The notes under the pieces were generated by a model. That model had not been told where the DNA came from and ran no database searches. It worked only from the letters and a program-made list of their open reading frames with translations. Of a stretch of 64,000 bases of DNA, positions 1-64,000 are shown in pieces; within the stretch, counting starts at the first letter, position 1; every line of letters starts with the position of its first letter. The position numbers and the translations under genes are program-made. Source of the stretch: Bilabrum cf. latius (lineage: Eukaryota); NCBI GenBank assembly GCA_965178125.1, contig OZ237773.1, positions 434,001 through 498,000 on the forward strand. The letters run 5' to 3'.

Positions 1-694
1 GGTAGAGGTGCGGGCCACGAAAGGGTCCTTGCAAGGAAGCGCTCGTAGAACGGATCCGAGCCGCGCGCAGGGCGGCGCATTGCCGGACGCCTACGGTCTG
101 CTGGTGCAGGGTAATCAGTACCAGCTGTGCGGTCACTCCAGCGACGCGCCCGGGCAGCAGCCCAACGTGACTGTTTGGGTCAATGCGAGCAGTGCAGAAG
201 GTCGGGTGCTCGCGGGGGCGCAGCAGGTCGTTGTCAGAGACAATACCGTGGACGGCAGCTGCTTCCAGCAAGCCGTGACTCGAATGGAACTGAGCGGCGT
301 GCTGACCCCGAGCGACGCCGTCAACGGGACAGGGGGTTCTCTCCGGACTGTATGGCTGCCCATGTCTGTGGGGGGTGGTCCGCGCCCGGACGGAAGCGGG
401 CGCAGCACGCGACTGCTGTTGGACGCTGCAGTGGCTCCACCGCGCCCGGTGGCAGCGCAGGCCTGGTTCCAAAGCGCTCAAGTAGGGGCAGGCGGAGAGG
501 GACTGAGGGGGGAGGGTGCTGCGGCGAATTTCGGCAGCATCGCATGCCTGGGTGCTCGTGCCTCCGCTGGTCCGTATTCGGCTCCCGACGGCGGCATGCG
601 GGTCATTGTGGAAGGGATTCCTGCTGGGTGTGACTTGGTGGAGGCTGGCAATGTCACCGTCTCGGTCACAGTAACGCAAGAGAGCGCGGCGTGA
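1..694 (+). CDS. 3' part of an unknown protein entering from the left edge
   Basis: Open frame with coding-like composition ending in TGA 692-694, convergent with CWC22. No family recognised. Confidence 0.55.
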   Translation, partial: VEVRATKGSLQGSARRTDPSRAQGGALPDAYGLLVQGNQYQLCGHSSDAPGQQPNVTVWVNASSAEGRVLAGAQQVVVRDNTVDGSCFQQAVTRMELSGVLTPSDAVNGTGGSLRTVWLPMSVGGGPRPDGSGRSTRLLLDAAVAPPRPVAAQAWFQSAQVGAGGEGLRGEGAAANFGSIACLGARASAGPYSAPDGGMRVIVEGIPAGCDLVEAGNVTVSVTVTQESAA

Positions 695-897
695 AGTGTA
701 GGAGGGCTAGACAGGTGCTGCCAAGTAATTTGCTGAAATCAAGACCTGATCCAGGGTCGGATCTCAGACAACATGATAAGGCAGGCTTGTGTAGCTTGGA
801 CACCAAATCATGAGGACCAGTCTGATGAGGACTAGCTATCCCGGATTGAAAGTCCACATAAAATTTATTGCACTGAAGCTGAATCGATGTGGTTTCA

Positions 898-3800
898 TCA
901 GCGTGCCCGGCTGCCCGAACGAGACCGAGAGCGCCGCCTCGTTCGACGCGACCTCTCCTAGCTAGTAGCATGTCCACCCACCGATGGGCCACCCTGCTGC
1001 ACCTGGCGCTCAGCGGGCACAGGCGCTTGCGCAGCAGCTGCAGAGCTGCTGGCAGCTCCTGATGCACTCGCCGCTCTAGGGACGTCGCCCCTCGGGGGCG
1101 ATTCCCACCGCTTGCGGGGCGGCGCCTCATCCTCCCCCCCTCGATCGCCCCTGCGCTGCCATCTCGGCTGCTTGTCACCCCCCCTCCAGTCTCGGCCCCT
1201 GTCATCACCATCTCTGCGCCAGTCCCTCCCTCGTTCATCTCCACGCGACCAACGCCCCCGATCCGCTCTGTCTCCGCCCCACCGATCTTGCCCCCGGCCT
1301 CGCCCATCCCCTCCCCACCTGTCCCTTCTTTCCCCACCCCTACCCCCCCGCCGCTCCTCCCCCCTGGGAGCGTCCCCCCCGCCCTCTCCCGCCCCCCGCC
1401 GCCTCACCATGAGCGCCTCCTCCCTAGCAGCCTCGATCTCACGCTGCGAACGGCCCTCCTCCCGCCTGCGCTTCGCCTCCAGCGCGGCCCGTCTCGCCCC
1501 GCCGATCTCCTCCCGCACCTCCTTCGCCTCCAGCGCGGCTCGTCTCGCCGCCTCTAGCTCCCTGTCTTCCTCCTCGCCCGCACCCCTCGCCCCATTCGGA
1601 GACGCACTCCTGCTGCGGCCTCTCCTGCCCTCCCTCTCGATCTAGGCGCGCCCCCGCCTCTTGTCCGCGAACAAGTCATCGCCCTGCCCCTCGCCCTTGC
1701 CCTCACCCTCGGCCTCGGCTCGATCATTCTTACCACCCCGAGCCCCATCCTGGCCGTCGGTCACTATGCCACCTCTCTCGGTCCTACCCCGCTTCTTGGG
1801 AGGTGCGCCATCCTACCCTCGCCACGGCCTGCCTCCGGACCTGCCCTTCGACCTCGACCTCGAACTCGACCTCGACCTAGATCTAGATCTAGACCTAGAC
1901 TCTGACGATGACGGAGACCTGCTTCTGCCCCTTCTTCTGCTACCTCCACCATCCCGTGGTGGACTCCTCCTACGCTTGGAACCTGCCACCGGCCTGCCCC
2001 TAGAGTCGCCGTGAGACGCTGATCTTGACCTGGATCTTGACCGCGAGTCAGGTGCTGACCGGGACCTCGATACCGAACCAGACCCAGCAGATCTGGAGCT
2101 GCTTGCAGATCGCCTGCCTGCTTTCCTGCGGGCTCTCGGGCTGCGGCCCCTGCTCCTGCTCCTACTGACACTGCTCCTGCTGCTGGCATCTGTGCTTCGA
2201 CTGTGGCTCCGCGACCTGCTTGAATAGCTCCTGCTCCTGCTCCCGCTCCCACTACTGCTCCTGCTCCGGCTCCCACTACTGCTCCTGCTATCACTGTAGC
2301 TTCTGCTCCTGCTGCGGCCACGTCGCCTCGCTGCTCCCCTGCTACGTGGACTACTCGATCGGGTGCTCCTGCTACCTCTGCTCCTGCTCCTGCTCCTACT
2401 CCTGCGCCTGTTCCTGCTCCTGCCACTGCTCCTGCTGGAGTAGCTCCCCGCGCTTGACCTCGACCCGGATCGCGACCTCGACCGAGAGCTGGAATAGCTA
2501 CCGCTTCGGCTGCTCCTCGTGTAGCTACTTCTGCTGGATCGGCTGCTACGAGACCCGCTGCTCCTGCTGTAGGACCCGCTCCTGCTCCTGCTCCTGCTTC
2601 CGCTTCCGCTTCCGCTTCCGCTTCCGCTCCCACTGCCCGCACTGCCCGACCGCTCCCTGCTCCCACTCCTGCCCCTCCTCTTCCTCGCCGCTTCCTCCCT
2701 GAGCCGGTCTGCCTCGGCCTTCTGCCTGGCGGCCAGGATCTCCGGGAGCTTCAGCAGGTAGGCGCGCATGCCTTCGGTGAGCCAGCCCAGGCCGATCCTC
2801 GTGTAGAAATTGATGGCGAACCGCAGCTGCCTCGGGTGGTCCTTGGGGAACAAGCCGCTGAACGGCTCTCTCATCGACGGGTCCGCCAGCCTCGCCTGCA
2901 GCGTGGCCCTGCCCATGTGCGTGAAGATCTCTTGGAAGACGACCTTGAGGAAGATGCGCTTGCTCGAGTTGGTGCCTTCCTGCGTGAGCTTGACCACTTC
3001 CAGCGCCGTCCAAGGGATGGCGTCCGTGTGCAGGAGGAAAGCGAACAGCTTGGCGACGTTCCTCAGCTGCCTCGTCTCTAGCCTGTGGCAGCCCTCGTAC
3101 TGGTCGCCCAGCGCATCCACGCAGCACTGCTGGTACTCCTCCCCGAGCAGGCAGAACCGCTGTGCCAGCAGGCCATAGAACCTCTGGAATGTTCTCGCCT
3201 GCGCGCTGCTCTCCACGATCATGTTGATGACCTCTCGCTCCAGGCCCGCGCGCAGCCGCAGCTGCATCAGCTTGTGCGCCGCCTCCTCGAAATCCATAGA
3301 GCTCTGGATCGTGAGGAAGATCTTCCTCCGCAGCTGGATCAGCTCGGTATCAGTCAGGTCCGTCACCGCCACGGGCCCCTCCTCCCCCGCGCCACTGCCG
3401 CTGCCGATCGGCACAGTGTCTGACAACCCGGCACCGGCACCGGCACCGGCACTGGCACCGCCGGATGGCCCACCTCCAGCAGACGCCGACGATGACGACG
3501 ATGACCCGTACGTTGCAGCAGCAGCTGCTGCCCCTGCCTCTGCACCTTCTTCCTCTTCGTCCTCATCGCTGTCCGAATCCGATCCACTGCCCGAGGAATC
3601 TGACCCCGAGGACGAATCCGACGAGTCGGACTCCACCTCCTGCCCGAAGATCTCTGCCCGGATGCGCCTCCACAGCGACTCGTTCTCCTCGTACTGATCG
3701 TCCGCTCGGAACACGTCCAGCTCGTCGTGCTTGGCCAGCTTCTGGTCCAGGGTCACTTCGTGCGTGATCTAGTCGTCTGCCTCCACCAGGTCCAGCTCCG

Positions 3801-4980
3801 GCAGCCTCGCCGGGAATCCCTTGAACCCGTCCCTCTGCGCCTCCATGAGCGTCTCCACCGTCACCTGCACGCGCATGTCCAGCCCGCGGCCCGCACCCGC
3901 CCCCGTGCCCCGAAGGATGGCCCGGAACTGGGACATCACGTCCAGGAGGCCCTTGGGGCACTCTTCCTTGAGCAGCTGTCCGCACTCCCGGGTGAAGTGC
4001 ACTGCGATCTCGATCGAGTCGTCCGTGCCCCCCTCCAGCAGCAGGGCCAGCACCTCGAGCGCAAGCAGCTCGTCCGCCACCCTCTGGTTGGCCAGATGCG
4101 CGATGAAGCGAGACAGCGCCATCGCAACCGTCTTGTTGCTGCGCCTGTAGGCTCGCCTGAAGAGCAGCACCACCCTATGGAGCAGAAGCTCGCCGATCTC
4201 CGGCAGCTTGGTGTTGACTACCGCTGCCAGCGCGGCGTAAATATGCGTGAATCCAGGGGAGGCCATCTGCGCTTTCATGAGGGCGCGGACCAGCAGCCCC
4301 CTGCCGCGGACTAGGTTCAGCTGCAGCAGCTGCGGCAAGATGCTGGCCATGTTGGACACGTTGGCTCGGTTCACCAGGCCGTTGATCCCGCGCCGCAGAC
4401 GCTCCCACCGCACCCGCTGCATCGCCTCTGAGCTCTTGGGCAGCTCCGCGGCCATGGCGCGCTCCTACTGCTTGCGCAAATGCGGAGGCAAGTACACCCC
4501 GCCGGCGCGCCGGATTGTGCCGAGACGCGGCCCGTCCGATGCGGCCATCGAGCTTGCCGCGGCAGCACGGCCAGCTCGCTCGGCCGGTTGTGCTCCCGCA
4601 GTTTCACTAGTTGCGACCTTCTCTTGCATCGGAGCAGAAGGGTCAATTGCTTCTGGGGCAACCTCGCCCTCCTCTTTTTCGTCCGCGCTCGACGCGCTCG
4701 CACCCGCAGCCTGCGCCGGTGCAGAGGACTATGTAGCAGGGTTACCGCCGGTCGCAGCCACATCCTTTGTCGCAGCCGCCCTCTTGGCATTGGAATCGCC
4801 AACATCATCCTCATTGTCCGATTCTGTATCTGTAGCAGTCGCATCCGAGTCAGTATCGCTCCCATCGTCCTCCGATCGCGGGATGTCAGGTTGCTACTCA
4901 TCCTATGCTTCATTAGACGAATTGATCTTTGGCGCATCCGCAGCAGAAGTGGGGGGATTAGACTCTTGTTGATCACTCAT
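898..4980 (-). CDS. CWC22: Pre-mRNA splicing factor CWC22 (MIF4G + MA3 domains, long RS-rich tail), ~1360 aa with TAG=Gln
   Basis: Single frame from ATG 4980 to TGA 900-898. Motifs GGVYLPP, WERLRRGINGLVNRAN, NLVRGRGLL, AQMASPGFTHIYAAL, LRRKIFLTIQSSMDFEEAAHKL, RFAINFYTRIGLG. Eight in-frame TAG (4905, 4896, 4731, 4467, 3771, 1815, 1644, 960). LDLVEADD*ITHE matches the conserved EEDQITH. Confidence 0.93.
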
Positions 4981-5688
4981 TGCATTTGTTACTGAATGAT
5001 CAGCTTAAGGTCAGTTCTGGGGGTCTGCTCGGGTTCCTTTGGAGGATAGTAACGTGTGGTTTTCAAACGTCTCGGAATTGTTTGGGTTCAAGAAGCCATC
5101 GGAAATCACATGAATACTGAAAGTTGCTTAGTGCGCGTCCTTGTTTCATCATAGACAGCGCATCCACTGCCGCCGAGCTTGCACGCACCACAGTCACAGG
5201 CAATACAGCAAGCGGCACTGGAGCCCCTGCAAAGCCGCAAGACAGCGCAGTGGCTTCGCACTGGAAGCGCAAGTACCCCTCACCACCTGTCGCGAGGTTC
5301 CAGTTCGCCACTGCACGCTCCTACACCTGCCACAACCAGTTCGAGTTGGTGCCAGCTGCATGGCCCAGCATGAAGCATGGCCCATGGCAGCCGAGACGGC
5401 ACCCACCCCCACCCCCGGGACAGGGATGTGATCTGGTCAACGCCTCTTCGCGCCTTTGCCGATGCAGGCCCAAGTGGAATTGCCGTGCGGTCCACGCGCA
5501 TCACCACCCCTACTGATCCGCAGGCCATTCCGCGGTGCCAGCGCCTGTGGCCATCTTCGATCCAATGGCGGGCTTTGGCTGCCGAGGGTGATACCGTTGG
5601 ACCCTGGTATGTCATTGGTTATGCCAGCTTGCATACTGGCGTGCATAACTTCTCGGTTCCTAAAAGTCTGGGCGAGTGGGCCTCAACA

Positions 5689-6104
5689 TCACCCATCCTT
5701 AAATGCCGCCTGGCTAGCTTCTTGCAGCTTGGCCAGCTGTTCCTTCTATTCATCGTTCAGCTCGTCAACAGCAGAGGCATCCAATTCTTGCCCTATGCTG
5801 CCATGCACAGACTGCTCCTCAACTTTCTCTGCGTAACCCTCCCACTCGGCAAAGAACTGGGGCAAAAAATCAGGTTTGGCGTTCTTGTGCCGTCTCCACT
5901 CATCCCTGTGTGCGTCAAATAATAGGACAGATGCATTGCTGATTCCGCGATGACTTCGCTACAGTGTCAGCAAGCACAGTTAGTCCAACCACGTCACCCT
6001 ACTTACTTGACATAAGCGTCTCCAATCGAGCGCAAGTGGGTAGGAAGAACGGATTTGTGCAATCGCAATATTCTGCGATACAAACTCAGGGCCTTGGATG
6101 CCAT
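5689..6104 (-). CDS. SDHAF3: Succinate dehydrogenase assembly factor 3 (ACN9/Sdh7, LYR family)
   Basis: MASKALSLYRRILRLHKSVLPTHLRSIGDAYVK, then intron 6006-5906 (GTAAGT..CACAG), then DEWRRHK..FFAEWEGY..LNDE*KEQLAKL and TGA 5691-5689. TAG 5748-5746 lies in the family DEQxxQL motif. Confidence 0.88.
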
Positions 6105-6257
6105 TTCAGCGTTCAAATTGCTGCAGGGCAGAGACTGCCGATTTTTTGTTACAGTGCCACAGTGCAGTGCAACAAACATCGGATGCATTGCACTGTTGCG
6201 CTTTAGAGACGATTCTTGAGCACCAGAATTAGCGATTTACTGACGGGAACTTTGACC

Positions 6258-8316
6258 ATGAACTCGCCTCATCTGAGTGCAGCCATGTCACCAGGGTCTA
6301 GGTTGGAGAAGAGGGCCCTGCTGTTGAGCACAAAGTCCATGAGGGGCGAGTTGCAGAAGGAATTAGCCCAGCGGAGCCAACAGCGCGACCCCATGTTTTG
6401 GTGGAAGGTGGCACTCGTGGCACAAACTTTAGTGAATGTAGTTCTCTTTTCTGGGGTCATATACGGGTTCTCTCAGGTGAGAAACTACTGGAGAATGTGT
6501 TCCCACCAGGTGGGTTGGAACAGGACCCAAGAACCGTAGCTCGTTTCAATGCCTCACGCACTCACAAACATAGCATGCATGCATCGAGATCATTTATTCA
6601 TATGTTTTTGATGATAGTGACCGTTTCTGCTTGCAGGTGGAACTAATCTTGAAGGACTAGGGGGTGTATCAAAACAAGGACGGCTCGTTCGAAATCGTGC
6701 GATACAACACAATCATGACGATTGCATCCGCAATTACGGCGGGCTCTGGCCTATTCATTGGCATTGCTCTGGACGCTGTAGGCCCCCGGTGGATGATGCT
6801 TCTGGCCACAGTCGTCAGCGCGGCTGGCTGTTTCCTGTTCGGTTACCTCCGGAGCTACCTGCCTGGCTACTGCCTCTTTGCATTCGCCGGCATGACCACC
6901 CTCATATCGTCGTTCAGGGTGGGTTTTGTGTTCCCCGATAGACTGCCTCTCCTCATGGGCCTCGTGTCGTGCCTGTTCGACACGAGCGCCGTGGTGTTTG
7001 CCGTCTTCTACCAGCTGTACGCGGCCGGTCTCTCGATCGAGGTGCTCTTCTTGGGGTACGGGGTGCTGGGGGTGCTCTGCGGGGCCAGCACCTTCGTGCT
7101 GTGGACCGTCAACGGGAGCGAGCACGGTAAGGAGGACCCGGAACCGAATGGCGAGCGGTCCGGGCTGCTTGCAGGGGACGAGAGCAGCCACCGTGGAGGC
7201 GCGCAGGGGGGCGGCGATAACTCGAAGGGGTACGGAGGCACGGCTGCCGCGGAGCATGTGGGGGTCGGTAGGGAGCAGGAGGGCGTGGAGGAGGGGAACG
7301 TGGTGAGTGTGACGAGTGAGGATGACCTGGGGCTGGCCCCGGACCGCGACACCAAGCTTGACACCATTGGTGGCAAGGGGGCCGTTGGCGGGGGAGACAC
7401 AGTGGGGGGTGAGGGGGAGGGGGAGGACAGCAGGCCCATGAGCGTGAGGCAGAGAGCAATCCGATCCATGGTGCTGTGGGACCAGCTGCAGACGAGGGAG
7501 TTCCTGTTCATCTACGGGTTCTGCGTAGTGCTCATGCTGCGGACGAACCTGTACCTAGGCATGGTGCAGGATTTCCTGGCCTCGCTGGGGGACGAGGATC
7601 ACGGGGATGTGATCAGTGTGGCGACCGGATGGATCGTGCCCGCGGGGGTGATCTTCGTCCCGCTGATCGACATGGCGCTGGCAAGGGGTGGGTATGCCTT
7701 CTCGGCCTATGCGACCGTGCTGGTGGGGGTGGCGTACGGGGCACTGAGCTGCGTGCACTCTCTGTACCTGCAAGCTGCCACCGCCGTGCTGTTCACGCTC
7801 TACCGCGCCTCGCTGTTCTCTGTGGTGGCGGCGTTCAACGCGGACGTGTTCGGGCCCATGACGGTCGGCCGCATTTCTGGCATTTTGTACACGACCACAG
7901 CCCTGTTTATTTTGCTACAGAGGCCGCTGACCCAGCTGGCGCAGGGGCCGCTTGGAGACAACTACGTGCCCATCAACGCGGGGTTTACGGCGCTGGCCGG
8001 CTGCCTCTTGCCGCTCGTGTGGTGGATCTAGTGGACCTCGCCGGACATCATGCAGCAGCACACGGAGACTGGGAACGAGACGAAGGATAAGGAGAAGGAT
8101 AAGGAAGGGCGGGGTGGCCTTGGGGGATCTGCAGGCCTGTTGGAGGAGGTGCAGGACTAGGGCGAGGGACTGGGGCGGGACATCAGCATGGCGCTGGAGC
8201 ACCGGTTCAGGGACTCTGACGGTGCCGGTGGAGGGGCGGGCGGGAAGGAGCAGGAGATGGCCAGCCCTGCCTCCAGCTATGCCAGTGGGGGACGGCCGTC
8301 CGTGCTGAGCGACTGA
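6258..8316 (+). CDS. MFS transporter, SLC43/LAT3/FMP42-like
   Basis: ATG 6258, intron 6477-6636, ~12 hydrophobic segments, motifs SGVIYGF..LKD*GVY and GIALDAVGPR. In-frame TAG at 6658, 8029 and 8158; ends TGA 8314-8316. Confidence 0.8.
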
Positions 8317-8506
8317 GAGGCTGACGCGCAGGAGGGGCCGTATCTGACCAGCTTGCGCTGCCATTATGGGCACCAGCATGATTTGACAAGTACTGATTCA
8401 TTGGTTTTCCATTGAAGCCAGGTCAATCAATCAGAGCCGCACACACGCTCACAGCTCGCATCACAGCACGCGCCCCCCCCCATCGCACTCATCACACGAG
8501 CCCGCA

Positions 8507-9746
8507 TCATCGGCCCCTGCTCCGGCCACTCGCCCCCCTGGACAGAGCGGCCATGACCCCGCCCCCAGAGCCCCCATACCCTCCCCCCGCGCCGCCACCG
8601 CTGCTCCCCGCCCCCGAAGCAGCCCCGCCCGCCGCCTGGGCCTCCTTGCCCCTGATGGCTGCCACGTGATCCCCGATGCTGTCCGCGACTGCCCCCGCCT
8701 GATCCGCAACGGCACTGGCCATCTGCGCCAGTCGCGCGTGCGGGGACTGCACCGCCGCCCGCATGCGCACCTGCTTGCCCCGGGTGTCGATCCTGGCAGT
8801 GAGCCCCGCCCCCCGCACCAGCTGCACGATCCACCTCTCCGCCTCCTCCTCCTCCACCCTCAGCTCCTCGGCGACCTTCTTGATGTCCACTGTGCTGTGC
8901 AGCTTGCAGTACAGCTGGTACACCTGCTTGCGCGCGCTCTCGAGGAACAAGTCAGACAAAGAGCCCCCGGCCTCCTCGCCCCCCGCCCCGGCCCCCGCCA
9001 CGCTCGACAGGAAAAAGTCCGACGCGATCACCTGCTCGCATGCTTTGAGCGCAGACCGGGCCGCCTCCAGGTCGTGTTCCCTGACCAGCGCCAGGGCGAG
9101 GTCCACCATCGGATCGGAGGAGCGGTCCGCCACGTCATCCAGGAGGCCCAGCAGCCGGGGCCGCTCGTCCTCCAGCTTGCCTAGCGTGACGAGCGCGAAC
9201 ACCACGTACCGCACCAGCCAGGGGCAGTGCATGCGGATCACGTGGTTGTTACTGCGAGGGAAGAGGGAATGGGGAGCAGGCAAGCAGGAGTGTGAGGGGG
9301 CCGCGTATTGGGGCGGTGGCAGACGCATCGGCCGATCGGCTTGGTCGCGCGTTCCATGGCCGTCAGTGCGCTGCACCCTAGTACCACCGTCTGTTTCCTC
9401 ACGCTCTTTCCTCGAGAAACAGCTGCACCAGCATGGCCAGCCCGTCGGTCCCCGACGCATCCGCATGTGCCCCCAGGCAGGGGAAGAGCGCCGCGTGCAG
9501 CATGCTCGCCCGCTGCACGGCCCTGTCAGCCTCGCTGGGGAAGTCGTGCCTGCGGATCTGCTCGGCCAGGGCATCCAGGTCCTGCCGCGCATACTGCACG
9601 GACTTTGTCAGCACCTCGGAGAGGAGCTTGCCCCACAGCGCGGGTACAGCTTCCGGCTCCTCGTCCGCCACCAGCTGGCGGTAGTACACGAGGTAAAACC
9701 CCGAGCACGCGAACCCGTTCATGTCTCCGTCGAGCTCGGGCCCGCA
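8507..9746 (-). pseudogene. 5'-truncated copy of eIF3e (keeps the last intron and 3' flank)
   Basis: Near-identical to 17252-18493 including the intron. Homology stops abruptly near 9746 (CGPELDGD) and the N-terminal exons are absent. Confidence 0.8.
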
Positions 9747-9930
9747 GCGGTCGTTTCTAGCCTTGTAAGCCTTGAGGCGTGCAAATATCGCCGAGTACAC
9801 CGAAAATCTGAGGGTAGGTACGGATTCGAGTCTAAGATCTAACAAAGCAAATCAGACTTGCACTTCTCATTGCCACCCACGGCTCATTTTAAAGTGATAC
9901 AACGGTCGCGTCAGCATCAGACTTGCAAGA

Positions 9931-11610
9931 ATGCGATTTATCGTTTCTTCGCTGGTGGCTCTCGCCGCCTGCTCGACGCTCAGTGTGCGCGGGCGACGAG
10001 CAGCAGGCCAGCAGCACCTTCGCGCTGGCTCTTCTTCGTCGGTCTCGCTCCACGCTCACAGCGGGGGTCATGAGCGCGACGTATGGCCTGCATACGTGTA
10101 CAAAGACAGTCGTGATACGGACTCCTGCGATGTGAGCGCCTTGGCCGCGAGGAAGCCGGCAAAGGGCGACAGACTCCGGAGAGGCGAGATTCTGCATTCT
10201 GCCGTGGGCCCACTCGGTAGCAGCACTCTGTCCAAGGATTCAACGAGTATGTGGCTCCGGGCTGACTGCTACCTGGACGTTTCTGGCAAGTTAAAGACGA
10301 CAATGAAAGTCGAGCGCGAACCAGAGGAGGCCGGCCACTGTGCACTGCTCCTGACGGATGCATCGTGCAGCACGCATGGAGACCTAGCAATCATCGACAC
10401 GGATACGGGCAAGTACCTCTGGCGGGTGGAATCATCTATCTTCACACCCGAGGTGGACACGCTTCTGGTCCAGGGGGATGGCAATGTCGTTCTCACTCAG
10501 GAAGGCGGGGAGGTGCTGTGGTGCACAGATCCCGGAGACTACCCCTTGAAGTCGATGTCGGGGTATTTCCACTTCGATCTGGAGGTGCGGGAGGACGTGC
10601 ACAGTCTGCACTGCGATGCAGGGGCCTTGCAGTCGTCGTACCACCAAGTGGCCGACGGCGACGTGCTGTCTCCGGGGCAGGTGCTGCGCGCTGGGGCCGC
10701 CCTGAAGGCGGGCGAGGAGGAGGGGGTCGAGCTGCACATGCAGGGAGACTGCAACCTGGTGGTGTACCGAGGGGGCAAGGACGTGTTTGCGACCAACACG
10801 AGGGGCAAGGGTACCGAGGGGAAGTGCGCACTCGTCATCACGGGGGACGGGTGCGACACCCAGGGTGACCTGGCCATCGTGGACAGCGCCTCCGGGCAGT
10901 ACATCTGGCGGGTGCCTACCTCGCTGATGGACCCAGGTGCAGATACCCTTCGTCTGCAGGGGGACGGGAATGCCGTCTTGTTCCAGTAGGGAGGTGCGAT
11001 CGCGTGGTCGGCAGGGTCGGCGGACCTGGATAGCCCTGCTGACGACGAGACCTTCGGCAATGGTCGCAAGACGGCGGCGCTGCAGGCGGCCATCGAAGGG
11101 GTGGTGCATCGCTGCGACCCCAAGTCGCTTGCTAAGCGACCTGCCGCCCGGGGGCTCAAGCTGTGGGACTCCGAGGTGCTGGCCATGGGGAAGTAGCTCC
11201 AGTATAACGCACACGGCTACACTAGCACTCTGACGGTGCAGGATGACTGCAACCTGGTGGAGACGAGAGATCACGGAGACATCAACTGGAAGACGGATAC
11301 CCGGAACAAGGCCCAGAAGTGCGCACTCGTCATCACAGGGGAGGAGTGCGACCGCACGGGAGATCTTGCTCTCGTGGACATGGACAGCGGGGCGTACCTG
11401 TGGAGCATCGACACGTCCTACATGTGGCCCACGGCCAAGGTGTTGGTGCTTTCTCGCATGACCACGTCGCTGCAACAGCAGGCTACGCTCGCCGATATCT
11501 GGTGGTCAGATAATTAGGATCCTTTCACGTATTCGCATCCTCCTGAGGGATATCCGCTATCCAAGTTCAGGAAGGCGTTTGCGTACTGGCGCAAGTCCCA
11601 GGACAAGTGA
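9931..11610 (+). CDS. Secreted bulb-type (GNA-like, mannose-binding) lectin-domain protein, copy A, 559 aa
   Basis: Signal-peptide-like N-terminus. Repeated QxDxNxV motifs (VQGDGNVV, MQGDCNLVVY, LQGDGNAV, VQDDCNLV). In-frame TAG at 10987, 11194 and 11515; TGA 11608-11610. Confidence 0.8.
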
Positions 11611-11917
11611 GGGAGGTGTTGTTGTTCAGCAGTTGTGAACGAATACACAGGTGGCATTGCACGCCACCGACCCTGATGTGTGCAATGGCAAGCGTCGGGT
11701 CAGTAGCCGGCGGAAGGAGGCTGCCAGTGACGCGCAGGAGGGGCCGTATTTGGTCTGCTTGCGCCGCCGTTGTGGGCATCAATATGATTTGACAAGTACT
11801 TATTCATTGATTTGCCATTGAATCCAAGTCAATCAATCAGAGCTGCACACACGGATCACAGCTCAGTGCTCGCAGCATGCGGCCCCCCCCCCATCGCACT
11901 CGTCACACGAGCCCGCA

Positions 11918-12371
11918 TCATCGGCCCCTGCTCCGACTACTCGCCCCCCTGGACAGAGCGGCCATGACCCCGCCCCCAGAACCCCCATACCCTCCCCCCG
12001 CACCGCCACCGCTGCTCCCCGCCCCCGAAGCAGCCCCACCCGCCGCCTGGGCCTCCTTCCCCCGGATCGCCGCCACGTGATCCCCGATGCTGTCCGCGAC
12101 TGCCCCCGCCTGATCCGCAACCGCGCTGGCCATCTGCATCAGTCGCGCGTGCGGGGACTGCACCGCCGCCCGCATGCGCACCTGCTTGCCCCTGGTGTCG
12201 ATCCGGGCAGTGAGCCCCGCCCCCCGCACCAGCTGCACGATCCACCTCTCCGCCTCCTCCTCCTCCACCCTCAGCTCCTCGGCAACCTTCTTGATGTCCA
12301 CCGTGCTGTGCAGCTTGCAGTACAGCTGGTACACCTGCTTGCGCGCGCTCTCGAGGAACAAATCAGACAAA
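11918..12371 (-). pseudogene. Second, shorter 3' fragment of eIF3e
   Basis: Matches the eIF3e C-terminal PCI region from SDLFLESARKQ to the stop. Homology ends near 12371. Confidence 0.8.
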
Positions 12372-12699
12372 ACTCCCCGGCGCTAGCGGGGGACGAACTA
12401 TTTGTTCCGCTGCGGTGCGGCGCGACGTTCTCGCCCGCTACGGCCGATTCGTGCGGGCCTGGCAATGTTTTTCCTTTAACACCGTTAAAGACATAGTTTT
12501 GATATGTTACTCTCTATGGTATGTTCATTCGATTGTGGCCGTGTGAGAGGCTGGGTGGCGCTGGTTCGGGCGAAAGGAGCCTCTCAAGCTGGCCCGTCCA
12601 AACGCACTCGCGGCCGTCTGCAGGCCGCCACAGCGGCTGCATCCGCATGTCCGTCAGTGAAGCCTGTTTTTCAATCATATATCTATCACAAGTACCGCA

Positions 12700-14030
12700 G
12701 GGGCACCCCCGGCCGGGCGAAGAAGTGCCGAATTTCGACCCGAACGGGTCCCACCAGTGGCCGCCACCCCGCTGCGGCCCTGGCAGGCCGCGCCAGGCCG
12801 TCGCTCCCGCGGCCCCCAGAGCCGACAGGGCGCTCAGATGCCTTCTTCTGGGTCTTACAGCCAGGGAGGCCTCTTCCCTCAGATCGTGTCGAGCGCCTCG
12901 AGCTGCTTGCTGGCCAACACAGCCGCCGCCCCCCTGGCCGCCCGAGGCGCGTCCTCTCCCTCGGCATCGATCTGCGCCTCGAAATCGGGAATTTCCTCGC
13001 CCATCGAATCGGGGGCGACATCGCCGCCTTATACTGCGTCCATCATCGCGGCAGCCGCGCCCTTTGCATCCTCGTCGCCCGCCACGGCGGCCGCCGCGCC
13101 CCCCTCGTCCTCGTCCTCGTCGCTCCCGTAGTGGATCCACCCCCGGTCCTCCGCCATGGCTCTCGCAAACGTCTCTTGGTAGTCCATTCCCTTTTGCGTG
13201 GGCAGCTTCCTTCAGCTCGATCTGCGAGAGGCCGGTGCTGGGCGTCGGACCGCTTCGAGGCGTCCGCCAGGCCGTCCTCGTACTCGTCCTCGCTGGACCC
13301 ACCCCCTGCCTCGCCCTCCACGGCAAGCACCTCCCGCCGCCTTCGAGTTCCGCTCCTGACCCTCCCCTTTCTCGCCCTGCCTCTGCCCACCCCCCCCCAC
13401 CCCCCCCCGTCTGCCCCTTGCTGGTGCCGTCCGAGGCAGAGTTCAGTTGCGAGCAGATCTGATTGCGACTGCGGCTGCTGCAGTGCCACTGCAGCCGTGC
13501 CTGCTCTGCCCCCGCTCCCTCTTCCGATGGTGGTGCGGGCCATCTGCAGCCACTTGCTGACAGTGGTGTCGACCCGCCCCCGCCACGAGGCCCGCGCCTC
13601 CTCCTGTTGCAATGCAAGCTCTCCGGTATGCAGCCCGTCGTCACATTTAGCCAGCAGCGCGGGCAGTAGGAATACCAGCCGCACCATGCCCTCGAGGCGA
13701 CAGGCCTGCATCAGCAGGCCCACCACCTCGGTGCCCGCCAGATCCCGCCGGAGACCTGACATGCGGCGCGCGTCCTCGTCCGCCTCCCCCTCCTCCACAG
13801 CCCCTTCATCCTCGCCCCCCTCCCCTCCCCCGCCTCCTCGCCCCCACCCCCGCCCCCCTCCTCGTCTCCGTCCGTACCGCCGCGCCCCCCGCCTCGCCCA
13901 CTCTCGGCTACAGACAGGTAGTCCGAGGCCGCCGTCCAGCGCGCGGCGTGCTCCTGCCGCACGGCATCCATGAGGGCCCCAAGCAGCACGTCCTTGGGGT
14001 CCGCTGACCACGTCAGGGGGGGGGGGGGTG
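12700..14030 (-). pseudogene. Degenerate coding-like remnant of an unknown gene
   Basis: Protein-like segments switch between frames, and the most protein-like distal frame contains TAA (13031-13029) and TGA, which are not seen inside intact genes here. Boundaries are approximate. Confidence 0.4.
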
Positions 14031-15268
14031 GCCGTCGTCCGCCCCGCCGTAGGCACTTTTACCCGGAGTCTTTACGGCCGCAGTCGAAGCAGACCCGGCA
14101 GACAAAGCAGGCGCGGAAGGAGCAGAGACCCCCATCTCTGTCGCCTGCCCCGCCTTAGAGCCATGCCATGAGTCCTTTCACTCTGGGTCAGATATCCCGA
14201 GTTCCAGTGATGTTGTACTCGTACAAGCCAAGGGCAACCAGACAGGCCGCCAGCACGCCGAGCGCGGAGGCCCCCGTCCCGGGTGTGCCTGCGCTCTCAT
14301 ACCCCAAGCTCTCCTCTAAAGAATAATATTTCTGCGTCGTACACGATGGTAGGAAAATGGGCTGCACGCATCGCCGCAAAACGGAGGAAAGTGGGAAACC
14401 GCGCGATTCGAGCCCATAAAAAGGCTCTGACTTGCATCGACGATTGCAAAAAAGTATCATCTCCAATATCAGCGAAACACGGCCAATCTCTTTGAAACTT
14501 CAAGAACAAAGTGATGGTCCCGGCAAAACAATCGCCCCACCAAGACACGCCGAGCGCAGTGCAAACATGCACGGCCCCGAACCCCAAAAACTAACGACCT
14601 TGCGGTAGCGGCAATGGCTTCCGAGTGAAACATCACCACAGATGCGGTCCAAAAAGGATAAAACTAATATCTTACACCAATCAATGGCGGAATTTTCACC
14701 ATGGACCAAGATTGTGCTGCGCTAGAGGCGCTGGCAGATGTGCGCTTGCGCTCGGTTGCAATCTCCATTCAATCCGGGGGGGCTACGCGAGATCTGCGCG
14801 AGACAGACAACAATAGCCCTTAGACAATTAATTACGGCAAAATCCAAAATATGGGAGAGATTTTTTTTCTTCTAAAAATGCCTGAAGCCTGAGAAAAGTG
14901 GGCGGCAAGCCGACGACAGGAAACGGCCTAAATCACTAAGACCCGGCAAGCGGCTTACACTTGAAGCTTCAGCGGGCGCAGGCACGACGATCGGATTTTC
15001 ATATCATACAGACTCATGTTTACCGCAAGAGAATCACCATAAACCAATCGTAGTTGGAGCTCGAGTGCCGCAAAGTTTCAGATGCTCGACCGGGTCCGCC
15101 AAATTAGGTTCCGCTACTAGCGCGCCGCGCGCGGCGATAAACTACGCGTAACTATCTGAGTACTAAATCATATTTGTGCACGCGTCTCCCCGACTCGCAT
15201 ACCTCCTTGCCGCCCACTGCGTCATCGCAAAGTGATACAACGGTCGCGTCAGCATCAGACTTGCAAAA

Positions 15269-16948
15269 ATGCGGTCAATCGTTTCTACGCTGATGGCTCT
15301 CGCCGCCTGCTCGACGCTCAGTGTTTACGGGCGACGAGCAGCAGGCCAGCAGCACCTTCGCGCTGGCTCTTTTTCGTCGGTCTCGCTCCACGCTGAGAGC
15401 GGGAGTTATGAGCGCGATTGGGCTTCATTTCTGAACAAAGACAAACTCGACACGTTCTCCTGCGATGTGAGCGCCTTGGCCGCAAGGAAGCCGGCAAAGG
15501 GCGACAGGCTCCGGAAAGGCGAGATTCTGCATTCTGCCGTGGGCCCACTCGGTAGCAGCACTCTGTCCAAGGATTCAACGAGTATGTGGCTCCGGGCTGA
15601 CTGCTACCTGGACGTTTCTGGCAAGTTAGAGACGGAAATGATAGTCGAGCGCAAGCCAGAGGAGGCCGGCCACTGTGCGCTGCTCCTGACGGATGCGTCG
15701 TGCAGCACGCATGGAGACCTGGCCATCATCGACACGGATACGGGCAAGTACCTCTGGCGGGTGGAATCCTCTATCTTCACACCCGAGGTGGACACGTTCC
15801 TGGTCTAGGGGGACGGCAACGCGGTTCTCCTTCAGGAAGGCGCGCAGCTGCTGTGGAGCACCAGGAACTATATGCACAACGATTACAAAAATCCCAAGGG
15901 GGGGTATTTCCACTTCGATCTGGAGGTGCGGGAGAACGTGCACAGTCTGCACTGCGATGCAGGGGCCTTGCAGTCGTCGTACCACCAAGTGACCGACGGC
16001 GACGTGCTGTCTCCGAAGCAGGTACTGCGCGCCGAGGCCGCCCTGAAGGCGGGCGAGGGGGAGGGCGTCGAGCTGCGCATGCAGGGAGACTGCAACCTGG
16101 TGGTGTACCGAGGGGGCAAGGCGGTGTTTGCGACCAACACGGCGGGCAAGGGTACTGAGGGGAAGTGCGCGCTCATCATCACAGGGGACGGGTGCAACAC
16201 CCAGGGCGACCTGGCCATCGTGGACAGCGCCTCCGGGCAGTACATCTGGCGGGTGCCTGCCTCGCTGATGGACCCGGGTGCAGATACCCTTCGTCTGCAG
16301 GGGGATGGGAATGCCGTCCTGTTCCAGCAGGGGGGTGCTATCGCGTGGTCGGCGGGGTCGGCGGACCTGGACAGTCCTGACGACGACGAGACCTTCGGCA
16401 ATGGTCGCAAGACGGTGGCGCTGCAGGCGGCCATCAATGGGTGGTCTCCTCGCTGCGACCCCCAGGCGCTTGCTAAGCGACCTGCCGCCCGGAGGAACCA
16501 GCTGTGGGACTCCGAGGTGCTGGCCATGGGGAAGTAGCTCCAGTATAACGCACACGGCTACAGGAGCACTCTGACGGTGCAGGATGACTGCAACCTGGTG
16601 GAGACGAGAGGTGACGAAAACATCATCTGGAAGTCAGATACCCGGAACAAGGCCCAGAAGTGTGCACTCGTCATCACGGGGGAGGAGTGCGACCGCGCGG
16701 GAGATCTTGCTCTCGTGGACATGGACAGCGGGGCATACCTGTGGAGCATCGACACGTCCTACATGTGGCCCACGGCCAAGATGCTGGAGCTAGACGACGT
16801 GTCTCTATCGCTGCATCAGCAGGCTACGCTCGCCGATATCTGGAAGTCGTATAAACATGACATGTTCAGTTCGAATACTCATGAGGGACATCCACAAGAA
16901 AGGTTCGAGGAGGCGTTTGCGTATTGGGGCAAGTCCCAGGATAAGTGA
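15269..16948 (+). CDS. Secreted bulb-type lectin-domain protein, copy B, 559 aa
   Basis: Paralogue of 9931-11610 with the same length. In-frame TAG at 15806 (the Q of a QGDGN motif) and 16535; TGA 16946-16948. Confidence 0.8.
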
Positions 16949-17251
16949 GGGGGGTGTTGATGTTCGGCTGTCGTGAACAAAAGCACAAGTGGCATTGCAC
17001 GCCATCGACGCTGATGTGTGCTATGGCAAGCGTCGGGTCAGTAGCCGGCGGAAGGAGGCTGCCAGTGACGCGCAGGAGGGGCCGTATCTGACCAGCTTGC
17101 GCTGCCATTATGGGCACCAGCATGATTTGACAAGTACTGATTCATTGGTTTTCCATTGAAGCCAGGTCAATCAATCAGAGCCGTTCACATGAATACAGCT
17201 CGCATCACAGCACGCGGCCCCCCCCCATCGCACTCGTCACACGAGCCCGCA

Positions 17252-19208
17252 TCATCGGCCCCTGCTCCGACTACTCGCCCCCCTGGACAGAGCGGCCATG
17301 ACCCCGCCCCCAGAACCCCCATACCCTCCCCCCGCGCCGCCACCGCTGCTCTCCGCCCCCGAAGCAGCCCCGCCCGCCGCCTGGGCCTCCTTGCCCCTGA
17401 TGGCTGCCACGTGATCCCCGATGCTGTCCGCGACTGCCCCCGCCTGATCCGCAACGGCACTGGCCATCTGCGCCAGTCGCGCGTGCGGGGACTGCACCGC
17501 CGCCCGCATGCGCACCTGCTTGCCCCGGGTGTCGATCCGGGCAGTGAGCCCCGCCCCCCGCACCAGCTGCACGATCCACCTCTCCGCCTCCTCCTCCTCC
17601 ACCCTCAGCTCCTCGGCGACCTTCTTGATGTCCACCGTGCTGTGCAGCTTGCAGTACAGCTGGTACACCTGCTTGCGCGCGCTCTCGAGGAACAAGTCAG
17701 ACAAAGAGCCCCCTGCCCCCTCGCCCCCCGCCCCGGCCCCCGCCACGCTCGACAGGAAAAAGTCCGACGCGATCACCTGCTCGCATGCTTTGAGCGCAGA
17801 CCGGGCCGCCTCCAGGTCGTGTTCCCTGACCAGCGCCAGGGCGAGGTCCACCATCGGATCGGAGGAGCGGTCCGCCACGTCATCCAGGAGGCCCAGCAGC
17901 CGGGGCCGCTCGTCCTCCAGCTTGCCTAGCGTGACGAGCGCGAACACCACGTACCGCACCAGCCAGGGGCAGTGCATGCGGATCACGTGGTTGTTTCTGC
18001 GAGGGAAGAGGGAATGGGGAGCGGGCAAGCAGGAGTGTGAGGGGGCCGCATATATTGGGGTGGTGGCAGACACGTCGGCCGATCGGCTGGGTCGCGCGTT
18101 CCATGGCCGTCAGTGCGCTGCACCCTAGTACCACCGTCTGTTTCCTCACGCTCGTTCCTCGAGAAACAGCTGCACCAGCATGGCCAGCCCGTCGGTCCCC
18201 AACGCATCCGCATCTGCCCCCAGGCAGGGGAAGAGCGCCGCGTGCAGCATGCTGGCCCGCTGCATCGCCCTGTCCGCCTCGCTGGGGAAATCGTGCCTGC
18301 GGATCTGCTCGGCCAGGGCATCCAGGTCCTGCCGCGCATACTGCACGGACTTTGTCAGCACCTCGGAGAGGAGCTTGCCCCACAGCGCGGGCACAGCCTC
18401 CGGTTCCTCGTCCGCCACCAGCTGCCGGTAGTACACGAGGTAAAACCCCGAGCACGCGAACCCGTTCATGTCTCCGTCGAGCTCGGGCCCGCACTCGAAC
18501 ACGAATCGAGCCAGCTGGGAGAAGGCTTCGATTTCGTCCTCCGTGACACCCTCGTGCTCCAGCAGCTGCTGCCTGGTGAACGTTCCTTCCTGGAAGAGCT
18601 CCAGAGCCCGCTGGCTCGGCTGCAGGCTGCCTGTGTCGGGGTCCACCAGCTTCAGCAGGGCCCCGGAGCGCTCGCACAGGTCGTTATATGCCTTCTTCAT
18701 TGATTCCTGGCTGCCATACTCGCCTTCCTTTGGGGCTGCGCCGTGGAGCTCCTCGTGCATGGCTGCGCACAGAGCAGGTCGGCGGATCCTCGAGGCCAGC
18801 TTCAGCCTCGATCGGAGCAAGCTATCTCTATCATATACCTGCAGGCACAAGGATTGGAACACGAGATTGGGTTGCAAGAGTCGTGCAGTGTTGGCTCTTA
18901 AAAAGCTACACCTCGATCGCGTTCGAGCTCGCCTCACGCTGTTTTCCTGCACCCATCTCAACATATCAAGGAGAAGAACGGGTTCCATGAATTTGGACAT
19001 ACTCATGACCGGATCGAATTCTGTATTGGACGAGAGGACAGCAAATACACAGAAAATTGACAGGTAGAGACACACAGTTCTTGCAGCCGCACCATTCAAG
19101 CGTATCGGGCGTCCGTGCTGCCTCACCGGCTGAAGGAGTCATGTCTGTCCAAGTACCCTTCGCATCACTAGGTGCAGAACTACCAGATCCGCTCGTTGCA
19201 GCAGACAT
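17252..19208 (-). CDS. EIF3E: Eukaryotic translation initiation factor 3 subunit E (divergent), full-length copy
   Basis: Four exons (introns 19126-19021, 18937-18839, 18149-17997). Motifs ALWGKLLSEVL, QRASMLHAALF, CPWLVRY, CEQVIASDFFL, YCKLHSTVDI, EAERWIVQLVR..ARID. No in-frame TAG. Confidence 0.85.
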
Positions 19209-19331
19209 GGTAGAGTACTGATTCTGCAGGCTCGAACTCGCGAGAGGGCACCGAGGCAACACTGCCTTTTTTGCAATCGCACGCTACAAAAGCCCCAACA
19301 GCAACTGCTGGATCATGGCGGCCATCCACGC

Positions 19332-20552
19332 ATGCGCAGTGCAATAACAACAAGAAATTTGCACCGCAGCTTGTATTTAAAGCTAGCACATAGGCAAGGA
19401 CAGCGTTGCGTCTCGGTATGGGTTTCTCCGAAGGATGAGTGTGTACCAAAAGGTTCGTTTTGTGAGGATCACGTGGCTATCCACCATGATAAGCCACCAG
19501 GGGATGGTAATGCGAATGCTGGCGAAAGGAACAGGTTTGACATCGTTAAGCTGGGAGCCTTCGTGTTTCGGGGGCTGGTGCCAGACGAGGTCTCGAGCGC
19601 GGCCAGTGAGCACGCAATCAACACGATGTCTCGCCGCCGGTACGAAGGCGGGCACTGGGATGGAGTGATCCACGGGTACAAAGAGACCAAGTCGAGCCTG
19701 AAGGCCCTTATTGGAACTCCCATGGCCCACGCACTCCCCGCTCTGCGCGAGATCCAGCCACCGCGCAGCATCCGCCGCATGCAGCCCCAGGCACACGTGC
19801 TGCAGCTCGCCCGGTACGGCCGCATCGACGGCCACGTGGACGCGGTGAAGTTCTGCGGACACACTGTGGCGGGGGTGTGCCTGGGATCGGACGCCGTCAT
19901 GCGCCTGGAGCTGGACGAGTCCACGATCCTCGACACATCACCTGAACGGAAGGGGGCGCTGCTGCCCCTCGGGTGGGAGTACTCGCTGGACGAGGAGGGG
20001 GCGCTGGGGGCGCTGGGTGGGGACACGGGTGCAGCGCATGGCGGTGCAGGACCCAGCTGGGAGGACCTCGCCCCCGGGGCCCGGGACATCGCTCTGTCCA
20101 TGCTCCGATCTATGCCTCCCACGATCGACCTGCTGCTGCCCGCAGGCGGGGGCTACTGCCTCGCGGGCCCCGCCCGGTTTGCCTACAAGCACTCCATTCT
20201 GGAGGACCCAGAGCCAGTAGCTGGCTGTGGGGCAGAAGCACGCGCAGCAGGTGCAGGTGCATCGCAGGGTGGTGCCGCCTAGTCCCCGCTGGGGTGGGAC
20301 TGGGACGTGGGGCGCCCTTTAGACCTGGAGCCGGCTGGGTGCACGGTGGTGGACACGGTGTTTGGGGAGTCGAGGGCGGTGAAACGTGAGAGGAGGAGGA
20401 AAGGGGTCGATGCGGAGGCAAAGGGGGTCGAAGAGGCAGGGGCCCATGGATGGCCAGCCCTCGGTGATCGTCACACCCGCGTGTCACTCATCGTGCGAGA
20501 TGCTCCGCTTGATGAGCTCTCGGGCGAGCCGGGGCCCAACCGGAGGAGATAA
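19332..20552 (+). CDS. 2OG-Fe(II) dioxygenase, AlkB family (ALKBH7-like)
   Basis: Motifs RYEGGHWDGVIHGYKE, IDGHVDAVKFCG (HxD), ARFAYKHSIL. The C-terminal RVSLIVRD motif lies after in-frame TAG 20280-20282. Ends TAA 20550-20552. Start is uncertain. Confidence 0.82.
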
Positions 20553-20850
20553 CACGAAGCGAGGAGATGGGATGCGGTACATTGTATACAAAAATTTAAC
20601 GTGCTGTAGACCATGCCCGAGTGTGTTACCCGAGGGATAATAATCGCAGAATCGTCCAGTTGCGTCACCGGGCACTACCGATGTAAGCCTATGCCAAGAC
20701 AGTCTGGGGGGGCCTGGGATCGGATCAAAGGATCGGATCAGCCGGGACCCCGAAGAGCTTCATTTTGGCGTAATTTGCTAATTTGCGCACCCCTTTGGCC
20801 TCGTGGAGCCGTAGCTTCGCCAAGCAATCTCACTTCATGTCACTGGCAGG

Positions 20851-20915
20851 TCATGTCATGTCATGTCATGTCATGTCATGTCATGTCATGTCATGTCATG
20901 TCATGTCATGTCATG
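20851..20915. repeat. (TCATG)13 microsatellite overlapping the bZIP stop codon
   Basis: 13 perfect pentamer units read directly from the sequence. Confidence 0.95.
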
Positions 20916-23044
20916 GCTCCCTGCCCCCCTGCGCTACCAGCACCACCAGCCGATGACGAGGACGATGATGACGAAGTTGCCACCTGTGCCCCTGCTCCCG
21001 CCCCGGCCCCGGCCCCCGCGGCCTGCCTCTGCCCCTGCCCCTGCCCCTGTTGGGCCTGCTCGCCCACCACCTCGGCCAGCTTGTCCCTGTTCCTCTCCAC
21101 CCACCCCAGGTACCTAATCGCTTGTGCCGGACTCAGCACTGACAGCATGTCGTCCTCCAGCCGCTGCACCTCCGATGTGGCCGCCACTGCCGCGTCCCTA
21201 AACCTCCTGTTGTAGAGGATGGCCTTGCCTAGCCGCTTGATCTCCTGCGGGTGGTCTGGATCCTCACGCAGCTGGTGCAGGCCTCGCCGCAGTCGCTGCG
21301 CCTGGTCCGGGCTCAATCCCAGCTCGCTAACGAAGAGAGACCAGAAGTCGCTCGCGGCCTGCAGCTCGGCCTGGGCGCGAGGGTCGGCGGCCGCCGCGTC
21401 CGCACCACGCGCGCCACCTCGAGTGCTGCCTGCGCCCGCCCTCCTGCCCCCCGCGCCACCGCCGCTGCTTCCGCTGCCTCCCCCCCCTGAGTTCTCGAAG
21501 AACGCCGCGGGCTGCTGGCCCAGCCACGCCAGGAACTTGAGGTGCGGGGGGCACAGGGCCCTCAGCAGCGAATCGAAGTGGAACTCCATCACAGCAAGTC
21601 GCTCCAGCGTGGCGGGCCCAAACCTCTCACGCAGCAGGGGCAGTGCCGCCTCCAGCGCTGCCTGATCGCCAGGGGTGGGCGCGGGGTTGTAGGCCAGCGG
21701 CTCCAAAGCGGCGAGCAGGGCAGCTTTCTGCCTGTCAAGCTCAGCAGGCATGTGCTGCACGTGCTGCAGCCTCAGCTTGTCCACCTCCACGCTCAGCACA
21801 CGCACTCGTTCCTCCAGGGTCTCAAGATACATTTTCTTCCTCCTGCGGCTCTCCCTCGCACTCGCCCGATTCCTCGCCAACCGGTCTTCCCTCCGCCGCT
21901 CCTCCCCTCTGCCCCCGCCACCGGACCGACCGCCGCTGCCGCTACCGCCCCCAGACGACTATTGCTGCTGTTGTTGCTGCTGCTGCTGCGGCTGTGCACT
22001 GGCCCCAGCCCGCGCCCCCGCCCCCCGCTGCCTGTCCCCCCCTCCATCACCACCACCAACTCCGAACCCCCGGCTATTGCCTTCATCCATGCCCCCCATG
22101 CCCCCCATGCCCCCCATGCCCCCCATGCCCCCCGCGAGTGTCGGTGTCCCTGCCAGCCCCGGACGCACTCCAAACGCGTCAGACTGCGCCGTGCCATATC
22201 CCCCCACACTCACGCCTGTTCCCCGGCCGGACATCCCTGGTGCACCCCCCCCTTGCTGCAGAGCACTTGACCCCGCCGCGGGGGGCAGGGGTATGGCACC
22301 CGTGGGCATAGAGAGCGACCCCGTGCCGCTGCCGGGGGTCATGGGCATCCCCCCGGATGAGCCCGCCCCCGCATTCCCCCAGGTGAGCCCCGCCCCTCCC
22401 GCGCTGCCCCCATACCCAGTGGGCACGCTACCGCCGATGGACCCAAGCGCAGAGCCCGGAGCTGAGTATCCCGTTCCCGGTGTGCTGGCGAGGTGCGCCA
22501 AGTGTCCAGACGCAGGGGAAGGATTCGCCCCGTCGATTCGTGCCTACAATGCACCAGCTGGACCTCCTGCACCTCCGAGGTAGGCCGACGTGCCGCTGCC
22601 GCGAGAGTATCCCGAGAACTGGCTCTGGCCGCCCGCACCCATCGGCTGCTGGCCTTGCTCGCTCGACTGCGCGGTGAGTGCAAGAAAATGTATCGGATTG
22701 GAGCGTGAACAGACTGCGCAGCGTCACGGGAGCATCGCGTCCAAGTGACGTCGCGTTGCCACGGGCGCCGTCTGAGCACTGCGCAGACCACTCACGGGGT
22801 TGAAATTACTCGACTGCCCACTTGGTGGCGTGGTGTGGGGCTAGAATACCATACCAGATCCGGAAGGAACGCTCTCTAAGCCTTGGCTATCGCCTGGGGC
22901 ACCCCCGAAATCTCCTAATGACCCGATGCCGCCCCCGTCCAAGCTATCGGCATCAGAGTCTCCTCCAGGGTCGATCCGCCCCCCCTAGCCCTATCCTGAA
23001 ACATCTAGCCCAAAACTGTTGTCCATAGCATCTTCGTCGTGCAT
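20906..23044 (-). CDS. bZIP transcription factor with Gly/Gln-rich N-terminus
   Basis: Basic region RLARNRASARESRRRKKMYLETLEERVRVL. Predicted intron 22795-22667. Five in-frame TAG, one ending a CAG/CAA poly-Q run (21961-21959). The start at ATG 23044 is inferred. Confidence 0.8.
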
Positions 23045-23185
23045 GCTCTCGCAACTTTGTTTGGCGGCATCGGGTGGATCGCCCGCCGCGCATTTTCCGC
23101 CGGCCCGGCGGAACCACCAAATCCGAAGGCCAGAGGTGGGCAATAGAAGTGACAACAAGGCCTAGTAGCCCGCTGCAAGAATACA

Positions 23186-26100
23186 ATGGCAACTGTTGAG
23201 GACCTTATTCGGCAAAACGATAGCCTGCGGTAGGGTAAGACGTAGCCATCCCAAGATGGCAAAGAGGATCTTTAGATTGCGGCACACTAGTTGAAACGTT
23301 TTCGTTTGTTTTACATGGCAAGCATCGCAGCTTGCGAGCGCTTGATCGCTGCCACACAAGCCGAAGGAGTACCAGCCTAGGAGGCTGCAGAAAGCGGGGT
23401 CTAGCCGCCCACCGTGGATCCCACCGTCGTTGAGCTGCAGAGAGTGGTCCAATGCGTGGCCGAGTGCCGACGCTTGGCTGCAACGGACAAGAATTTCAAT
23501 GATTTTTACGAATTTCTACGAGGCAGGATTGAGCAGTATGACCAGAGGAGTTCGAAACCGGTGAAATCGAGCGGGGCCGTCCGGGCCGCGGCGCTCGTGC
23601 GGTGGCGTCGGACCGGCCTGGTATTAGCAAAGGCCCCCCTGCACGTGCAAAGGCCATTGCCAGACATATACGACCCCGAACACGGCTACACGCTGCTGCA
23701 CCATTGCGTCAGCATGCCGAACAACAAAGGTCCCCCCGAATCCGTCGAGGCGCTCCTCATGCGCGGGCCTGGGCTGGGCCCACCTGTCCCTGTCAACGCG
23801 CTGGATGTGGTGAGCTACCGTGTGACGAGTGGAGGACCTGTTAGCAGGGTGCTCTCGTGACGAGTGTGATACCGGCATCCATCTGGTCCTCCATGCCCTC
23901 CCACACCACTGCACCCCCAACCCCCCTCCCACACCACTGCACCCCAACCGCTCTCCCCCCATGCACTGTTGCAACACCTCCAACCATACATCCCCCCCAC
24001 TCGATAGCGTCACGTCCTCGCAGATGGGCCGGACCCCTCTGCTGCTGGCCGCCGAGAAATCCTGCGAGGCATGCATCCTGAGGGTGCTGCTGCGGCATGG
24101 GGCGGACCCCTCGGCCGCGGACCCCGCGGGTGTGACCGTGCTGACACTGCTGCGCGAGAAGGCCAGGCAGTTCCAGGGCAAGGAAGACCCTGACAGGCTG
24201 GGGAACATGGACGACCCGGAGTCGAAAGGGGGGCCAGAGGACGAGAGGATCGCCCAGATCCGCCGGGACATGGAAGAGAAGAACGCGAGGAGGAGAGCGG
24301 AGGTGCAGGACTGCTTCAGGATGGTGTTCAACGCGGCAGAGCGGAAGCGGGCGGGGCTCAAGCCGTGGTACGTGGAGGAGGAAGGCGACGACTAGTACGC
24401 CAGGAATCTGATGGCCGTGCTGGAGTCAGACGAAGGGGAGGTTGCAGCACTGACGGGAGCAGGGGGGGGGGCCGGCGGTGCTGGTCGGGTCCATGTGACG
24501 AGTGCGCTCCCTGCGTCGCTCCGATTGGCTGCGGAAACCCTCGCCGCTCTGGGGCCGTTGTGCGCTGCGGGTCACGAGGCCGATTCTTACATGCATCGCA
24601 TGGCGGTGCTGGCCCGTTTGCTGGATCGGATGGCAGCGGAGGCGGGCCGCATGGGCACTCCGGGGAGGCCCCGGGCCGGGGAGGCGGCAGGGGCGGCGCC
24701 CCCTTCCAGCGCTGACGAGTGCTTCCAGCTGGCCCTTGGTCCGCTGGCAGAGAGCGGCTCCCTGGCATACGACTACTTCGGGGATGCCACGAGGAGCAGG
24801 CCGGAGTTCAGGGCCGCGGTGCAGGAGGCGCTGCGGGCGGCGAGGGGGGCCTGCGGGGGGGAGGAGGGTGCATTGCACGGCGGTGTATGGGGTGCCTTTG
24901 CACTGCGGGCGAGAGGGGCCTGGGTGGGCGGGCTCAGCGTGCTTTCGAGCTGCGTTGGGGAACACGTGGAGCAGGCGGACGGGAGGACCATGCAGACGTG
25001 CGTGGTGGCGCTGGTGGACAGGAGGGGTGTGATGAGTGTGGGCGCGGACACGGTGGGGCGGGTGATGCCCCGGCTGCGATCCGTGCGCGTGCCCATGTTC
25101 ACCTCTGGAGATGAGATCGGCCACCGGACCAGGTCGCTCAAGACTTGCCTCGCTCAGCTGGTGGACCCCATGGGGCACGTGGCTGTGGCGGCGTCTCTGG
25201 GCGTGATGGAGGGGAAGATGGGCAAGGCCGTGGTGAAGCACTGCAATGGCATGATTCGGGGGGCGGCTTCTCGCGGCCAGTGCGCAGCGGCCTGCCTCAA
25301 GGGTGCGAGTGTGGATGACCTGAGGGGCAGCGTGGGGGCCCTGGTGGGGGTGCTGCACGAGGGGATGGGCAAGCTCAGGGGGTCCGAGGGGGCGTCTACG
25401 AGCATCGGCAGGGAGCTGCTAGCGGAGTGCACTGCACTGCAGCGCGAGCTGGAGTCGCTCGATAAGTGCCTCGAGTGCCCCGCGTGCGGCGGGACTGGGA
25501 CATGCGAGTTCGCCGTGCTGGGCACGCTGGCCCGGGTGCAGCGGTCCGCTCGTCACCTCAACAAGGGGTTGAACGAGGCGGATCCGGAGCTCAAACTATC
25601 GGAGGGGTGCAACGAGTGGCAGACTGCTCTAGAGCTGGAAGGCGCCCAGCAAGAGGGGGGTGGAGAAGGGGGAGGAGCAGGGAGGGAAGACAAGGTGCTG
25701 CATGCCGCGCTGGCGCAGGTGGCCAAGAAGAGGAAAGCCCTCATTCCCCTAGGAAGTGTGATGAGTGAGGGGGAGCTGACGGAGGCCATGCGACAGATGC
25801 TGCCATACACAGCGTCACCCGGCGACGATGCACTGCGGGTGGGAATGCTGACCGAGATGTCTGTGCTGTGCGGTCACGGGGTGCAGCTGCCGTCCGGCTA
25901 CCATGCGCCGGGACTGAGGGGACTGGCGGCACAGGCCGTGCTGGCGAAGCTAAAGGCAGACGCGACTGACTGGACCAAGCGTGTGGTAGCTTGTGTGAGG
26001 GAGAATCGAACCGAGGAGGAGAAAGAGCGCAGCCGGATGGACACGATGGCGTGGGAGATGGAGGCAGCGGGGGATGGAGGATTCGAAGAGGCTCAAAGCG

Positions 26101-27368
26101 AAACAACAGCAGCAGGTGCAGGTGCAGGTGCAGGTGCAGCAGCAGCAGCAGCAAGAGCAGGGGCAGGCGCAGGCGCAGAGGCAGCAGCCAACACAGCAGC
26201 AGCAGCAGGGGCATCAGGGGTTCACCCGGCCCCTAAGAGCCCCGTGCCCGCGCCGGCCCCCGCCCCATCCTCGGCCCGCATCGGCATGAGTCTGTTCTCT
26301 CCCACGGCGGACCGCTGGGGCAACCAGCTGGCCCCCCGGGCCACGGAGGGCACCCCCGGCAAGGCATTGCAGTGGATGCGCCGGCGGAGGCACGAGGCAT
26401 CCGCCAGGGCCGTGGCCAGGGACAGGGACCAGGGAACAGTGGCCAGAGGAGGATAGAGAGTCGGGATGGGGGAGGCATCGCCGGGTGTGGCACCGTGGGC
26501 TGCTGCAGCGAATGGTGTATCGCACGGCAGTGCAGTAACGCCTGTGGGGCATGCAGAGGCAGCTGATCCTGGGGGTATGGCGAGTATAGGTGTGACGAGT
26601 GAAGGCACCGCCGCGCCCGACTCTGGTGGTCGGGAGTCAAGCCCGGGATCGGCCAACGACCCGTCGCCGCAGTCGGGCCAGCAGCATCAGCAGCAGCAGC
26701 AGCAGCATCAGCAAGGGCGAGAGCAGGAGCTGCCCTCCGGAGAGTAGGAGGTGCATGCCAGGCGGGTGCTCTCCTTCGGGCCCCCTGTGACGAGTGGGGG
26801 TGACAGCAGCGGCGGTCCTCCTCTCATGGGCAGCGGTTCCGCAACAGGGCTATCTCGAGGGCGCCGCGCAGCAAGGCCCCGGTACAGTGCAGCGCCAGTT
26901 CCCGCGACGGGAAGTCAGGCGGCAGTGGCCTCCGCATTGGGGCAGCAACATGCAGACGGAGGAAACGACAAAGAGGAAGAGGAGCAAGCGGCAGTGGCCT
27001 CGGCATTGGGGCAGCAACAGGCAGACGGAGGAAACGACAAAGAGGAAGAGGAGCAAGCGGTAGTGCCAGGACCAGTGCCGGTTGGAACACCAGACGAGGC
27101 GGACGAAGCGGAGCAGGCAGCTTCATCTTCGTTTTTTGCGCAGGAGCTGGGCTTGGATGGAGAGCCAGGGCCTGGGGCAGGGGCTGCTGCGGCAGGGGCA
27201 GTGGCATCGGATGGGACAGGGGAAGGGGAAGGGGATGCCGACTCTGGGGCCGCCGCAGCATCCGGGGCAGGGGAGGGTGGCAGTGGGCAGGCATCTGCAG
27301 CTGGGGCGGCGGATCCTGCTGCAGGGGAGGGAGAGGGAGACGGGTGGGACGATGATTTTGATCTGTGA
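23186..27368 (+). CDS. Large ankyrin-repeat-containing protein with low-complexity C-terminus
   Basis: Introns 23235-23330 and 23810-24023. Ankyrin-like GYTLLHHC, NALDV/MGRTPLLLAA..LLRHGADP. Track ORFs at 23829, 24411, 26466 and 26751 are one frame separated only by TAG (6 in total). TGA 27366-27368. Confidence 0.75.
26918..27060 (+). repeat. 69-bp coding tandem duplication (AAVASALGQQxADGGNDKEEEEQ x2)
   Basis: Two near-identical units visible in both DNA and protein. Confidence 0.85.
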
Positions 27369-27572
27369 GCGCAAGCATGTGCCAGAGTCCAGTTGCCTTC
27401 GTTGATCCATTCCGCTCGATATACAAAATGGCCTGTGCCCATGCACACCACTTGTGGCGAGCCAGTGGCCCGGCACTGTGGCCGCCGGGCTGGGGGGGAT
27501 GTGACGACTCGGAGGGCCGTGCGAACCGGCCCATCGATCGACCGAAATCCAGGCCACAGGCCGCGCGGTCGG

Positions 27573-29879
27573 ATGGAGGCTATTTCTAACGTCGGTCTAT
27601 GCGACGATCTGATTTTAGCAAGGGCGCTAGCGACAGTACGTCTCACGTGAGTCTTTGCCGGAGCAGAATTATGGAGCTTCAGCGTTCGACCGGATCCATC
27701 ACCTCTAGGCTGTTTCGTCCCTACGCCCTAACGCAGGCTGGCTTCCATGAAGAGAAGCGGCAGAACCATTGGTGATGTGTGGGAGTCGACCGTGGACCAG
27801 CAGGAGGCCAAGATAGCCGTGGTCTTCCACCGCAGCCAGTACTCCTTCCGTGCGCTCGACGCAGGGGCCAACCGCATCGCGACTTGGGCTGTCCGTGAAA
27901 TGAGGCTGCAGCGAGGAGATACTGCGTGCTTGATGATGTCAAATAGGCCCGAATTTCTCATGACGTGGCTGGGCCTGTGCAAGATCGGGGTGGGTGTGGC
28001 TTTCATCAACACCAATCAGACCGGCAAGGTTCTCCGGCACAGCCTTAAGCTCGCCACTGGGCGGGTCATCATCCACGACGAGGCCATGCGTCCGGCACTT
28101 GACGACATTGACGATTCCATCCGCGCGATGGGCATGCAGAGGGCCCTGTTGGGCGGCCCACTCCAGCTGTATCGCACCGAAGCAGCCGAGGTCACGTCAG
28201 ACGTGGCCTACCTCGCCAAGCCGCAGGACGCTCCCACCACCGGCATCGTGGGATCGGGCCGCAACGCGTTCTTCGTGGCGCCGGCGAGGCCTCACCCCAG
28301 GGACAGGGCCAGGGCTGCGGGAGAGGGCGGGGACAGTTCCGGCTCCGGATCCGCCTTCTCCCCGGCCGTGGACCCCAGCCCCTACCGGCGCCCGGTGGAG
28401 ATCGACGTGCTGCGGGGCATCGCGGCGTGTCCCGACGCGCGCCCGTCCAGGGTATTGCGTGAGGGGCTGCAGCTGGAGGACAGGTTCGCGCTGGTGTACA
28501 CCTCTGGTACGACGGGCCTGCCCAAGGCGGCTGTCATCACGCACGGGCGGATGTTCAACGCCGGGTGTCTGTTCTCCACAGTGTACGGGGTCCGCAGCAC
28601 GGACAGGATCTACACCGTGCTGCCTCTGTACCACTCCGCGGGCGGCCTGGTGGGCTCTGGCATGATGCTGTACATGGGAGCCACCATGGTCATGCGGGAG
28701 AAGTTCTCCGCCACGAGCTTCTGGTCCGACTGCTGCGAGCACAGGTGCACTGTCGTGCAGTACATCGGCGAGCTGTGCAGGTACCTGCTGCTGGCCAAGC
28801 CGCACCCGCTGGAGAGAAGGCACAGCGTGAGGCTGGCTGTGGGGAACGGTCTTCGGCCGGACGTGTGGGGGCCGTTCCAGGACAGGTTCGGCATACCGGA
28901 GGTGGGGGAGTTCTATGCATCCACGGAGGGGAACGCGGCTCTCTTCAACTGGTGCAGGGACAGGAGGGCGCGGGGGGCCGTGGGCCGGATGGGGGCGGTC
29001 TCGAGGTCGCTGGGCATCATGCCCCTGGTCAAGTTCGACGAGGAGACCGAGGAACCGGTCAGGGGGCCCGACGGCAGGTGCGTGAGGTGCGGGCCGGGGG
29101 AGCCTGGGGAGCTGCTGGGGCTGATTGCCGCCGGTGACCCCACTCGGGAGTTTAAGGGGTACCTGGGGAACAAAGAGGGGACGGCCAAGAAGATCCTGAG
29201 GGGGGTGTTCAGGCCAGGGGACTCGTACTTTCGGACGGGGGACCTGCTGAAGAGGGATGAGGCTGGGTATTTTTACTTTCTGGACAGGATCGGGGACACG
29301 TTCCGGTGGAAGGGGGAGAACGTGGCGACGACAGAGGTGGCGGAGGCGTTCGCGGGCGTCCAGGGGCTCGCGGAGGCGATCGTGTACGGGGTGCTGGTGC
29401 CGGGGCACGACGGCAGGGCGGGCATGGCCTCTCTGGTGCTGGACGCGCCTGCACCCAGGGAGGGGGGCAAGGGGGCCGGGGGCAAGCCGCGGGCATGGAC
29501 GCACGCAGAGGTGGAGCGCGTGCTTGACATGAAGGCCCTCTCCGATGTGCTCAGGAAGAGGCTGCCGGCCTATGCCGTGCCTGCCTTCCTGAGGGTGCTG
29601 CCTGCCGCACCCACCACGGGGACGTTCAAGCACCAGAAAGTGGCCCTCCGAAAACAGGGGTATGACGAGTGCGGGGGTGACCCCGTGTACCGGATGCGGG
29701 GGGCAGTGGAGAGGCTCCAGCCGGGGGAGACTCCGGGGTTCGAGAGAATGATCCCAAGTGGGGGGCAGGGGCCAGCCAAGGGAGGGGCAGGGACCGGCAA
29801 GGCAACTGCCACAGCTGCGTCTGGGACAGGGAGTGGGATGGTGGCAAAGACGGGCGCCTTCTCTGTGGCCAAATTGTGA
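27573..29879 (+). CDS. Very-long-chain acyl-CoA synthetase / fatty acid transport protein (FATP, SLC27 family)
   Basis: AMP-binding motif YTSGTTGLPKAA, EFYASTEGN, and the FATP signature GDSYFRTGDLL..YFYFLDRIGDTFRWKGENVATTEV. First exon 27573-27646, intron 27647-27736 with a CTAAC branch point. Confidence 0.93.
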
Positions 29880-29965
29880 TGAACTGCAGTGTTGCGCACG
29901 GCTAAAACCCCCACACGTCGATCCATTCCCGTCCTTCTACTCCGTCTGTTGCATTCAAATCAACA

Positions 29966-31120
29966 TCAAGTCTCCATCGGAGCGGCCCCCTTGGAGCCCC
30001 CACTGGCGGCCACTCCGCTCTCACCAGCACCACTCGAGGCCGCCGGTGCACTCGATGCTCCTGCTTTGGCTGTTTCACCTCTACCTCTACCCGTGGCACC
30101 CCCACCTCCGTCGTCGTCACACCTGGAGCCGCACACTGGGCACCTGCTCGTCTTGGCCTCAAACACGGCCAGACACACCGTGCACACGAAGCCCATGTCC
30201 AGCCGGCGGCCAGTGTCGAAGCTGGCAGGCCTCTGGTCCAGCACAGAGGCACGGGGCAGTGCCAGGGCGGGGCGCATGGCGGCGGGGGAGAGGAACAGGG
30301 TCAGCATCGTCTGGAGGAGGGCTGTGGGGGCGGTCTCTGGCGGAGTGGTTGAGGATGATGATGATGACGATGACGATGGAGGGGAGGAGGAGGAGGAGGA
30401 GGCAGCCCCGGCGGCTCCCAGGATCGATACCGGGTCCACGGCGTGGTGAAGGCCCCTCGTCACACCCGCGACCTAGGCGTTGAATGGAGACGCTTCTTCG
30501 GCTCCGGATCCGACGGGGGAACTGCCCCTCGCAGCTGCTCCGGGGGATATCCCGCCCGTGCCGGCTGTAGCTGCCTTGCTCGGTCTTGTGGGAGGGCCCA
30601 GGGAAAGGCTGTCCACCATGATCCCCATCCTCTCTGCGCAAAAAGCTGCGTTCATGAGTGCCACGAACTCGCTGGCGGGACATCCGCCAAAGTGCACCTC
30701 AAGCACTCTCGCGGCGAGCGAAGACGATGAGCCGCTCGATTCGCGGCACCGACGAGCGAACCCCACCGCGCGAATCAGCGCCGCTGAAAGTCCAGGGCGA
30801 TCATAATCCATGCTTAAATCTGCTTCGGATCCCTCGGCTGACCCCAGCGCAAGCCTCGCAGCATCCTTCACAACAGCCGCCAACTTCCCAGACGGCTGCG
30901 CGAACACCATCCTCTCGTCTACACCAGGGCCTGGGAGCAGTTGCTCCACGGAGTCTCCATCGTATGCAATCAATGAGACACCATTGTACCGATTGATTGT
31001 TTTAAATGCGCAGGCGAACGATGACAGAACAGCTGCAAGGTCGACCCGTTCGGCGAACCAAGCTAGGCTGGAGCTTGGCCTGACATCGAGCAGCAGAACC
31101 AGCAACTCTGGAGCAGACAT
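29966..31120 (-). CDS. TFB4: TFIIH subunit Tfb4/p34 (vWA-like domain + C4 zinc finger)
   Basis: LSAALIRAV, FVALMNAAFCAERMGIMVD, NA*VAGVTRGLH (compare family LQQACDITGG), C-terminal GFVCTVCLAVF..CPVC. One TAG at 30475-30473; ends TGA. Confidence 0.85.
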
Positions 31121-31237
31121 GGGGCCAAATTATGCTGGCATTCCAAGTCACGTAGGCTAGATGTGAGTACAATCCGCCACGCACCTTGAAGTCTTGTCCC
31201 GGTTTGCCGCTCTCATAGCAGTTGATCGACCGCGGAG

Positions 31238-33522
31238 ATGACAGTACACTCTGTTTTGTCCCGCAGCATGGACCAGTACCCAGTAAGGCCAGAAGGGATA
31301 GTTCCAGACGTAGGTGGTCTGTGCTTCTGCTCCCGATTGGACTCCACGGGACGACTTTGTCTCACTGGAAACCGCGACGGCTTCGTTCGGCTCTACCGGA
31401 GGGTCGGCATCGAAGACTCCGAGTTTAGACTCATCGCCAAAGTTGTATTGTCTGACTGCAACGATGATTCCGAGCCAGAGCCGGGAGCAGAGGTGGTTCG
31501 TGTTTGCTTCTTGACAGGCGATCAACTCAGGATTGCCGCAGTGAACACAGAGGGGTTGCTGACGGTTTACTAGCTCCAGACGCGCGACGGGACGCACACA
31601 TTCGAGGCTCTATCAACTGTTCACTTGGAGGATCAGTGCTACGTGCTTCGCACGCTCATGTACCGGAGCTCCTCCGGAGAGTAGCGGCCGGGGCTGCTGG
31701 TCGCAGACGCCTGTGACATGCACGTGCTCGACCAAGAGGAGCTGGCCCGCGGCAGAACCTCGCTGACCCGGATCAGGGTCCCCTGGGGCGGCGAACGGAT
31801 GGGATTACTGGTGGTGGCCGGCTGTGACCGCGTCTTGCCGGGGCGACTGGACGGTGCGTGGCCCGGGGGACCCAACTTGAAGGCGCGGCCGATGGAATCG
31901 GGGGAGCATGCAAGCGGACGAGGTGCTCTGGTTGGGGAAGCGTCTGTTCCCATGCAGGGGCGGGGTGGCGGCAGTGGGCCGGCAGGGCAGGCAAGCATGG
32001 TGCACGACAGCGGTGAGGATGACGACGGGGTGTAGGAGGTGGAGATGGAAGAGGAGGAGGAGGATGAGGAGGAGGATGAGGAGGTGGTGGAGGTGGAGGA
32101 GCAAGAGCAGGACAGGCGGTACCTTGCGGGATAGGATGATGGCGACGAGCAAGACAGCGAGGAGGTTACCGAGGTGTACGATGCAGAGGAAGAGGAAGAG
32201 GAAGAGGAAGAGGAAGAGGAAGAGGGGGCACGATACAGGGCACCCAGCCATCCAGGCAGGGGTGGTGCATCGGGGGTGCTAGAGGAAGGGGAAATACCAC
32301 GGTCGGAAGATGAGGAGGAAGAAGGGGATGAAGAGGAGGATGAAGAGGATGAAGAGGAAGAGGAAGACGAGGATGAAGATGAGTCTCCCGCGATGAATGA
32401 CCCACCCTCAGTGTTCTGCGCGGACGTGCACCCAACGGATAGTTCCCTGGTGCTGGCAGGCTACGAGAAAGGCTATCTCGCACTCATGCGGGTGCTGCCT
32501 GCAGGGGACCTCGAGGGGAGTGCAGGGGACCTCGAGGGGAGTGCAGGGGACCTCGAGGGGAGTGCAGGGGACCTCGAGGGGAGTGTAGGGGACCTCGAGG
32601 GGGGTGTAGGGGACCTCGAGGGGGGTGTAGGGGACCTCGAGGGGAGTGCAGGGGACCTCGAGGGGAGTGTAGGGGACCTCGAGGGGAGTGTAGGGGCGGT
32701 AGGGGGCAGTGGGAGTGCAGTGCACCCTGCGCATGCTGCTTTAATTGACGCTGCGGCGAAGATGGAGGGCACAGGTGGGACCAGGGCAGGGGGGAAAGTC
32801 GAGCACGAAGGTGAAGATAGAGATGAGTAGGGTCAGGTGGAGTCTGCAAGGGGGGAGTCTAGCGATGCGCCCGCGCTGCCCGTCAGTAGCACCCGGGTGC
32901 TGCAGTGCACTGCACGCAGCAACGGGTTCCGGGCCGACTGCCCGGATGCAGGCAAGCTGGCGTGGCGGCATGGCGGCAGGGCAGCTCTCCTGCCCTGCAG
33001 TAGGGGACAGGGGGTGGCCTGGCAGGCGCATGAGCGCGCGGTTACTGCGGTAACGTTCCTGCCCCCCACCGGGGGGTCAGGGGTGAACCCCTAGGGATTG
33101 CTGGCTGTGTCCGCGGATCTGTTTGGGATGATCAAGCTATGGGACGTAAGTCGGCCCACAGTTCCGCTGTTCCGGTTGCAACTGTTCTCCGGCATTATCG
33201 ACAGCCTTTTTTTCCTAGACTCTTCCCCTGGGGTGCTTTGGGCACAGTCTAGGCGGGGGGAGATAGCCGGGATTGACCTGGTCAAAGCGAGAGAAGGTGC
33301 CACGGACCTTGGTGTGCCTCGGTTCACGGGGTAGCAGGCGTTGGACCAGGCCAGGCACAGGAGTAACCTGGAGGTGCCTGCCCCCTTGCAGCCGCAGGCG
33401 CTGCCACCTGCCAGGTATGTGGTTCCCTTGCTGGAGGAAGGGGTGCTGGTGCGGGCGTGGGAGCTGTCAGGGGGCACGATTACGGATACTAGCGTGCAAC
33501 GGGTGGGAATCAACTAGAATAG

Positions 33523-33568
<46 letters not shown>

Positions 33569-34399
33569 GGTCAAAGCGGCCGATAGGTCGTTGTGCTGAG
33601 CTGCGCCCCTGCATCCTCGCCCGCCTTTTCCACCCCGGGGGCTCCCCAGTTCCTGGACGAGGAGGGGTACTACCTGGGGAAGGCCCCTCTGGTGAGCAGG
33701 CCGGGGAGGGGCAGGAACGTGGCGGCGAGCTCCATGCTCTTCGGGGCCGAGCAGCTGCTCGAGTCCGTTGGTCGCAAATCGACAGGACCCGACCGGAGGG
33801 CACTGCTGCCGTGCCTGGTGCAGGGCACTGCAGTGTCTCTGGCAGCGCAAGAGGGGCGGGCGCTCACAATGCGGCGAGCGAGCGACGTCGGCACCCGTGT
33901 TAGTCTGCTGGTGGCGAGTGTGTTCGGGGTCGACGGGCCGGGGATGCCTGGGCTGCGTGCCTCGTGTGCTGCTTGGCTCGCGGGGCACATGGACAGCGAG
34001 AGCGGAGGCTAGGCTGGATGTGACGGCGGGGAGGTTGTGGGAGCTGCGGGCATTCAAAGTGTGTCCGAGCCAGGGACTGGACTCGGTGTGACGAGCGTTG
34101 ATCACGGAGCCGGCGGCAGTGGCCCATGGCGTGAATGGCTCCTGAGGAACAAGACGGCGGCTTGGCTCGGGGTTATGGGTGTGATGAGTGCGGTCAACCA
34201 GGGGTTGTCGTGGCAAGTGGTCAATCACGTGGGGCAGGGGGGCAGCCTGCCTGGGCTGCCACTCGACTGGGAGGCGCTGTGGGATGCGGGGGCTGGCGCC
34301 TCGGCACCTGGAAATGGGGCCGCGGGTGATCGGTCCGAAGGACAAGGGGGGGCAATCGAAAGTGCTGGTGCAAGCAAGAGGAGGAGGGTGTCTTCCTGA
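31238..34399 (+). CDS. WD40-like repeat protein with acidic insertions, ~1050 aa
   Basis: Seven track ORFs share one frame and are joined across 10 TAG codons with no TAA or TGA until 34397. WD-like segments VFCADVHP..LVLAGYEKG and AHERAVTAVTF..SADLFGMIKLWDV. Start is uncertain. Confidence 0.7.
32501..32695 (+). repeat. 21-bp coding minisatellite, ~9 units, encoding (A/V)GDLEG(S/G)
   Basis: Repeated GYAGGGGACCTCGAGGGGRGT units. Confidence 0.93.
33524..33565 (+). repeat. (AGC)14 microsatellite encoding poly-Ser
   Basis: Read directly; in frame with the WD40-like gene. Confidence 0.9.
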
Positions 34400-34547
34400 G
34401 TGATGGGGGGCCGTTGATCTCGGGTCAATCAAGTCGGTGACTGGCCAGTGGCGGCTCGTGTACGTTCTGTTCTAGCTTGATCGATTGGCCATGAACGGGT
34501 GGATCAAGTATGTTCTGTTGCAAGTGCAAGTCTGCAAACAACGCGGG

Positions 34548-35187
34548 TCACGAGCCCCCCCCTTGTCCCTCGGGCTTGTCTGCTTCCTTCAGCGCAGCCA
34601 CGTTGAACTCACCGAGAGCAATACCGAACAAATGGATCGAGTTCAGGGCAGTGACACCCTCGTCGCCGTCGCTTTCCAAGTAAATGAACAACTTGCGAAC
34701 CCTCTTGAAGCTATCTACGAAACCATCGAGCTTGATTCGCTTCCCAAACGAGGTCTCCTCCAGTTCGAAGCTCTGAGACGGTTTCATGTCCTCCACGTCG
34801 TCAAAATCCAAGCTTGGCAGGTCGCAATACAAGCTAAGCTTGTTCGGACGCATGTCTTCTTCGTCGCAGGTAATCATGATCTCCTTCAGCTGAATTGGTA
34901 CTTTCGTGTGGATCTCTAGAATGAGCTGCTCGTCGACGTCAGACTGGACAAATTTCTCGGGAGAATCGCTGAACAAGTGCGCTACCGGGTGATCAGGAGA
35001 TACTGCGCAATACATGTACGCTACTAGCTTGGGAGATGAATTTGCACACATTCTAATCCACGCAGATGCTCAGAATCGATCGCTTGAAGGTCTAACCATT
35101 GATACCGGAGCTAGCTTTCTTATCGATGAGCCCACTCAAATCCTACAATGCACTTCGGCTCTCGTCGGGTGCTTGCGCGGCTGCCAT
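34548..35187 (-). CDS. PITH-domain protein
   Basis: Exon 1 MAAAQAPDESRSAL*DLSGLIDKKASSGIN, one intron, then VQSDVDEQLILEIHT, RPNKLSLY, LDFDDVEDMKPSQ, FKRVRKLFIY. TAG at 35145-35143. Confidence 0.82.
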
Positions 35188-35339
35188 GTTTACTTTGATT
35201 GCAGTATCTATGCGGATTTCACTTGAATTTTCCAGGTCGGATTGCAACTCCCTCTCGGCGCCGCGCCTCGACTATTGCGGAACTAGATGCACACGTTGTC
35301 GAGCGGGCGGAGGGCGACCACTCACGGCAATAGCGAGCT

Positions 35340-38300
35340 TCAGTCACTCAGACCAAGCTACTAGAGGCGCTTCTTAGTCGCCTCAACTTCATCCTTCCAG
35401 GCGTCCCGATCGGCACTTGCGAGCACCAGCGACTTCTCCACCGCACCCTCGAACCCGGTGCCCTGCACCTGTAACGACTCGGAGTCGATAGTCTCCATGA
35501 CGTGCCCCCCTCCGGCACGCGCAGGCGAGCTGACCGCCGGCTACCGAGTGGGCGCAGGGGGCGCGAGCACGCCTCTCTTGGGCTGAGTCCGAGTGGCGAT
35601 GGTGGTGCTATTGGCCGGGGGGGAGGAGGAAGAGGCAGGGCCCATGGCAGTGGCAGCCGATGGTCCCGGGGACGGGCTGGATCTTGGGCGTGTACCCTGG
35701 CCCTGGCTTCGGCTGGTCGCGGGCAGCGGCTGGGCCCCTGCGCGGGAGGAGAGGGGATGGTCGATGAAACCAGCATCAGGTGGTGATGACGAGTGCGACC
35801 CCCTGCCCCCTGCTCCTCCCAACAGGCCCCTCTGGCTGGGCGTCGTGATCGTAGCCCCCCCTCCCATTGCACCACCATGTCCCATCGCTGCTCCCGGTGA
35901 GCCCGCAGATGGGCCCCGGGTATCCCCTGTGTCCCCAGTCCCGATGCCAGAGCTCTTGCTCTTGCTCTGAGTCTCCTGAGCAAGAGCGCTCCCGGCCATC
36001 TCCTTGCTCCTACCCGCATCCCGCAGCCCCCTCTGCGCTTGCCGTTCCCGCAGCCTCTGCTTGTGCTGCACCCCCGTCTCTTTCTCGGGCACCACCTCGT
36101 CCTCCTCCTGCACAAGGAGAGCATCCCTAAACAGCGCGATCCTCTCTGGCAGCAGGTACGGAGCCCTCCTCAGCCCGTGTTCCCGGTACAGCTCGTGGTA
36201 GGGCCTGCCCCCCGTCTCGTCAAAGTCGGCCGAGGGACTGTCGGCGTACAGCACGAACCAGTCGTTGCCCAGCATGAGCTCGATGAACCGCTGGTGGACA
36301 CGCTCGCAGAGAGACACCACCGCATGCCCGGGGGCACCCATGGCCCGCAAGGGGTACCTCACTCCGGGCAAGATGCATCCCGTCCCGCACCAGCAATCCT
36401 TTGCTTTGCTACTCTTCCAAGATGCGTACGCCAGCGCGATCCATGCCACCAGCACCAAGAAGATGAGTGCGATCGCATCGGATGAAGTGGTCCTCGCCTC
36501 CCCCGCGCTGGCGAGCACCTTGGACATGACCGCATTCACCAGCAGAGAGCCCATCATGGTCAGCTCCAGCACGCGGATCAGCTGGGCCCCGCTCTTCTGC
36601 ATGGCAAACACGTGCTCCACGCAGTACCGATCCACGTAGTACCGGATCAAGAGACCCGCCGCGACCACCAGGTACAGGGGGGGCATTGCGGGGCCGAAAG
36701 CGGCCGCCACCAGCACGGTCCGCATCAGACTCGCGCACTTCTCCGCTAGAATGTACTCGGGCGGCCGCCCGTGCTCCTTGAGGAGCGTCCTGGACTTGCC
36801 GAGGATCATGCCCAGCAGCACCATGGCCAAATGCTGCGGCTGGATCAGGTTGAGCACGGGGGGCACGACCGCCTCGGCGAGGGCGATTCGCAGCGCGAAC
36901 GCACCCGCCTGCCTGAACCAGTCCTGCCTGTACCCGTTGCTGCTGTCTGCAGGGGGCCCGAACGCGGCGAGCAGAGAGGCCGCCACGGTGATGGTCACCT
37001 GGGTGAGGAATACCTTCATGAACAGAGAGCGGCTCTTGCTGCCAGTCGAGTAGTGGCCCTCGTAATCGGACACGCCCCTGAAGATGTACGCGGCCAGGTA
37101 GTTGAGTCCCAGCACGCTCGTGGCCACGATCAGGCCCACGATCCCGTCGCGCCCCTGTAGAGTGATGGTCAGGGCCGCGAAGAACAGGCCAGAGGCAAGC
37201 AGGCAGGCAAACACGGTGGACCCCGAGCATGCGATTAGCTGCCTGGAAAGGTCAGTGTCCAGCGAGCCCCAGAGCACCTCCTCGGGCTCGGGGGCGGCCT
37301 GCACCACCAACTGCTTGCCCCTGAACCGCAGGTCGATGGATTCCGGGTCAGTCCCCGCTGCGATGCTCCCGCGCCTGCCGTCAGAGGAAGCGGGGGCCGA
37401 GCCGGGCGCAGGGGCAATGTCGTTGGTGGGCGTCCCTGCCACCACTCGATTGGCCCCGGCTGCGTCCCCACCATCCGCTCGTTGTTGCTAGCCTGAGCCG
37501 CCGCTTGCAAGTTGCTTGGCCTCTTGCTTGGCTCTTGCCGCGGCCTGCTTGAAGGATTTGACGGCCACCCACTTGAGATCTGCGTAGGTGAACGTCACGA
37601 ATGCCCTGGAGTACTCGAACGTGGCGAGGTTCCTCTTCCGCTGGGAGATGCGCCAGTCCAGGTACGACATGAACTGCACCAGCGTGGCCTTGCTGAGGCA
37701 CAGCATGGGGATCACGGGAATTCGCACCGCCAGCAGCATGCACGACTCGCACTGCCCGAAGCGGGGGGCTCCCTTCCGGACGGCCTCTCTCCATGGGAGG
37801 TAATCGATCTCGATCATGGCGGGGTCCAGCTCCACGGGGGCATGCAGTGGAGAGGAGGCAAGGGGACACGGGCAGGGGCAGGGGCAGGCACACCGGCTGT
37901 TGCATGGACAGCAGGGCACTCCATCCGACACGAGTTGGCCCCAATCGCTTCGTGGGGCAGCAGGAGCGGGCAGCCCGTCGTCCTCGAGGTTTCTACGAGA
38001 CCCGCCCGGAGCAGATTCTTCCGGCGTCGAGGAAGCCCTCGTGTCCTGCGAGCGGCTTCCCTTCCGCCGCTGCTCCGGGGCGACCGCTGGCACAGCTCCT
38101 GTCCCTGTCCCTGTCCCCGTTCCCGCCCCTGCAACAGCGGCTGGGTTGACGACCTCAACCTCACGCCGCTGATCTCCCCCGCTGACCCTTTCCTTTTCTT
38201 GTTTCCTCTGCCTCTCCGCCCTCTTGTCGAACTCCTCCGACTCGCAGTGCATGCGGATGCGGTCCACAGCAACCCTCCTGCTGTGCTGCAGTCGCAGGAG

Positions 38301-39878
38301 CTCCTCGTCCTTGGTGGCAGGCGCGATGAAATGCACGGGCCCGACCTTCTCGAAGTGCTCGTACAGCGCCTTGGTGTCGTGCGTGGTCTCCAGCCGGCTG
38401 TCCAGCCTCAGGTCAGGGAGGTTGTCCACGAACACGCTAAAGTCCCCCGGCGTGATGTGCTTATCGTCGAACTCGCCCTCAGAGGCCTTGCGCCGGCGGT
38501 ACACGAAGAGCACGCCCACCAGCAGCACCGCAGTCGCCAGAGAGTTGAAGGCAGCCACGTCGGCGCGCGGGCCCTGACCCCCCGCGCACTGCTCCCCAGC
38601 ATGCCCCGGCTCGCAGTAGCAGATCCCCGGGGTGTACGGCCGGTACGCGCTGGTGGGCCCCATGGCAGCCCCGGTGTCCGGGTCCACGGGCGAGGGGAGG
38701 CAGATTCCGTGCTGCCCGCAGTGGGTGAGGCTTCCCGCCGTCCCAGGGACGCGGAGGAACTGCGCGGGACACGCGGCGCGCTTGCACCCCAGCATGCGTC
38801 CGGTTGCAACCGACAGCTCCGAGTGCGAGTAGAGTTGGGAGAGGGCTCCATGCTGCGCCACCTCGCTGCTCGATTGGTTGCTGGTGGCGGTCCCTGCCTG
38901 CAGCTGCCGTCTGTTTCCAGACGCGGCACCTCCTGCAGGCAGGGCGGCGGTCTCATTTGCATCGATCGAGTCTACAGTCCCGCTCTCCTCTTTGTACTCG
39001 CACGCGGCCCCGTATGTCCCGGGGTCGCACTCGCAGAAGGCAAAGAGGGGCTGCTCTGCGACGGTGCGACGGATCCGGTCTGCCAGCGTGGCCTCCGTGC
39101 CTGGGTCATGCTCGCGCACCCTCCTGAAGCGCACCCTGCAGAATCCCCGCCCGCTGCACACGTCGTCTCTGCGCCTCGTCACGTCTACTTTGTCGGCGGC
39201 GAGGTCGCGTACCTGGTACGGGGGCTGGCACCACCCTGGAACGGAGACGGGGGAATCGCTGCTGCTTGACGAACTCGAGGCAGCAGGGCTTTCTCCAGCG
39301 GTAGAGTTGGTCGCGTCTTCGAATTCGCAGGCAGGGCCGCTGAATCCAGGCATGCACGCGCACACGGAGTCGAATGTGGCGCACACAGGAGCCTGGTCTC
39401 CGGATTTAAATGATGCTTGCTCGCACATTATGCTCCCAGACTGCTCGGATAAGTTTCCAGCGAGGCCTGCACTCGTGGCCCAACCCGAGCACGTGCGAGC
39501 GCAGAATCCCCGCCCGTTGCAGTTGCTCGGACATCCTGGCGTCCAGCCGAACTTGGCAGTATTTGCCATCGAGGAGCGAACAGCCATGCCAGCAATACTA
39601 AACATGTAGTCGTAGCGGTCCCCTCGGGCAAAAAAGAAGGTGTTTGGCATTACAACGATGCCAAGTAGAAGGAAAATGACAGTGAAGTACCGGACAAAAG
39701 ACAGATACAGCACAGTTCCCATCCCCAGGTACCCCTGCTCCTTGATTTCATCCGTGGTTGGCCCGAAACGGACACTTCTCTGCATAAATCGAATAGGATT
39801 TGCCATGCATAGCCTTGCCCTTTCACCAAATAGGCACTCTCGCAACCACTCCCGTTGCGACAAGCCGCCCTTCTCCAT
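35340..39878 (-). CDS. OSCA/TMEM63(CSC1)-like multi-pass channel with extracellular EGF-like repeats, ~1512 aa
   Basis: Motifs GTVLYLSFVRYF, ITPGDFSVFVDNLP, RAFVTF, VQAAPEPEEVLWGSL and multiple TM helices. Cys repeats such as CxCxPGFSGPACE. TAG at 37490, 35543 and a tandem TAG-TAG near the end; TGA 35342-35340. Confidence 0.78.
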
Positions 39879-40058
39879 CCTAACAATTCAGTGCGGTTCG
39901 ATTCCGTATAAATTTTTATTTTATATCAATGTGGCAGGACATGAGATGACATCAACTAGGTAATCAGTTGAGGGGAGCACCAACCGACGGAACCAATTCT
40001 TTGTAAGGTGCGTTTATGAGGGAAGACGAACACCAAGCCCCACCTTTGGAGTGGAACG

Positions 40059-41180
40059 ATGGCCGCTGCTGACGCAAAGTACCCGCCAATCAAGTGGGCC
40101 CAGCGCAAGGATTCGCTGTGGGTGACCTTTGATATCCAGGACTCCGATGATGTCGAGATCAACCTTGCCGAGAGCACGCTGAAGTTCAAGTGAGATTACT
40201 CGGATCTGCGAGCGATTCTCCAGCCATCCAGGGGCTCAATGGGTGACATGACCACCAGAAGAGCGTCTTCGGCAATAACTTGATTGAGTTTATGAGACTG
40301 CTGTGATTCAAATCAGGCATGTTCCCATTGGCAACTTGCACAAAAGCTGGTTCACACCCTAGCTGCCACGCGTCACTACTGCTGCACCACTTCTTTACTT
40401 CACACATGGCCTCCCACCATCAAGCAGGTGCAAGACTAGCGACGATACTTTCGATGTGACCATGGATCTGTGGGGAGAGGTTGACCCCGAGGATGAGGAG
40501 AGCAAGTACGACGTTACGCCCCGCGAGATTGTCTTTCACATCATGAAGAAAGACAAGGAGGCCGATCATTGGCCATACTTGCTGAAGGACAAGAGCATCA
40601 GCAAGGCGCACTGTGCCGTCGACTGGGACAGGTATATGGATCAGGACGACGAGGAGGAGGCCGGTGCGGGCGGTGCTGGATTCGACATGTCCCAGTTCGG
40701 CGGCGGAGGCATGGTGAGAACGGCTGCAAGCAGCGTGCCTTGAGGATCGCACCAACGTCCTTGCAATCATTGCTCCGATGCTCATATCTCTGTTATTCTT
40801 TCACGCAGAACTTCGGCGGTATGGGCGGCGCTGGTGGCATGCCCGGTGGCATGGGTGGCATGCCCGGCATGGGCGGCATGGGCGGCGGTGCGGGCGGCAT
40901 GGGCGGCATGGACATCCAGCAGCTCATGGCTCAGATGGGCCAGGGTGGCGCTGGTGGCATGCCCGGTATGGGCGGCATGGGCGGCATGCCCGGCATGGGT
41001 GGCGACGCTGGCGGCATGCCCGATCTGAGCAGCCTGGGCCTCGGCGAGGACGGGGACAGCGACGATGCAGGGGACGGCCTGGACGACCTGGACGATGACG
41101 AGGACGACGGAGTCAGCCCGGATGCCTCCAAGGCTGCCCCGGACGCATCGGGAGATGACGACATCGACGAGCCAGAGTAA
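40059..41180 (+). CDS. Hsp90 co-chaperone p23 (CS domain, GM-rich and acidic tail)
   Basis: PPIKWAQRKDSLWVT, HWPYLLKDK, VDWDRYMDQDDEE. Introns 40190-40427 and 40714-40808. Ends TAA 41178-41180. Confidence 0.92.
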
Positions 41181-41356
41181 GCGAGGGGGGGAACTAGGTC
41201 CCGGTGACGGTGCGGCAGGGCCTGCGAGGGTCTTTGCCCGCGCCTCTTGTGCTGTGCTGTGGCTGTGGCTGGGCGTGCCACTGAATCTGAAATTGGCGAT
41301 TCGTATCGAATGGACTCCTTCTTGAGCATCGCACGAATTGCTGCCGTCCATCCCAC

Positions 41357-44300
41357 TCAAGAGCTCCCGGCATCCACCACCGCGGCCCGCAGGTCCTCCA
41401 TGCTGCCCTCTCTATGCGCCGCCTTGCACACTTCCAGCAGCAGCATCCTCACCCGCCTCATGAGAATGTCCGCAGCCCGCTGCGCCACCACGTGCCTCTG
41501 CATCACCGGCATCACCACCTCAATCTCATCATCGTCGTCGTCACCGGCACCACCCCCACCCGCCCTGGGCTTGCCAGCGCCAAGGGAAGCTGCATGCCCC
41601 GCCCTCGCCCGCCCCACCAGCTTCACGGTCGCGGTTGCAACCGCATCGATGGCCTTGTCCGGGAGCGCAGGCGCGCCATCACCCCCCTGCAACCGGGCCG
41701 AGTCTTTCAGGCCCGCAGCCAGCCAGCCCCCGGCCTCTGGCCCCGCCAGGTAGATCACATCCCCGATGCACCTGCACACCGCCCCGCGGTCCTGCTGCAG
41801 CAGAGGCTAACCCGCTCCCCCGCTCCCCCCGCAGCCCCGCAGCAAAGACCCCGCCAGGCTCCGCACCAGCCCCGGGCCCCCCTCCCTGCACTGGGCCCGC
41901 ACCATGGGCAACCAGGCAACGCGATCCGGCTCCTCCGCCCGCCGACACAGCAGGGTGGCCAAAGACGCAGCCGCGGTGGGGAGACCCTGTCCCGCCGCGT
42001 GCCCAGTGGCCTCCAGCAGCACGAGGATTGCCCTGACAGCGGGCGAGTGCGGCAGCATGGCCTGGGGTGCCACGCGCAGCAGAGCGGCACACAGCCGGAT
42101 GAGCTCTTTGAGTACCCCCGGCCGCGTGGGCAGCACCCCGGCCATGTCTCGAGCTACCTCAATCGCTCCTCTGACCACCCCACCCGCTTGCTTGGCGAAC
42201 GCATCCAGCGCCCCGCCCTCCTTTGCCGTGTGTCCCATGCACGTCAGCGCGGTCCGCATGGCCTCCACCGGGGCCGTGCGTCGAGTCACCGAGAAACACG
42301 TCCCGAGAGCCTTCAGCATCGGCCCGGCGCCGCGCCTCGCAGCCGGTTCCGCGGCCAGGAACATGCTCTGCATGACCCTGCACCCGGCATCCACCGCGGC
42401 CCCGTCCTTCCTCTCGGTGCCCCCGGACACCGCCCCCTCCGCCAGCCGGTACAGCCTGGGCACGGCCTGGCCCACCGCAGCTTCCACGGCCTCGCAGGAA
42501 GGAAGGATGCAGGAGGCCTCGTGCAGGGCCTGCAGGAAGTGAGCCAGCACCTGCATGCTGGTGCTGGCCCCCGGGCTGCTGCCTCCCCCCTCGGATGCCT
42601 GTTTGCCCAGGGGACCCATCGCCCGCCCGACAAGTGCCCCTACCTGCCCCGGCTCGGCACCAGCGATCAGGCAGGCCGCCGCCCCCGCCGCCTCCTCTCT
42701 GTGGTCCAGCCTCAGCGCCTGCATTGAGGGGAGTCCCAGCACCGCGGGCAGGCAGGGGCCTCCCCTGACGTGGTCCGCGCACAGTTTGCCCACCCTCCTG
42801 AGCGCCCACGAGGCCAGCCTGCTCGTGCCTCGGCTGCCGCCCTCCTCGTCATCCTCCGCCAGTGGCACGTGGCTTTCCAGCTCCGAGTCCCCCTCCAGGC
42901 CCCTGCCGCCCGTGTCCAAAGAGGCCCCCACGCTGGCGGCAGAGGCGGGCGACAGGGAACAAGCGCGGGGCCCCGCCGCCGAGAGGGCCGCCGCCAGGCA
43001 GGCCAGGCACCTGTCCACGAGGGCACCCGGGGCCGGGCCGGGCCACGACTTGGCGGCGGCTTGCTTGGCATCAAGGCGGTCGCACATCCGAGCCAGCATC
43101 ATGCTTGAGCGGCCGATGGCCTCGCATGCGGTACGCAGCAGCTGAGCCGTGCAGCCCCTCTGTCCCGCACGCAGCCCACTCGCGCGCCACAGCAGCTGTG
43201 CCACCTGCGGAGCAATGCGGAAGGGAGTACCAGCGGTGGTCCCACTGCCGTGCGATGCACCCGCCTCTGGCAGCTCCTGCTGCATAGCGGCAAGCAGACC
43301 GTCGCTGGTCATGGCAAGGCAGTGAAGGCCGGCCTCCGCCACCTGCCACGCGCCATGGATCCCCCCCCTCTGACCCCCTCCCGGCCCCCGCCCCGGACTA
43401 CCCCCACCCCCATCCTCTAGCGCTTTCAGTGCCCCTCCAGCTCGAGACAAGACCCCCTCCAGCACACCCGCGCCCCCCTGCTCCACCGCCACATCCAGGA
43501 TAGACCGCACCGCCCACCTCCCGTCGTGGAAGTCATCGCCCTGGAGGTACCCCCGAGTGCCCGCGCATACACTACCTTGTTCCCTGGTACGACCCTTTGG
43601 CACCGCAGTGCCTTGCACCTACACCCCCCTGTCCTCTCTGGTCCAGCACCCCTCCCCGGGGACAAACCCGGGGGGGTACTGACACCGCCCCGCCGCCACC
43701 AGCGCCACACGGGCCCACATGCCGGAGCGCGCCAGCCCAATGCCCCCCTCCTCCGCCTCCAGACAGGCCAGAGACACCCATGCAGATCTCGCAGGGAACA
43801 CGCACCTGTGCACGGGCAGGGCCAGCACCTCCAACCCCAGCTCCAGCAAGCGAGTCCCCAGAGAGGGGGCATTTCCCCCAGGGGTCGGTGCTCCAGCCCC
43901 AGTCCCTGCCATCCCTGGCCCGCACACCCACGCAGGGGCCGCTTCCAGCAGGGCCAGTGCGGCCTGCGAGAACCCCTCCGTGGCCTCCAGCCGGGGCTCT
44001 GCCTCGTGCTCGCTGCGTGCCGCCCCCGCCGACTCCGTCGCCGTCCTGACCCTGCCTGCGGCGTGCCCCGCGCACGCCCCCGCGATCTCGCTAAGCAGCG
44101 CGTGAGGCATGTCTCGCACGCGTGTGGCGGGCACCAGCCCTGGGAGGGCCAGGGCGGCCTCCTTGGCCTCGGCATGTTCCGCAAGCGGCGCCGCGAGTGC
44201 CCTTGGGATGCCCCCCGCGATCAAGGGGGCCTCTTTCTGCAGCGAGGCCAGGTCCAGGGCGGGGACAGCAGAGGCCCAGGCAGCCAGCACGCGCCATCCC

Positions 44301-45145
44301 TCGGCCCGTGGGGAGCGCCCACCGGCGGGGGCGGGCGGTTGGCTGCCGGGGGGCGCGCTGCTCCCGAGCACTTGCTTCAGGGAGGCGAGCACTGCAGGGA
44401 CAGCTGCGGCCAGGTCGGCTCTCACTGCCGCCCGCTCGGCCCCCGTGCCGTTGAGATCATCAACTTCTCTTGGCACCGCTGCGAGCACGTCCAGCAGGGC
44501 CGGGCCCAGCGGGCCAGGGGCGGACGGGGCGGCTGCGAGCGAGCCGCTGGTAAATCGGCGAGCCACCTGCCCGCAGAGCGCCGCGCAACCCCCAGGAGTT
44601 CGAACGGCAGCAGAGGCGTTGCAGTCCGCCAGAATTCCGGGAATGCCGCTTCGCCTGCCCGCGCACGCTTCCATCCTGGCCCACAGACCGGCCTGCGCTT
44701 TGGACTTTTTGTCCGCCGGGATGCCGTGCCACTCGCGGCGGATTTTTGACCGCAGCTCTTGCGCTGCATACACGCCATGGATATCGCTCTTTTCTTGCAG
44801 CAATCTTAGTAGGAGCCCCCAGCTATCCTGCGAGGTATCTAGGTGCAGCGAGCGCCAAGGGACCATTGCTGATTGGGCAACCCAAAGCTAGCCTAGCATG
44901 CAGTACAAGCCATATGTCTTACCGTTGCCGAGACTTGGGCTGAAAGCCAGGCGCTGGCAGCATCGCGAGCCTTGTCATCCGAAGCCTGCGGAGCAAGCAA
45001 GTATAGACCATCCAGGGAATGATGAACAGCGACAGGAATCGAACATGGTCAGGGGACGACGAGGCACGCTTTGCCAGATCCTGCTCACATCACCAGTTGC
45101 TGCAAGAACTGCTCTGCATACTTTGGCATACGCATCGTCCGCCAT
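41357..45145 (-). CDS. Importin-beta superfamily HEAT protein (transportin-3/importin-13-like, divergent)
   Basis: Spliced N-terminus (introns 45088-44986, 44922-44828) gives AASAWL..DSWGLLLRLL..YAAQELRSKIRREW (IBN_N-like), followed by LLDVLAAVPREV and WQVAEAGLHCL. Two in-frame TAG (43621, 41809). Confidence 0.7.
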
Positions 45146-45736
45146 GCGGACCTTGTTTTGGGGCGCGTCAACCATTCCCGGGCTTGAAGCAGATTCCGAG
45201 TAGCCGCAAGCAAAGGAGCGGAGCACTGCATGGCTGTAGTGAGCGAGGTTAGAATTTCGGGTGAAAGAGATGGTTATACATACAAATATGTATATCTCGA
45301 TGTAAAACTCAGTAGGGTTCCCGATTGGGGACATGGTAGGCCATTCCGGAAGAACGGGAGCAGGACAGGCTGGCAAAACAGCGCAAGGAAGGCCAAAGTT
45401 GATTGCGACGCTAAAAATCTCCCCAATATTATGCCAGTAGATTGTTTGATGGCCACCAATCTTCGAGGATAGCTCTTTACAGCCTGAATCTGCTACCCAA
45501 GACAGACTGCTTGATTGCGGACTTGTCGGCTCGGATTATGCTGTCATCGCAGACTATCTTTAAGTGTCGCAGTGTCAACAAAATGATCACTGCCTGGACT
45601 TAGAGCATGGAGCGAAGGATGCTACGCCCCCGGCCTGCCATACGCGTTTCCGGTTGCAGTGCGCGGTTGCAACTTTTGCGAGCGCAACTGCAACTCCAGC
45701 AAATCGTCCTGGCTAGCATATATGAGGAAAACAAGC

Positions 45737-47455
45737 ATGACCTGGCGGTTCGGAAACATTGCATTAATAGTGTGCGTTGCAGCTGTTACGCAAGCTCTGC
45801 GCCAGGAACAACCGATTATCCGCAGAGGCGCGGAAGGCCTACGGTGGCGTTTCCTTCGCGGTGCCGACAACAGACGACTGCTGGATTGCACTGCAGATGA
45901 AGGGGTGGCGTTCCGAAATGGAGAGCTACTGTGTATTCCAATTGATTGCGAGCAGCGGTACGGAGACGAAAAGCCCGTCTTCCACCAGCAAGTGAGCACG
46001 CGGGCAAGTGCTTCTTGCTCGTCTCTCTCGCATCATTGCCAGCTCATGCTAACATGTGCCACACAACCCAGCGCTTACTCCTCCACCAATGGACTGAAAC
46101 TGCACGCGAAAATCCATCGCTGTGCGAGGACCGATCGCACGTTGCATGCAGGTGCCTAACCGAAGGCGGCCTCGCTCCCCGCTCCGACGCACCCCACCTA
46201 CGCATCCCGTGTGCTCCCACCGCAATCCCTTTCACAGACTCGTACATGCGTGCCCGTGGGCTGGAGTCCGCCCACCGACCCCGGTGGTGGCGGGTCAGGG
46301 TCCACAATCGAAGATGAAGATGAAGATGACGGCAGCATCCAGGGCGGCGGCTCAGCCCAGGGGACAGCAGGACTCGACTGCTCGGGACACGGCACTGCGG
46401 CGTGCGGGGCATCGGGGGCGTGCACCTGTCTGTGCGACTCAGGGTGGGAATCGGCTCCGAGTCCGGATCCGCTTGCGACCAACCGCACCATGTGCAGCCT
46501 TCAGTCGGCGGGGGCGGGGAGCGGGGGCCCCGACCCCAGTGACCCCGGGCAGGTGTCGCAGGAAGACCTGGACAGGGGGAGGGTTGACCCCACCACGGGG
46601 GAGCGCGTGGGGAACAGCACCTGCAAAGGAAGCGAGTGCGCCGCCGTGGACCCGTTCGCCGCCACTGTGCTGGGAGTGGTGGCGGGGGTTGCCGTGATCG
46701 GGTGCAGTGCATGCTGGTGCAAGGGGTCCTGTTGCTGCTGTCCCTGCCCGGAGGGATGCGGCGAGGATGTTGCCTCGAAAATCGAAGATGAAGAACAGTC
46801 GAGGAAGGGCAGGCGCCGGCGCCGGCATCGCGACCGCGGCCGGAAGCAGCGCAAGCACGGCCACAAGCGCACACTCGGGAACAGGCACTCGGGCTCGGAT
46901 ATCGGCTCCGGATCCTCATCGGCGGATTCCTCCCGCGCCGCTTCCTCCTCCCATTCGCGACCCAGACACCGCCCTTCCGCCTCGCCCTCGCCGTCGCCCT
47001 CTTTGTCCTCGTCCTCTTTGTCCTCGTCCTGCACGGCCTCTTCCGGCGATGAGGAGCACCACCACCGTCGCCACCACCAGGATCGCCGCTCCTCCCCCTC
47101 CCCCTCTGCTCACCGGGGCCGTGCCAAGGGGGCCCAGGACCGCCACTCCCGGGCAGCAGCTCCCGGGGGGTGGGCCTGGTGGGCTTCCCTCAGGGGCGGG
47201 GGGGAGGGGAAGGGAGAGGGGGGCGGCAGGCGGGACCAGCACAAGAGAGGCCGCGGACACGAGCACGGGCGGGTTCACTCATCCCACCGCAGCAAGCAGC
47301 TGCTCCAAGTGGTGCGGGCAGCTCGCCAGCTCGACGAGAAAGGATACGCGAGCCAGAGCCTCCAAGGGCCCGAGATAGCATCTCGAATCGGCATGGAAAG
47401 GCCACTGGCAGGGACTCGCGGTGCAGCCAGGCAGTTGTTCCCTCCAAGGGCGTGA
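45737..47455 (+). CDS. Single-pass membrane protein with signal peptide, EGF-like domain and Cys-rich juxtamembrane segment
   Basis: Hydrophobic N-terminus, predicted intron 45992-46237, CSGHGTAACGASGACTCLCDSGW, TM segment TVLGVVAGVAVIGC, Ser/Arg/His-rich tail, TGA. Confidence 0.65.
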
Positions 47456-47620
47456 ATGTTCCTCCCGCGGGAAAAAGGTTCCTTGACGAGTTGCACATGC
47501 CCAGGCTGGTGGCAGCCCCACTGGCAGGGCGCGCAGGAAAGACAAGCCTAGCACTCTCACGGCGGGGCCCGCACCAGACAGACCCGACCGTGACAAGACA
47601 TGGGACGAGTAGGAGGCACC

Positions 47621-48894
47621 TCACCTGCCCCCGTCAGCAGCGCCGCTCCCCCCGTCTTCCCCTCTCGCCTGTTCCTGTTCATGTACCTTCGCTTTTGCCT
47701 TGGCATTTGCCTGGGCCCCGAACATGGCCTGCAGCGAAGCGGAGCCCCCGGCCTTGGCGGCTCGAGAGGCCCGGGCGGAGGCATTGCGCTCCCGCTCTTT
47801 GACGCGGCTGGCAGCGCGGACTGCCTCCTCTCTGCGGTACAGTGCATTGCATTGCATTGCATTGCATTGGGGTGCAGGAGGGATGGGCGTTGGCGAATGG
47901 AACGGCGCACAAGCGAGAAAGCCAAGCGAGGCCGAGCAAATGAAGTGACGCCGTGTGGGCCGCTGTATGGACCGGCACTGCAGGCACGTCCCAATTGTCC
48001 CCGCCTGCTCCATGTGTCCTCGGCTTGACAACTCAACTCACGCGGCCTTGAGCGGGAGGTCCTCCCTCAGGAAATCGAGGGCCTGGTGTCGGCGGACTGC
48101 CCGTGCCACGTCTGCCTCGTGGACCTGTCTGCGCCTGCCGCTCGTGGCCTCAGTGGCGGCCCCTCTGGCGAGGCATTCCACAACGGATTCCTGCAGGGTG
48201 CATGGCATGGTACTGTCCAGAAAGAGAATGTGTGTCAAATGCCACTGGCAGAGGGGGTCAAGGGGCGAGCCGGTCGGGATCGGTGCTTCGACAGATGAGC
48301 GCCGCTGCTGCACTCTCTCACTGCTGCCTTCGCGAGCAAGAACACTGCTTCCTTCGAGACCGTCTTAACGTCTGCATCGGCTTTCAGGACTCGTTTGACA
48401 CGGGCGATCGGGAAAACAGTGGTGTTTTGCTCATCGCCCTGCACCGCCGCCGCAGAGGCTTTCACGACTGGGCCATACTTGGCCTCGTACTGCTTCATCT
48501 GCTCGGTGTACGACACCCGCATAACGTCTACCTCCTCTTGAAACTTCTGTGATTGATGGCCAAGAATGAATTAGGCCGCGTGCTCGGGTGTTACAGGCAC
48601 GCATGAAGTCGACCAAGTATGTTGATGCGAACTCACCGCTCGTGCAGCGTCATCGAGAGCCTTCCATTCAGCTCCAAGCTATTTTGCAACATCCGATACC
48701 CCAAAAGCTGCGTTAAACCGCAAAAATGTGATAGATCAGTGCATAAAAGGAGAAATGTAGCCACGAGATATAGAAAAATTGAAGAGTAGCTCACCAGGAT
48801 TGCTTTTCTTTACATCCTGCCTTCTAGTCGAGCAAAACAAGAAAAACGCTGTTGGTGGTTTCTTTGGCGGGGCAGGAGCCTCCGTTGCAGCCAT
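47621..48894 (-). CDS. HMG-box + NF-YC/DPB3/CHRAC-like histone-fold protein
   Basis: Five predicted exons: PKKPPTAFFLFC..VKKSNP / VSDVAK*LGAEWKALDD (HMG box), then FPIARVKRVLKADADVKTVSKEAVFLLAKAA / ..LDFLREDLP (histone fold). TAG at 48681-48679. Confidence 0.78.
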
Positions 48895-49101
48895 CCTTCA
48901 ACGACACTACACGCCAACAATTCAAATGTTTGTTTGTGTGTGGTTCCGCTAGTAGAATTGCGCGGCGTAGGCACGAAGCAGTCGGATTCGGAATGAGTAC
49001 ACTGTTGGCAAAAACTGGAGCTGCCGAGAACGCAGCAGATTCCCCACTGATCACCAGTTTTTTTACTGTATTAAGTGCCTCAAGACTTTGTATTGGTACT
49101 C

Positions 49102-51147
49102 ATGGAGTTTTGTCCGTACGAAAAGATGCGGCACATCATCCCTAGGGGAGTCCCAGAATCCGCACCGTTCGCAGTGCTAGAAAAGATTCATGGTGCCAAC
49201 ATGTAGATTATCGCATCGCTGTCGGGCAGCGAAATTTCCATCGGATTTGCAAGTCGGAGGAAGCTATTGGCAGATGATGCGAGCTTCTTTGGATTCTAGC
49301 CGCTCGCAGCCAAGCTTCGCAGCCCAATGACTGCGCTCGCTAGAACCGTCCGGAAGGCCATGGCATCGGCCGGCATCGACATCGTTCAGGTATCTGCCTA
49401 TGGTGAACTGTATGGTGGTGTTTGGCCTCGGTCGCTTGGTGGCTCTGACAGGCACTGCCAGGCGGTCCAGACGAAGCCTCTCGTGTACTACTCGCCGGGG
49501 CACCACTGGAGCGGGTTCGACGTGACGGTGCATCTGGCCCCGGGAGAAGGAGAAGGAGAATCTGTTGTTGTGGGAGGGGCTACCGGGGATGGAAGTTCAC
49601 CTGAAGGCGCCGCGGACCCACTGGCAGCCTCGCTGGCAGGGGAGGGCAAGGCACTGCTGGGGACAGGAGCAAGAGCAGGGGCAGGGGCAAGAGCAGGGGC
49701 AGAGGCAGGGGCAGGGGCAGGGGCAAAGGGTGGCACCGCCGACTCCGACTCCGGTTCAGATACCGATTCCGAATCCGGCCGGCAGTTCCTGGACTGGCCC
49801 GTGGTGCGAGCCCTCTTCCGCCGGGCGGGCTTGCGGACCCCCCCTGTGCTGGCTGGACGAGCCACGCGGGGGGAGGCGGCCGGTTGGGAGCTGCCGATGG
49901 AGAGCCGGGTGCCTGCAGTGCACTGCGGCGGTGAGGGGCTGCCGGCGGACATCGAGGAGGGCAGGGACGCAGAAGGGGTGGTGGTCAAGTGCTGGGCAGA
50001 GCGGCCTGGGCAGGGGCTCCCCCTGGAGTGCAGGCGGGCGATGGCCAAGGAGCTGGCGGTGGAGCTGGGCGAGGGGGCTGAAGGGCGGGAGTACATGGCC
50101 GCGCTTGGTGTGAGGAGTGAGGGAGCGGCAGCGGCGGAGGCGCAACCAGCAGGTGGATCAGGAGCTAGTGACGCAGATGCTGACTCGGGCGCATCGGACA
50201 GCAGTGGGCACCGAGCCATCGCGCCGTGGTTGTCTGCCATTCTGGGCATGCGGCGGGGCAAGAAGCCCCCCGCCCGGATCGTGGCCAAGATCAAGTGCGC
50301 CCGCTTCGAGGAGGCGCACGGGGCGAGCTGGAAGGGGGCCGCTGGAAAGGGGGGGGTGTTCCCCGAGGGGTGCGGCCCCGACGTGGGGGGCACGGGTCTG
50401 GAACGCGATTTGCTGCGGGAGTGCACTCGGCGGCTGACCGATGGGCGACTGGGGGCGTGTCAGAGCAAGGTGGATGCCCCCCCTGAGGGGGCGCGGGGGG
50501 CGGTGCTGGGGGTGCTGGCGGGTAGGCTGCAGGACTTGGAGGAGAGGAGAGCGGCGAGGGCCAGGGGGCGGGGCAAGGGGAAGGGCAAGGGCAAGGGGAA
50601 GGGCAAGGGCAAGGGGAAGGGCAAGGGCAAGGGGAAGAAGGGGAGCAAGGCAGCTGGTGGCAGCGAAGGCACCGTCACTGGGCTGCGCGATGGTGCTGAC
50701 TTGGACGCGTTCGATGCTGCGGTGCGGGCGGCGGGGCCTCTCTCGGTGGAGGCCTGGGGTGCATCGCATGGCGGCGCAGAGGCGGGCGGGGGTGTATCGA
50801 GATGGGTGCACTGCATGGCGGTGGAGGTGGGCAGCGACCTGTAGGGGGAGCTGCTTGCGGGGTATCCTGGCGAGATGGGCAGGCTGCAGGGGGCGGAGGA
50901 GAGGGAGAGGGAGAGGGCGGGGGAGTTGGCCGGGGAGGAGGAGGAGGGCGTCGCCGGGGGTGATGCGGCAGCCGGGGAGGAGGGGGGTGAGGAGGGTGCG
51001 GAAGAGGCACCGTGGGTGCATGCCTGGCGGTCCATCGAGGAGGGGCTCCGGGGGGATGAGGGTGCGGGGCTGTCGCCTGCCCTCGCCAAGGGGATGGTGC
51101 TGCCGTTCTTGGAGGCACTGGCTGTGTACCTGGAGCCTGTGGAGTGA
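49102..51147 (+). CDS. Rnl2-family ATP-dependent RNA ligase-like protein, 681 aa
   Basis: Nucleotidyltransferase motifs in order: EKIHGAN (I), ASRR (Ia), YGELYGG (III), GFDV (IIIa), AEGVVVK (IV), AKIK..RFEE (V). TAG at 49204, 49297 and 50842; ends TGA. Confidence 0.8.
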
Positions 51148-51311
51148 TCTATAGATGATGGACCCTTTGTGCCGGCCTCGCCTGGGATCAGACTTGTCAT
51201 ATTTAGGCGCCGCGAGTTGAGTTCCGCAATCAATGCAGTAGATCTACCGGGCACGAATAGTCCAACCAAATTGACTGCAACGTTCAGTATCGTGGGAATG
51301 CGCAAGTAATT

Positions 51312-53600
51312 ATGGCTTCTAGTAATGTAGATAAGCTGGAACGCGAGCTAGATGGTGCCTAGCCAGTCAAGATTGCATATCAAGGAGACCACTGCGGCAC
51401 TTCGGTGCTTCCTGGCCCTCCAAATGTTCGGAACATCATCATGTGTGAACTGTCGGAACGATTTGCTTATTATGGTATGAGAGCTATCCTGGTCCTATAT
51501 CTGGTAGACAAGCTTGGCTTCAGCGAGGCGCAAGCCACGGCTGCGTTTCTCTACTGGTCGGCTGTCTGCTACTTCGTCCCGCTGCTCGGCGGTATCCTAG
51601 CAGATTCGTTCCTCGGAAAGTACATGACTATCTTAAGCTTCACTGCGATATACTGGACGGGAACTGTGACTCTAGCAGTCTCTGCCCTCTTTGACAGCTC
51701 CGTGCTTGCCTTCTTGGGCCTTGCGTTGATCGCGCTTGGCACGGGTGGCATCAAGCCCTGCGTCGCCGCCTTTGGCGCGCTGCAGGTTCAGTCGCCTGCC
51801 TGGATCCGCGTGCTGCAGAAGCGTCGCAGGGACGCGGAGCCCGGTGAGGAACCCCCTTCGTCAGAGGAGGAGGAGCGCAGGTACTTTTCGGTGTTTTATT
51901 TCTCCATTAACACGGGGTCTGTCGTGAGCTACATCGTCGTGCCGTAGCTAAGGGAGCACGTCGGATTCCCTGCCGCGTTTGGACTGACGGCCGTGCTGCT
52001 GGGTGCCTCCTTGCTCGCCTTCTGGTGGCCCCGCCTCGAGTACCTCATGGACGAGCCCAAGGGCAGCGTGGTGGTCGAAGTGGGGAGGGTGATTTCGGCT
52101 GCCTGCGCCGCCCACCGCAGGAGAAGGGGCGCGTGCTGGTGCTGCTCCTGCTCGCGGGCAGACGACACCGGCTTGGACTCAGGCGCAGATGCAGCGGGCC
52201 AGCCCCTTCCCCTAGATGTCCCCAGCTCGGCCTCCTCCTCCTCCCCCTCCTCCTCCTCTTCTTCGGCAGCACCGGGCACTGGTTCGGGTGAGGCGCGCGG
52301 TGCCGCAGTGGTGGGTCTGGTGGACGCCGAGGCGGGCCAGGGAACAATTGCAGCGGGCGAGGAGAAGCGAGAGAGAGGAGTAGGAAGAGGAGGCTCCCCC
52401 GCGCACCCGCCCGCCGATGGATTTGTTCCCTCAGGTCGGGGCCAGCGCTCGGGGGCTCCGCAGCTGCCCACCACCATGTCAGCCTCTGGCCGTCTTGCTG
52501 CCCCGGCGCTCACTGACGCCTCTCCGCTGCTGCGCCCCACCACCGCGAGCGGAGGTGCATCGCACGGCAGCGCGGACCCGGTGCTGGCAGGCCGGCAGGA
52601 GGACGAGGAGCTGGCCCGTGAGCTGGCCTAGCACAGGGCCCGGCTGAGGGACCAGGCGGGCTGGCTGAACGCAGCGCGGGGCGAGATGCCCGACTGGCTG
52701 GTGGAGGCCACTGCCCAGGTGCTGCAGATCCTGCCAGTGCTGCTGGTGTTCATCCCCTTCTGGACTCTGTTTGACCAGCAGGGGGCCACGTGGACACTGC
52801 AGGCCAAGCACATGAAGCTGTACGGGCTGCAGCCGGACAACATCGGCGTGCTCAACCCGATGCTGTGCCTGGTCTTCATCCCGCTCTATGAGAAAGTGCT
52901 CGTCCCAGCCATGAACGCCTGCAAGCACGTCGTCCATGTCACTCCATTGCGGCGCGTTGGGGCCGGCATGCTGCTGGCAGCTGGCTCCTTCACCCTGGCC
53001 TACTTCGTGCAGCTGCTGGTAGACCGCTCCTCGGATGGTGAGGTGAGCGTGCTGCTGCAGGTGCCACAGTACGTCACCATCACCTTTGCCGAGATCCTGG
53101 TGTCACTCACCGGCCTGCACTTTGCATTCTCCCAGGCCCCCGCCAGCATGCAGGGGACCATCCTGGCCTTGTGGTACGCGGCCACAGGGCTAGGAGACTT
53201 GCTCGGTGGCGTGCTGTACACGGCCTTCGAGGATCTGCCCCAGTCCACGCTCTTCCTGATATGCGCGGGGCTGATCGCAGTGGCCTTCCTGGTGCACCTG
53301 GCAGTGTCCGTGCCGTACAAGCCCAGGCCCAGGCTGTCGGATCGGGCCCAGGAGCTGCTGGACAAGCAGAAGGAGGAGGAGGCCATGGAGGGCGGGCATG
53401 GAGGCATGGATCGAATGGAGGAGGACGGTGACGATGATGATGGAGAGAGCGTGTCTGGGATCTCAATGGCGGGCATGACACGCGGGGAGCGGGGGACTGC
53501 TGCGGGGGCGGGGCCGGACGCATCCCCGGCGTGGTCCGTAGGACGGGAGGAGGGGGGCGGGGACAGGGGCAGGGGAGGGTACGGCAGCGGCAGCGGGTGA
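51312..53600 (+). CDS. Proton-dependent oligopeptide transporter (POT/PTR, SLC15 family), 762 aa
   Basis: ELSERFAYYGMR (ExxERFxYYG motif), LADSFLGKY, GTGGIKPCV, FSVFYFSINTGS, FWTLFDQQG, SQAPASMQ. TAG at 51360, 51945 and 52629. Confidence 0.93.
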
Positions 53601-53790
53601 GGGTGGGGAGATGCACCGGCTTTTTATTAAGAGGCGGATAGGTGGTGCATATCAGTGATCTAGGCGATGCATGGCATTCTATTTAGTGATTGAATGCTAT
53701 GTGCCGACTACCTGGTCTCGATGGCCTAGGCCTAGACCGTCAATCTGTCTTCACGCAAAGATGTGGTTCCTCCTCCGCTGCCCCACAGGC

Positions 53791-54729
53791 TCACCCCTTG
53801 GCCTCCCTGGCCCGCTGCCGAGTGCGCGCGGCCTTGTCCGCCTTCATCCTCTCGAGCCGCTGCTGCTGCTCCAGCTCCCTCTTGACGTTCTGGTAGCGCT
53901 GCAGCAGCCGCTCCAGTGCGATCTGCCGCTGCCTCTTTTGCTCACCCTTGCCCTACTGAATGCGTTTCTTGAGTGCCTCCAGCTCGAGCCTGAGCTTCTG
54001 CTTGAAGCGCATCTCCTTCTGGTACATGTCAGCCTGCCGCTCGTTGTTCCACTTCTCCTCCTCCCAGGACATCAGCTCGTCGGCTTTCTGCTTCATCTTC
54101 GCGGCTTCTTTGTAGTGTTTCTACTTTGCAAGCGTTTCCTGGATTTTCCTGAGCTCCAAGTACTCGCGCGAGTGCCGCGGGATGCTGCCTTTGGCAATGA
54201 GTCTCTGCTGGAAATCGCGCAGCTCTGCCGCATGCCTCTCCTTCATCGCGAGGATCAACTTCGCAGCATTTTCTTCGTATTCTGCCATCTTTTTGTCCCA
54301 AAGCAAATTGAACTGCTGAAATTCTAGCATGTGGGCCTCCTCAATGCCTAGCCGTTCCGCCAACTGCCTGGCACGAAGGGCCTCCCTCCTTCGGTTCTCT
54401 TCGTGCACCCGCAATTCATCCAGGCGTTTTCGTGCAATCTCGGCTTCAGTGTATTTTCCCAGTTTTTCGCAATTTCGTCTGTGCTCTTCCAAAATATTGA
54501 TGAAATCTTGCACAGCCTCGTCCTCGAACTCCAAGTCAGCAGCTGATCGGGCGGCACCTGTGCCACCCCCAGCCGGGTAGCTAGCTTGCATACTATACCC
54601 GGATCGGCCCATTGCGCTTGCACCCCCTGTGGCAGCCCCCCCCGAAGACACAGGAGGTAAAGCGACTGCGCCTGCAGACCCTCCTCCGCCGCCGTATGGG
54701 ACCATGTCGCCGCCACCGTACCTTGCCAT
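53791..54729 (-). CDS. Coiled-coil protein of unknown function
   Basis: Continuous heptad-like frame LEEHRRNCEKLGKYTEAE..QETLAK*KHYKEA..LLQRYQNVKRELE. TAG at 54123 and 53955. The TGA at 53793-53791 could instead be part of a splice donor. Confidence 0.7.
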
Positions 54730-54958
54730 AGAAACAATACCGATAAGTTACAGAAAATAGGAGCGTGGCAAAGATGCGAGTGGTTGATTACGATTTGTGG
54801 CGCAGTTGCAGCGTCGCCCGCGACCGGATTTGTGTGACAAAAGGCCACGCTACAAAGCCAGAAACTAGGCACGCTAGAAACATACCGGACCAGCCATATC
54901 TTCATTAAATTTGTATAGGATATCGTTCCTTTTACTGTTCTGGTGCGTGCTGGACGTC

Positions 54959-57900
54959 ATGAGCGGTTCCTTTGTGGATTTATTGAGCTTGGTTGCTCCA
55001 CTGCAACTGCGAGACCGACACACCGATGATTTCGAACCAGGAGCCTCAATCGTAACACTTGAGCAGCTGGATCGTGTCGACTAGTAGCTATCGCATGTAT
55101 GCTCCAGAGATTGCGATTGGCATGCAGGGGACGTGATGCTAGCGATGCCGGTGCCATCAGCCGTGTTGGCTGGTGTGGCCATCCTGCACCCCAGGACCCG
55201 ACCGCGCGTTGAATTGCCCGACCATCGCTCAACCTCACTTCAAACATCCGTGTGGGCGCGTCCCCCCGAATCCATGCGGTTGTCTAGCGCTGGCATGCTC
55301 CGAATGGCATCTTCCTCCCAGGTTCGTCCAGCTACTGCCATCGATGTGGAGCTGTGGGCCGGACAGAGGGAGCACCAGCGGGCCGATGCGCCTGCTCAGT
55401 ATTCACGAGTGCCATAGCTGGAGCGCCGCATCGCATGGACGGCTCTCCGGATGCTGCTGCTGGACCTGGTCCTGTGTCCCGGCTGCCTCGTGGCCCTCCC
55501 CTCCTCGCTGCTCAAGCGGGTGTGTCCGCGGCTGGAAGGTCTGCACATGGGCAGGACAGACGAGATTTAGTAGAGTGCTGGAGGTTCGAATGGGGCTGGT
55601 GGTGCCCGCGTGTTCGTTCGGGTCACTGGCGCCTCTCCGGGGCAGTCGAGGGGGGCAGGAGGCGGGATGGGGATGGTGAGGGTAGGGCGGGACACTTCGG
55701 TGCTGTACACTAATAGGAGCGCTGGGGGGGTTCATGCAGAGGGTGGTGAAAGAGGCAGCACCACCACATCATCATCATCATCACTATCGTTGTTGTTAGC
55801 ACAGGCTCCTCCTTCCATGTCCCGGGCCTGGGACCCGATGGCTCCATCGACTGCCGTGGTGGGGCTGGCAGAGCCCTTGGCCCGTATGCGGGCGCTGGCA
55901 ATGGGTCCGCTGATGTGGGGCCGCAGATTGTTGCCACCACACTTGCTCCGAGGTAGACCACAGCACGTACCGTCTTGCACTGCACTTGTATCTGGGCCTG
56001 CGGGGAGTGGGAAATCGGCTCTTATCCGAGCCATCGCGAATGAGGCATGGGCGCTTGGAATTGCTGTGCGACTCGTGACGGTGCAGTGCGCTGCACTCAT
56101 GGGAGGCCGCATCGGGCAGGCTGAGACTGCCCTGACCCGGGCCTGCAAACGGGCTGCAGCGTTCCTGGAACACTGTGGGACTGGAGGGGCGGGCGCTGGA
56201 GCCGAGGCAGCACCGGTGGTGGTAGGGGGTGACACCAGTGGAGCGGGCGGGAATGCAAGGGATAGGGAGGATGTGACAGGAGGGTGGTGGCCCCTGGGTG
56301 CCAGCGTGCCCACTCGTCACGATCGAGGAGGGTCAGGCTCAGGGTCAGGCTCAGGGTTTGCCTGGGTGCATGCCGCATTCCCGTCAGACGGTGTGGTGGT
56401 GGAGGACTTGGTGCCTAATTTGCATGGGGTGGGTCAGAAGCAGGGGCAAGGGTAGTCTCCAGTGGATGGCCCGAGGCTGTCCATGCTGGTGCTGGAGGGC
56501 ATCGATGCGATCGCTCCCACCGGGCTGGGCAGCTGCCTGGCAGCAGTGGACTCCCCCCAGGCAGCGGCAGCCAGGGCCAGCGTAAGGCTGGTGCAGCTGC
56601 TGCGGGGTGCCAAGGCAATGGCGCGCATGCACCACCGTGAGAGTGTTGGGGCGGTTGGGAGCAGGCAGGGGGAAATGAAGGCCATGGCCGAGGAGACGCT
56701 GGATCGACTGCTGGCTGCTGCCCACGGTATTCCCGACGGAGGTGTGACGAGTGCGGCCAGTGGTCGACCTTCTCCCGGTCAAGGGTCGCCAATGTCCGTG
56801 TTTGCGGGCCTGGATCCTGCCGGAGACGCGGCTGCAGATCCAGTGGGGCGGTGGGAGCACCTGCAAGAGGAGGGCAGTGCCTGGCAGCAACCAGCGGAGG
56901 AGGGCAGTCGTGGCATGGACGGTAGGAGAGGGGCCGAGGCAGAGGATGCATCGGGTGAATGCGACGAGTGGGCCTCACAGCAACTGAGACACATGGCGGT
57001 ATTTGCCACAGCCCGTGGAGCACAGGAAGTGGCACCACTGCTGCGCGGGCAGGAGGGGCTGGAGGAGGCCGTGGAGCTGCCCGCCATGGGCCCGGACGAG
57101 AGAGCAGAGGCCCTCGTGGTGTTTGTAAAGAGGGGTTGCGTGCGGGGGAGTCGGGGTGGGGGAGGAGGAGATGGAGATGGGGGTGATACTATGCCTCCCG
57201 GTCTCGAGGCGTGGCTCCGATCGTTTGCGGCCTCGCTGTCGGGGTACAGCGCGGCGGAGCTGAAGGCCCTCGCCGCTGCTGCCCTCAGGAGACACCAGGG
57301 GGGAGAGAATCCGAGAGAGGGGGCTGGCGGGGGGGCTGGCGGGGGGGCTGGAGGGGGGGCTGGAGGGGGGGCTGGAGGGGGGGCTGGCGGGGGGGCTGGT
57401 CGAGGAGAAGAACAAGAAGCCGATGGTCCACACCGCGGTGTAGAAGGCGAGAGCGAGAACGACGGCGAGAACGAGGGTGAGGAAGGGAGCTGGCTTGACT
57501 TGCTGGATGAGGCCGGGCCAGTGGCAGCGGGCGGTGACACCGACCTGCCTGCAGGAGCTGGACACGTAGATGATGCAACAGGTCCTGCATCTCTTTGGCC
57601 AAGCCGGGACGCATTTGAGACGGCCGCCGCGCACGACGTGCGCCCCGCAGGCGTGTCGGCGTTGGGGCGTGGGGTATCGGCCGTGTCCTGGTCCTAGGTG
57701 GGCGGCGTGCGCGGGCTTAAAGAGGCCGTGCAGAGGGCGATCGAGTGGCCCGTGCGGCACCGGGGCATCTTTAAGCTGCTTGGGCAGAGTCCACCCCGCG
57801 GGGTGCTGCTGTTTGGGCCTCCAGGCTGCTCCAAGACTCTGCTGGTGCGGGCTGCGGCGCAATCGGCCCGCGTGCCATTCTTCTCTCTGTCCGGCGCCGA

Positions 57901-58807
57901 CGTGTTCTCCAAGTACGTGGGTGAGACGGAGAGGACGCTGCGGTCCATCTTCCGGCGGGCCCGGGAGGCGGCCCCCTCGGTGCTCTTCTTCGACGAGGTG
58001 GATGCGGTGGTGGGCGGCAGGGCGGGGGCGGGGGCGGGAGGGGGCAGCGGGGAGTCGGACGGGGGTGCGTCCGCGGGCGTGCTGGCCACGTTCTTGACTG
58101 AGCTGGATGGGGTCGAGCAGTCTGACGGTGTGACGGTGGTGGCGGCCACGAACAGGCCCGAGCTGCTGGATGCTGCCCTGCTGCGGCCCGGGCGACTCGA
58201 CCTGAGGCTCATGGTGCTGCCGCCCGAGGGGGCCGCCGAGCGACTCGAGGTACTGCGGGTGCACTGCACGAAGCTGCCCCTGGACGAGGACGTTGACCTC
58301 AACGAAGTGGCCGCTGCCACGGCGCGCTTCACGGGTGCAGAGCTGGCTGCAGTGTGCAGGGAGGCGGGGCTGGCGGCGCTGCGCAGGACCATTCGGGAGA
58401 GGGAGTCAATGGAAGGGCAGGGGAGCGAAGAGGGTGCCAGTGTGACGAGCGCTGGGAAGCCGTGGGCAGACCTCGCTGCTGGTGTGACGAGTGAGAGGGG
58501 TGCAGATGAGCAGGCAGCCACGGCAGTGGGCCCCCCATCGGTTCGGCGGGAGGACTTTCAGCAGGCGATTGAACGGTCAGCTCCACTGTTCGGGGGCCCC
58601 GGGGGAGAAGCCCGTCTCAGGGCCGAGGTGGCGCGACTGAGGCGGTTCCAGGCGGGGGATGCGGGGGGTGCAGGGGGGCCGGGTGTGAGTGCCATGCTGG
58701 GGGAGGCGGGGGTGGCGGCAGGGGGAGCGGTCGGGGCGGGAGCTGGTGGATCTGGAGCGGATGAAAGTACGCAGGGCAACAGCAAGGGTGAGGGTGAGGG
58801 TGAGGGC

Positions 58808-58842
<35 letters not shown>

Positions 58843-58921
58843 CGAGGCCGCAGCACCATCCGGCTCGTGGGCAGCTGTTGCCCGAGGCGATCCTGGAGAT
58901 GGAACAGACCCCTGGGCATGA
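54959..58921 (+). CDS. Double-AAA ATPase, CDC48/AFG2(SPATA5)-like, with degenerate first AAA module, ~1320 aa
   Basis: D1 GPAGSGKS..LVLEGID; D2 VSWS*VGG, GVLLFGPPGCSKT, LFFDEVD, AATNRPELLDAALLRPGRLD. The GCSKT Walker A resembles AFG2/SPATA5. Seven in-frame TAG. Confidence 0.8.
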
Positions 58922-59444
58922 GTGCAGGCAGCTGTTGCCCGAGGCGATCCTGGAGATGGAACAGACCCCTGGGCATGAGTGCAGGCAGCTGTTGCCCGAG
59001 GCGATCCTGGAGATGGAACAGACCCCTGGGCATGAGTGCAGGCAGCTGTTGCCCGAGGCGATCCTGGAGATGGAACAGACCCCTGGGCATGAGTGCAGGC
59101 AGCTGTTGCCCGAGGCGATCCTGGAGATGGAACAGACCCCTGGGCATGAGTGCAGGCAGCTGTTGCCCGAGGCGATCCTGGAGATGGAACAGACCCCTGG
59201 GCATGAGTGCAGGCAGCTGTTGCCCGAGGCGATCCTGGAGATGGAACAGACCCCTGGGCATGAGTGCAGGCAGCTGTTGCCCGAGGCGATCCTGGAGATG
59301 GAACAGACCCCTGGGCATGAGTGCAGGCAGCTGTTGCCCGAGGCGATCCTGGAGATGGAACAGACCCCTGGGCATGAGTGCAGGCAGCTGTTGCCCGAGG
59401 CGATCCTGGAGATGGAACAGACCCCTGGGCATGAGTGCAGGCAG
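58870..59444 (+). repeat. 57-bp perfect tandem repeat, 10 copies
   Basis: Unit GGCAGCTGTTGCCCGAGGCGATCCTGGAGATGGAACAGACCCCTGGGCATGAGTGCA, head-to-tail with no spacers. Confidence 0.95.
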
Positions 59445-59798
59445 GGGAACCAAATGACGGTCGGTGCTATGGGATTGTACTGAACTGTGCGTGCCAAGCT
59501 CGCATTCATTATAGATGATGATGATTGAATGTAACGATACGACTTTTCATTCTATTGTCGACATGCAACACTGAGCAAGCTGATTGTTGGGGCAGCGCGC
59601 CTCTCCACTCGCGCACTTGTGGCACCGCAGCAGCTCCAGTTTTGACCAGAAGCGCCCAATCGCAGGCGATATCGACCGCCGCGCACTGCGCCTTGAGGCC
59701 AGGCTGAGAGCTGGAGGGAGCAACGTCGCGCGCACTGGCAGCCCCGGGCCTTGCCACGCAGCTGCTACTGGAAAATAATCAAGCAGCATAGTGCATGC

Positions 59799-60472
59799 TC
59801 ATGCCTTTATGGCAGCCGATGCAGTGGAGTCCTCGAGCTTGTTCATCTCCAGCACGGCGGCGAGTACCTCGGCGTGGGATGTCTCCAGCACCATGCCGCC
59901 CATCACGATCTCATCTAATATGTAGTGGACCTTGTCGCTATGGAAAATCACATCCAACTCGCACACGTTCTCGAAGCACTTGTCGAGAGTTTCTACGAAC
60001 ACTGCGAAGGGAAGGGGGGGGGATCACGAAGACACACATCGTTCTCGTGGCAAGCGGATCGTCCGGAGGCTTCCGCGCAAGATGTGCAACGTTCGAGACT
60101 CACCCTGCACCAAATCCAAAATTCCAAGCTCGGATTCGTTAGTGTCTACAGCAAACACAAAATAAAGAGTCGCATAGTGTCTGTAGATAAGCTTGACATC
60201 CTTGCCCCACTCGCTCAACGATCCACCCTCCAAGAAGTTGCACACAGAATCCGTGCGCTTTGATAGAAGGGTGTAAATTTCACGAACCAGCTTCTGCTGA
60301 GTAGCTTGATCCTGCGAAGCGGAAGGTGCTGAGCTGAAATCCAAGGCAGACGATGATGCAAGCAGCACGCAGCCGCCGGGGCTGTAGCATCGATCAAGCT
60401 CACAAATCGGTCGTAGCACTTAGTCAAGCGGGCTTTCCCGTGCGTATTAATGATATAGATAGCTCGGATCAT
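59799..60472 (-). CDS. AP3S: AP-3 adaptor complex sigma subunit
   Basis: MIRAIYIINTHGKARLTK, SKRTDSVCNFLEGGSL, KLIYRHYATLYFVFAVDTNESELGILDLVQ, VFVETLDKCFENVCELDVIFH. Two introns; no TAG. Confidence 0.92.
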
Positions 60473-60600
60473 GGTATCACGAATCAGATAGTACGAAACC
60501 TAACATTTTCATCGACATTGCGCCGCCCGAATTGTAACGTGCACGGAGCAGACAAACCAAACCCGACACAAAGTCGAAAGCAGCCAATTTTTCGCCCAAG

Positions 60601-61725
60601 ATGAGCAGGTGCTACCGCGCTTTTCTTGGCAGACGACTAGTTCACCATAGGTTCTCGCTGGCACGTCAGCGATTGCCGTTGGTGCCCTCCAAAAGATGTT
60701 TCCGAACGAGTGCAGCTCGAAGTGAAGACGGCTCTGAATCAAAAAGAAGCGCTCCGCAAAGCTGGTGGGAGTCATTTACGGGGCCTGTATTGCCCAAAGA
60801 AGACGAAAACGTCACTCAGGAGAAGCAGCGCAAGATGAAGGTGCTTCGCGACAGGCTGTTCCACAGCAGACTATCAGATGCCATGTCTACATCACAATGG
60901 AAGCTCGGTGTCGCGCAAAGCGAAATAGTGTCGGTGGAAGAAGCACCCGAGTTTCCAGAGATAGCGGTGGAGCCATTGGAATCATCAGGAGACCAAAGCG
61001 CGTTACACTTCCCGAGCGTGGCGAATGGACACGTCACTATAGTCACGATCGGGTTCCGTGGCGCCGCCAGGGAGCACGTGGAGCCCGTGCACGATGCGAT
61101 CATGGAGGCGTTCGGACAGCTGGAGCCCATCTCGGGCGTGTCACCCCTTGCGGCAGCAGCCCCCTCCCCCTCCCCTTCTCCCACCGTGGCCCTGCTGGAC
61201 CTGCAGTACCTCGACAGCGCCCCCCTCTCCTGGCTCAGGCGCATGATCAAGCCCGGCATGCTGGAGGCACTGCGCCCTTCCATCCGACCGTTCGCGTACA
61301 TCTGCCCCCAGGTGCGGGAGGATGTCACCGAGGACGTGCTGGCCTCCCTGGGCATCCACAACCGGGCCATCGGGTGGGTCTTCCTGCTGGACACAGAGGG
61401 CAGGGTCAGGTGGACCATGCACGGGGAACCGGAGCAGGACGAGCTGGTGGCCGCAGTGCAGTGCACCCAGATGCTGCTGCGAGGAGAGACGGGCACAGGG
61501 TCCCGCCCCGAGGCGCCCCCCACCGAGAGCGGGTTCTCGGGCACCGGTGCTGCCACAGCTGAGGAGGAGCAGCAGGAGGAGCAGGGGCAGGAGCAGGGGC
61601 AGGAGCAGGGGCAGGGGGGGGCATCCACCACGGGTGGCACATAGATGCATCCTTCTGGTACAGAGGAGGTCGAGAGGCCTGGCACCTCCACTGGCAGTGG
61701 CTCTCCTGCTGGTAAGGTCGTGTGA
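60601..61725 (+). CDS. ATP10: Mitochondrial ATPase assembly factor ATP10-like
   Basis: Arg/Ser-rich presequence-like N-terminus and LGIHNRAIGWVFLLDTEGRVRWTMHGEP. With TAG 61642 read as Gln the frame ends at TGA 61723-61725. Confidence 0.78.
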
Positions 61726-62662
61726 CGAGTGATGAGAGACTCGTCCGTCGTGATCAGCACCTGCAGAGCAGGTTCCGTCCGCCGCGGCGCCAGAGGTCGC
61801 CGAAGCCGAAGAGAACCTTCGCTGGGAACAGTTGTGGTCGCGGATCCACGCCCAGATCGGCACCGCGCTGCGGAACTACGCCGCGAAACCAACGACGCGC
61901 GGCGCCCCCGGCAGCTGCGAGCTCATGCGGGTGCTGCGACCGATCCTGCTAGTTTAGGTCCCCCGCCATCCCCGGGGGATCTTTGCGAGAGTTCCGTGCT
62001 CCCCTTCTCCGCTAGGTGCTCCTGCCTCTGCACTCATCACACCGCATGGCCAACGAGCTCATCCCCGTGCTCGCCTTCTACCACCAGCACCTCGCGTGGT
62101 ACCTGCTGGCGGCGTGCGGGAGGGCCCCCCATATGTCCGCTGAGTGCCTCCAGGGCTGATGCAGTGCCTCCCCGAGGACAAGGAAAGCGCGAGCAAGAAA
62201 ACGCCGCTCTTTTTGAAAGCCCTACACGATCCAGGCGACCGTTGCAGGCAGCTGCAACGTTCCCGAGCTAATGAGCCAAAGCGGTAACGCAAGCAATTCC
62301 ATTCTTTGATGTTAATTTTTGCTGCACCGTCGCCGGTCCTAAAATTCCGATTTGGTCGCATTATGTGGTCGCAAGTAGTCTGGACGCCTATTTTGTACAT
62401 TGCATCTACTACACGGGTTCACACTTGCATTCCTTGTACAGCACACCAACGCACCCATCATCCAGCCCGGCAATTGCCAATCGCTGGTCCGAGTTGCCAA
62501 ACACGCTGCGAACTCCGGCGGAGCGCTCCCGTCGTCGCTTCCGACCACCCTGCTTGCCCTCTTCAGCCGGCATTCCCGGCCAACAGCCGAAGGCCGCACA
62601 GGTCCCGTTCCTCGCCAGATACACCCGTTCCGCTCCACGAGTGGAATTGTTACCGTTTCAAC

Positions 62663-63865
62663 TCAGCTAACGACGCATCTCCGATTGGCCGTCGCTGCTC
62701 CCTCCACCGGCTCAGCACTAGCGGCAGAGGCAGCAGAAGCAGTAGTAGCAGTAGCATCTGCGGCATTGCCCCCTGAAGAGTCGCTCCGCGGTGGGGCTTG
62801 AGCAGGAGCAGGAGCTGCATCCTCACTGGCTGTGCCGGCCGAGACCTAGATGGCTCCGAGCACCAAGGCACCTGCAGAAAAGGTCACAGCCTGTGGGGCC
62901 ATCATGGGCATGTAGTCATCAATCAGTTTCTTCAAAGATGCCATGAACCCGTCCTCTTCAGTCGCATCCATGGCCTGGGCAAGATTCGGCGGAAGCATCG
63001 CCACGAAGGCCAGCAAGCTCACCGCTTGCTTCCACAGCGGCCAGCACGCGAACGAATGCAGCTGCCCGATCGCGATTGCCAGCAGCAGTGCGTCCGCGAA
63101 GGGACGGAATGATACTACCCGCGACAGACCAGTCATTCTCTCGAACCAGTCCACGGCCCCGCCCTGCGCCCGCCTCACCGCCGCCTTGGCGCGCCGCAGC
63201 AGCCCCCACACAGCCCCGACAACTCCCCTCGTCTCGGTCTCCTAGCGCACCCCAGCGTCGTCATCTAAGCCATGGCGGCTGGGAGGAGTCATGATGGCCA
63301 CGACGAGTGCGAGATCGGCGGGCAGCGCCACGACGGGCTCGCCTGAAGAGAGCACACCGACAGCCCCGGCTGCGCCCGCCCGTACCTCGGGGTCGGCGCC
63401 CTCGCTGTCACTGTCGCTGCCCCTGCCGTCATCGTCGTCCTCCGCCCCTTGTCGTGGGGCGGGCGGCTGCCTAGAATCGGAAGCGGAGAGCTGGGCCGCA
63501 ATGGTCCTAGCCAGGGGGGCGACCTTGGCCAATATCTCCTCAATCGGGTCCGAAGCCCAGAACGTGCGGTGCGAAGGGTCCACCTCCATGCTTCGGGAGT
63601 GCCTGCAGGCAGCAACTAGGTCTCTGGCACTGCTCCCGTGGCGTTTGCTAGCCGCGATTGCGTCTCCCAGGGCCAGGTTCGCCCAAAGAAGCGACTTCCG
63701 CCATAACGGGATGGAGGTCAGGACATGGACCGCCAGATGGGCGTCGGCCACGTGGGCTGCGAATGAACCGTGCACGGCTGGCGTCCCATCCAATGCGGGC
63801 ACTGAGGCAATCATGTGGCACACGATCATTGCAGCGGCAGCCGCCACGATCCGGCCAGCCGCCAT
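62663..63865 (-). CDS. Hypothetical membrane protein
   Basis: Track ORFs at 63242 and 62846 are one frame joined over TAG (63244, 62848) and end at TGA 62665-62663. Hydrophobic N-terminus and TM-like segments. Start is uncertain. Confidence 0.5.
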
Positions 63866-64000
63866 TTTGGTGCTGTTCCTGTCCCGACATGCGAGCGAGT
63901 CGAAAGTCACGGCCACTATTACGAGACCTACCAGGCGGTCCACAGAAGCGACGACAAAATCCCCGAGTGCAGTATAACACATACATGTAATGAAAGAGCT

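Follow-up and report, generated by a model that had tools for sequence, protein, structure and literature searches.

The 64-kb stretch of DNA analysed here (the window; GC 63%) carries the genes and introns listed in Table 1. Gene models were built with TAG read through and, by construction, without internal TAA or TGA. The 19 models comprise 14,192 codons, among them 55 in-frame TAGs, and terminate with TGA in 18 cases and with TAA in one, the AlkB-like gene. TAG is internal in 16 of the 19 models (15 without an intronic TAG at 44890, see below) and amounts to ~10% of Gln codons, the CAA:CAG ratio in these codons being 82:394.

Table 1. Genes and introns of the window, with positions of TAG triplets
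Feature	Position	Strand	TAG and remarks
CWC22-like splicing factor (MIF4G + MA3, long RS-rich tail)	898..4980	-	8 in-frame TAG: 4905, 4896, 4731, 4467, 3771, 1815, 1644, 960; ends TGA
LYR/SDHAF3-like exon	5692..5979	-	Coding TAG 5748; Complex1_LYR_2 21 bits, under cutoff 22.3
MFS transporter	6715..8316	+	TAG 8029, 8158; MFS_1; stop TGA
B-lectin repeat protein, paralog A	9931..11610	+	TAG 10987, 11194, 11515
B-lectin repeat protein, paralog B	15269..16948	+	TAG 15806, 16535
AlkB-like 2OG-Fe(II) oxygenase	19332..20552	+	TAG 20280; weak Pfam match, 24 bits (cutoff 31.2)
bZIP protein	20906..22642	-	TAG 22546, 21961
Ankyrin-repeat, low-complexity protein	23961..27368	+	TAG 24393, 26454, 26745
TFIIH subunit Tfb4/p34	29966..31120	-	TAG 30475 (residue 216), upstream of zinc finger
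Lineage-specific WD-like protein, 1053 aa	31238..34399	+	10 TAG: 31571, 31682, 32033, 32132, 32828, 33092, 33332, 33515, 33584, 34010
PITH-domain gene, last exon	34548..35069	-	Without TAG; stop TGA
OSCA/RSN1_7TM-like channel	35340..39878	-	TAG 37490 (GSGxQQ), 35543, tandem 35363/35360
Large helical protein	41357..44826	-	Coding TAG 43621, 41809
Spliceosomal intron GTGAG...CAG	44827..44921	-	RNA joints
Further introns	44985-45087, 48190-48320, 48547-48636, 48708-48794, 60002-60103, 60311-60402	-	Joints in X5-X7, absent from X1
RNA ligase (PF09414)	49102..51147	+	TAG 49204, 49297, 50842
POT/PTR2 peptide transporter	51312..53600	+	TAG 51360, 51945, 52629
Coiled-coil protein, no family assigned	53791..54747	-	TAG 54123, 53955
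Double AAA ATPase (AFG2/SPATA5-like D2)	54959..58921	+	TAG 55082/55085, 55415, 55568/55571, 56453, 57695
ATP10 (mitochondrial ATP synthase assembly)	60601..61725	+	TAG 61642
Membrane-like protein without family	62663..63982	-	TAG 63244, 62848

The first-pass annotation had reported in-frame TAGs within coding sequence, an observation confirmed by the gene models, by a codon-usage test and by RNA contigs. In the codon-usage test, which was trained without stop triplets and scored both 50-codon flanks, 31 of 697 TAGs had coding, open flanks on both sides; the corresponding numbers were 2 of 1,424 for TGA and 1 of 305 for TAA, and these three exceptions overlap known genes, either on the opposite strand or in a different frame. 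The in-frame TAG pattern exceeds chance. Homology was found to continue beyond the TAGs, as had been proposed: Pfam matches to MIF4G and MA3 (CWC22-like), Tfb4, PTR2, AAA with its lid, RNA_ligase, RSN1_7TM, MFS_1, bZIP and ATP10 span TAGs or sit downstream of them. The three tandem TAG-TAG pairs, in the AAA ATPase and OSCA-like genes, are where they had been placed. The earlier tally of ~65 TAGs in 20 genes came down on recounting to ~57 coding TAGs in 21 genes (54 in the 19 models, two in the coiled-coil open reading frame and one in the LYR/SDHAF3-like exon). TAG 44890, formerly taken as coding, is not a coding site, as it lies inside an intron proven by RNA joints; the first 24 codons of the large helical protein model (to 44899) are intronic. 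TAG 5961 resembles a 3′ splice acceptor and, as read from the sequence, is probably that of a 48-nt intron (GTAAGT...CTAAC...TAG).

Sequencing runs X5-X7 contain contigs with spliced GT..AG joints that are missing from the DNA run X1, indicating that X5-X7 contain spliced RNA (their RNA nature is deduced from these joints; the automatic label is a guess, and X5 was labelled ‘probably DNA’). In total, 7 minus-strand introns of 87-131 nt were found. Contigs of these runs cover TAGs 43621, 49204, 49297, 51360, 51945, 52629, 53955 and 54123, with 0 other letters. An X5 contig (43484-44764) carries the TAG of the large helical protein and an X7 contig (49057-49392) carries two TAGs of the RNA ligase, while X5, X6 and X7 contigs span the PTR2 region 51299-53468 with 0 other letters and carry both coiled-coil TAGs. 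The only two differences in 20 kb, at 47160 and 57593, are not at TAGs, and X1 matches the window with 0 other letters. The proposal that UAG is kept in mature mRNA thus held at all eight covered sites, ~49 other sites not appearing as covered in the listed contig pieces, and both editing and splicing are excluded at those eight. It is beyond reasonable doubt that TAG is a sense codon.

TAA remains a stop codon. The 14,192 codons of the models (built free of internal TAA) contain 0 in-frame TAA, versus ~11 expected from the 55 TAGs and the CAA:CAG ratio. We also analysed L001, a 7.8-kb metagenome relative with GC 53%, ~45% protein identity and conserved gene order (Tfb4-unk31k-PITH), whose 1,429 codons include 13 TAG, 0 TAA, 22 CAG and 17 CAA. 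Within these 64 kb and 7.8 kb, TAA and TGA never occur in frame and act as terminators; the PITH gene stops at the same end position with TAA in L001 and TGA in the window, and the Tfb4 gene of L001 has a TAG immediately before its TGA. Public predictions of the WD-like protein from a close relative are fragments, one of which ends exactly before TAG112 (31571). This close relative and the distant environmental relative L001 share the usage, and the trait is older than the source species.

The reading of UAG as Gln is supported by homologue columns, by ortholog and paralog partners, and by likelihood. TAG 3771 of the CWC22-like gene had been assigned to a conserved Gln, and 119 of 120 homologues indeed have Gln at residue 404 (DDxITHE), while none has Glu or Leu; the same assignment for the Tfb4 TAG holds, partly by hand alignment. 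That Tfb4 site is also TAG in L001, the one site common to both, and TAGs of L001 are opposite window Gln at 3 well-aligned sites. The three TAGs of B-lectin paralog A are opposite CAG, TAG and CAT in paralog B; TAG 15806 of paralog B faces CAG in paralog A within the repeat motif LVQGDGN, and its TAG 16535 is TAG in paralog A as well, so that overall the pair exchanges TAG with CAG twice and matches TAG with TAG once. Poly-Gln runs hold two TAG sites, and TAG 21961 ends a run of nine Gln in the bZIP protein (PQQQQQQQQQx). At position TAG619 of the WD-like protein the close relative has Gln. In ortholog and paralog columns with at least 8 flank identities, the partners of TAG were Gln 5, His 1 and TAG 2 (P = 1e-7 against a Gln background of 2.8%; Gln 5/6 when TAG partners are left out), and with at least 6 flank identities Q5/S3/R1/E1/H1 (P = 7.5e-6); genuine Gln is opposite Gln in 70% of such well-aligned columns. 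A BLOSUM likelihood favoured Gln over Glu by 7.5 bits with 8 sites and by 4.3 bits with 14, and Pfam scores with TAG read as Q/E/L were 48.8/47.7/46.3 for RNA_ligase, 19.8/19.6/17.8 for B_lectin and 93.1/92.9/92.9 for Tfb4. TAG is thus opposite Gln in homologues more often than any other residue, with counter-examples at PTR2-212, CWC22-172 and AAA-913, and alignment evidence of this kind points to Gln as the best single assignment.

These three conserved columns do not fit Gln. PTR2-212, a UAG verified in RNA, falls in a hydrophobic column (I78/L13/V9/M8) where none of 120 homologues has Gln, and the Pfam PTR2 model prefers Leu over Gln (125.5 versus 124.3). CWC22-172 is opposite L76/M36, where a one-residue shift would meet the Gln of human CWC22, and AAA-913 is Asp in 53 of 71 aligned domains. 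Summed hmmbuild emissions over four columns, including these three, favour Ala and Leu over Gln by 2.5 bits, and in the WD-like protein the close relative has Glu at TAG149, TAG266 and TAG925. UAG could, then, specify another residue or be decoded ambiguously: Leu would suit the two hydrophobic columns and the PTR2 and LYR Pfam scores, which are highest with Leu, and Glu, the meaning of UAG in some ciliates, would suit the close relative's three residues and the acidic AAA-913 column. However, the LYR score takes in the probable splice-acceptor TAG, and two of the three Glu-matched sites are poorly aligned, in acidic low-complexity stretches. Furthermore, CWC22-404 is neither Glu nor Leu, the well-aligned partners include 0 Leu and 1 Glu out of 11, and in the BLOSUM likelihood Glu trails Gln by 4.3-7.5 bits, with Leu outside the top six. 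A residue other than Gln is therefore quite unlikely.

A dual meaning, with UAG read as Gln internally and as a terminator near some 3′ ends, is suggested by the OSCA tandem pair, five codons upstream of TGA, and by the L001 Tfb4 TAG; all of these lie at most 6 codons from the terminal TGA, so a stop function near gene ends is possible. Condylostoma reportedly has such a context-dependent code. Yet all 19 models reach TGA or TAA, none requiring a TAG stop, and the CWC22, ATP10, lectin A and MFS genes carry TAGs 19 to 51 codons ahead of their ends, making this reading unlikely. If UAA, too, encoded Gln, as in NCBI table 6, the common ciliate and ulvophyte code, high GC alone would have to account for its absence from coding sequence. 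TAA is indeed scarce throughout, with 309 occurrences in the 128,000 triplet positions of the two strands, and ends just one model, but the shortfall against the ~11 expected, the lack of TAA in L001 at GC 53% despite a CAA:CAG ratio of 17:22, the TAA at the orthologous end of its PITH gene, and the antisense location of the single TAA of 305 with coding flanks together make this very unlikely. Hardly credible is the standard code, which would need U-to-C editing, splicing, leaky readthrough, pseudogenes or sequencing error to account for the TAGs. The intronic TAG 44890 and the probable acceptor at 5961 do conform to it, but it is refuted at the eight sites unchanged and unspliced in runs holding spliced RNA, X1 agrees with the window, and the ~57 sites in 21 genes include essential CWC22 and Tfb4 and three tandem pairs; two relatives show the same pattern.

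Altogether, we estimate at about 85% the probability that the window comes from the nuclear genome of an aerobic, GC-rich, gene-dense and intron-poor eukaryote that uses UAG as a sense codon for Gln and terminates at UGA (the main stop) and UAA. By analogy with known codes (PMC5304391, PMC11687900), a tRNA with a CUA anticodon, charged by GlnRS, would decode UAG and not UAA, and recognition of UAG by eRF1 would be lost or weakened. The 64-kb window and L001 contain no tRNA genes and no eRF1 gene.

The best-scoring named database matches are stramenopiles, with no ciliate proteins among them, and the nearest database relatives outside the clade have 40-57% identity in conserved proteins. We tentatively propose an undescribed, deep and poorly sampled clade of aerobic protists in which UAG, and no other stop codon, may have become Gln in an event separate from those of fornicates and ciliates; the trait would be old enough for Tfb4 orthologs of ~45% identity to have a TAG site in common, retained across GC contents of 53%-63% with conserved gene order, and public predictions would be systematically broken at TAG.

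Codes that split the meaning of UAG and UAA are rare, with few protist lineages so far. They test explanations, involving tRNA wobble and eRF1 constraints, for the usual coupling of the two codons, and an independent GC-rich case with UGA as the main stop would broaden the conditions that allow UAG capture. Annotation under the standard code cuts short most genes of the lineage, as in the relative's public proteins, which are fragments ending at TAG; for genomes and metagenome bins of the lineage, table 15 is accordingly required in gene calling, in estimating completeness and in phylogenomics.

Both UAA and UAG encode Gln (table 6) in many ciliates, hexamitin diplomonads, ulvophytes and Amoeboaphelidium. 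As in the window, a stop codon has become Gln there, but TAA was a sense codon in neither the window nor L001. UAG is listed as Leu in the rhizarian exLh and in TARA phyllopharyngean MAGs, and Ser in Scotinosphaera (PMC11687900, PMC5304391). These codes share with the window the uncoupling of UAG from UAA, with a tRNA(CUA) expected or found, but differ in the amino acid: Leu and Ser are unsupported in the window save for two hydrophobic columns, with 0 Leu among 11 partners and at CWC22-404, so a code of the exLh type does not apply. PMC11687900 describes UAG as Gln only in the ciliate Protocruzia tuzeti and two phyllopharyngean lineages, with internal UAG in 78-84% of genes, GC of 27-54% and UAA as the preferred stop. 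The window resembles these ciliates in its codon table and in the spread of the reassigned codon among genes, and differs in its GC, its multi-gene contiguous DNA and its 87-131 nt GTGAG..CAG introns. Iotanema spirale (Fornicata; PMC5304391) is an anaerobic endobiotic metamonad with nuclear UAG as Gln and UAA and UGA as stops, UAA being primary; the GTS motif of its eRF1 is altered by T32G. Iotanema and the window both turned UAG alone into Gln and kept UAA as a stop, and UAG is a minor Gln codon in both (~8% of Gln codons in Iotanema, ~10% in the window). Unlike Iotanema, the window has aerobic mitochondrial assembly factors (ATP10, LYR/SDHAF3-like), 63% GC and TGA as stop in 18 of 19 models. 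The code of the window is that of Iotanema, NCBI table 15; since a code with only UAG as Gln is already known from Iotanema and some ciliates, the window probably represents a new lineage with a known code.

Read with the standard code, the window (63% G+C over 64 kb) gives many medium-sized ORFs; with TAG read through, long ORFs take their place, the longest with 1,512 codons. The genes recognised by Pfam (see the table) are, judging by their domains, eukaryotic nuclear genes. Nineteen gene models (14,192 codons) contain 55 in-frame TAG, at least one in 16 of the 19, and, as the first-pass annotation had it, none of them is interrupted by TAA or TGA; the terminal stop is TGA in 18 and TAA in one. 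Two more ORFs contribute three TAG: a coiled-coil protein has two, at 54123 and 53955, and a LYR/SDHAF3-like exon has one, at 5748. TAG 44890 was rejected as a coding triplet, since it lies inside an intron defined by RNA joints, as was TAG 5961, which from its GTAAGT...CTAAC...TAG context is most likely a splice acceptor. With these two removed, the recount comes to 21 genes with approximately 57 coding TAG between them, which is near the original estimate of about 65 in 20, and all three of the tandem TAG-TAG pairs described earlier are real. As a control independent of the gene models, the two 50-codon flanks of each stop triplet of either strand were scored by codon usage, with stop triplets left out of the training. 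Flanks that were coding and open on both sides occurred for 31 of the 697 TAG, 2 of the 1,424 TGA and 1 of the 305 TAA; these three TGA and TAA cases lie on the antisense strand of known genes or in one of their other frames.

Genes, introns and repeats of the window
Feature	Position	Strand	Detail
CWC22-like splicing factor			Pfam; MIF4G + MA3
TFIIH subunit Tfb4			Pfam
POT/PTR2 transporter			Pfam
Double AAA ATPase, AFG2/SPATA5-like			Pfam
RNA ligase			Pfam
OSCA/RSN1-like channel			Pfam
MFS transporter; bZIP factor			Pfam
B-lectin paralogs (two)			Pfam; 92 nonsynonymous, 40 synonymous codon differences
ATP10; PITH protein; PCI-domain genes			Pfam
AMP-binding acyl-CoA synthetase			Pfam
Clathrin-adaptor sigma exon	gene at 59.6-60.4 kb		Pfam; highest RNA-contig depth
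Introns from RNA joints (seven in all)	44827-45087, 48190-48794, 60002-60402	minus	
GT..AG joint, 246 nt	45992-46237	plus	X5 only
Tandem segmental duplication, ~5.3-kb unit	8322-12381 and 15203-18493		PCI-domain gene + B-lectin repeat gene
Duplicate block	9866-12371 and 15203-17705		90.4% identical
Duplicate block	8322-9746 and 17066-18493		97.4% identical
Duplicate block	8322-8971 and 11728-12381		92.7% identical
Perfect tandem array, 57-bp period	58870-59444		just past AAA-gene stop; self-matches 100% at offset 57; X1 depth rises
DUF7640 match	over the 57-bp array	minus	spurious
(GKG)n-coding microsatellite of RNA ligase gene	50371-51037		repeat common to other loci; depth 392-816 in all four runs, ~10-70 nearby; many loose ends

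One condition named earlier as refuting the reading was that the mRNA carries CAG at the TAG sites through editing, or loses them by splicing. A search of public runs yielded the DNA-like X1-X4 and the partial X5-X7, the latter from two other studies; none is on record as RNA, and X5-X7 carry that label as a guess. Because assembled contigs of X5-X7, mapped on 41700-61699, skip seven minus-strand stretches of 87-131 nt with GTGAG...CAG ends, through which the DNA run X1 reads straight, we infer that X5-X7 contain spliced RNA. TAG 51360, 51945 and 52629 of the PTR2 gene, covered from ~13 nt upstream of the ATG to 53468-53477, and TAG 53955 and 54123 of the coiled-coil ORF are unchanged in contigs of all three runs. 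The same holds for TAG 49204 and 49297 in the 5′ portion of the RNA ligase gene (X7) and for TAG 43621 in part of the gene at 41 kb (X5). The only differences reported in the 20 kb are at 47160 and 57593, neither at a TAG. Since no other letter is seen there, editing and splicing are excluded at all eight TAG sites covered by the listed X5-X7 pieces, where UAG is kept.

The amino acid was approached through paralogs and relatives. The two lectin genes are tandem duplicates, 83% identical, in which the partners of TAG are CAG twice (in one case for the Gln in the LxQGDGN repeat motif), TAG once and CAT once. A search with the 10-TAG gene at 31238-34399 retrieved four fragments of a close relative, at 75-95% identity; an 11-kb contig, which carries P0293, P0295 and P0296, is the source of three. 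One fragment ends exactly before residue TAG112, so under the standard code the close relative stops there too. Its sense codons give Gln opposite TAG619 and Glu opposite TAG149, TAG266 and TAG925, of which the last two lie in acidic low-complexity stretches. Public predictions of the orthologous protein in the relatives (P0293-P0296, P0299, P0301, P0444-P0446) are fragments of 71-331 aa with an in-frame stop at one end or the other; standard-code pipelines therefore truncate genes of this clade, and its public predictions are cut short at TAG.

A metagenome contig of a distant relative, L001 (7.8 kb, 1-7771; 52.8% G+C), has Tfb4, the unknown WD-like gene and PITH in the same order as the window, and its three ORFs contain 13 in-frame TAG, no TAA and no TGA. 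In three well-aligned blocks (AYDG..xL, LEDxCYVLR and xLFSGIIDS) TAG of L001 stands opposite Gln of the window. The Tfb4 site (30475 in the window) is TAG in both. By hand alignment we only infer that it may correspond to the second Gln of 'LLQQACDITGG' in human p34, because HMMER gives another alignment for L001. L001 Tfb4 has six TAG against two CAG and CAA together, so TAG may be a major Gln codon in that lineage. Columns from the paralog pair and the three ortholog pairs were selected by the number of identical neighbours out of 16. At 8 or more, TAG was paired with Gln five times, His once and TAG twice (binomial P = 1e-7 against a Gln background of 2.8%); at 6 or more, it met Gln in five columns, Ser in three, and Arg, Glu and His in one each (P = 7.5e-6). 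Genuine Gln stands opposite Gln in 70% of such columns. The BLOSUM62 likelihood of Gln is above that of Glu, by 7.5 bits when 8 sites are used and by 4.3 bits with 14, and Leu falls outside the best six.

For distant homologues, TAG was translated as X and the residue opposite was read from alignments. At CWC22 residue 404 (DDxITHE), 119 of 120 homologues have Gln, as had been claimed, and so do the human and 8xi2 chains of known structure. Residue 212 of PTR2 (P-x-L-R; the RNA-verified TAG 51945) falls in a column that is hydrophobic in 120 of 120 homologues (among them I 78, L 13, V 9, M 8) with no Gln, a real exception that we cannot explain otherwise than by lineage-specific substitution. 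The column of CWC22 residue 172 is mostly Leu (76) and Met (36), and a shift by one residue brings it to a Gln of human CWC22. Of 71 domains aligned at AAA residue 913 (W-S-x-V-G-G), 53 have Asp, and single-AAA proteins that are possible orthologs vary there between A, D, H and R; full-length search retrieved D2-level homologues only, and for that reason six of the seven AAA TAG sites lack a column. Summed over these four sites, hmmbuild emissions favour Ala and Leu over Gln by 2.5 bits.

Pfam scores with TAG as Q/E/L were 48.8/47.7/46.3 for RNA_ligase, 19.8/19.6/17.8 for B_lectin, 93.1/92.9/92.9 for Tfb4, 124.3/124.7/125.5 for PTR2 and 21.0/19.9/23.5 for LYR, the last including the probable splice-acceptor TAG. 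The B_lectin fragment around residue 180 of lectin B had no Pfam match. Against PDB, the RNA ligase has a single distant match with G and H opposite TAG, local alignments of Tfb4 pass over the TAG site, and the coiled-coil ORF found no match. Two TAG stand within poly-Gln runs. Taking all these lines of evidence together, glutamine is the best single meaning of TAG.

If TAA also encoded Gln, about 11 would be expected from the 55 TAG and the CAA:CAG ratio of 82:394, and none was seen. L001 provides the stronger test, being rich in A-ending codons (CAA 17, CAG 22): it has 13 TAG and no TAA, and its PITH gene ends in TAA (TGA in the window). The code is therefore a UAG-only variant, which corresponds to NCBI table 15, and not table 6 (UAR = Gln). 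The tandem TAG pair of the OSCA gene, five codons before TGA, and a TAG that directly adjoins the terminal TGA of L001 Tfb4 raise the question of UAG termination near some 3′ ends.

We reject pyrrolysine- or selenocysteine-type recoding, given the pairing with Gln and the lack of a shared context among some 57 sites. An origin from a giant virus or an organelle is likewise rejected, on account of the spliceosomal introns and the CWC22 and TFIIH genes. Beyond the window's clade, the closest proteins in the databases share only 40-57% identity; the best-scoring named matches are to oomycetes, Aurantiochytrium, Ochromonas and Cafeteria, and one EukProt transcriptome recurs among the nearest. A quick single-gene CWC22 tree put the window on a long unplaced branch, and a stramenopile affinity may be taken only as a lead.

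ARAGORN found no tRNA in the window or in L001, and the window has no Rfam families. The passages on published UAG cases in PMC5304391 and PMC11687900 describe a tRNA whose CUA anticodon pairs with UAG and not UAA, and an eRF1 often altered in domain 1 (in Iotanema T32G of the GTS motif; PMC5304391). By analogy, a CUA-anticodon tRNA would decode UAG and not UAA in this organism too, and eRF1 domain 1 would be altered likewise.

Our literature search, within openly readable full texts, found no UAG = Gln in a GC-rich eukaryote that is neither ciliate nor fornicate, and a candidate preprint dealt with Tetrahymena alone; the genome's own paper, should there be one, may state it. The Discussion of PMC11687900 lists the UAG = Gln-only code for Iotanema, Protocruzia tuzeti and two phyllopharyngean lineages. 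Unlike Iotanema, the window has aerobic mitochondrial genes; and whereas the ciliates are given there as having 27-54% GC and UAA as the preferred stop, the window has 63% G+C and TGA stops. The code itself is thus already known, and what is added here is that it belongs to a clade whose public gene predictions break off at TAG and whose members have synteny and one TAG site in common.

Follow-up and report, generated by a model that had tools for sequence, protein, structure and literature searches.

The window, that is, the whole 64-kb stretch of DNA analysed here, is very probably nuclear DNA of a GC-rich (63%) eukaryote in which UAG is read as glutamine in cytoplasmic translation, with TGA as the usual stop and TAA as an apparently rare one. 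Coding continues past TAG in conserved genes of the window, and no other amino acid fits these positions nearly as well as glutamine. The in-frame TAG trait is shared by a second organism, represented by a metagenome contig (L001) that carries a relative of one of the window genes. This explanation, which is held to be highly probable as a whole, includes the view that two lectin genes of the window are intact, recently duplicated paralogues.

The window is gene-dense, and its 18 long ORFs contain 54 in-frame TAGs in 14,017 codons, together with 382 CAG and 82 CAA codons. TAG is present in 15 of the 18 long ORFs. Coding signal was evaluated with a codon model trained on the parts of the ORFs that precede each gene's first TAG, in a leave-one-gene-out design, the next 50 codons being scored in each case. 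Coding was indicated after 45 of 49 in-frame TAGs versus 7 of 18 terminal stops (Mann-Whitney p = 4.6e-7); the remaining four post-TAG stretches score as non-coding. Alignments of the CWC22, POT and AAA products to solved structures pass through TAG in a single frame. Moreover, TAG closes a glutamine-bearing tract in two genes, a poly-Q run (bZIP) and a GQ repeat (AAA).

The proposed mechanism would involve decoding of UAG by a CUA-anticodon tRNA-Gln that arose from tRNA-Gln(CUG), and an eRF1 that may have lost UAG recognition. TAG and CAG would be synonymous, and C-to-T and T-to-C transitions at glutamine codons would drift freely. Such free drift would lead to reciprocal TAG/CAG differences between related genes, and also to shared TAGs. 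Within the 64-kb window no tRNA gene was detected by ARAGORN (0) or Rfam (0 matches), and an eRF1 gene is absent. Short contigs from four sequencing runs showed no difference at TAG sites.

The identity of the amino acid can be approached through the conserved genes. Those with the most relevant positions are the following:

898 to 4980, reverse strand: CWC22-like gene (MIF4G and MA3 domains; splicing factor), with eight in-frame TAGs
3769 to 3771, reverse strand: CWC22 TAG at codon 404
57695 to 57697, forward strand: TAG in the AAA ATPase gene

The column of CWC22 codon 404 is occupied by glutamine in 119 of 120 homologues. The CWC22 relative on L001 has TAG six times in frame but TAA nowhere in its coding part, and one of these TAGs, at window codon 299, falls in a column with Q in 95 of 120 homologues. 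When window and L001 were compared over 688 aligned codons, the TAG sites of the conserved core paired with CAG or CAA in five out of five cases, and none of these five sites was TAG in both sequences. Six of the 11 TAG sites are opposite non-Gln codons, all six in N-terminal or low-complexity regions. TAG/CAG changes number five in this comparison, versus three CAA/CAG changes. Over 10 informative columns, the summed log-likelihood was -28.3 for Q, -48.6 for R and -50.6 for E, which puts glutamine about 20 log units ahead of its closest competitor.

The lectin pair provides an internal view of the same code. Its features are:

9931 to 11610, forward strand: coding sequence of lectin copy A, ATG at 9931, TGA at 11608-11610, 1680 nt (559 codons plus TGA)
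15269 to 16948, forward strand: coding sequence of lectin copy B, ATG at 15269, TGA at 16946-16948, 1680 nt (559 codons plus TGA)
9866 to 12371 (copy A) and 15203 to 17705 (copy B), no strand assigned: duplicated segments, 90.4% identical
10471 to 10473, forward strand: CAG, codon 181 of copy A, Q of a 'VQGDGN' subsite, opposite TAG 15806-15808 of copy B
15806 to 15808, forward strand: TAG, codon 180 of copy B, on the motif Gln ('V[TAG]GDGN'), opposite CAG 10471 of copy A
10987 to 10989, forward strand: TAG, codon 353 of copy A, opposite CAG 16328-16330 of copy B
16328 to 16330, forward strand: CAG, codon 354 of copy B, opposite TAG 10987 of copy A
11194 to 11196 (copy A) and 16535 to 16537 (copy B), forward strand: TAG common to both copies in the codon alignment
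11515 to 11517, forward strand: third TAG of copy A, opposite CAT 16856 in a poorly aligned, divergent C-terminal tail

The sequence-only reading had described the two reciprocal TAG/CAG pairs, the shared TAG and the common length of 1680 nt, all of whose coordinates were confirmed, and had proposed to codon-align the two copies. This alignment, now carried out, recovers the reciprocal pairs and covers 557 codons, 425 of them identical; the indels are whole codons only, with zero frameshifts, and the terminal TGA is homologous in both copies. The earlier inventory was right for the sites that it listed, but it overlooked the TAG at 11515, the complete set being 10987, 11194 and 11515 in copy A and 15806 and 16535 in copy B. 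Since the TAG at 11194/16535 is present in both copies, it either predates the duplication or was homogenised with it. All five internal stop triplets in frame 1 of the two copies are TAG, versus 41 TGA/TAA and eight TAG in frames 2 and 3; the probability that four independent in-frame events are TAG every time is about 7e-4.

The claim that these swaps identify glutamine without any database was correct as to the amino acid but overstated as to the proof, because the two swaps amount to two single-transition events only (two TAG/CAG changes versus no CAA/CAG change in the pair), the overall dN/dS of 0.63 (dS about 0.16) is graded as weak, and the 3' flank, at 87-95% identity, is conserved at least as well as the coding sequence. 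Glutamine is nevertheless upheld independently of the paralogues, by the CWC22 column, the five core sites of L001, the likelihood over 10 columns and the lectin motif itself, since the column of TAG 15806/CAG 10471 has Q in 18 of 21 remote homologue segments. A better internal argument is the position of this TAG: it takes the place of Q in a motif, and the other copies of that motif with Q across both lectin genes (n = 9) use CAG in nine out of nine cases.

Regarding the proteins themselves, both copies match the Pfam family B_lectin (PF01453) above the cut-off of 32.4 bits, copy A with 36.4 bits and copy B with 37.1 bits. The single-sequence fold of the whole lectin was unusable (pLDDT 35). 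The model of domain 2, which spans TAG 10987, is a beta-prism II with a pLDDT of 91.4, and this TAG is located in the turn preceding the last strand of the prism. Foldseek searches of the PDB with this model retrieved monocot mannose-binding lectins (E = 5e-9, target-normalised TM up to 0.87); for instance, the lectins of Gastrodia, snowdrop and garlic gave values of 0.72-0.87. Pfam match and fold mark the lectins as triple beta-prism II proteins, with three GNA-like domains per 559-residue chain. They share Pfam match and fold with the GNA-like (bulb-type, monocot mannose-binding) lectins but differ from them in having three tandem domains per chain and several degenerate subsites. The carbohydrate-binding subsite motif of GNA-like lectins is QxDxNxVxY. 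Both copies contain one exact subsite, 'QGDCNLVVY', whereas 'QGDGNxVL' and 'QDDCNLVE' are close to the motif and the remaining subsites are degenerate. A protein search with the lectin found eight remote matches (25-33% identity over 24-54% of the query), with neither a close relative nor a fragment of near length among them. The lectins are probably secreted.

As for termination, 17 of the 18 long ORFs end in TGA and one in TAA, counts that are partly circular because the ORF set was delimited with TAG read through. The exception is:

19332 to 20552, forward strand: the sole long ORF (1 of 18) ending in TAA

Another ORF ending in TAA, of 119 codons, is unsupported. The code therefore looks like one in which only UAG means glutamine and UAA is kept as a terminator, as far as can be judged from one window with one clear TAA-ended gene. 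NCBI table 6, in which UAA and UAG both specify glutamine, is used by ciliates, dasycladacean green algae and hexamitid diplomonads. That this code also applies here, with UGA as the sole stop and TAA missing merely through GC-richness, is rather unlikely. It would agree with the predominance of terminal TGA, with the second in-frame TGAs that often follow it, and with the fact that the ORFs ending in TAA are just the two mentioned. However, no in-frame TAA was found in the 14,017 codons, while about 11.6 would be expected if the TAA:CAA ratio equalled that of TAG:CAG (P about 9e-6), and no in-frame TAA is flanked on both sides by coding signal in any supported gene of the window. Furthermore, reading through the TAA at 20550 yields about 370 codons that run antisense into the bZIP gene, which lies on the opposite strand, and L001 combines its six in-frame TAGs with a coding part free of TAA.

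Other readings concern the TAGs themselves. TAG could specify a residue other than glutamine, for example Glu or Leu as certain other lineages do, or could have a dual, context-dependent meaning as sense and stop codon. Several columns are poor fits to glutamine: that of the AAA TAG has Asp in 224 of 235 aligned segments and no Gln, being an Asp or Glu position; one CWC22 TAG column has E in 48 homologues versus Q in 27; and that of lectin TAG 10987 has E in repeat 1. The column of the shared lectin TAG (11194/16535) has I or V in other internal repeats and is variable among remote matches. In the alignments to solved structures, the POT TAG at codon 212 is opposite Met in the three alignments shown, and the RNA-ligase TAGs are opposite Gly and His in one weak match; these two sets of alignments were uninformative as to which amino acid is meant. 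Besides, the distance to the end of the ORF is at most 26 codons for three TAGs, and some of these, like those preceding the four non-coding stretches, may be true stops. Both possibilities are nonetheless improbable, since the summed likelihood favours Q by 20 units over R and by 22 over E, and the three columns dominated by Q (119/120, 95/120 and 18/21) contain neither E nor L. An intron origin, in which each in-frame TAG would close a short in-frame intron at its 3' end, is extremely improbable. The window does contain a spliceosome gene, and at L007, an unrelated, AT-rich locus that was considered as a further case of sense TAG and rejected, every apparent in-frame TAG falls within a short insertion relative to homologues, these being likely short introns. 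By contrast, the informative TAGs of the window and L001 lie in conserved motifs free of gaps and insertions, for example 'DD[TAG]ITHE' and 'V[TAG]GDGN'.

It is very unlikely that the two lectin genes are pseudogenes, untranscribed and in neutral drift from the first TAG onwards, a proposal that had been put forward as what would refute the sequence-only reading. The weak dN/dS of the pair speaks for such drift, particularly at codons 354-560, where the ratio is 0.70 and the excess of synonymous changes is not significant (p = 0.14), and the lack of extra conservation relative to the flanks points the same way. However, dN/dS is 0.57 upstream and 0.64 downstream of the first TAG of copy B, and the synonymous excess is significant over the whole pair (p = 0.0065) and past that TAG (p = 0.019). 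The frame remains free of TGA/TAA for 379 codons past the first TAG in copy B (chance P about 1e-3) and for 206 codons in copy A (P 0.023), and the coding-frame scores following each lectin TAG range from 0.24 to 0.35. The absence of frameshifts adds to this, as does the position of the strongest Pfam lectin stretch (residues 431-516), which copy A encodes beyond its second TAG and copy B beyond both of its TAGs. A confident beta-prism model also requires residues on both sides of TAG 10987, which disfavours pseudogenes, and in-frame TAGs are the rule among essential genes of the window. Site-specific U-to-C RNA editing under the standard code, converting UAG to CAG in the mRNA, predicts an identical TAG/CAG equivalence at the DNA level and is likewise given very little credence. 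The turnover of TAG is rapid, as no core site is common to window and L001 and two TAG sites differ between paralogues of such low dS; such turnover would be easier to square with one decoding rule for all sites than with 54 editing sites that each need their own recognition. Reading UAG as glutamine remains the preferred explanation.

The phylogenetic position of the organism was approached through its gene content. The named best matches of CWC22 are oomycetes and other stramenopiles, and in a quick CWC22 tree the window and L001 stand alone on a long branch (2.06). Gene content and this tree tentatively group the window with neither ciliates nor fornicates. The search with the AAA protein returned mainly archaeal CDC48 and gave no lineage signal. 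TGTAA is the chlorophyte poly(A) signal; no enrichment of TGTAA was found downstream of the window genes, which lack a chlorophyte-like poly(A) signal in this respect. The window and L001 could represent an undescribed, deep-branching, GC-rich lineage in which UAG alone means glutamine, UAA is a rare stop and UGA accounts for nearly all termination, a proposal whose probability we regard as somewhat less than even.

The change of UAG to glutamine is a rare yet already known kind of genetic-code change. According to the respective reports, UAG alone specifies glutamine in the nucleus of Iotanema spirale (PMC5304391) and in Hartmannula sinica as well as Trochilia petrani (PMC11687900), and TAG = Gln is numbered as genetic code 15 (PMC9523058). 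As in the window, UAG is there a sense codon, most likely Gln, and UAA is not used as one (PMC5304391, PMC11687900). In these reports, however, UAA is described as the main or favoured stop codon, in contrast to the predominance of TGA over TAA in the 63% GC window. The hexamitins are mentioned in connection with the UAA and UAG = Gln code in PMC5304391. The window has UAG = Gln and TGA dominance in common with that code but differs in lacking in-frame TAA and in having an ORF that ends in TAA. The account of Amoebophrya sp. ex Karlodinium veneficum (PMC12005148) describes an AT-rich protist nuclear genome with an ambiguous code, whose in-frame stops are 58% UAA, 32.3% UAG and 9.7% UGA; UAG in frame is believed there to stand for Gln, as in the window, but in the latter TAG is the only in-frame stop triplet. 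No GC-rich or stramenopile-like lineage with UAG = Gln was found in the literature searched.

Nuclear stop-codon reassignments are rare, and different meanings for UAG and UAA rarer still, as stated in PMC5304391 and PMC11687900. If true, the code proposed here would add one more independent instance in which UAG and UAA have parted in meaning; among GC-rich genomes that terminate mostly at UGA it would be the first. In practice, annotation under the standard code would cut short a large share of the genes of this organism. For spotting a code change, comparison of paralogues offers a useful pointer that does not depend on databases, although more than two events are needed. A GC-rich lineage with UAG = Gln and termination mostly at UGA would be informative on the part that mutation pressure and release-factor specificity play in changes of the genetic code.

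The two neighbouring lectin genes of the window, called here copies A and B, are the following:
9931-11610: ORF of lectin copy A, 1680 nt, ending in a TGA homologous to that of copy B
15269-16948: ORF of lectin copy B, 1680 nt, ending in a TGA homologous to that of copy A

The sequence-only reading had taken TAG/CAG swaps between these copies as an indication that TAG is a glutamine codon. Codon alignment (557 codons, 425 of them identical) bears out both 1680-nt ORFs, their homologous TGA ends and all three codon pairings: CAG 10471 of copy A is opposite TAG 15806 of copy B, TAG 10987 of A is opposite CAG 16328 of B, and one TAG is common to both (11194 in A and 16535 in B). Copy A carries an extra in-frame TAG (11515), absent from that reading, opposite CAT 16856 in the divergent tail of B. 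Both genes lie within a longer duplicated segment (9866-12371 and 15203-17705, 90.4% identity) flanked by another repeat with a PCI-domain gene, of which there are three copies (8322-9746, 11728-12381 and 17066-18493). The PCI-domain gene was duplicated along with this flanking repeat [8507-9592 (-) and 17252-17977 (-), 97.4% identity], the second copy having a 2-nt insertion relative to the first, around the site matching position 9308. At its N-terminal end the first PCI ORF looks unlike protein, so it may contain an intron or the gene may be shorter. Across four public runs, lectin segments 10453-11456 and 15473-16727 have a summed contig depth many times that of their flanks, and many contigs fit two places; this depth does not equal copy number. 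The excess on these conserved segments hints at a larger lectin family.

Both lectin proteins match Pfam B_lectin with scores above the curated cut-off and comprise three internal repeats, each about 125 residues long, with subsites of the types QGDCNLVVY, QGDLAIVD and QGDGNAVL. Their closest database relatives are remote (25-33% identity across 24-54% of the query). Their hydrophobic N-terminus suggests secretion, as judged from sequence. Domain 2 of copy A, modelled from the six repeats aligned with eight remote database matches (pLDDT 91.4), resembles monocot mannose-binding lectins (Foldseek E = 5e-9, target-normalised TM up to 0.87), such as those of Gastrodia, snowdrop and garlic. Since the residue of TAG 10987 is placed in the turn preceding the last strand, the modelled beta-prism fold needs read-through of this TAG.

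The in-frame stop triplets of the lectins depart from chance. All five internal ones in frame 1 of A and B together are TAG, while frames 2 and 3 contain 41 TGA or TAA and eight TAG; four independent in-frame events would all be TAG with a probability of about 7e-4. The 379 codons past the first TAG of B, and the 206 past that of A, are free of TGA and TAA (P ~1e-3 and P ~0.023, respectively).

The gene content of the window (63% GC) is eukaryotic nuclear. Pfam-matched genes include the splicing factor CWC22 (MIF4G and MA3), a POT transporter, an AFG2/CDC48-like AAA ATPase, an AMP-binding enzyme, bZIP, ATP10, PCI and RNA ligase, plus Tfb4 and PITH. Translation with TAG as Q yields 46 ATG-initiated ORFs of at least 300 residues, of which 18 were kept as likely coding strand; the remaining 28 overlap the kept ones on another strand or frame, or lack support. 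The 18 ORFs contain 54 in-frame TAGs among 14,017 codons, together with 382 CAG and 82 CAA, and end in TGA in 17 cases and in TAA in one. ORF 31238-34399 has the window maximum of 10 in-frame TAGs; it also contains a 21-nt-period repeat (32500-32696) encoding 'GDLEGSA'-type heptads. Another tandem repeat (58870-59444; 57-nt period, about 10 copies, 100% perfect) lies at and beyond the AAA ORF's 3' end. As these ORFs had been delimited by reading through TAG, a less circular test was run, in which a codon model was trained, leaving out one gene at a time, solely on the portion of each gene that precedes its first TAG. The 50 codons after each TAG were scored, five TAGs near ORF ends being left out. 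In-frame coding is predicted after 45 of 49 TAGs, against 7 of 18 terminal stops (Mann-Whitney p = 4.6e-7).

With respect to the amino acid, the glutamine reading is supported by homologue columns, by codon pairs with L001 (a metagenome contig carrying a related CWC22) and by summed scores. TAG codon 404 of CWC22 is opposite Q in both listed alignments to solved structures, and its column is Q in 119/120 (best 120 of 1046 homologues). L001 (57% GC; 74% identity in the CWC22 core) has six in-frame TAGs and neither TAA nor TGA in its coding part; a short tandem repeat with 'GPWAVGRG'-like translated units lies upstream of its gene (L001:1-120). The two CWC22 genes share an alignment with 11 TAG sites, five of them in the conserved core and opposite CAG or CAA; the other six, in N-terminal or low-complexity parts (two just upstream of the core), are opposite non-Gln codons. 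For the L001 TAG that corresponds to window codon 299, the column is Q in 95 of the same best 120. In the lectins, the column of B TAG 15806 is Q in 18/21 remote domain segments, and the D, G and N that follow in x-D-G-N are each present in 20/21. A TAG also closes a poly-Q run, and another a GQ repeat. However, the column of AAA TAG 57695 is Asp in 224/235 aligned segments; this TAG (57695-57697) occupies the Asp position of a conserved 'W-x-D-I-G-G' stretch, which Gln does not explain. POT TAG codon 212 is opposite Met in the listed alignments, the RNA-ligase TAGs are opposite Gly and His (single weak match), and two lectin TAG columns have no residue preference. Summed over ten columns, the Asp column included, Gln scores -28.3, Arg -48.6 and Glu -50.6. 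These results support that TAG is read as Gln in this genome.

Copies A and B were assessed as possible pseudogenes. Their dN/dS (Nei-Gojobori) is 0.63 overall, 0.57 before and 0.64 after the first TAG of B. Synonymous changes are in significant excess over the full length (p = 0.0065) and within codons 181-560 (p = 0.019), whereas codons 354-560 on their own fall short of significance (p = 0.14). This indicates weak constraint, and the 3' flank (87-95% identical) is at least as well conserved as the coding sequence. However, constraint does not drop past the TAGs, indels between the copies are whole codons, and codon-model scores following each lectin TAG (0.24-0.35) are clearly coding, so that we consider pseudogenes very improbable. 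RNA editing could also render TAG and CAG equivalent, but TAG positions turn over fast, which favours a general decoding rule; editing is considered improbable. A few TAGs near 3' ends may have a dual sense/stop use.

Short introns do not explain the window TAGs, which lie within gap-free motifs. In an unrelated AT-rich metagenome CWC22 homologue (L007:1388-3280, 31% GC), 'in-frame TAGs' fall within short insertions with respect to homologues and are most likely the ends of short introns, a caution for code screens.

No in-frame TAA was found in the 14,017 codons, against about 11.6 expected if TAA:CAA equalled TAG:CAG (P ~9e-6). TAAs in TGA-only frames either precede starts or fall in antisense frames or low-GC3 stretches; read-through of the TAA ending ORF 19332-20552 would continue for about 370 codons into the bZIP gene, in antisense orientation. 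Most additional ORFs chosen by codon score have TGA as their stop. Given the lack of in-frame TAA and the TGA-dominated ends, the code looks, from one window, like one in which only UAG is reassigned to Gln and TGA is the main stop. In several genes (ORFs at 898, 27747-29879, 8507, 20906 and 15269-16948) a second in-frame TGA is present directly or a few codons past the terminal one, which fits TGA-reliant termination. Three tandem TAG-TAG pairs occur among the 54 TAGs (55082-55087, 55568-55573 and 35358-35363); the last, six codons before the TGA of an RSN1-like ORF, might in principle act as a genuine stop.

The named best CWC22 matches are stramenopiles, and in a quick tree the window and L001 form a long branch of their own. 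Full-text literature searches, incomplete in coverage, yielded no GC-rich case of UAG-only Gln with UGA-dominated termination, and a description of this organism may exist elsewhere. UAG-only reassignment to Gln is described for Iotanema spirale (PMC5304391) and two phyllopharyngean ciliates (PMC11687900), all with UAA as main stop, whereas the window relies mainly on TGA. Thus, this reassignment was known before, and the evidence supports the GC-rich window with TGA-dominated ends as a further case.

Follow-up and report, generated by a model that had tools for sequence, protein, structure and literature searches.

The window analysed here is a stretch of 64,000 nt of DNA, and all positions given below are coordinates within it. 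Its G+C content is 63% overall, codons ending in A make up ~17% of two-fold pairs, and its GT..AG introns are ordinary in structure, with lengths of 90-344 nt. The genes and codons that carry our reading of its genetic code, among them a CWC22-like splicing factor, two bulb-lectin paralogues, an ALKBH7-like dioxygenase, an acyl-CoA synthetase and a p23-like co-chaperone, are listed in Table 1.

Table 1. Genes and codons discussed in the text, by position in the window
Feature	Position	Strand	Remarks
CWC22-like splicing factor gene	898..4980	-	Pfam MIF4G and MA3; 8 in-frame TAG; TGA end
Bulb-lectin paralogue 1	9931..11610	+	Pfam B_lectin; 3 in-frame TAG; TAG aligns with CAG (Gln) of the paralogue
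Orphan ORF P0001	12882..13187	-	In-frame TAA at 13031-13029; possible counter-example
Bulb-lectin paralogue 2	15269..16948	+	2 in-frame TAG
ALKBH7-like 2OG-Fe(II) dioxygenase gene	19332..20552	+	PDB 4qkb/4qkd (ALKBH7), E 2e-18; weak Pfam 2OG-FeII_Oxy_2 match
TAA stop of ALKBH7-like gene	20550..20552	+	Next in-frame TGA 371 codons downstream
Acyl-CoA synthetase (FATP-like) gene	27747..29879	+	Pfam AMP-binding, 1.7e-47; ends ...SVAKL followed by TGA TGA
p23/Sba1-like co-chaperone gene	40059..41180	+	Weak CS-domain match in exon 1; three-exon model from sequence alone
Exons of p23 gene	40059-40189, ~40428-40713, 40809-41180	+	Predicted; frame closes
TAA stop of p23 gene	41178..41180	+	Directly 3' of the acidic tail ...DDIDEPE

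Stop and glutamine codons in the window

Terminal codons were tallied for 27 modelled ORFs, two of which are duplicated fragments of an eIF3e-like gene. TGA ends 25 of the 27 and TAA the remaining two (23 TGA and two TAA among the independent ends), which agrees closely with the 24 TGA and two TAA that an initial annotation of this DNA had counted in 26 genes. The two TAA codons that it had named also close the reading frames of the ALKBH7-like and p23 genes in our models. The strong G+C bias would explain why TGA so greatly outnumbers TAA at gene ends. A second in-frame TGA within six codons was seen at 9 of 25 gene ends and in 9 of 50 control frames, a difference that is not significant (Fisher P=0.10). 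TAG is needed as an end by no modelled ORF, and the OSCA-like gene carries TAG TAG seven codons upstream of its TGA, where translation might already end.

Within their 15,401 codons, the 27 ORFs contain 55 in-frame TAG and no TAA, together with 448 CAG and 92 CAA. The in-frame TAG codons are spread over 19 of the 27 terminal ORFs and occur in conserved genes, with eight in CWC22, seven in an AAA ATPase, three in a POT transporter and one in Tfb4. If the TAA:TAG ratio followed that of CAA:CAG, 11.3 internal TAA would be expected, and the probability of observing none is 1.2e-5 (1.5e-4 for at most one). Off-frame, the TAA:TAG ratio is 116:336. TAA is not rare outside the ORFs, where TAA, TAG and TGA occur at 4.9, 7.7 and 13.9 per kb per strand, respectively.

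As a check on circularity, every in-frame TAA was listed in ORFs of 250 codons or more, with only TGA taken as a boundary. Of the listed codons in the frames of recognised genes, five (5005, 27729, 31130, 49072 and 60535) are found either 5' of the first ATG or within an intron. Another (20550) is the end of the ALKBH7-like gene, and that at 46157 lies just before a poorly modelled EGF/TM ORF and after non-coding-like sequence. The TAA of p23 falls outside this list, as it closes an exon of 123 codons. No ORF of the window with a Pfam or PDB match has an in-frame TAA (the Pfam scan covered 37 chosen ORFs). The earlier statement that genes here have no internal TAA is thus upheld for the modelled ORFs, with an unlisted exception at 13031-13029 in the orphan ORF P0001.

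TAG is a sense codon paired with glutamine

With TAG read as sense, 72 ORFs reach 300 codons or more, compared with 42 otherwise, and the longest become about twice as long. When in-frame TAG codons were compared with homologues, they stood against Gln in four of eight comparisons, a small sample made up of two in the lectins, one in CWC22 and one between the window and the metagenome contig L001. The other four were His, Met, Met and Arg, all at non-conserved positions. The lectin paralogues place TAG against Gln at two of three informative positions, and one TAG of paralogue 2 aligns with the first Gln of a repeated Q-G-D-G-N stretch. In the CWC22-like protein, one TAG aligns with a Gln that is common to PDB chains 8xi2_V and 8c6j_H. 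A poly-Gln run in the bZIP gene is closed by TAG. Contig L001 (GC 57%) carries an orthologue of the acyl-CoA synthetase that is 79% identical to that of the window, and one of its two in-frame TAG codons aligns with a Gln in the window. Together with a second metagenome locus, L002, it shows the same in-frame TAG habit as the window. More distant metagenome loci (L003-L026) lack this habit, with no in-frame TAG in 23 loci and one in L007, and were left out of the comparison. TAG is a sense codon in this genome, paired with Gln.

The meaning of TAA and competing readings

The ALKBH7-like gene, in which an in-frame TAG is found at 20283-20285, continues for 13 residues beyond the point at which two homologues (P0002 and P0003) end, three residues past an R-D/T-A motif, and then reaches its TAA. 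A word-based search with this protein returned just two distant relatives. Contigs from three sequencing runs, which we guess to be RNA, were aligned over 12500-32499 and skip GT..AG introns. One contig, from a run (X1) that skips such introns elsewhere, spans 19365-20577 unchanged and without a joint, and includes both the in-frame TAG and the TAA. Its end at 20577 and the lower depth in the next bin were considered as a sign of a transcript end and provide no evidence of one.

In the p23 model, introns open with a GTGAG donor at 40190 and another at 40714, and a CAG acceptor ends at 40808. Four homologues (P0011-P0014) share the p23 layout of a CS domain, a Gly/Met-rich linker and an acidic tail, and two of these (P0012 and P0013) end in an acidic ...PDLE tail that matches the p23 end. 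A search with the p23 tail returned distant or low-complexity matches only. The next TGA lies nine codons past the TAA, and a nine-residue extension up to this TGA is possible. A GTAAG at 41177, similar to a 5' splice site, overlaps this TAA, and none of 11 candidate acceptors leads from it to a credible exon. As judged from these predicted protein sequences, the ends set by TAA in the two genes are consistent with where their homologues end.

A third TAA-terminated gene is provided by the relative, which brings the total to two in the window and one in L001. Its acyl-CoA synthetase ends in ...TTAKL followed by TAA, where that of the window has ...SVAKL followed by TGA TGA, such that the last three residues, AKL, are common to both. 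AKL would fit the C-terminal peroxisomal signal of type 1, a motif that has to form the extreme C-terminus. The sequence 3' of the L001 TAA is A+T-rich and non-coding-looking, with a second TAA 18 codons further on.

These observations make it probable that the nuclear code is of the NCBI table 15 type, with TAG as Gln and both TAA and TGA as stops. In this G+C-rich eukaryote, TAA is most likely still a stop codon, rare beside the dominant TGA, and TAG is read as Gln. The initial annotation had favoured the same assignment over TAR=Gln, and its choice is borne out by the 55 internal TAG against no internal TAA in the modelled ORFs, by the C-termini of homologues and by the orthologue in the relative.

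The TAA in the orphan ORF P0001 leaves some doubt on this reading. Codon log-odds on its two sides are 0.75 and 0.49 bits per codon in the same frame, values that are reached by 0% and 0.1%, respectively, of 6,412 off-frame windows, and the codon could be translated. P0001 is without a Pfam or PDB match. Among 1.84 billion representatives, it has one true relative, the 91-aa P0005, whose end coincides with the TAA of P0001, along with three low-complexity matches. An intron that hides this TAA is unlikely, since its GTATAA is poor compared with the GTGAG or GTAAG donors of six read-supported introns, and the acceptor is poor too. We also considered P0001 as the flexible region of ATG3; no catalytic-site motif was found in the window and no ATG3-like match by HMMER.

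In another reading, UAA would be ambiguous, as in the context-dependent codes of Condylostoma and karyorelict ciliates, acting as a stop at gene ends and occasionally being translated or read through internally. Two TAA gene ends together with one internal TAA in a coding-like ORF would fit such a code, and the shared end of the relative's predicted protein P0005 indicates that the codon is not a chance feature peculiar to this assembly. Against this, the case comes down to one site in an orphan, fast-changing ORF within a zone of segmental duplication. Close by, at 12903 and 12956, the window is no longer matched by DNA and cDNA-like contigs (the loose letters of the contig that diverges at 12903 have no nearby source in the window), and the window is frame-shifted relative to P0005 upstream of the orphan ORF. 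The TAA at 13031-13029 would be explained equally well if a nonsense codon were shared or if the protein were truly short, and we consider an ambiguous UAA unlikely.

A ciliate-type code (table 6), in which TAG and TAA both encode Gln, TGA is the sole stop and TAA is scarce through G+C bias, has slightly poorer prospects still. Such a code would account for TGA closing 25 of the 27 ORFs, for the coding-like sequence on both sides of 13031-13029 and for the TGA shortly after the TAA of p23. However, A-ending Gln codons are tolerated, as the counts of CAA and CAG show, and the deficit of TAA against the 11.3 expected persists when the orphan ORF is counted (P(<=1)=1.5e-4). Readthrough of the ALKBH7-like TAA would add 371 codons that run antisense through the convergent bZIP gene, and in the L001 orthologue the TAA sits exactly at the conserved ...AKL end, ahead of sequence that looks non-coding. 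In the ORFs with a Pfam or PDB match, no in-frame UAA stands at a Gln position, and the sole candidate is an orphan ORF that lacks alignable homologues. TAG=Gln with TAA and TGA as stops is therefore supported as the better fit to all of the tested evidence.

That the code is unchanged, and that pseudogenes, unrecognised introns or assembly errors account for the in-frame TAG codons, is a general possibility in a window that holds duplicated gene fragments, but it is highly improbable given that these codons recur across most ORFs, including conserved CWC22, POT, AAA ATPase and Tfb4, align with Gln in PDB homologues as well as in paralogues and orthologues, persist unchanged in the ALKBH7-like contig of a run with spliced contigs, and are shared by the relatives L001 and L002.

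Proposed mechanism and known systems

The table 15 type reading would probably be achieved by a tRNA-Gln whose anticodon is CUA. Such a tRNA differs from tRNA-Gln(CUG) by a single mutation and would be confined to UAG, as C34 does not pair with A. We propose that no tRNA with anticodon UUA exists, which would leave UAA free for eRF1, and that eRF1 may either have lost its affinity for UAG or be outcompeted there. UGA would then be the main terminator, UAA a second, rare terminator that is not read as an amino acid, and UAG an ordinary Gln codon. The initial annotation held that the release factor has to recognise UAA and UGA without recognising UAG. This is stronger than necessary, as the same outcome would follow if a tRNA-Gln(CUA) won the competition with eRF1 at UAG. 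ARAGORN predicted no tRNA gene within the 64-kb window, and no eRF1 gene was found in it.

To our knowledge, UAA and UAG are nearly always reassigned as a pair, and the assignment of UAG to Gln with UAA kept as a stop is a rare code type of which we know few other eukaryotic examples. Each lineage that splits UAA from UAG tests why the pair usually moves together. A CUA anticodon allows a tRNA to decode UAG without UAA, and eRF1 must then tell the two codons apart. If the reading proposed here is true, the lineage would offer a differently evolved pair of eRF1 and tRNA-Gln(CUA), of use in comparisons and in efforts to expand the genetic code. Gene callers applied to this genome and its relatives need table 15 rather than table 1 or 6.

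Codes of the table 15 type are already known, and the present one would be a further case, unusual in that TGA rather than TAA dominates termination. A literature search of limited coverage did not turn up any UAG-only Gln code from a G+C-rich eukaryote. We tentatively suggest, at somewhat less than even chances, that the UAG-only Gln code arose here independently, as a case so far unreported, in an aerobic lineage of G+C-rich eukaryotes with few introns that is also present in environmental metagenomes (L001 and L002). No earlier code of this kind would then have had UGA, not UAA, carrying nearly all termination, and the lineage may be the kind of host whose translation system suits giant viruses with TAG=Gln.

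The TAR=Gln code (table 6), in which UAA and UAG change together, is found in many ciliates, hexamitid diplomonads and some ulvophycean green algae. The window resembles it in that a UAR stop codon is read as Gln, and differs in that UAA is found at none of 15,401 codons and ends genes.

In the fornicate Iotanema spirale, UAG is described as encoding Gln with UAA kept as a stop, and the mechanism proposed is a tRNA-Gln(CUA) unable to read UAA together with a changed eRF1 (PMC5304391). As in that account, only UAG is reassigned in the window, to Gln, UAA probably still stops translation, and the mechanism that we propose is the same. Iotanema is presented there as an anaerobic metamonad known from its transcriptome, whereas the window encodes proteins of mitochondrial type (ATP10, an LYR protein and the ALKBH7-like protein). 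The window also differs in its high G+C content and in the use of TGA, not TAA, for nearly all stops.

The ciliates Hartmannula sinica, Trochilia petrani and Protocruzia tuzeti are assigned to NCBI table 15, with UAG as Gln, and UAA, the preferred stop, is given as ending 93.5-100% of their aligned C-termini (PMC11687900). The code table appears to be the same as in the window, with internal UAG at conserved Gln positions and, probably, no use of UAG as a stop. Unlike what is described for these ciliates, the window ends two of 27 ORFs in TAA and 25 in TGA, and has ordinary GT..AG introns of 90-344 nt. Iotanema and the three ciliates all keep UAA as a stop, and in phyllopharyngean ciliates it is reported as the preferred one (PMC5304391, PMC11687900). 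If our reading is true, a G+C-rich lineage that ends its genes almost only on UGA, with UAA retained as a rare stop, would show that the split between UAA and UAG is independent of heavy UAA use.

UAG and UAA are also decoupled in the rhizarian exLh and in phyllopharyngean ciliates from TARA samples, for which UAG is reported as Leu with UAA and UGA as stops (PMC5304391, PMC11687900). The window shares this decoupling, and differs in that UAG stands at conserved Gln positions rather than encoding Leu.

Outside cellular genomes, code 15, with TAG as Gln and TAA and TGA as stops, has been described for crAss-like phages (PMC9523058) and for giant-virus genomes (PMC13524828). In contrast to the viruses covered by these accounts, the window is DNA of a cellular eukaryote, which has spliceosomal introns and carries genes for splicing, translation-initiation and transcription factors, and its lineage is a candidate host type for giant viruses in which TAG encodes Gln.

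TAG as a sense codon

The window (63% G+C over 64 kb) carries compact eukaryotic nuclear genes (table below), and no tRNA genes were found within it. Six introns of 90-344 nt, with GTGAG or GTAAG at the donor site and CAG at the acceptor, are skipped by contigs of three public sequencing runs and are not skipped by a DNA-like run. A segmental duplication occupies 8387-19138. Directly after the AAA ATPase gene lie approximately 10 tandem copies of a 57-nt unit (~58900-59480), which appears as a repeated 19-residue block in two translation frames.

Genes and duplicated segments of the window
Feature	Window coordinates	Basis
CWC22 (MIF4G + MA3 domains)		Pfam
eIF3e-like PCI protein; 3' part of gene in three copies	8507-9607; 11918-12475; 17252-18109 (inside full gene, to 19138)	Pfam; segmental duplication
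Bulb-type lectins; two genes, 83% identical in protein	9931-11610; 15269-16948	Pfam
ALKBH7-like dioxygenase	19332-20552	PDB match
p23-like CS-domain protein; three-exon model	40059-40189; ~40428-40713; 40809-41180	Pfam; exons by sequence-based prediction
Tfb4		Pfam
bZIP factor		Pfam
AP-complex sigma chain		Pfam
PITH protein		Pfam
ATP10		Pfam
LYR protein		Pfam
POT transporter		Pfam
OSCA/RSN1-like channel		Pfam
AAA ATPase		Pfam
RNA ligase		Pfam
AMP-binding acyl-CoA synthetase		Pfam

TAG is a sense codon in these genes, and sequence comparisons indicate that its meaning is most likely glutamine. Reading through TAG raises the number of ORFs of at least 300 codons from 42 to 72 and the longest ORFs from 800 to 1,516 codons, and the 27 terminal ORFs together contain 55 in-frame TAG codons. 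The lectin paralogues offer three informative TAG positions, two opposite Gln and one opposite His, and one of the Gln pairs opens a repeated Q-G-D-G-N stretch. One TAG in CWC22 lies opposite a Gln common to PDB chains 8xi2_V and 8c6j_H, and a second lies opposite Met in an unconserved stretch; for a TAG of the POT transporter, the counterpart in three PDB chains is Met, and the position is variable. The bZIP gene has a run of eight Gln closed by TAG. In the OSCA/RSN1-like gene, an in-frame TAG TAG (35363-35358, minus strand) seven codons ahead of the TGA stop could be either Gln-Gln or the remnant of an earlier stop.

TAA at gene ends and within genes

The initial annotation had proposed that TAA persists as a rare stop beside dominant TGA, and this is supported: TGA closes 25 of the 27 ORFs, with TAA at the ends of the ALKBH7-like and p23 genes. 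Enrichment of a further in-frame TGA shortly after the stop was not significant (9/25 versus 9/50 control frames, P = 0.10).

The ALKBH7-like protein matches human ALKBH7 structures (E 2e-18, PDB search). Two sequence relatives terminate three residues past an R-D/T-A motif, and the window ORF extends 13 residues beyond their ends before reaching TAA; readthrough would add 371 codons, antisense across the convergent bZIP gene. A contig from one public sequencing run (X1) spans 19365-20577 with zero differences and zero joints relative to the window, and the in-frame TAG (20283-85) and the TAA are therefore both present as in the DNA. Immediately downstream of the bZIP stop, a CATGA pentanucleotide microsatellite (~20841-20905) places a TGA in each of the three frames and is a break point for the contigs of every run.

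The last p23 exon encodes a Gly/Met-rich linker, then an acidic tail (...DDIDEPE), and ends in TAA. Four homologues of the same layout have similar acidic C-terminal tails, two of them ending ...PDLE. Two features qualify this end: a TGA lies nine codons beyond the TAA, and the TAA is embedded in GTAAG (41177-41181), a match to the consensus for intron donors in this genome. As for its being a real donor, none of 11 candidate acceptors gave a believable downstream exon, and the convergent neighbour's stop is only 176 nt from it.

A metagenome contig scan queried with the acyl-CoA synthetase recovered two related contigs, L001 and L002 (protein identity 78-79%, 57% G+C), which have the upstream neighbour gene in common with the window. 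The L001 orthologue contains two in-frame TAG codons, one opposite a window Gln, and ends ...TTAKL + TAA, versus ...SVAKL + TGA TGA in the window. The shared last three residues, AKL, presumably fit a peroxisomal signal type 1, which is functional only at the extreme C-terminus. Sequence 3' of this TAA is A+T-rich, with the next TAA 18 codons later. Thus, within one gene of a relative, TAG is sense and TAA is a stop, which lends independent support. The gene convergent on the synthetase is Tfb4 in the window versus ubiquitin in L001 (3195-2962, minus strand; ...LRLRGGQ + TGA), so that synteny is broken on that side.

The 15,401 in-frame codons include 55 TAG, 448 CAG, 92 CAA and no TAA, which agrees with the earlier observation that internal TAA is absent although CAA is used, the orphan ORF described below being a caveat. 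If TAA:TAG mirrored CAA:CAG, 11.3 internal TAA codons would be expected (P = 1.2e-5), and the off-frame TAA:TAG ratio (116:336) would predict more. TAA-bounded ORFs lack internal TAA by definition, and we therefore listed every in-frame TAA within ORFs of 250 codons or more delimited by TGA only, which leaves out the p23 TAA since the exon it closes is shorter. In real gene frames, five TAA were upstream of the start or intronic, and one was the ALKBH7-like end. Another, at 46157, lies just ahead of a poorly modelled ORF and behind non-coding-like sequence. That ORF (46160-47455, plus strand) encodes an EGF-like single-pass membrane protein without an in-frame start codon or signal peptide; the preceding in-frame TAA is beside a likely acceptor site, and its 5' exon(s) fall outside the model.

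An orphan ORF with an in-frame TAA

An acidic ORF on the minus strand (13187-12882), with no Pfam or PDB matches, has an in-frame TAA at 13031-13029. The halves on either side both look strongly coding in the same frame, with scores of 0.75 and 0.49 bits per codon, values matched by 0% and 0.1% of 6,412 off-frame windows, and have GC3 of 0.85 and 0.82. Its one true relative among 1.84 billion representatives is P0005, a 91-residue predicted protein on a 17-kb contig, whose end coincides exactly with the TAA site. The TAA may be a true short-protein end, a shared nonsense change (in this code one transition turns TAG into TAA) or a translated TAA. The ORF lies within the segmental duplication zone, contigs depart from the window sequence at positions 12903 and 12956, and just upstream a frame shift separates the window from P0005. 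Runs with spliced contigs cover the region, with a minus-strand intron upstream at 14332-14675. An intron concealing the TAA is unlikely. The TAA does not stand opposite a conserved Gln; an internal TAA so aligned is what the initial annotation had named as contrary to its reading.

Comparison with known codes

The TAG/Gln pairings, the TAA gene ends and the L001 orthologue support TAG as glutamine with TAA and TGA as stops, as first proposed, and we consider this reading probable. Codon usage is observed directly in the window; by analogy with established codes, as outlined in PMC5304391, a tRNA-Gln(CUA) would decode UAG and not UAA, and eRF1 would retain UAA and UGA, with its recognition of UAG lost or outcompeted. 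G+C bias would explain TGA at 25/27 ends.

A small number of other lineages read UAG as Leu or Ser (PMC11687900), and code 15, in which UAG is read as Gln, is present in phages (PMC9523058) and giant-virus genomes (PMC13524828). A limited literature survey found no report of a G+C-rich aerobic eukaryote with a UAG-only glutamine code. Such codes are described in Iotanema spirale and the ciliates Hartmannula, Trochilia and Protocruzia (PMC5304391, PMC11687900). The window code joins this known, rare kind, and its distinctive trait is TGA-dominated termination, whereas Hartmannula and Trochilia prefer UAA as their stop, according to PMC11687900.
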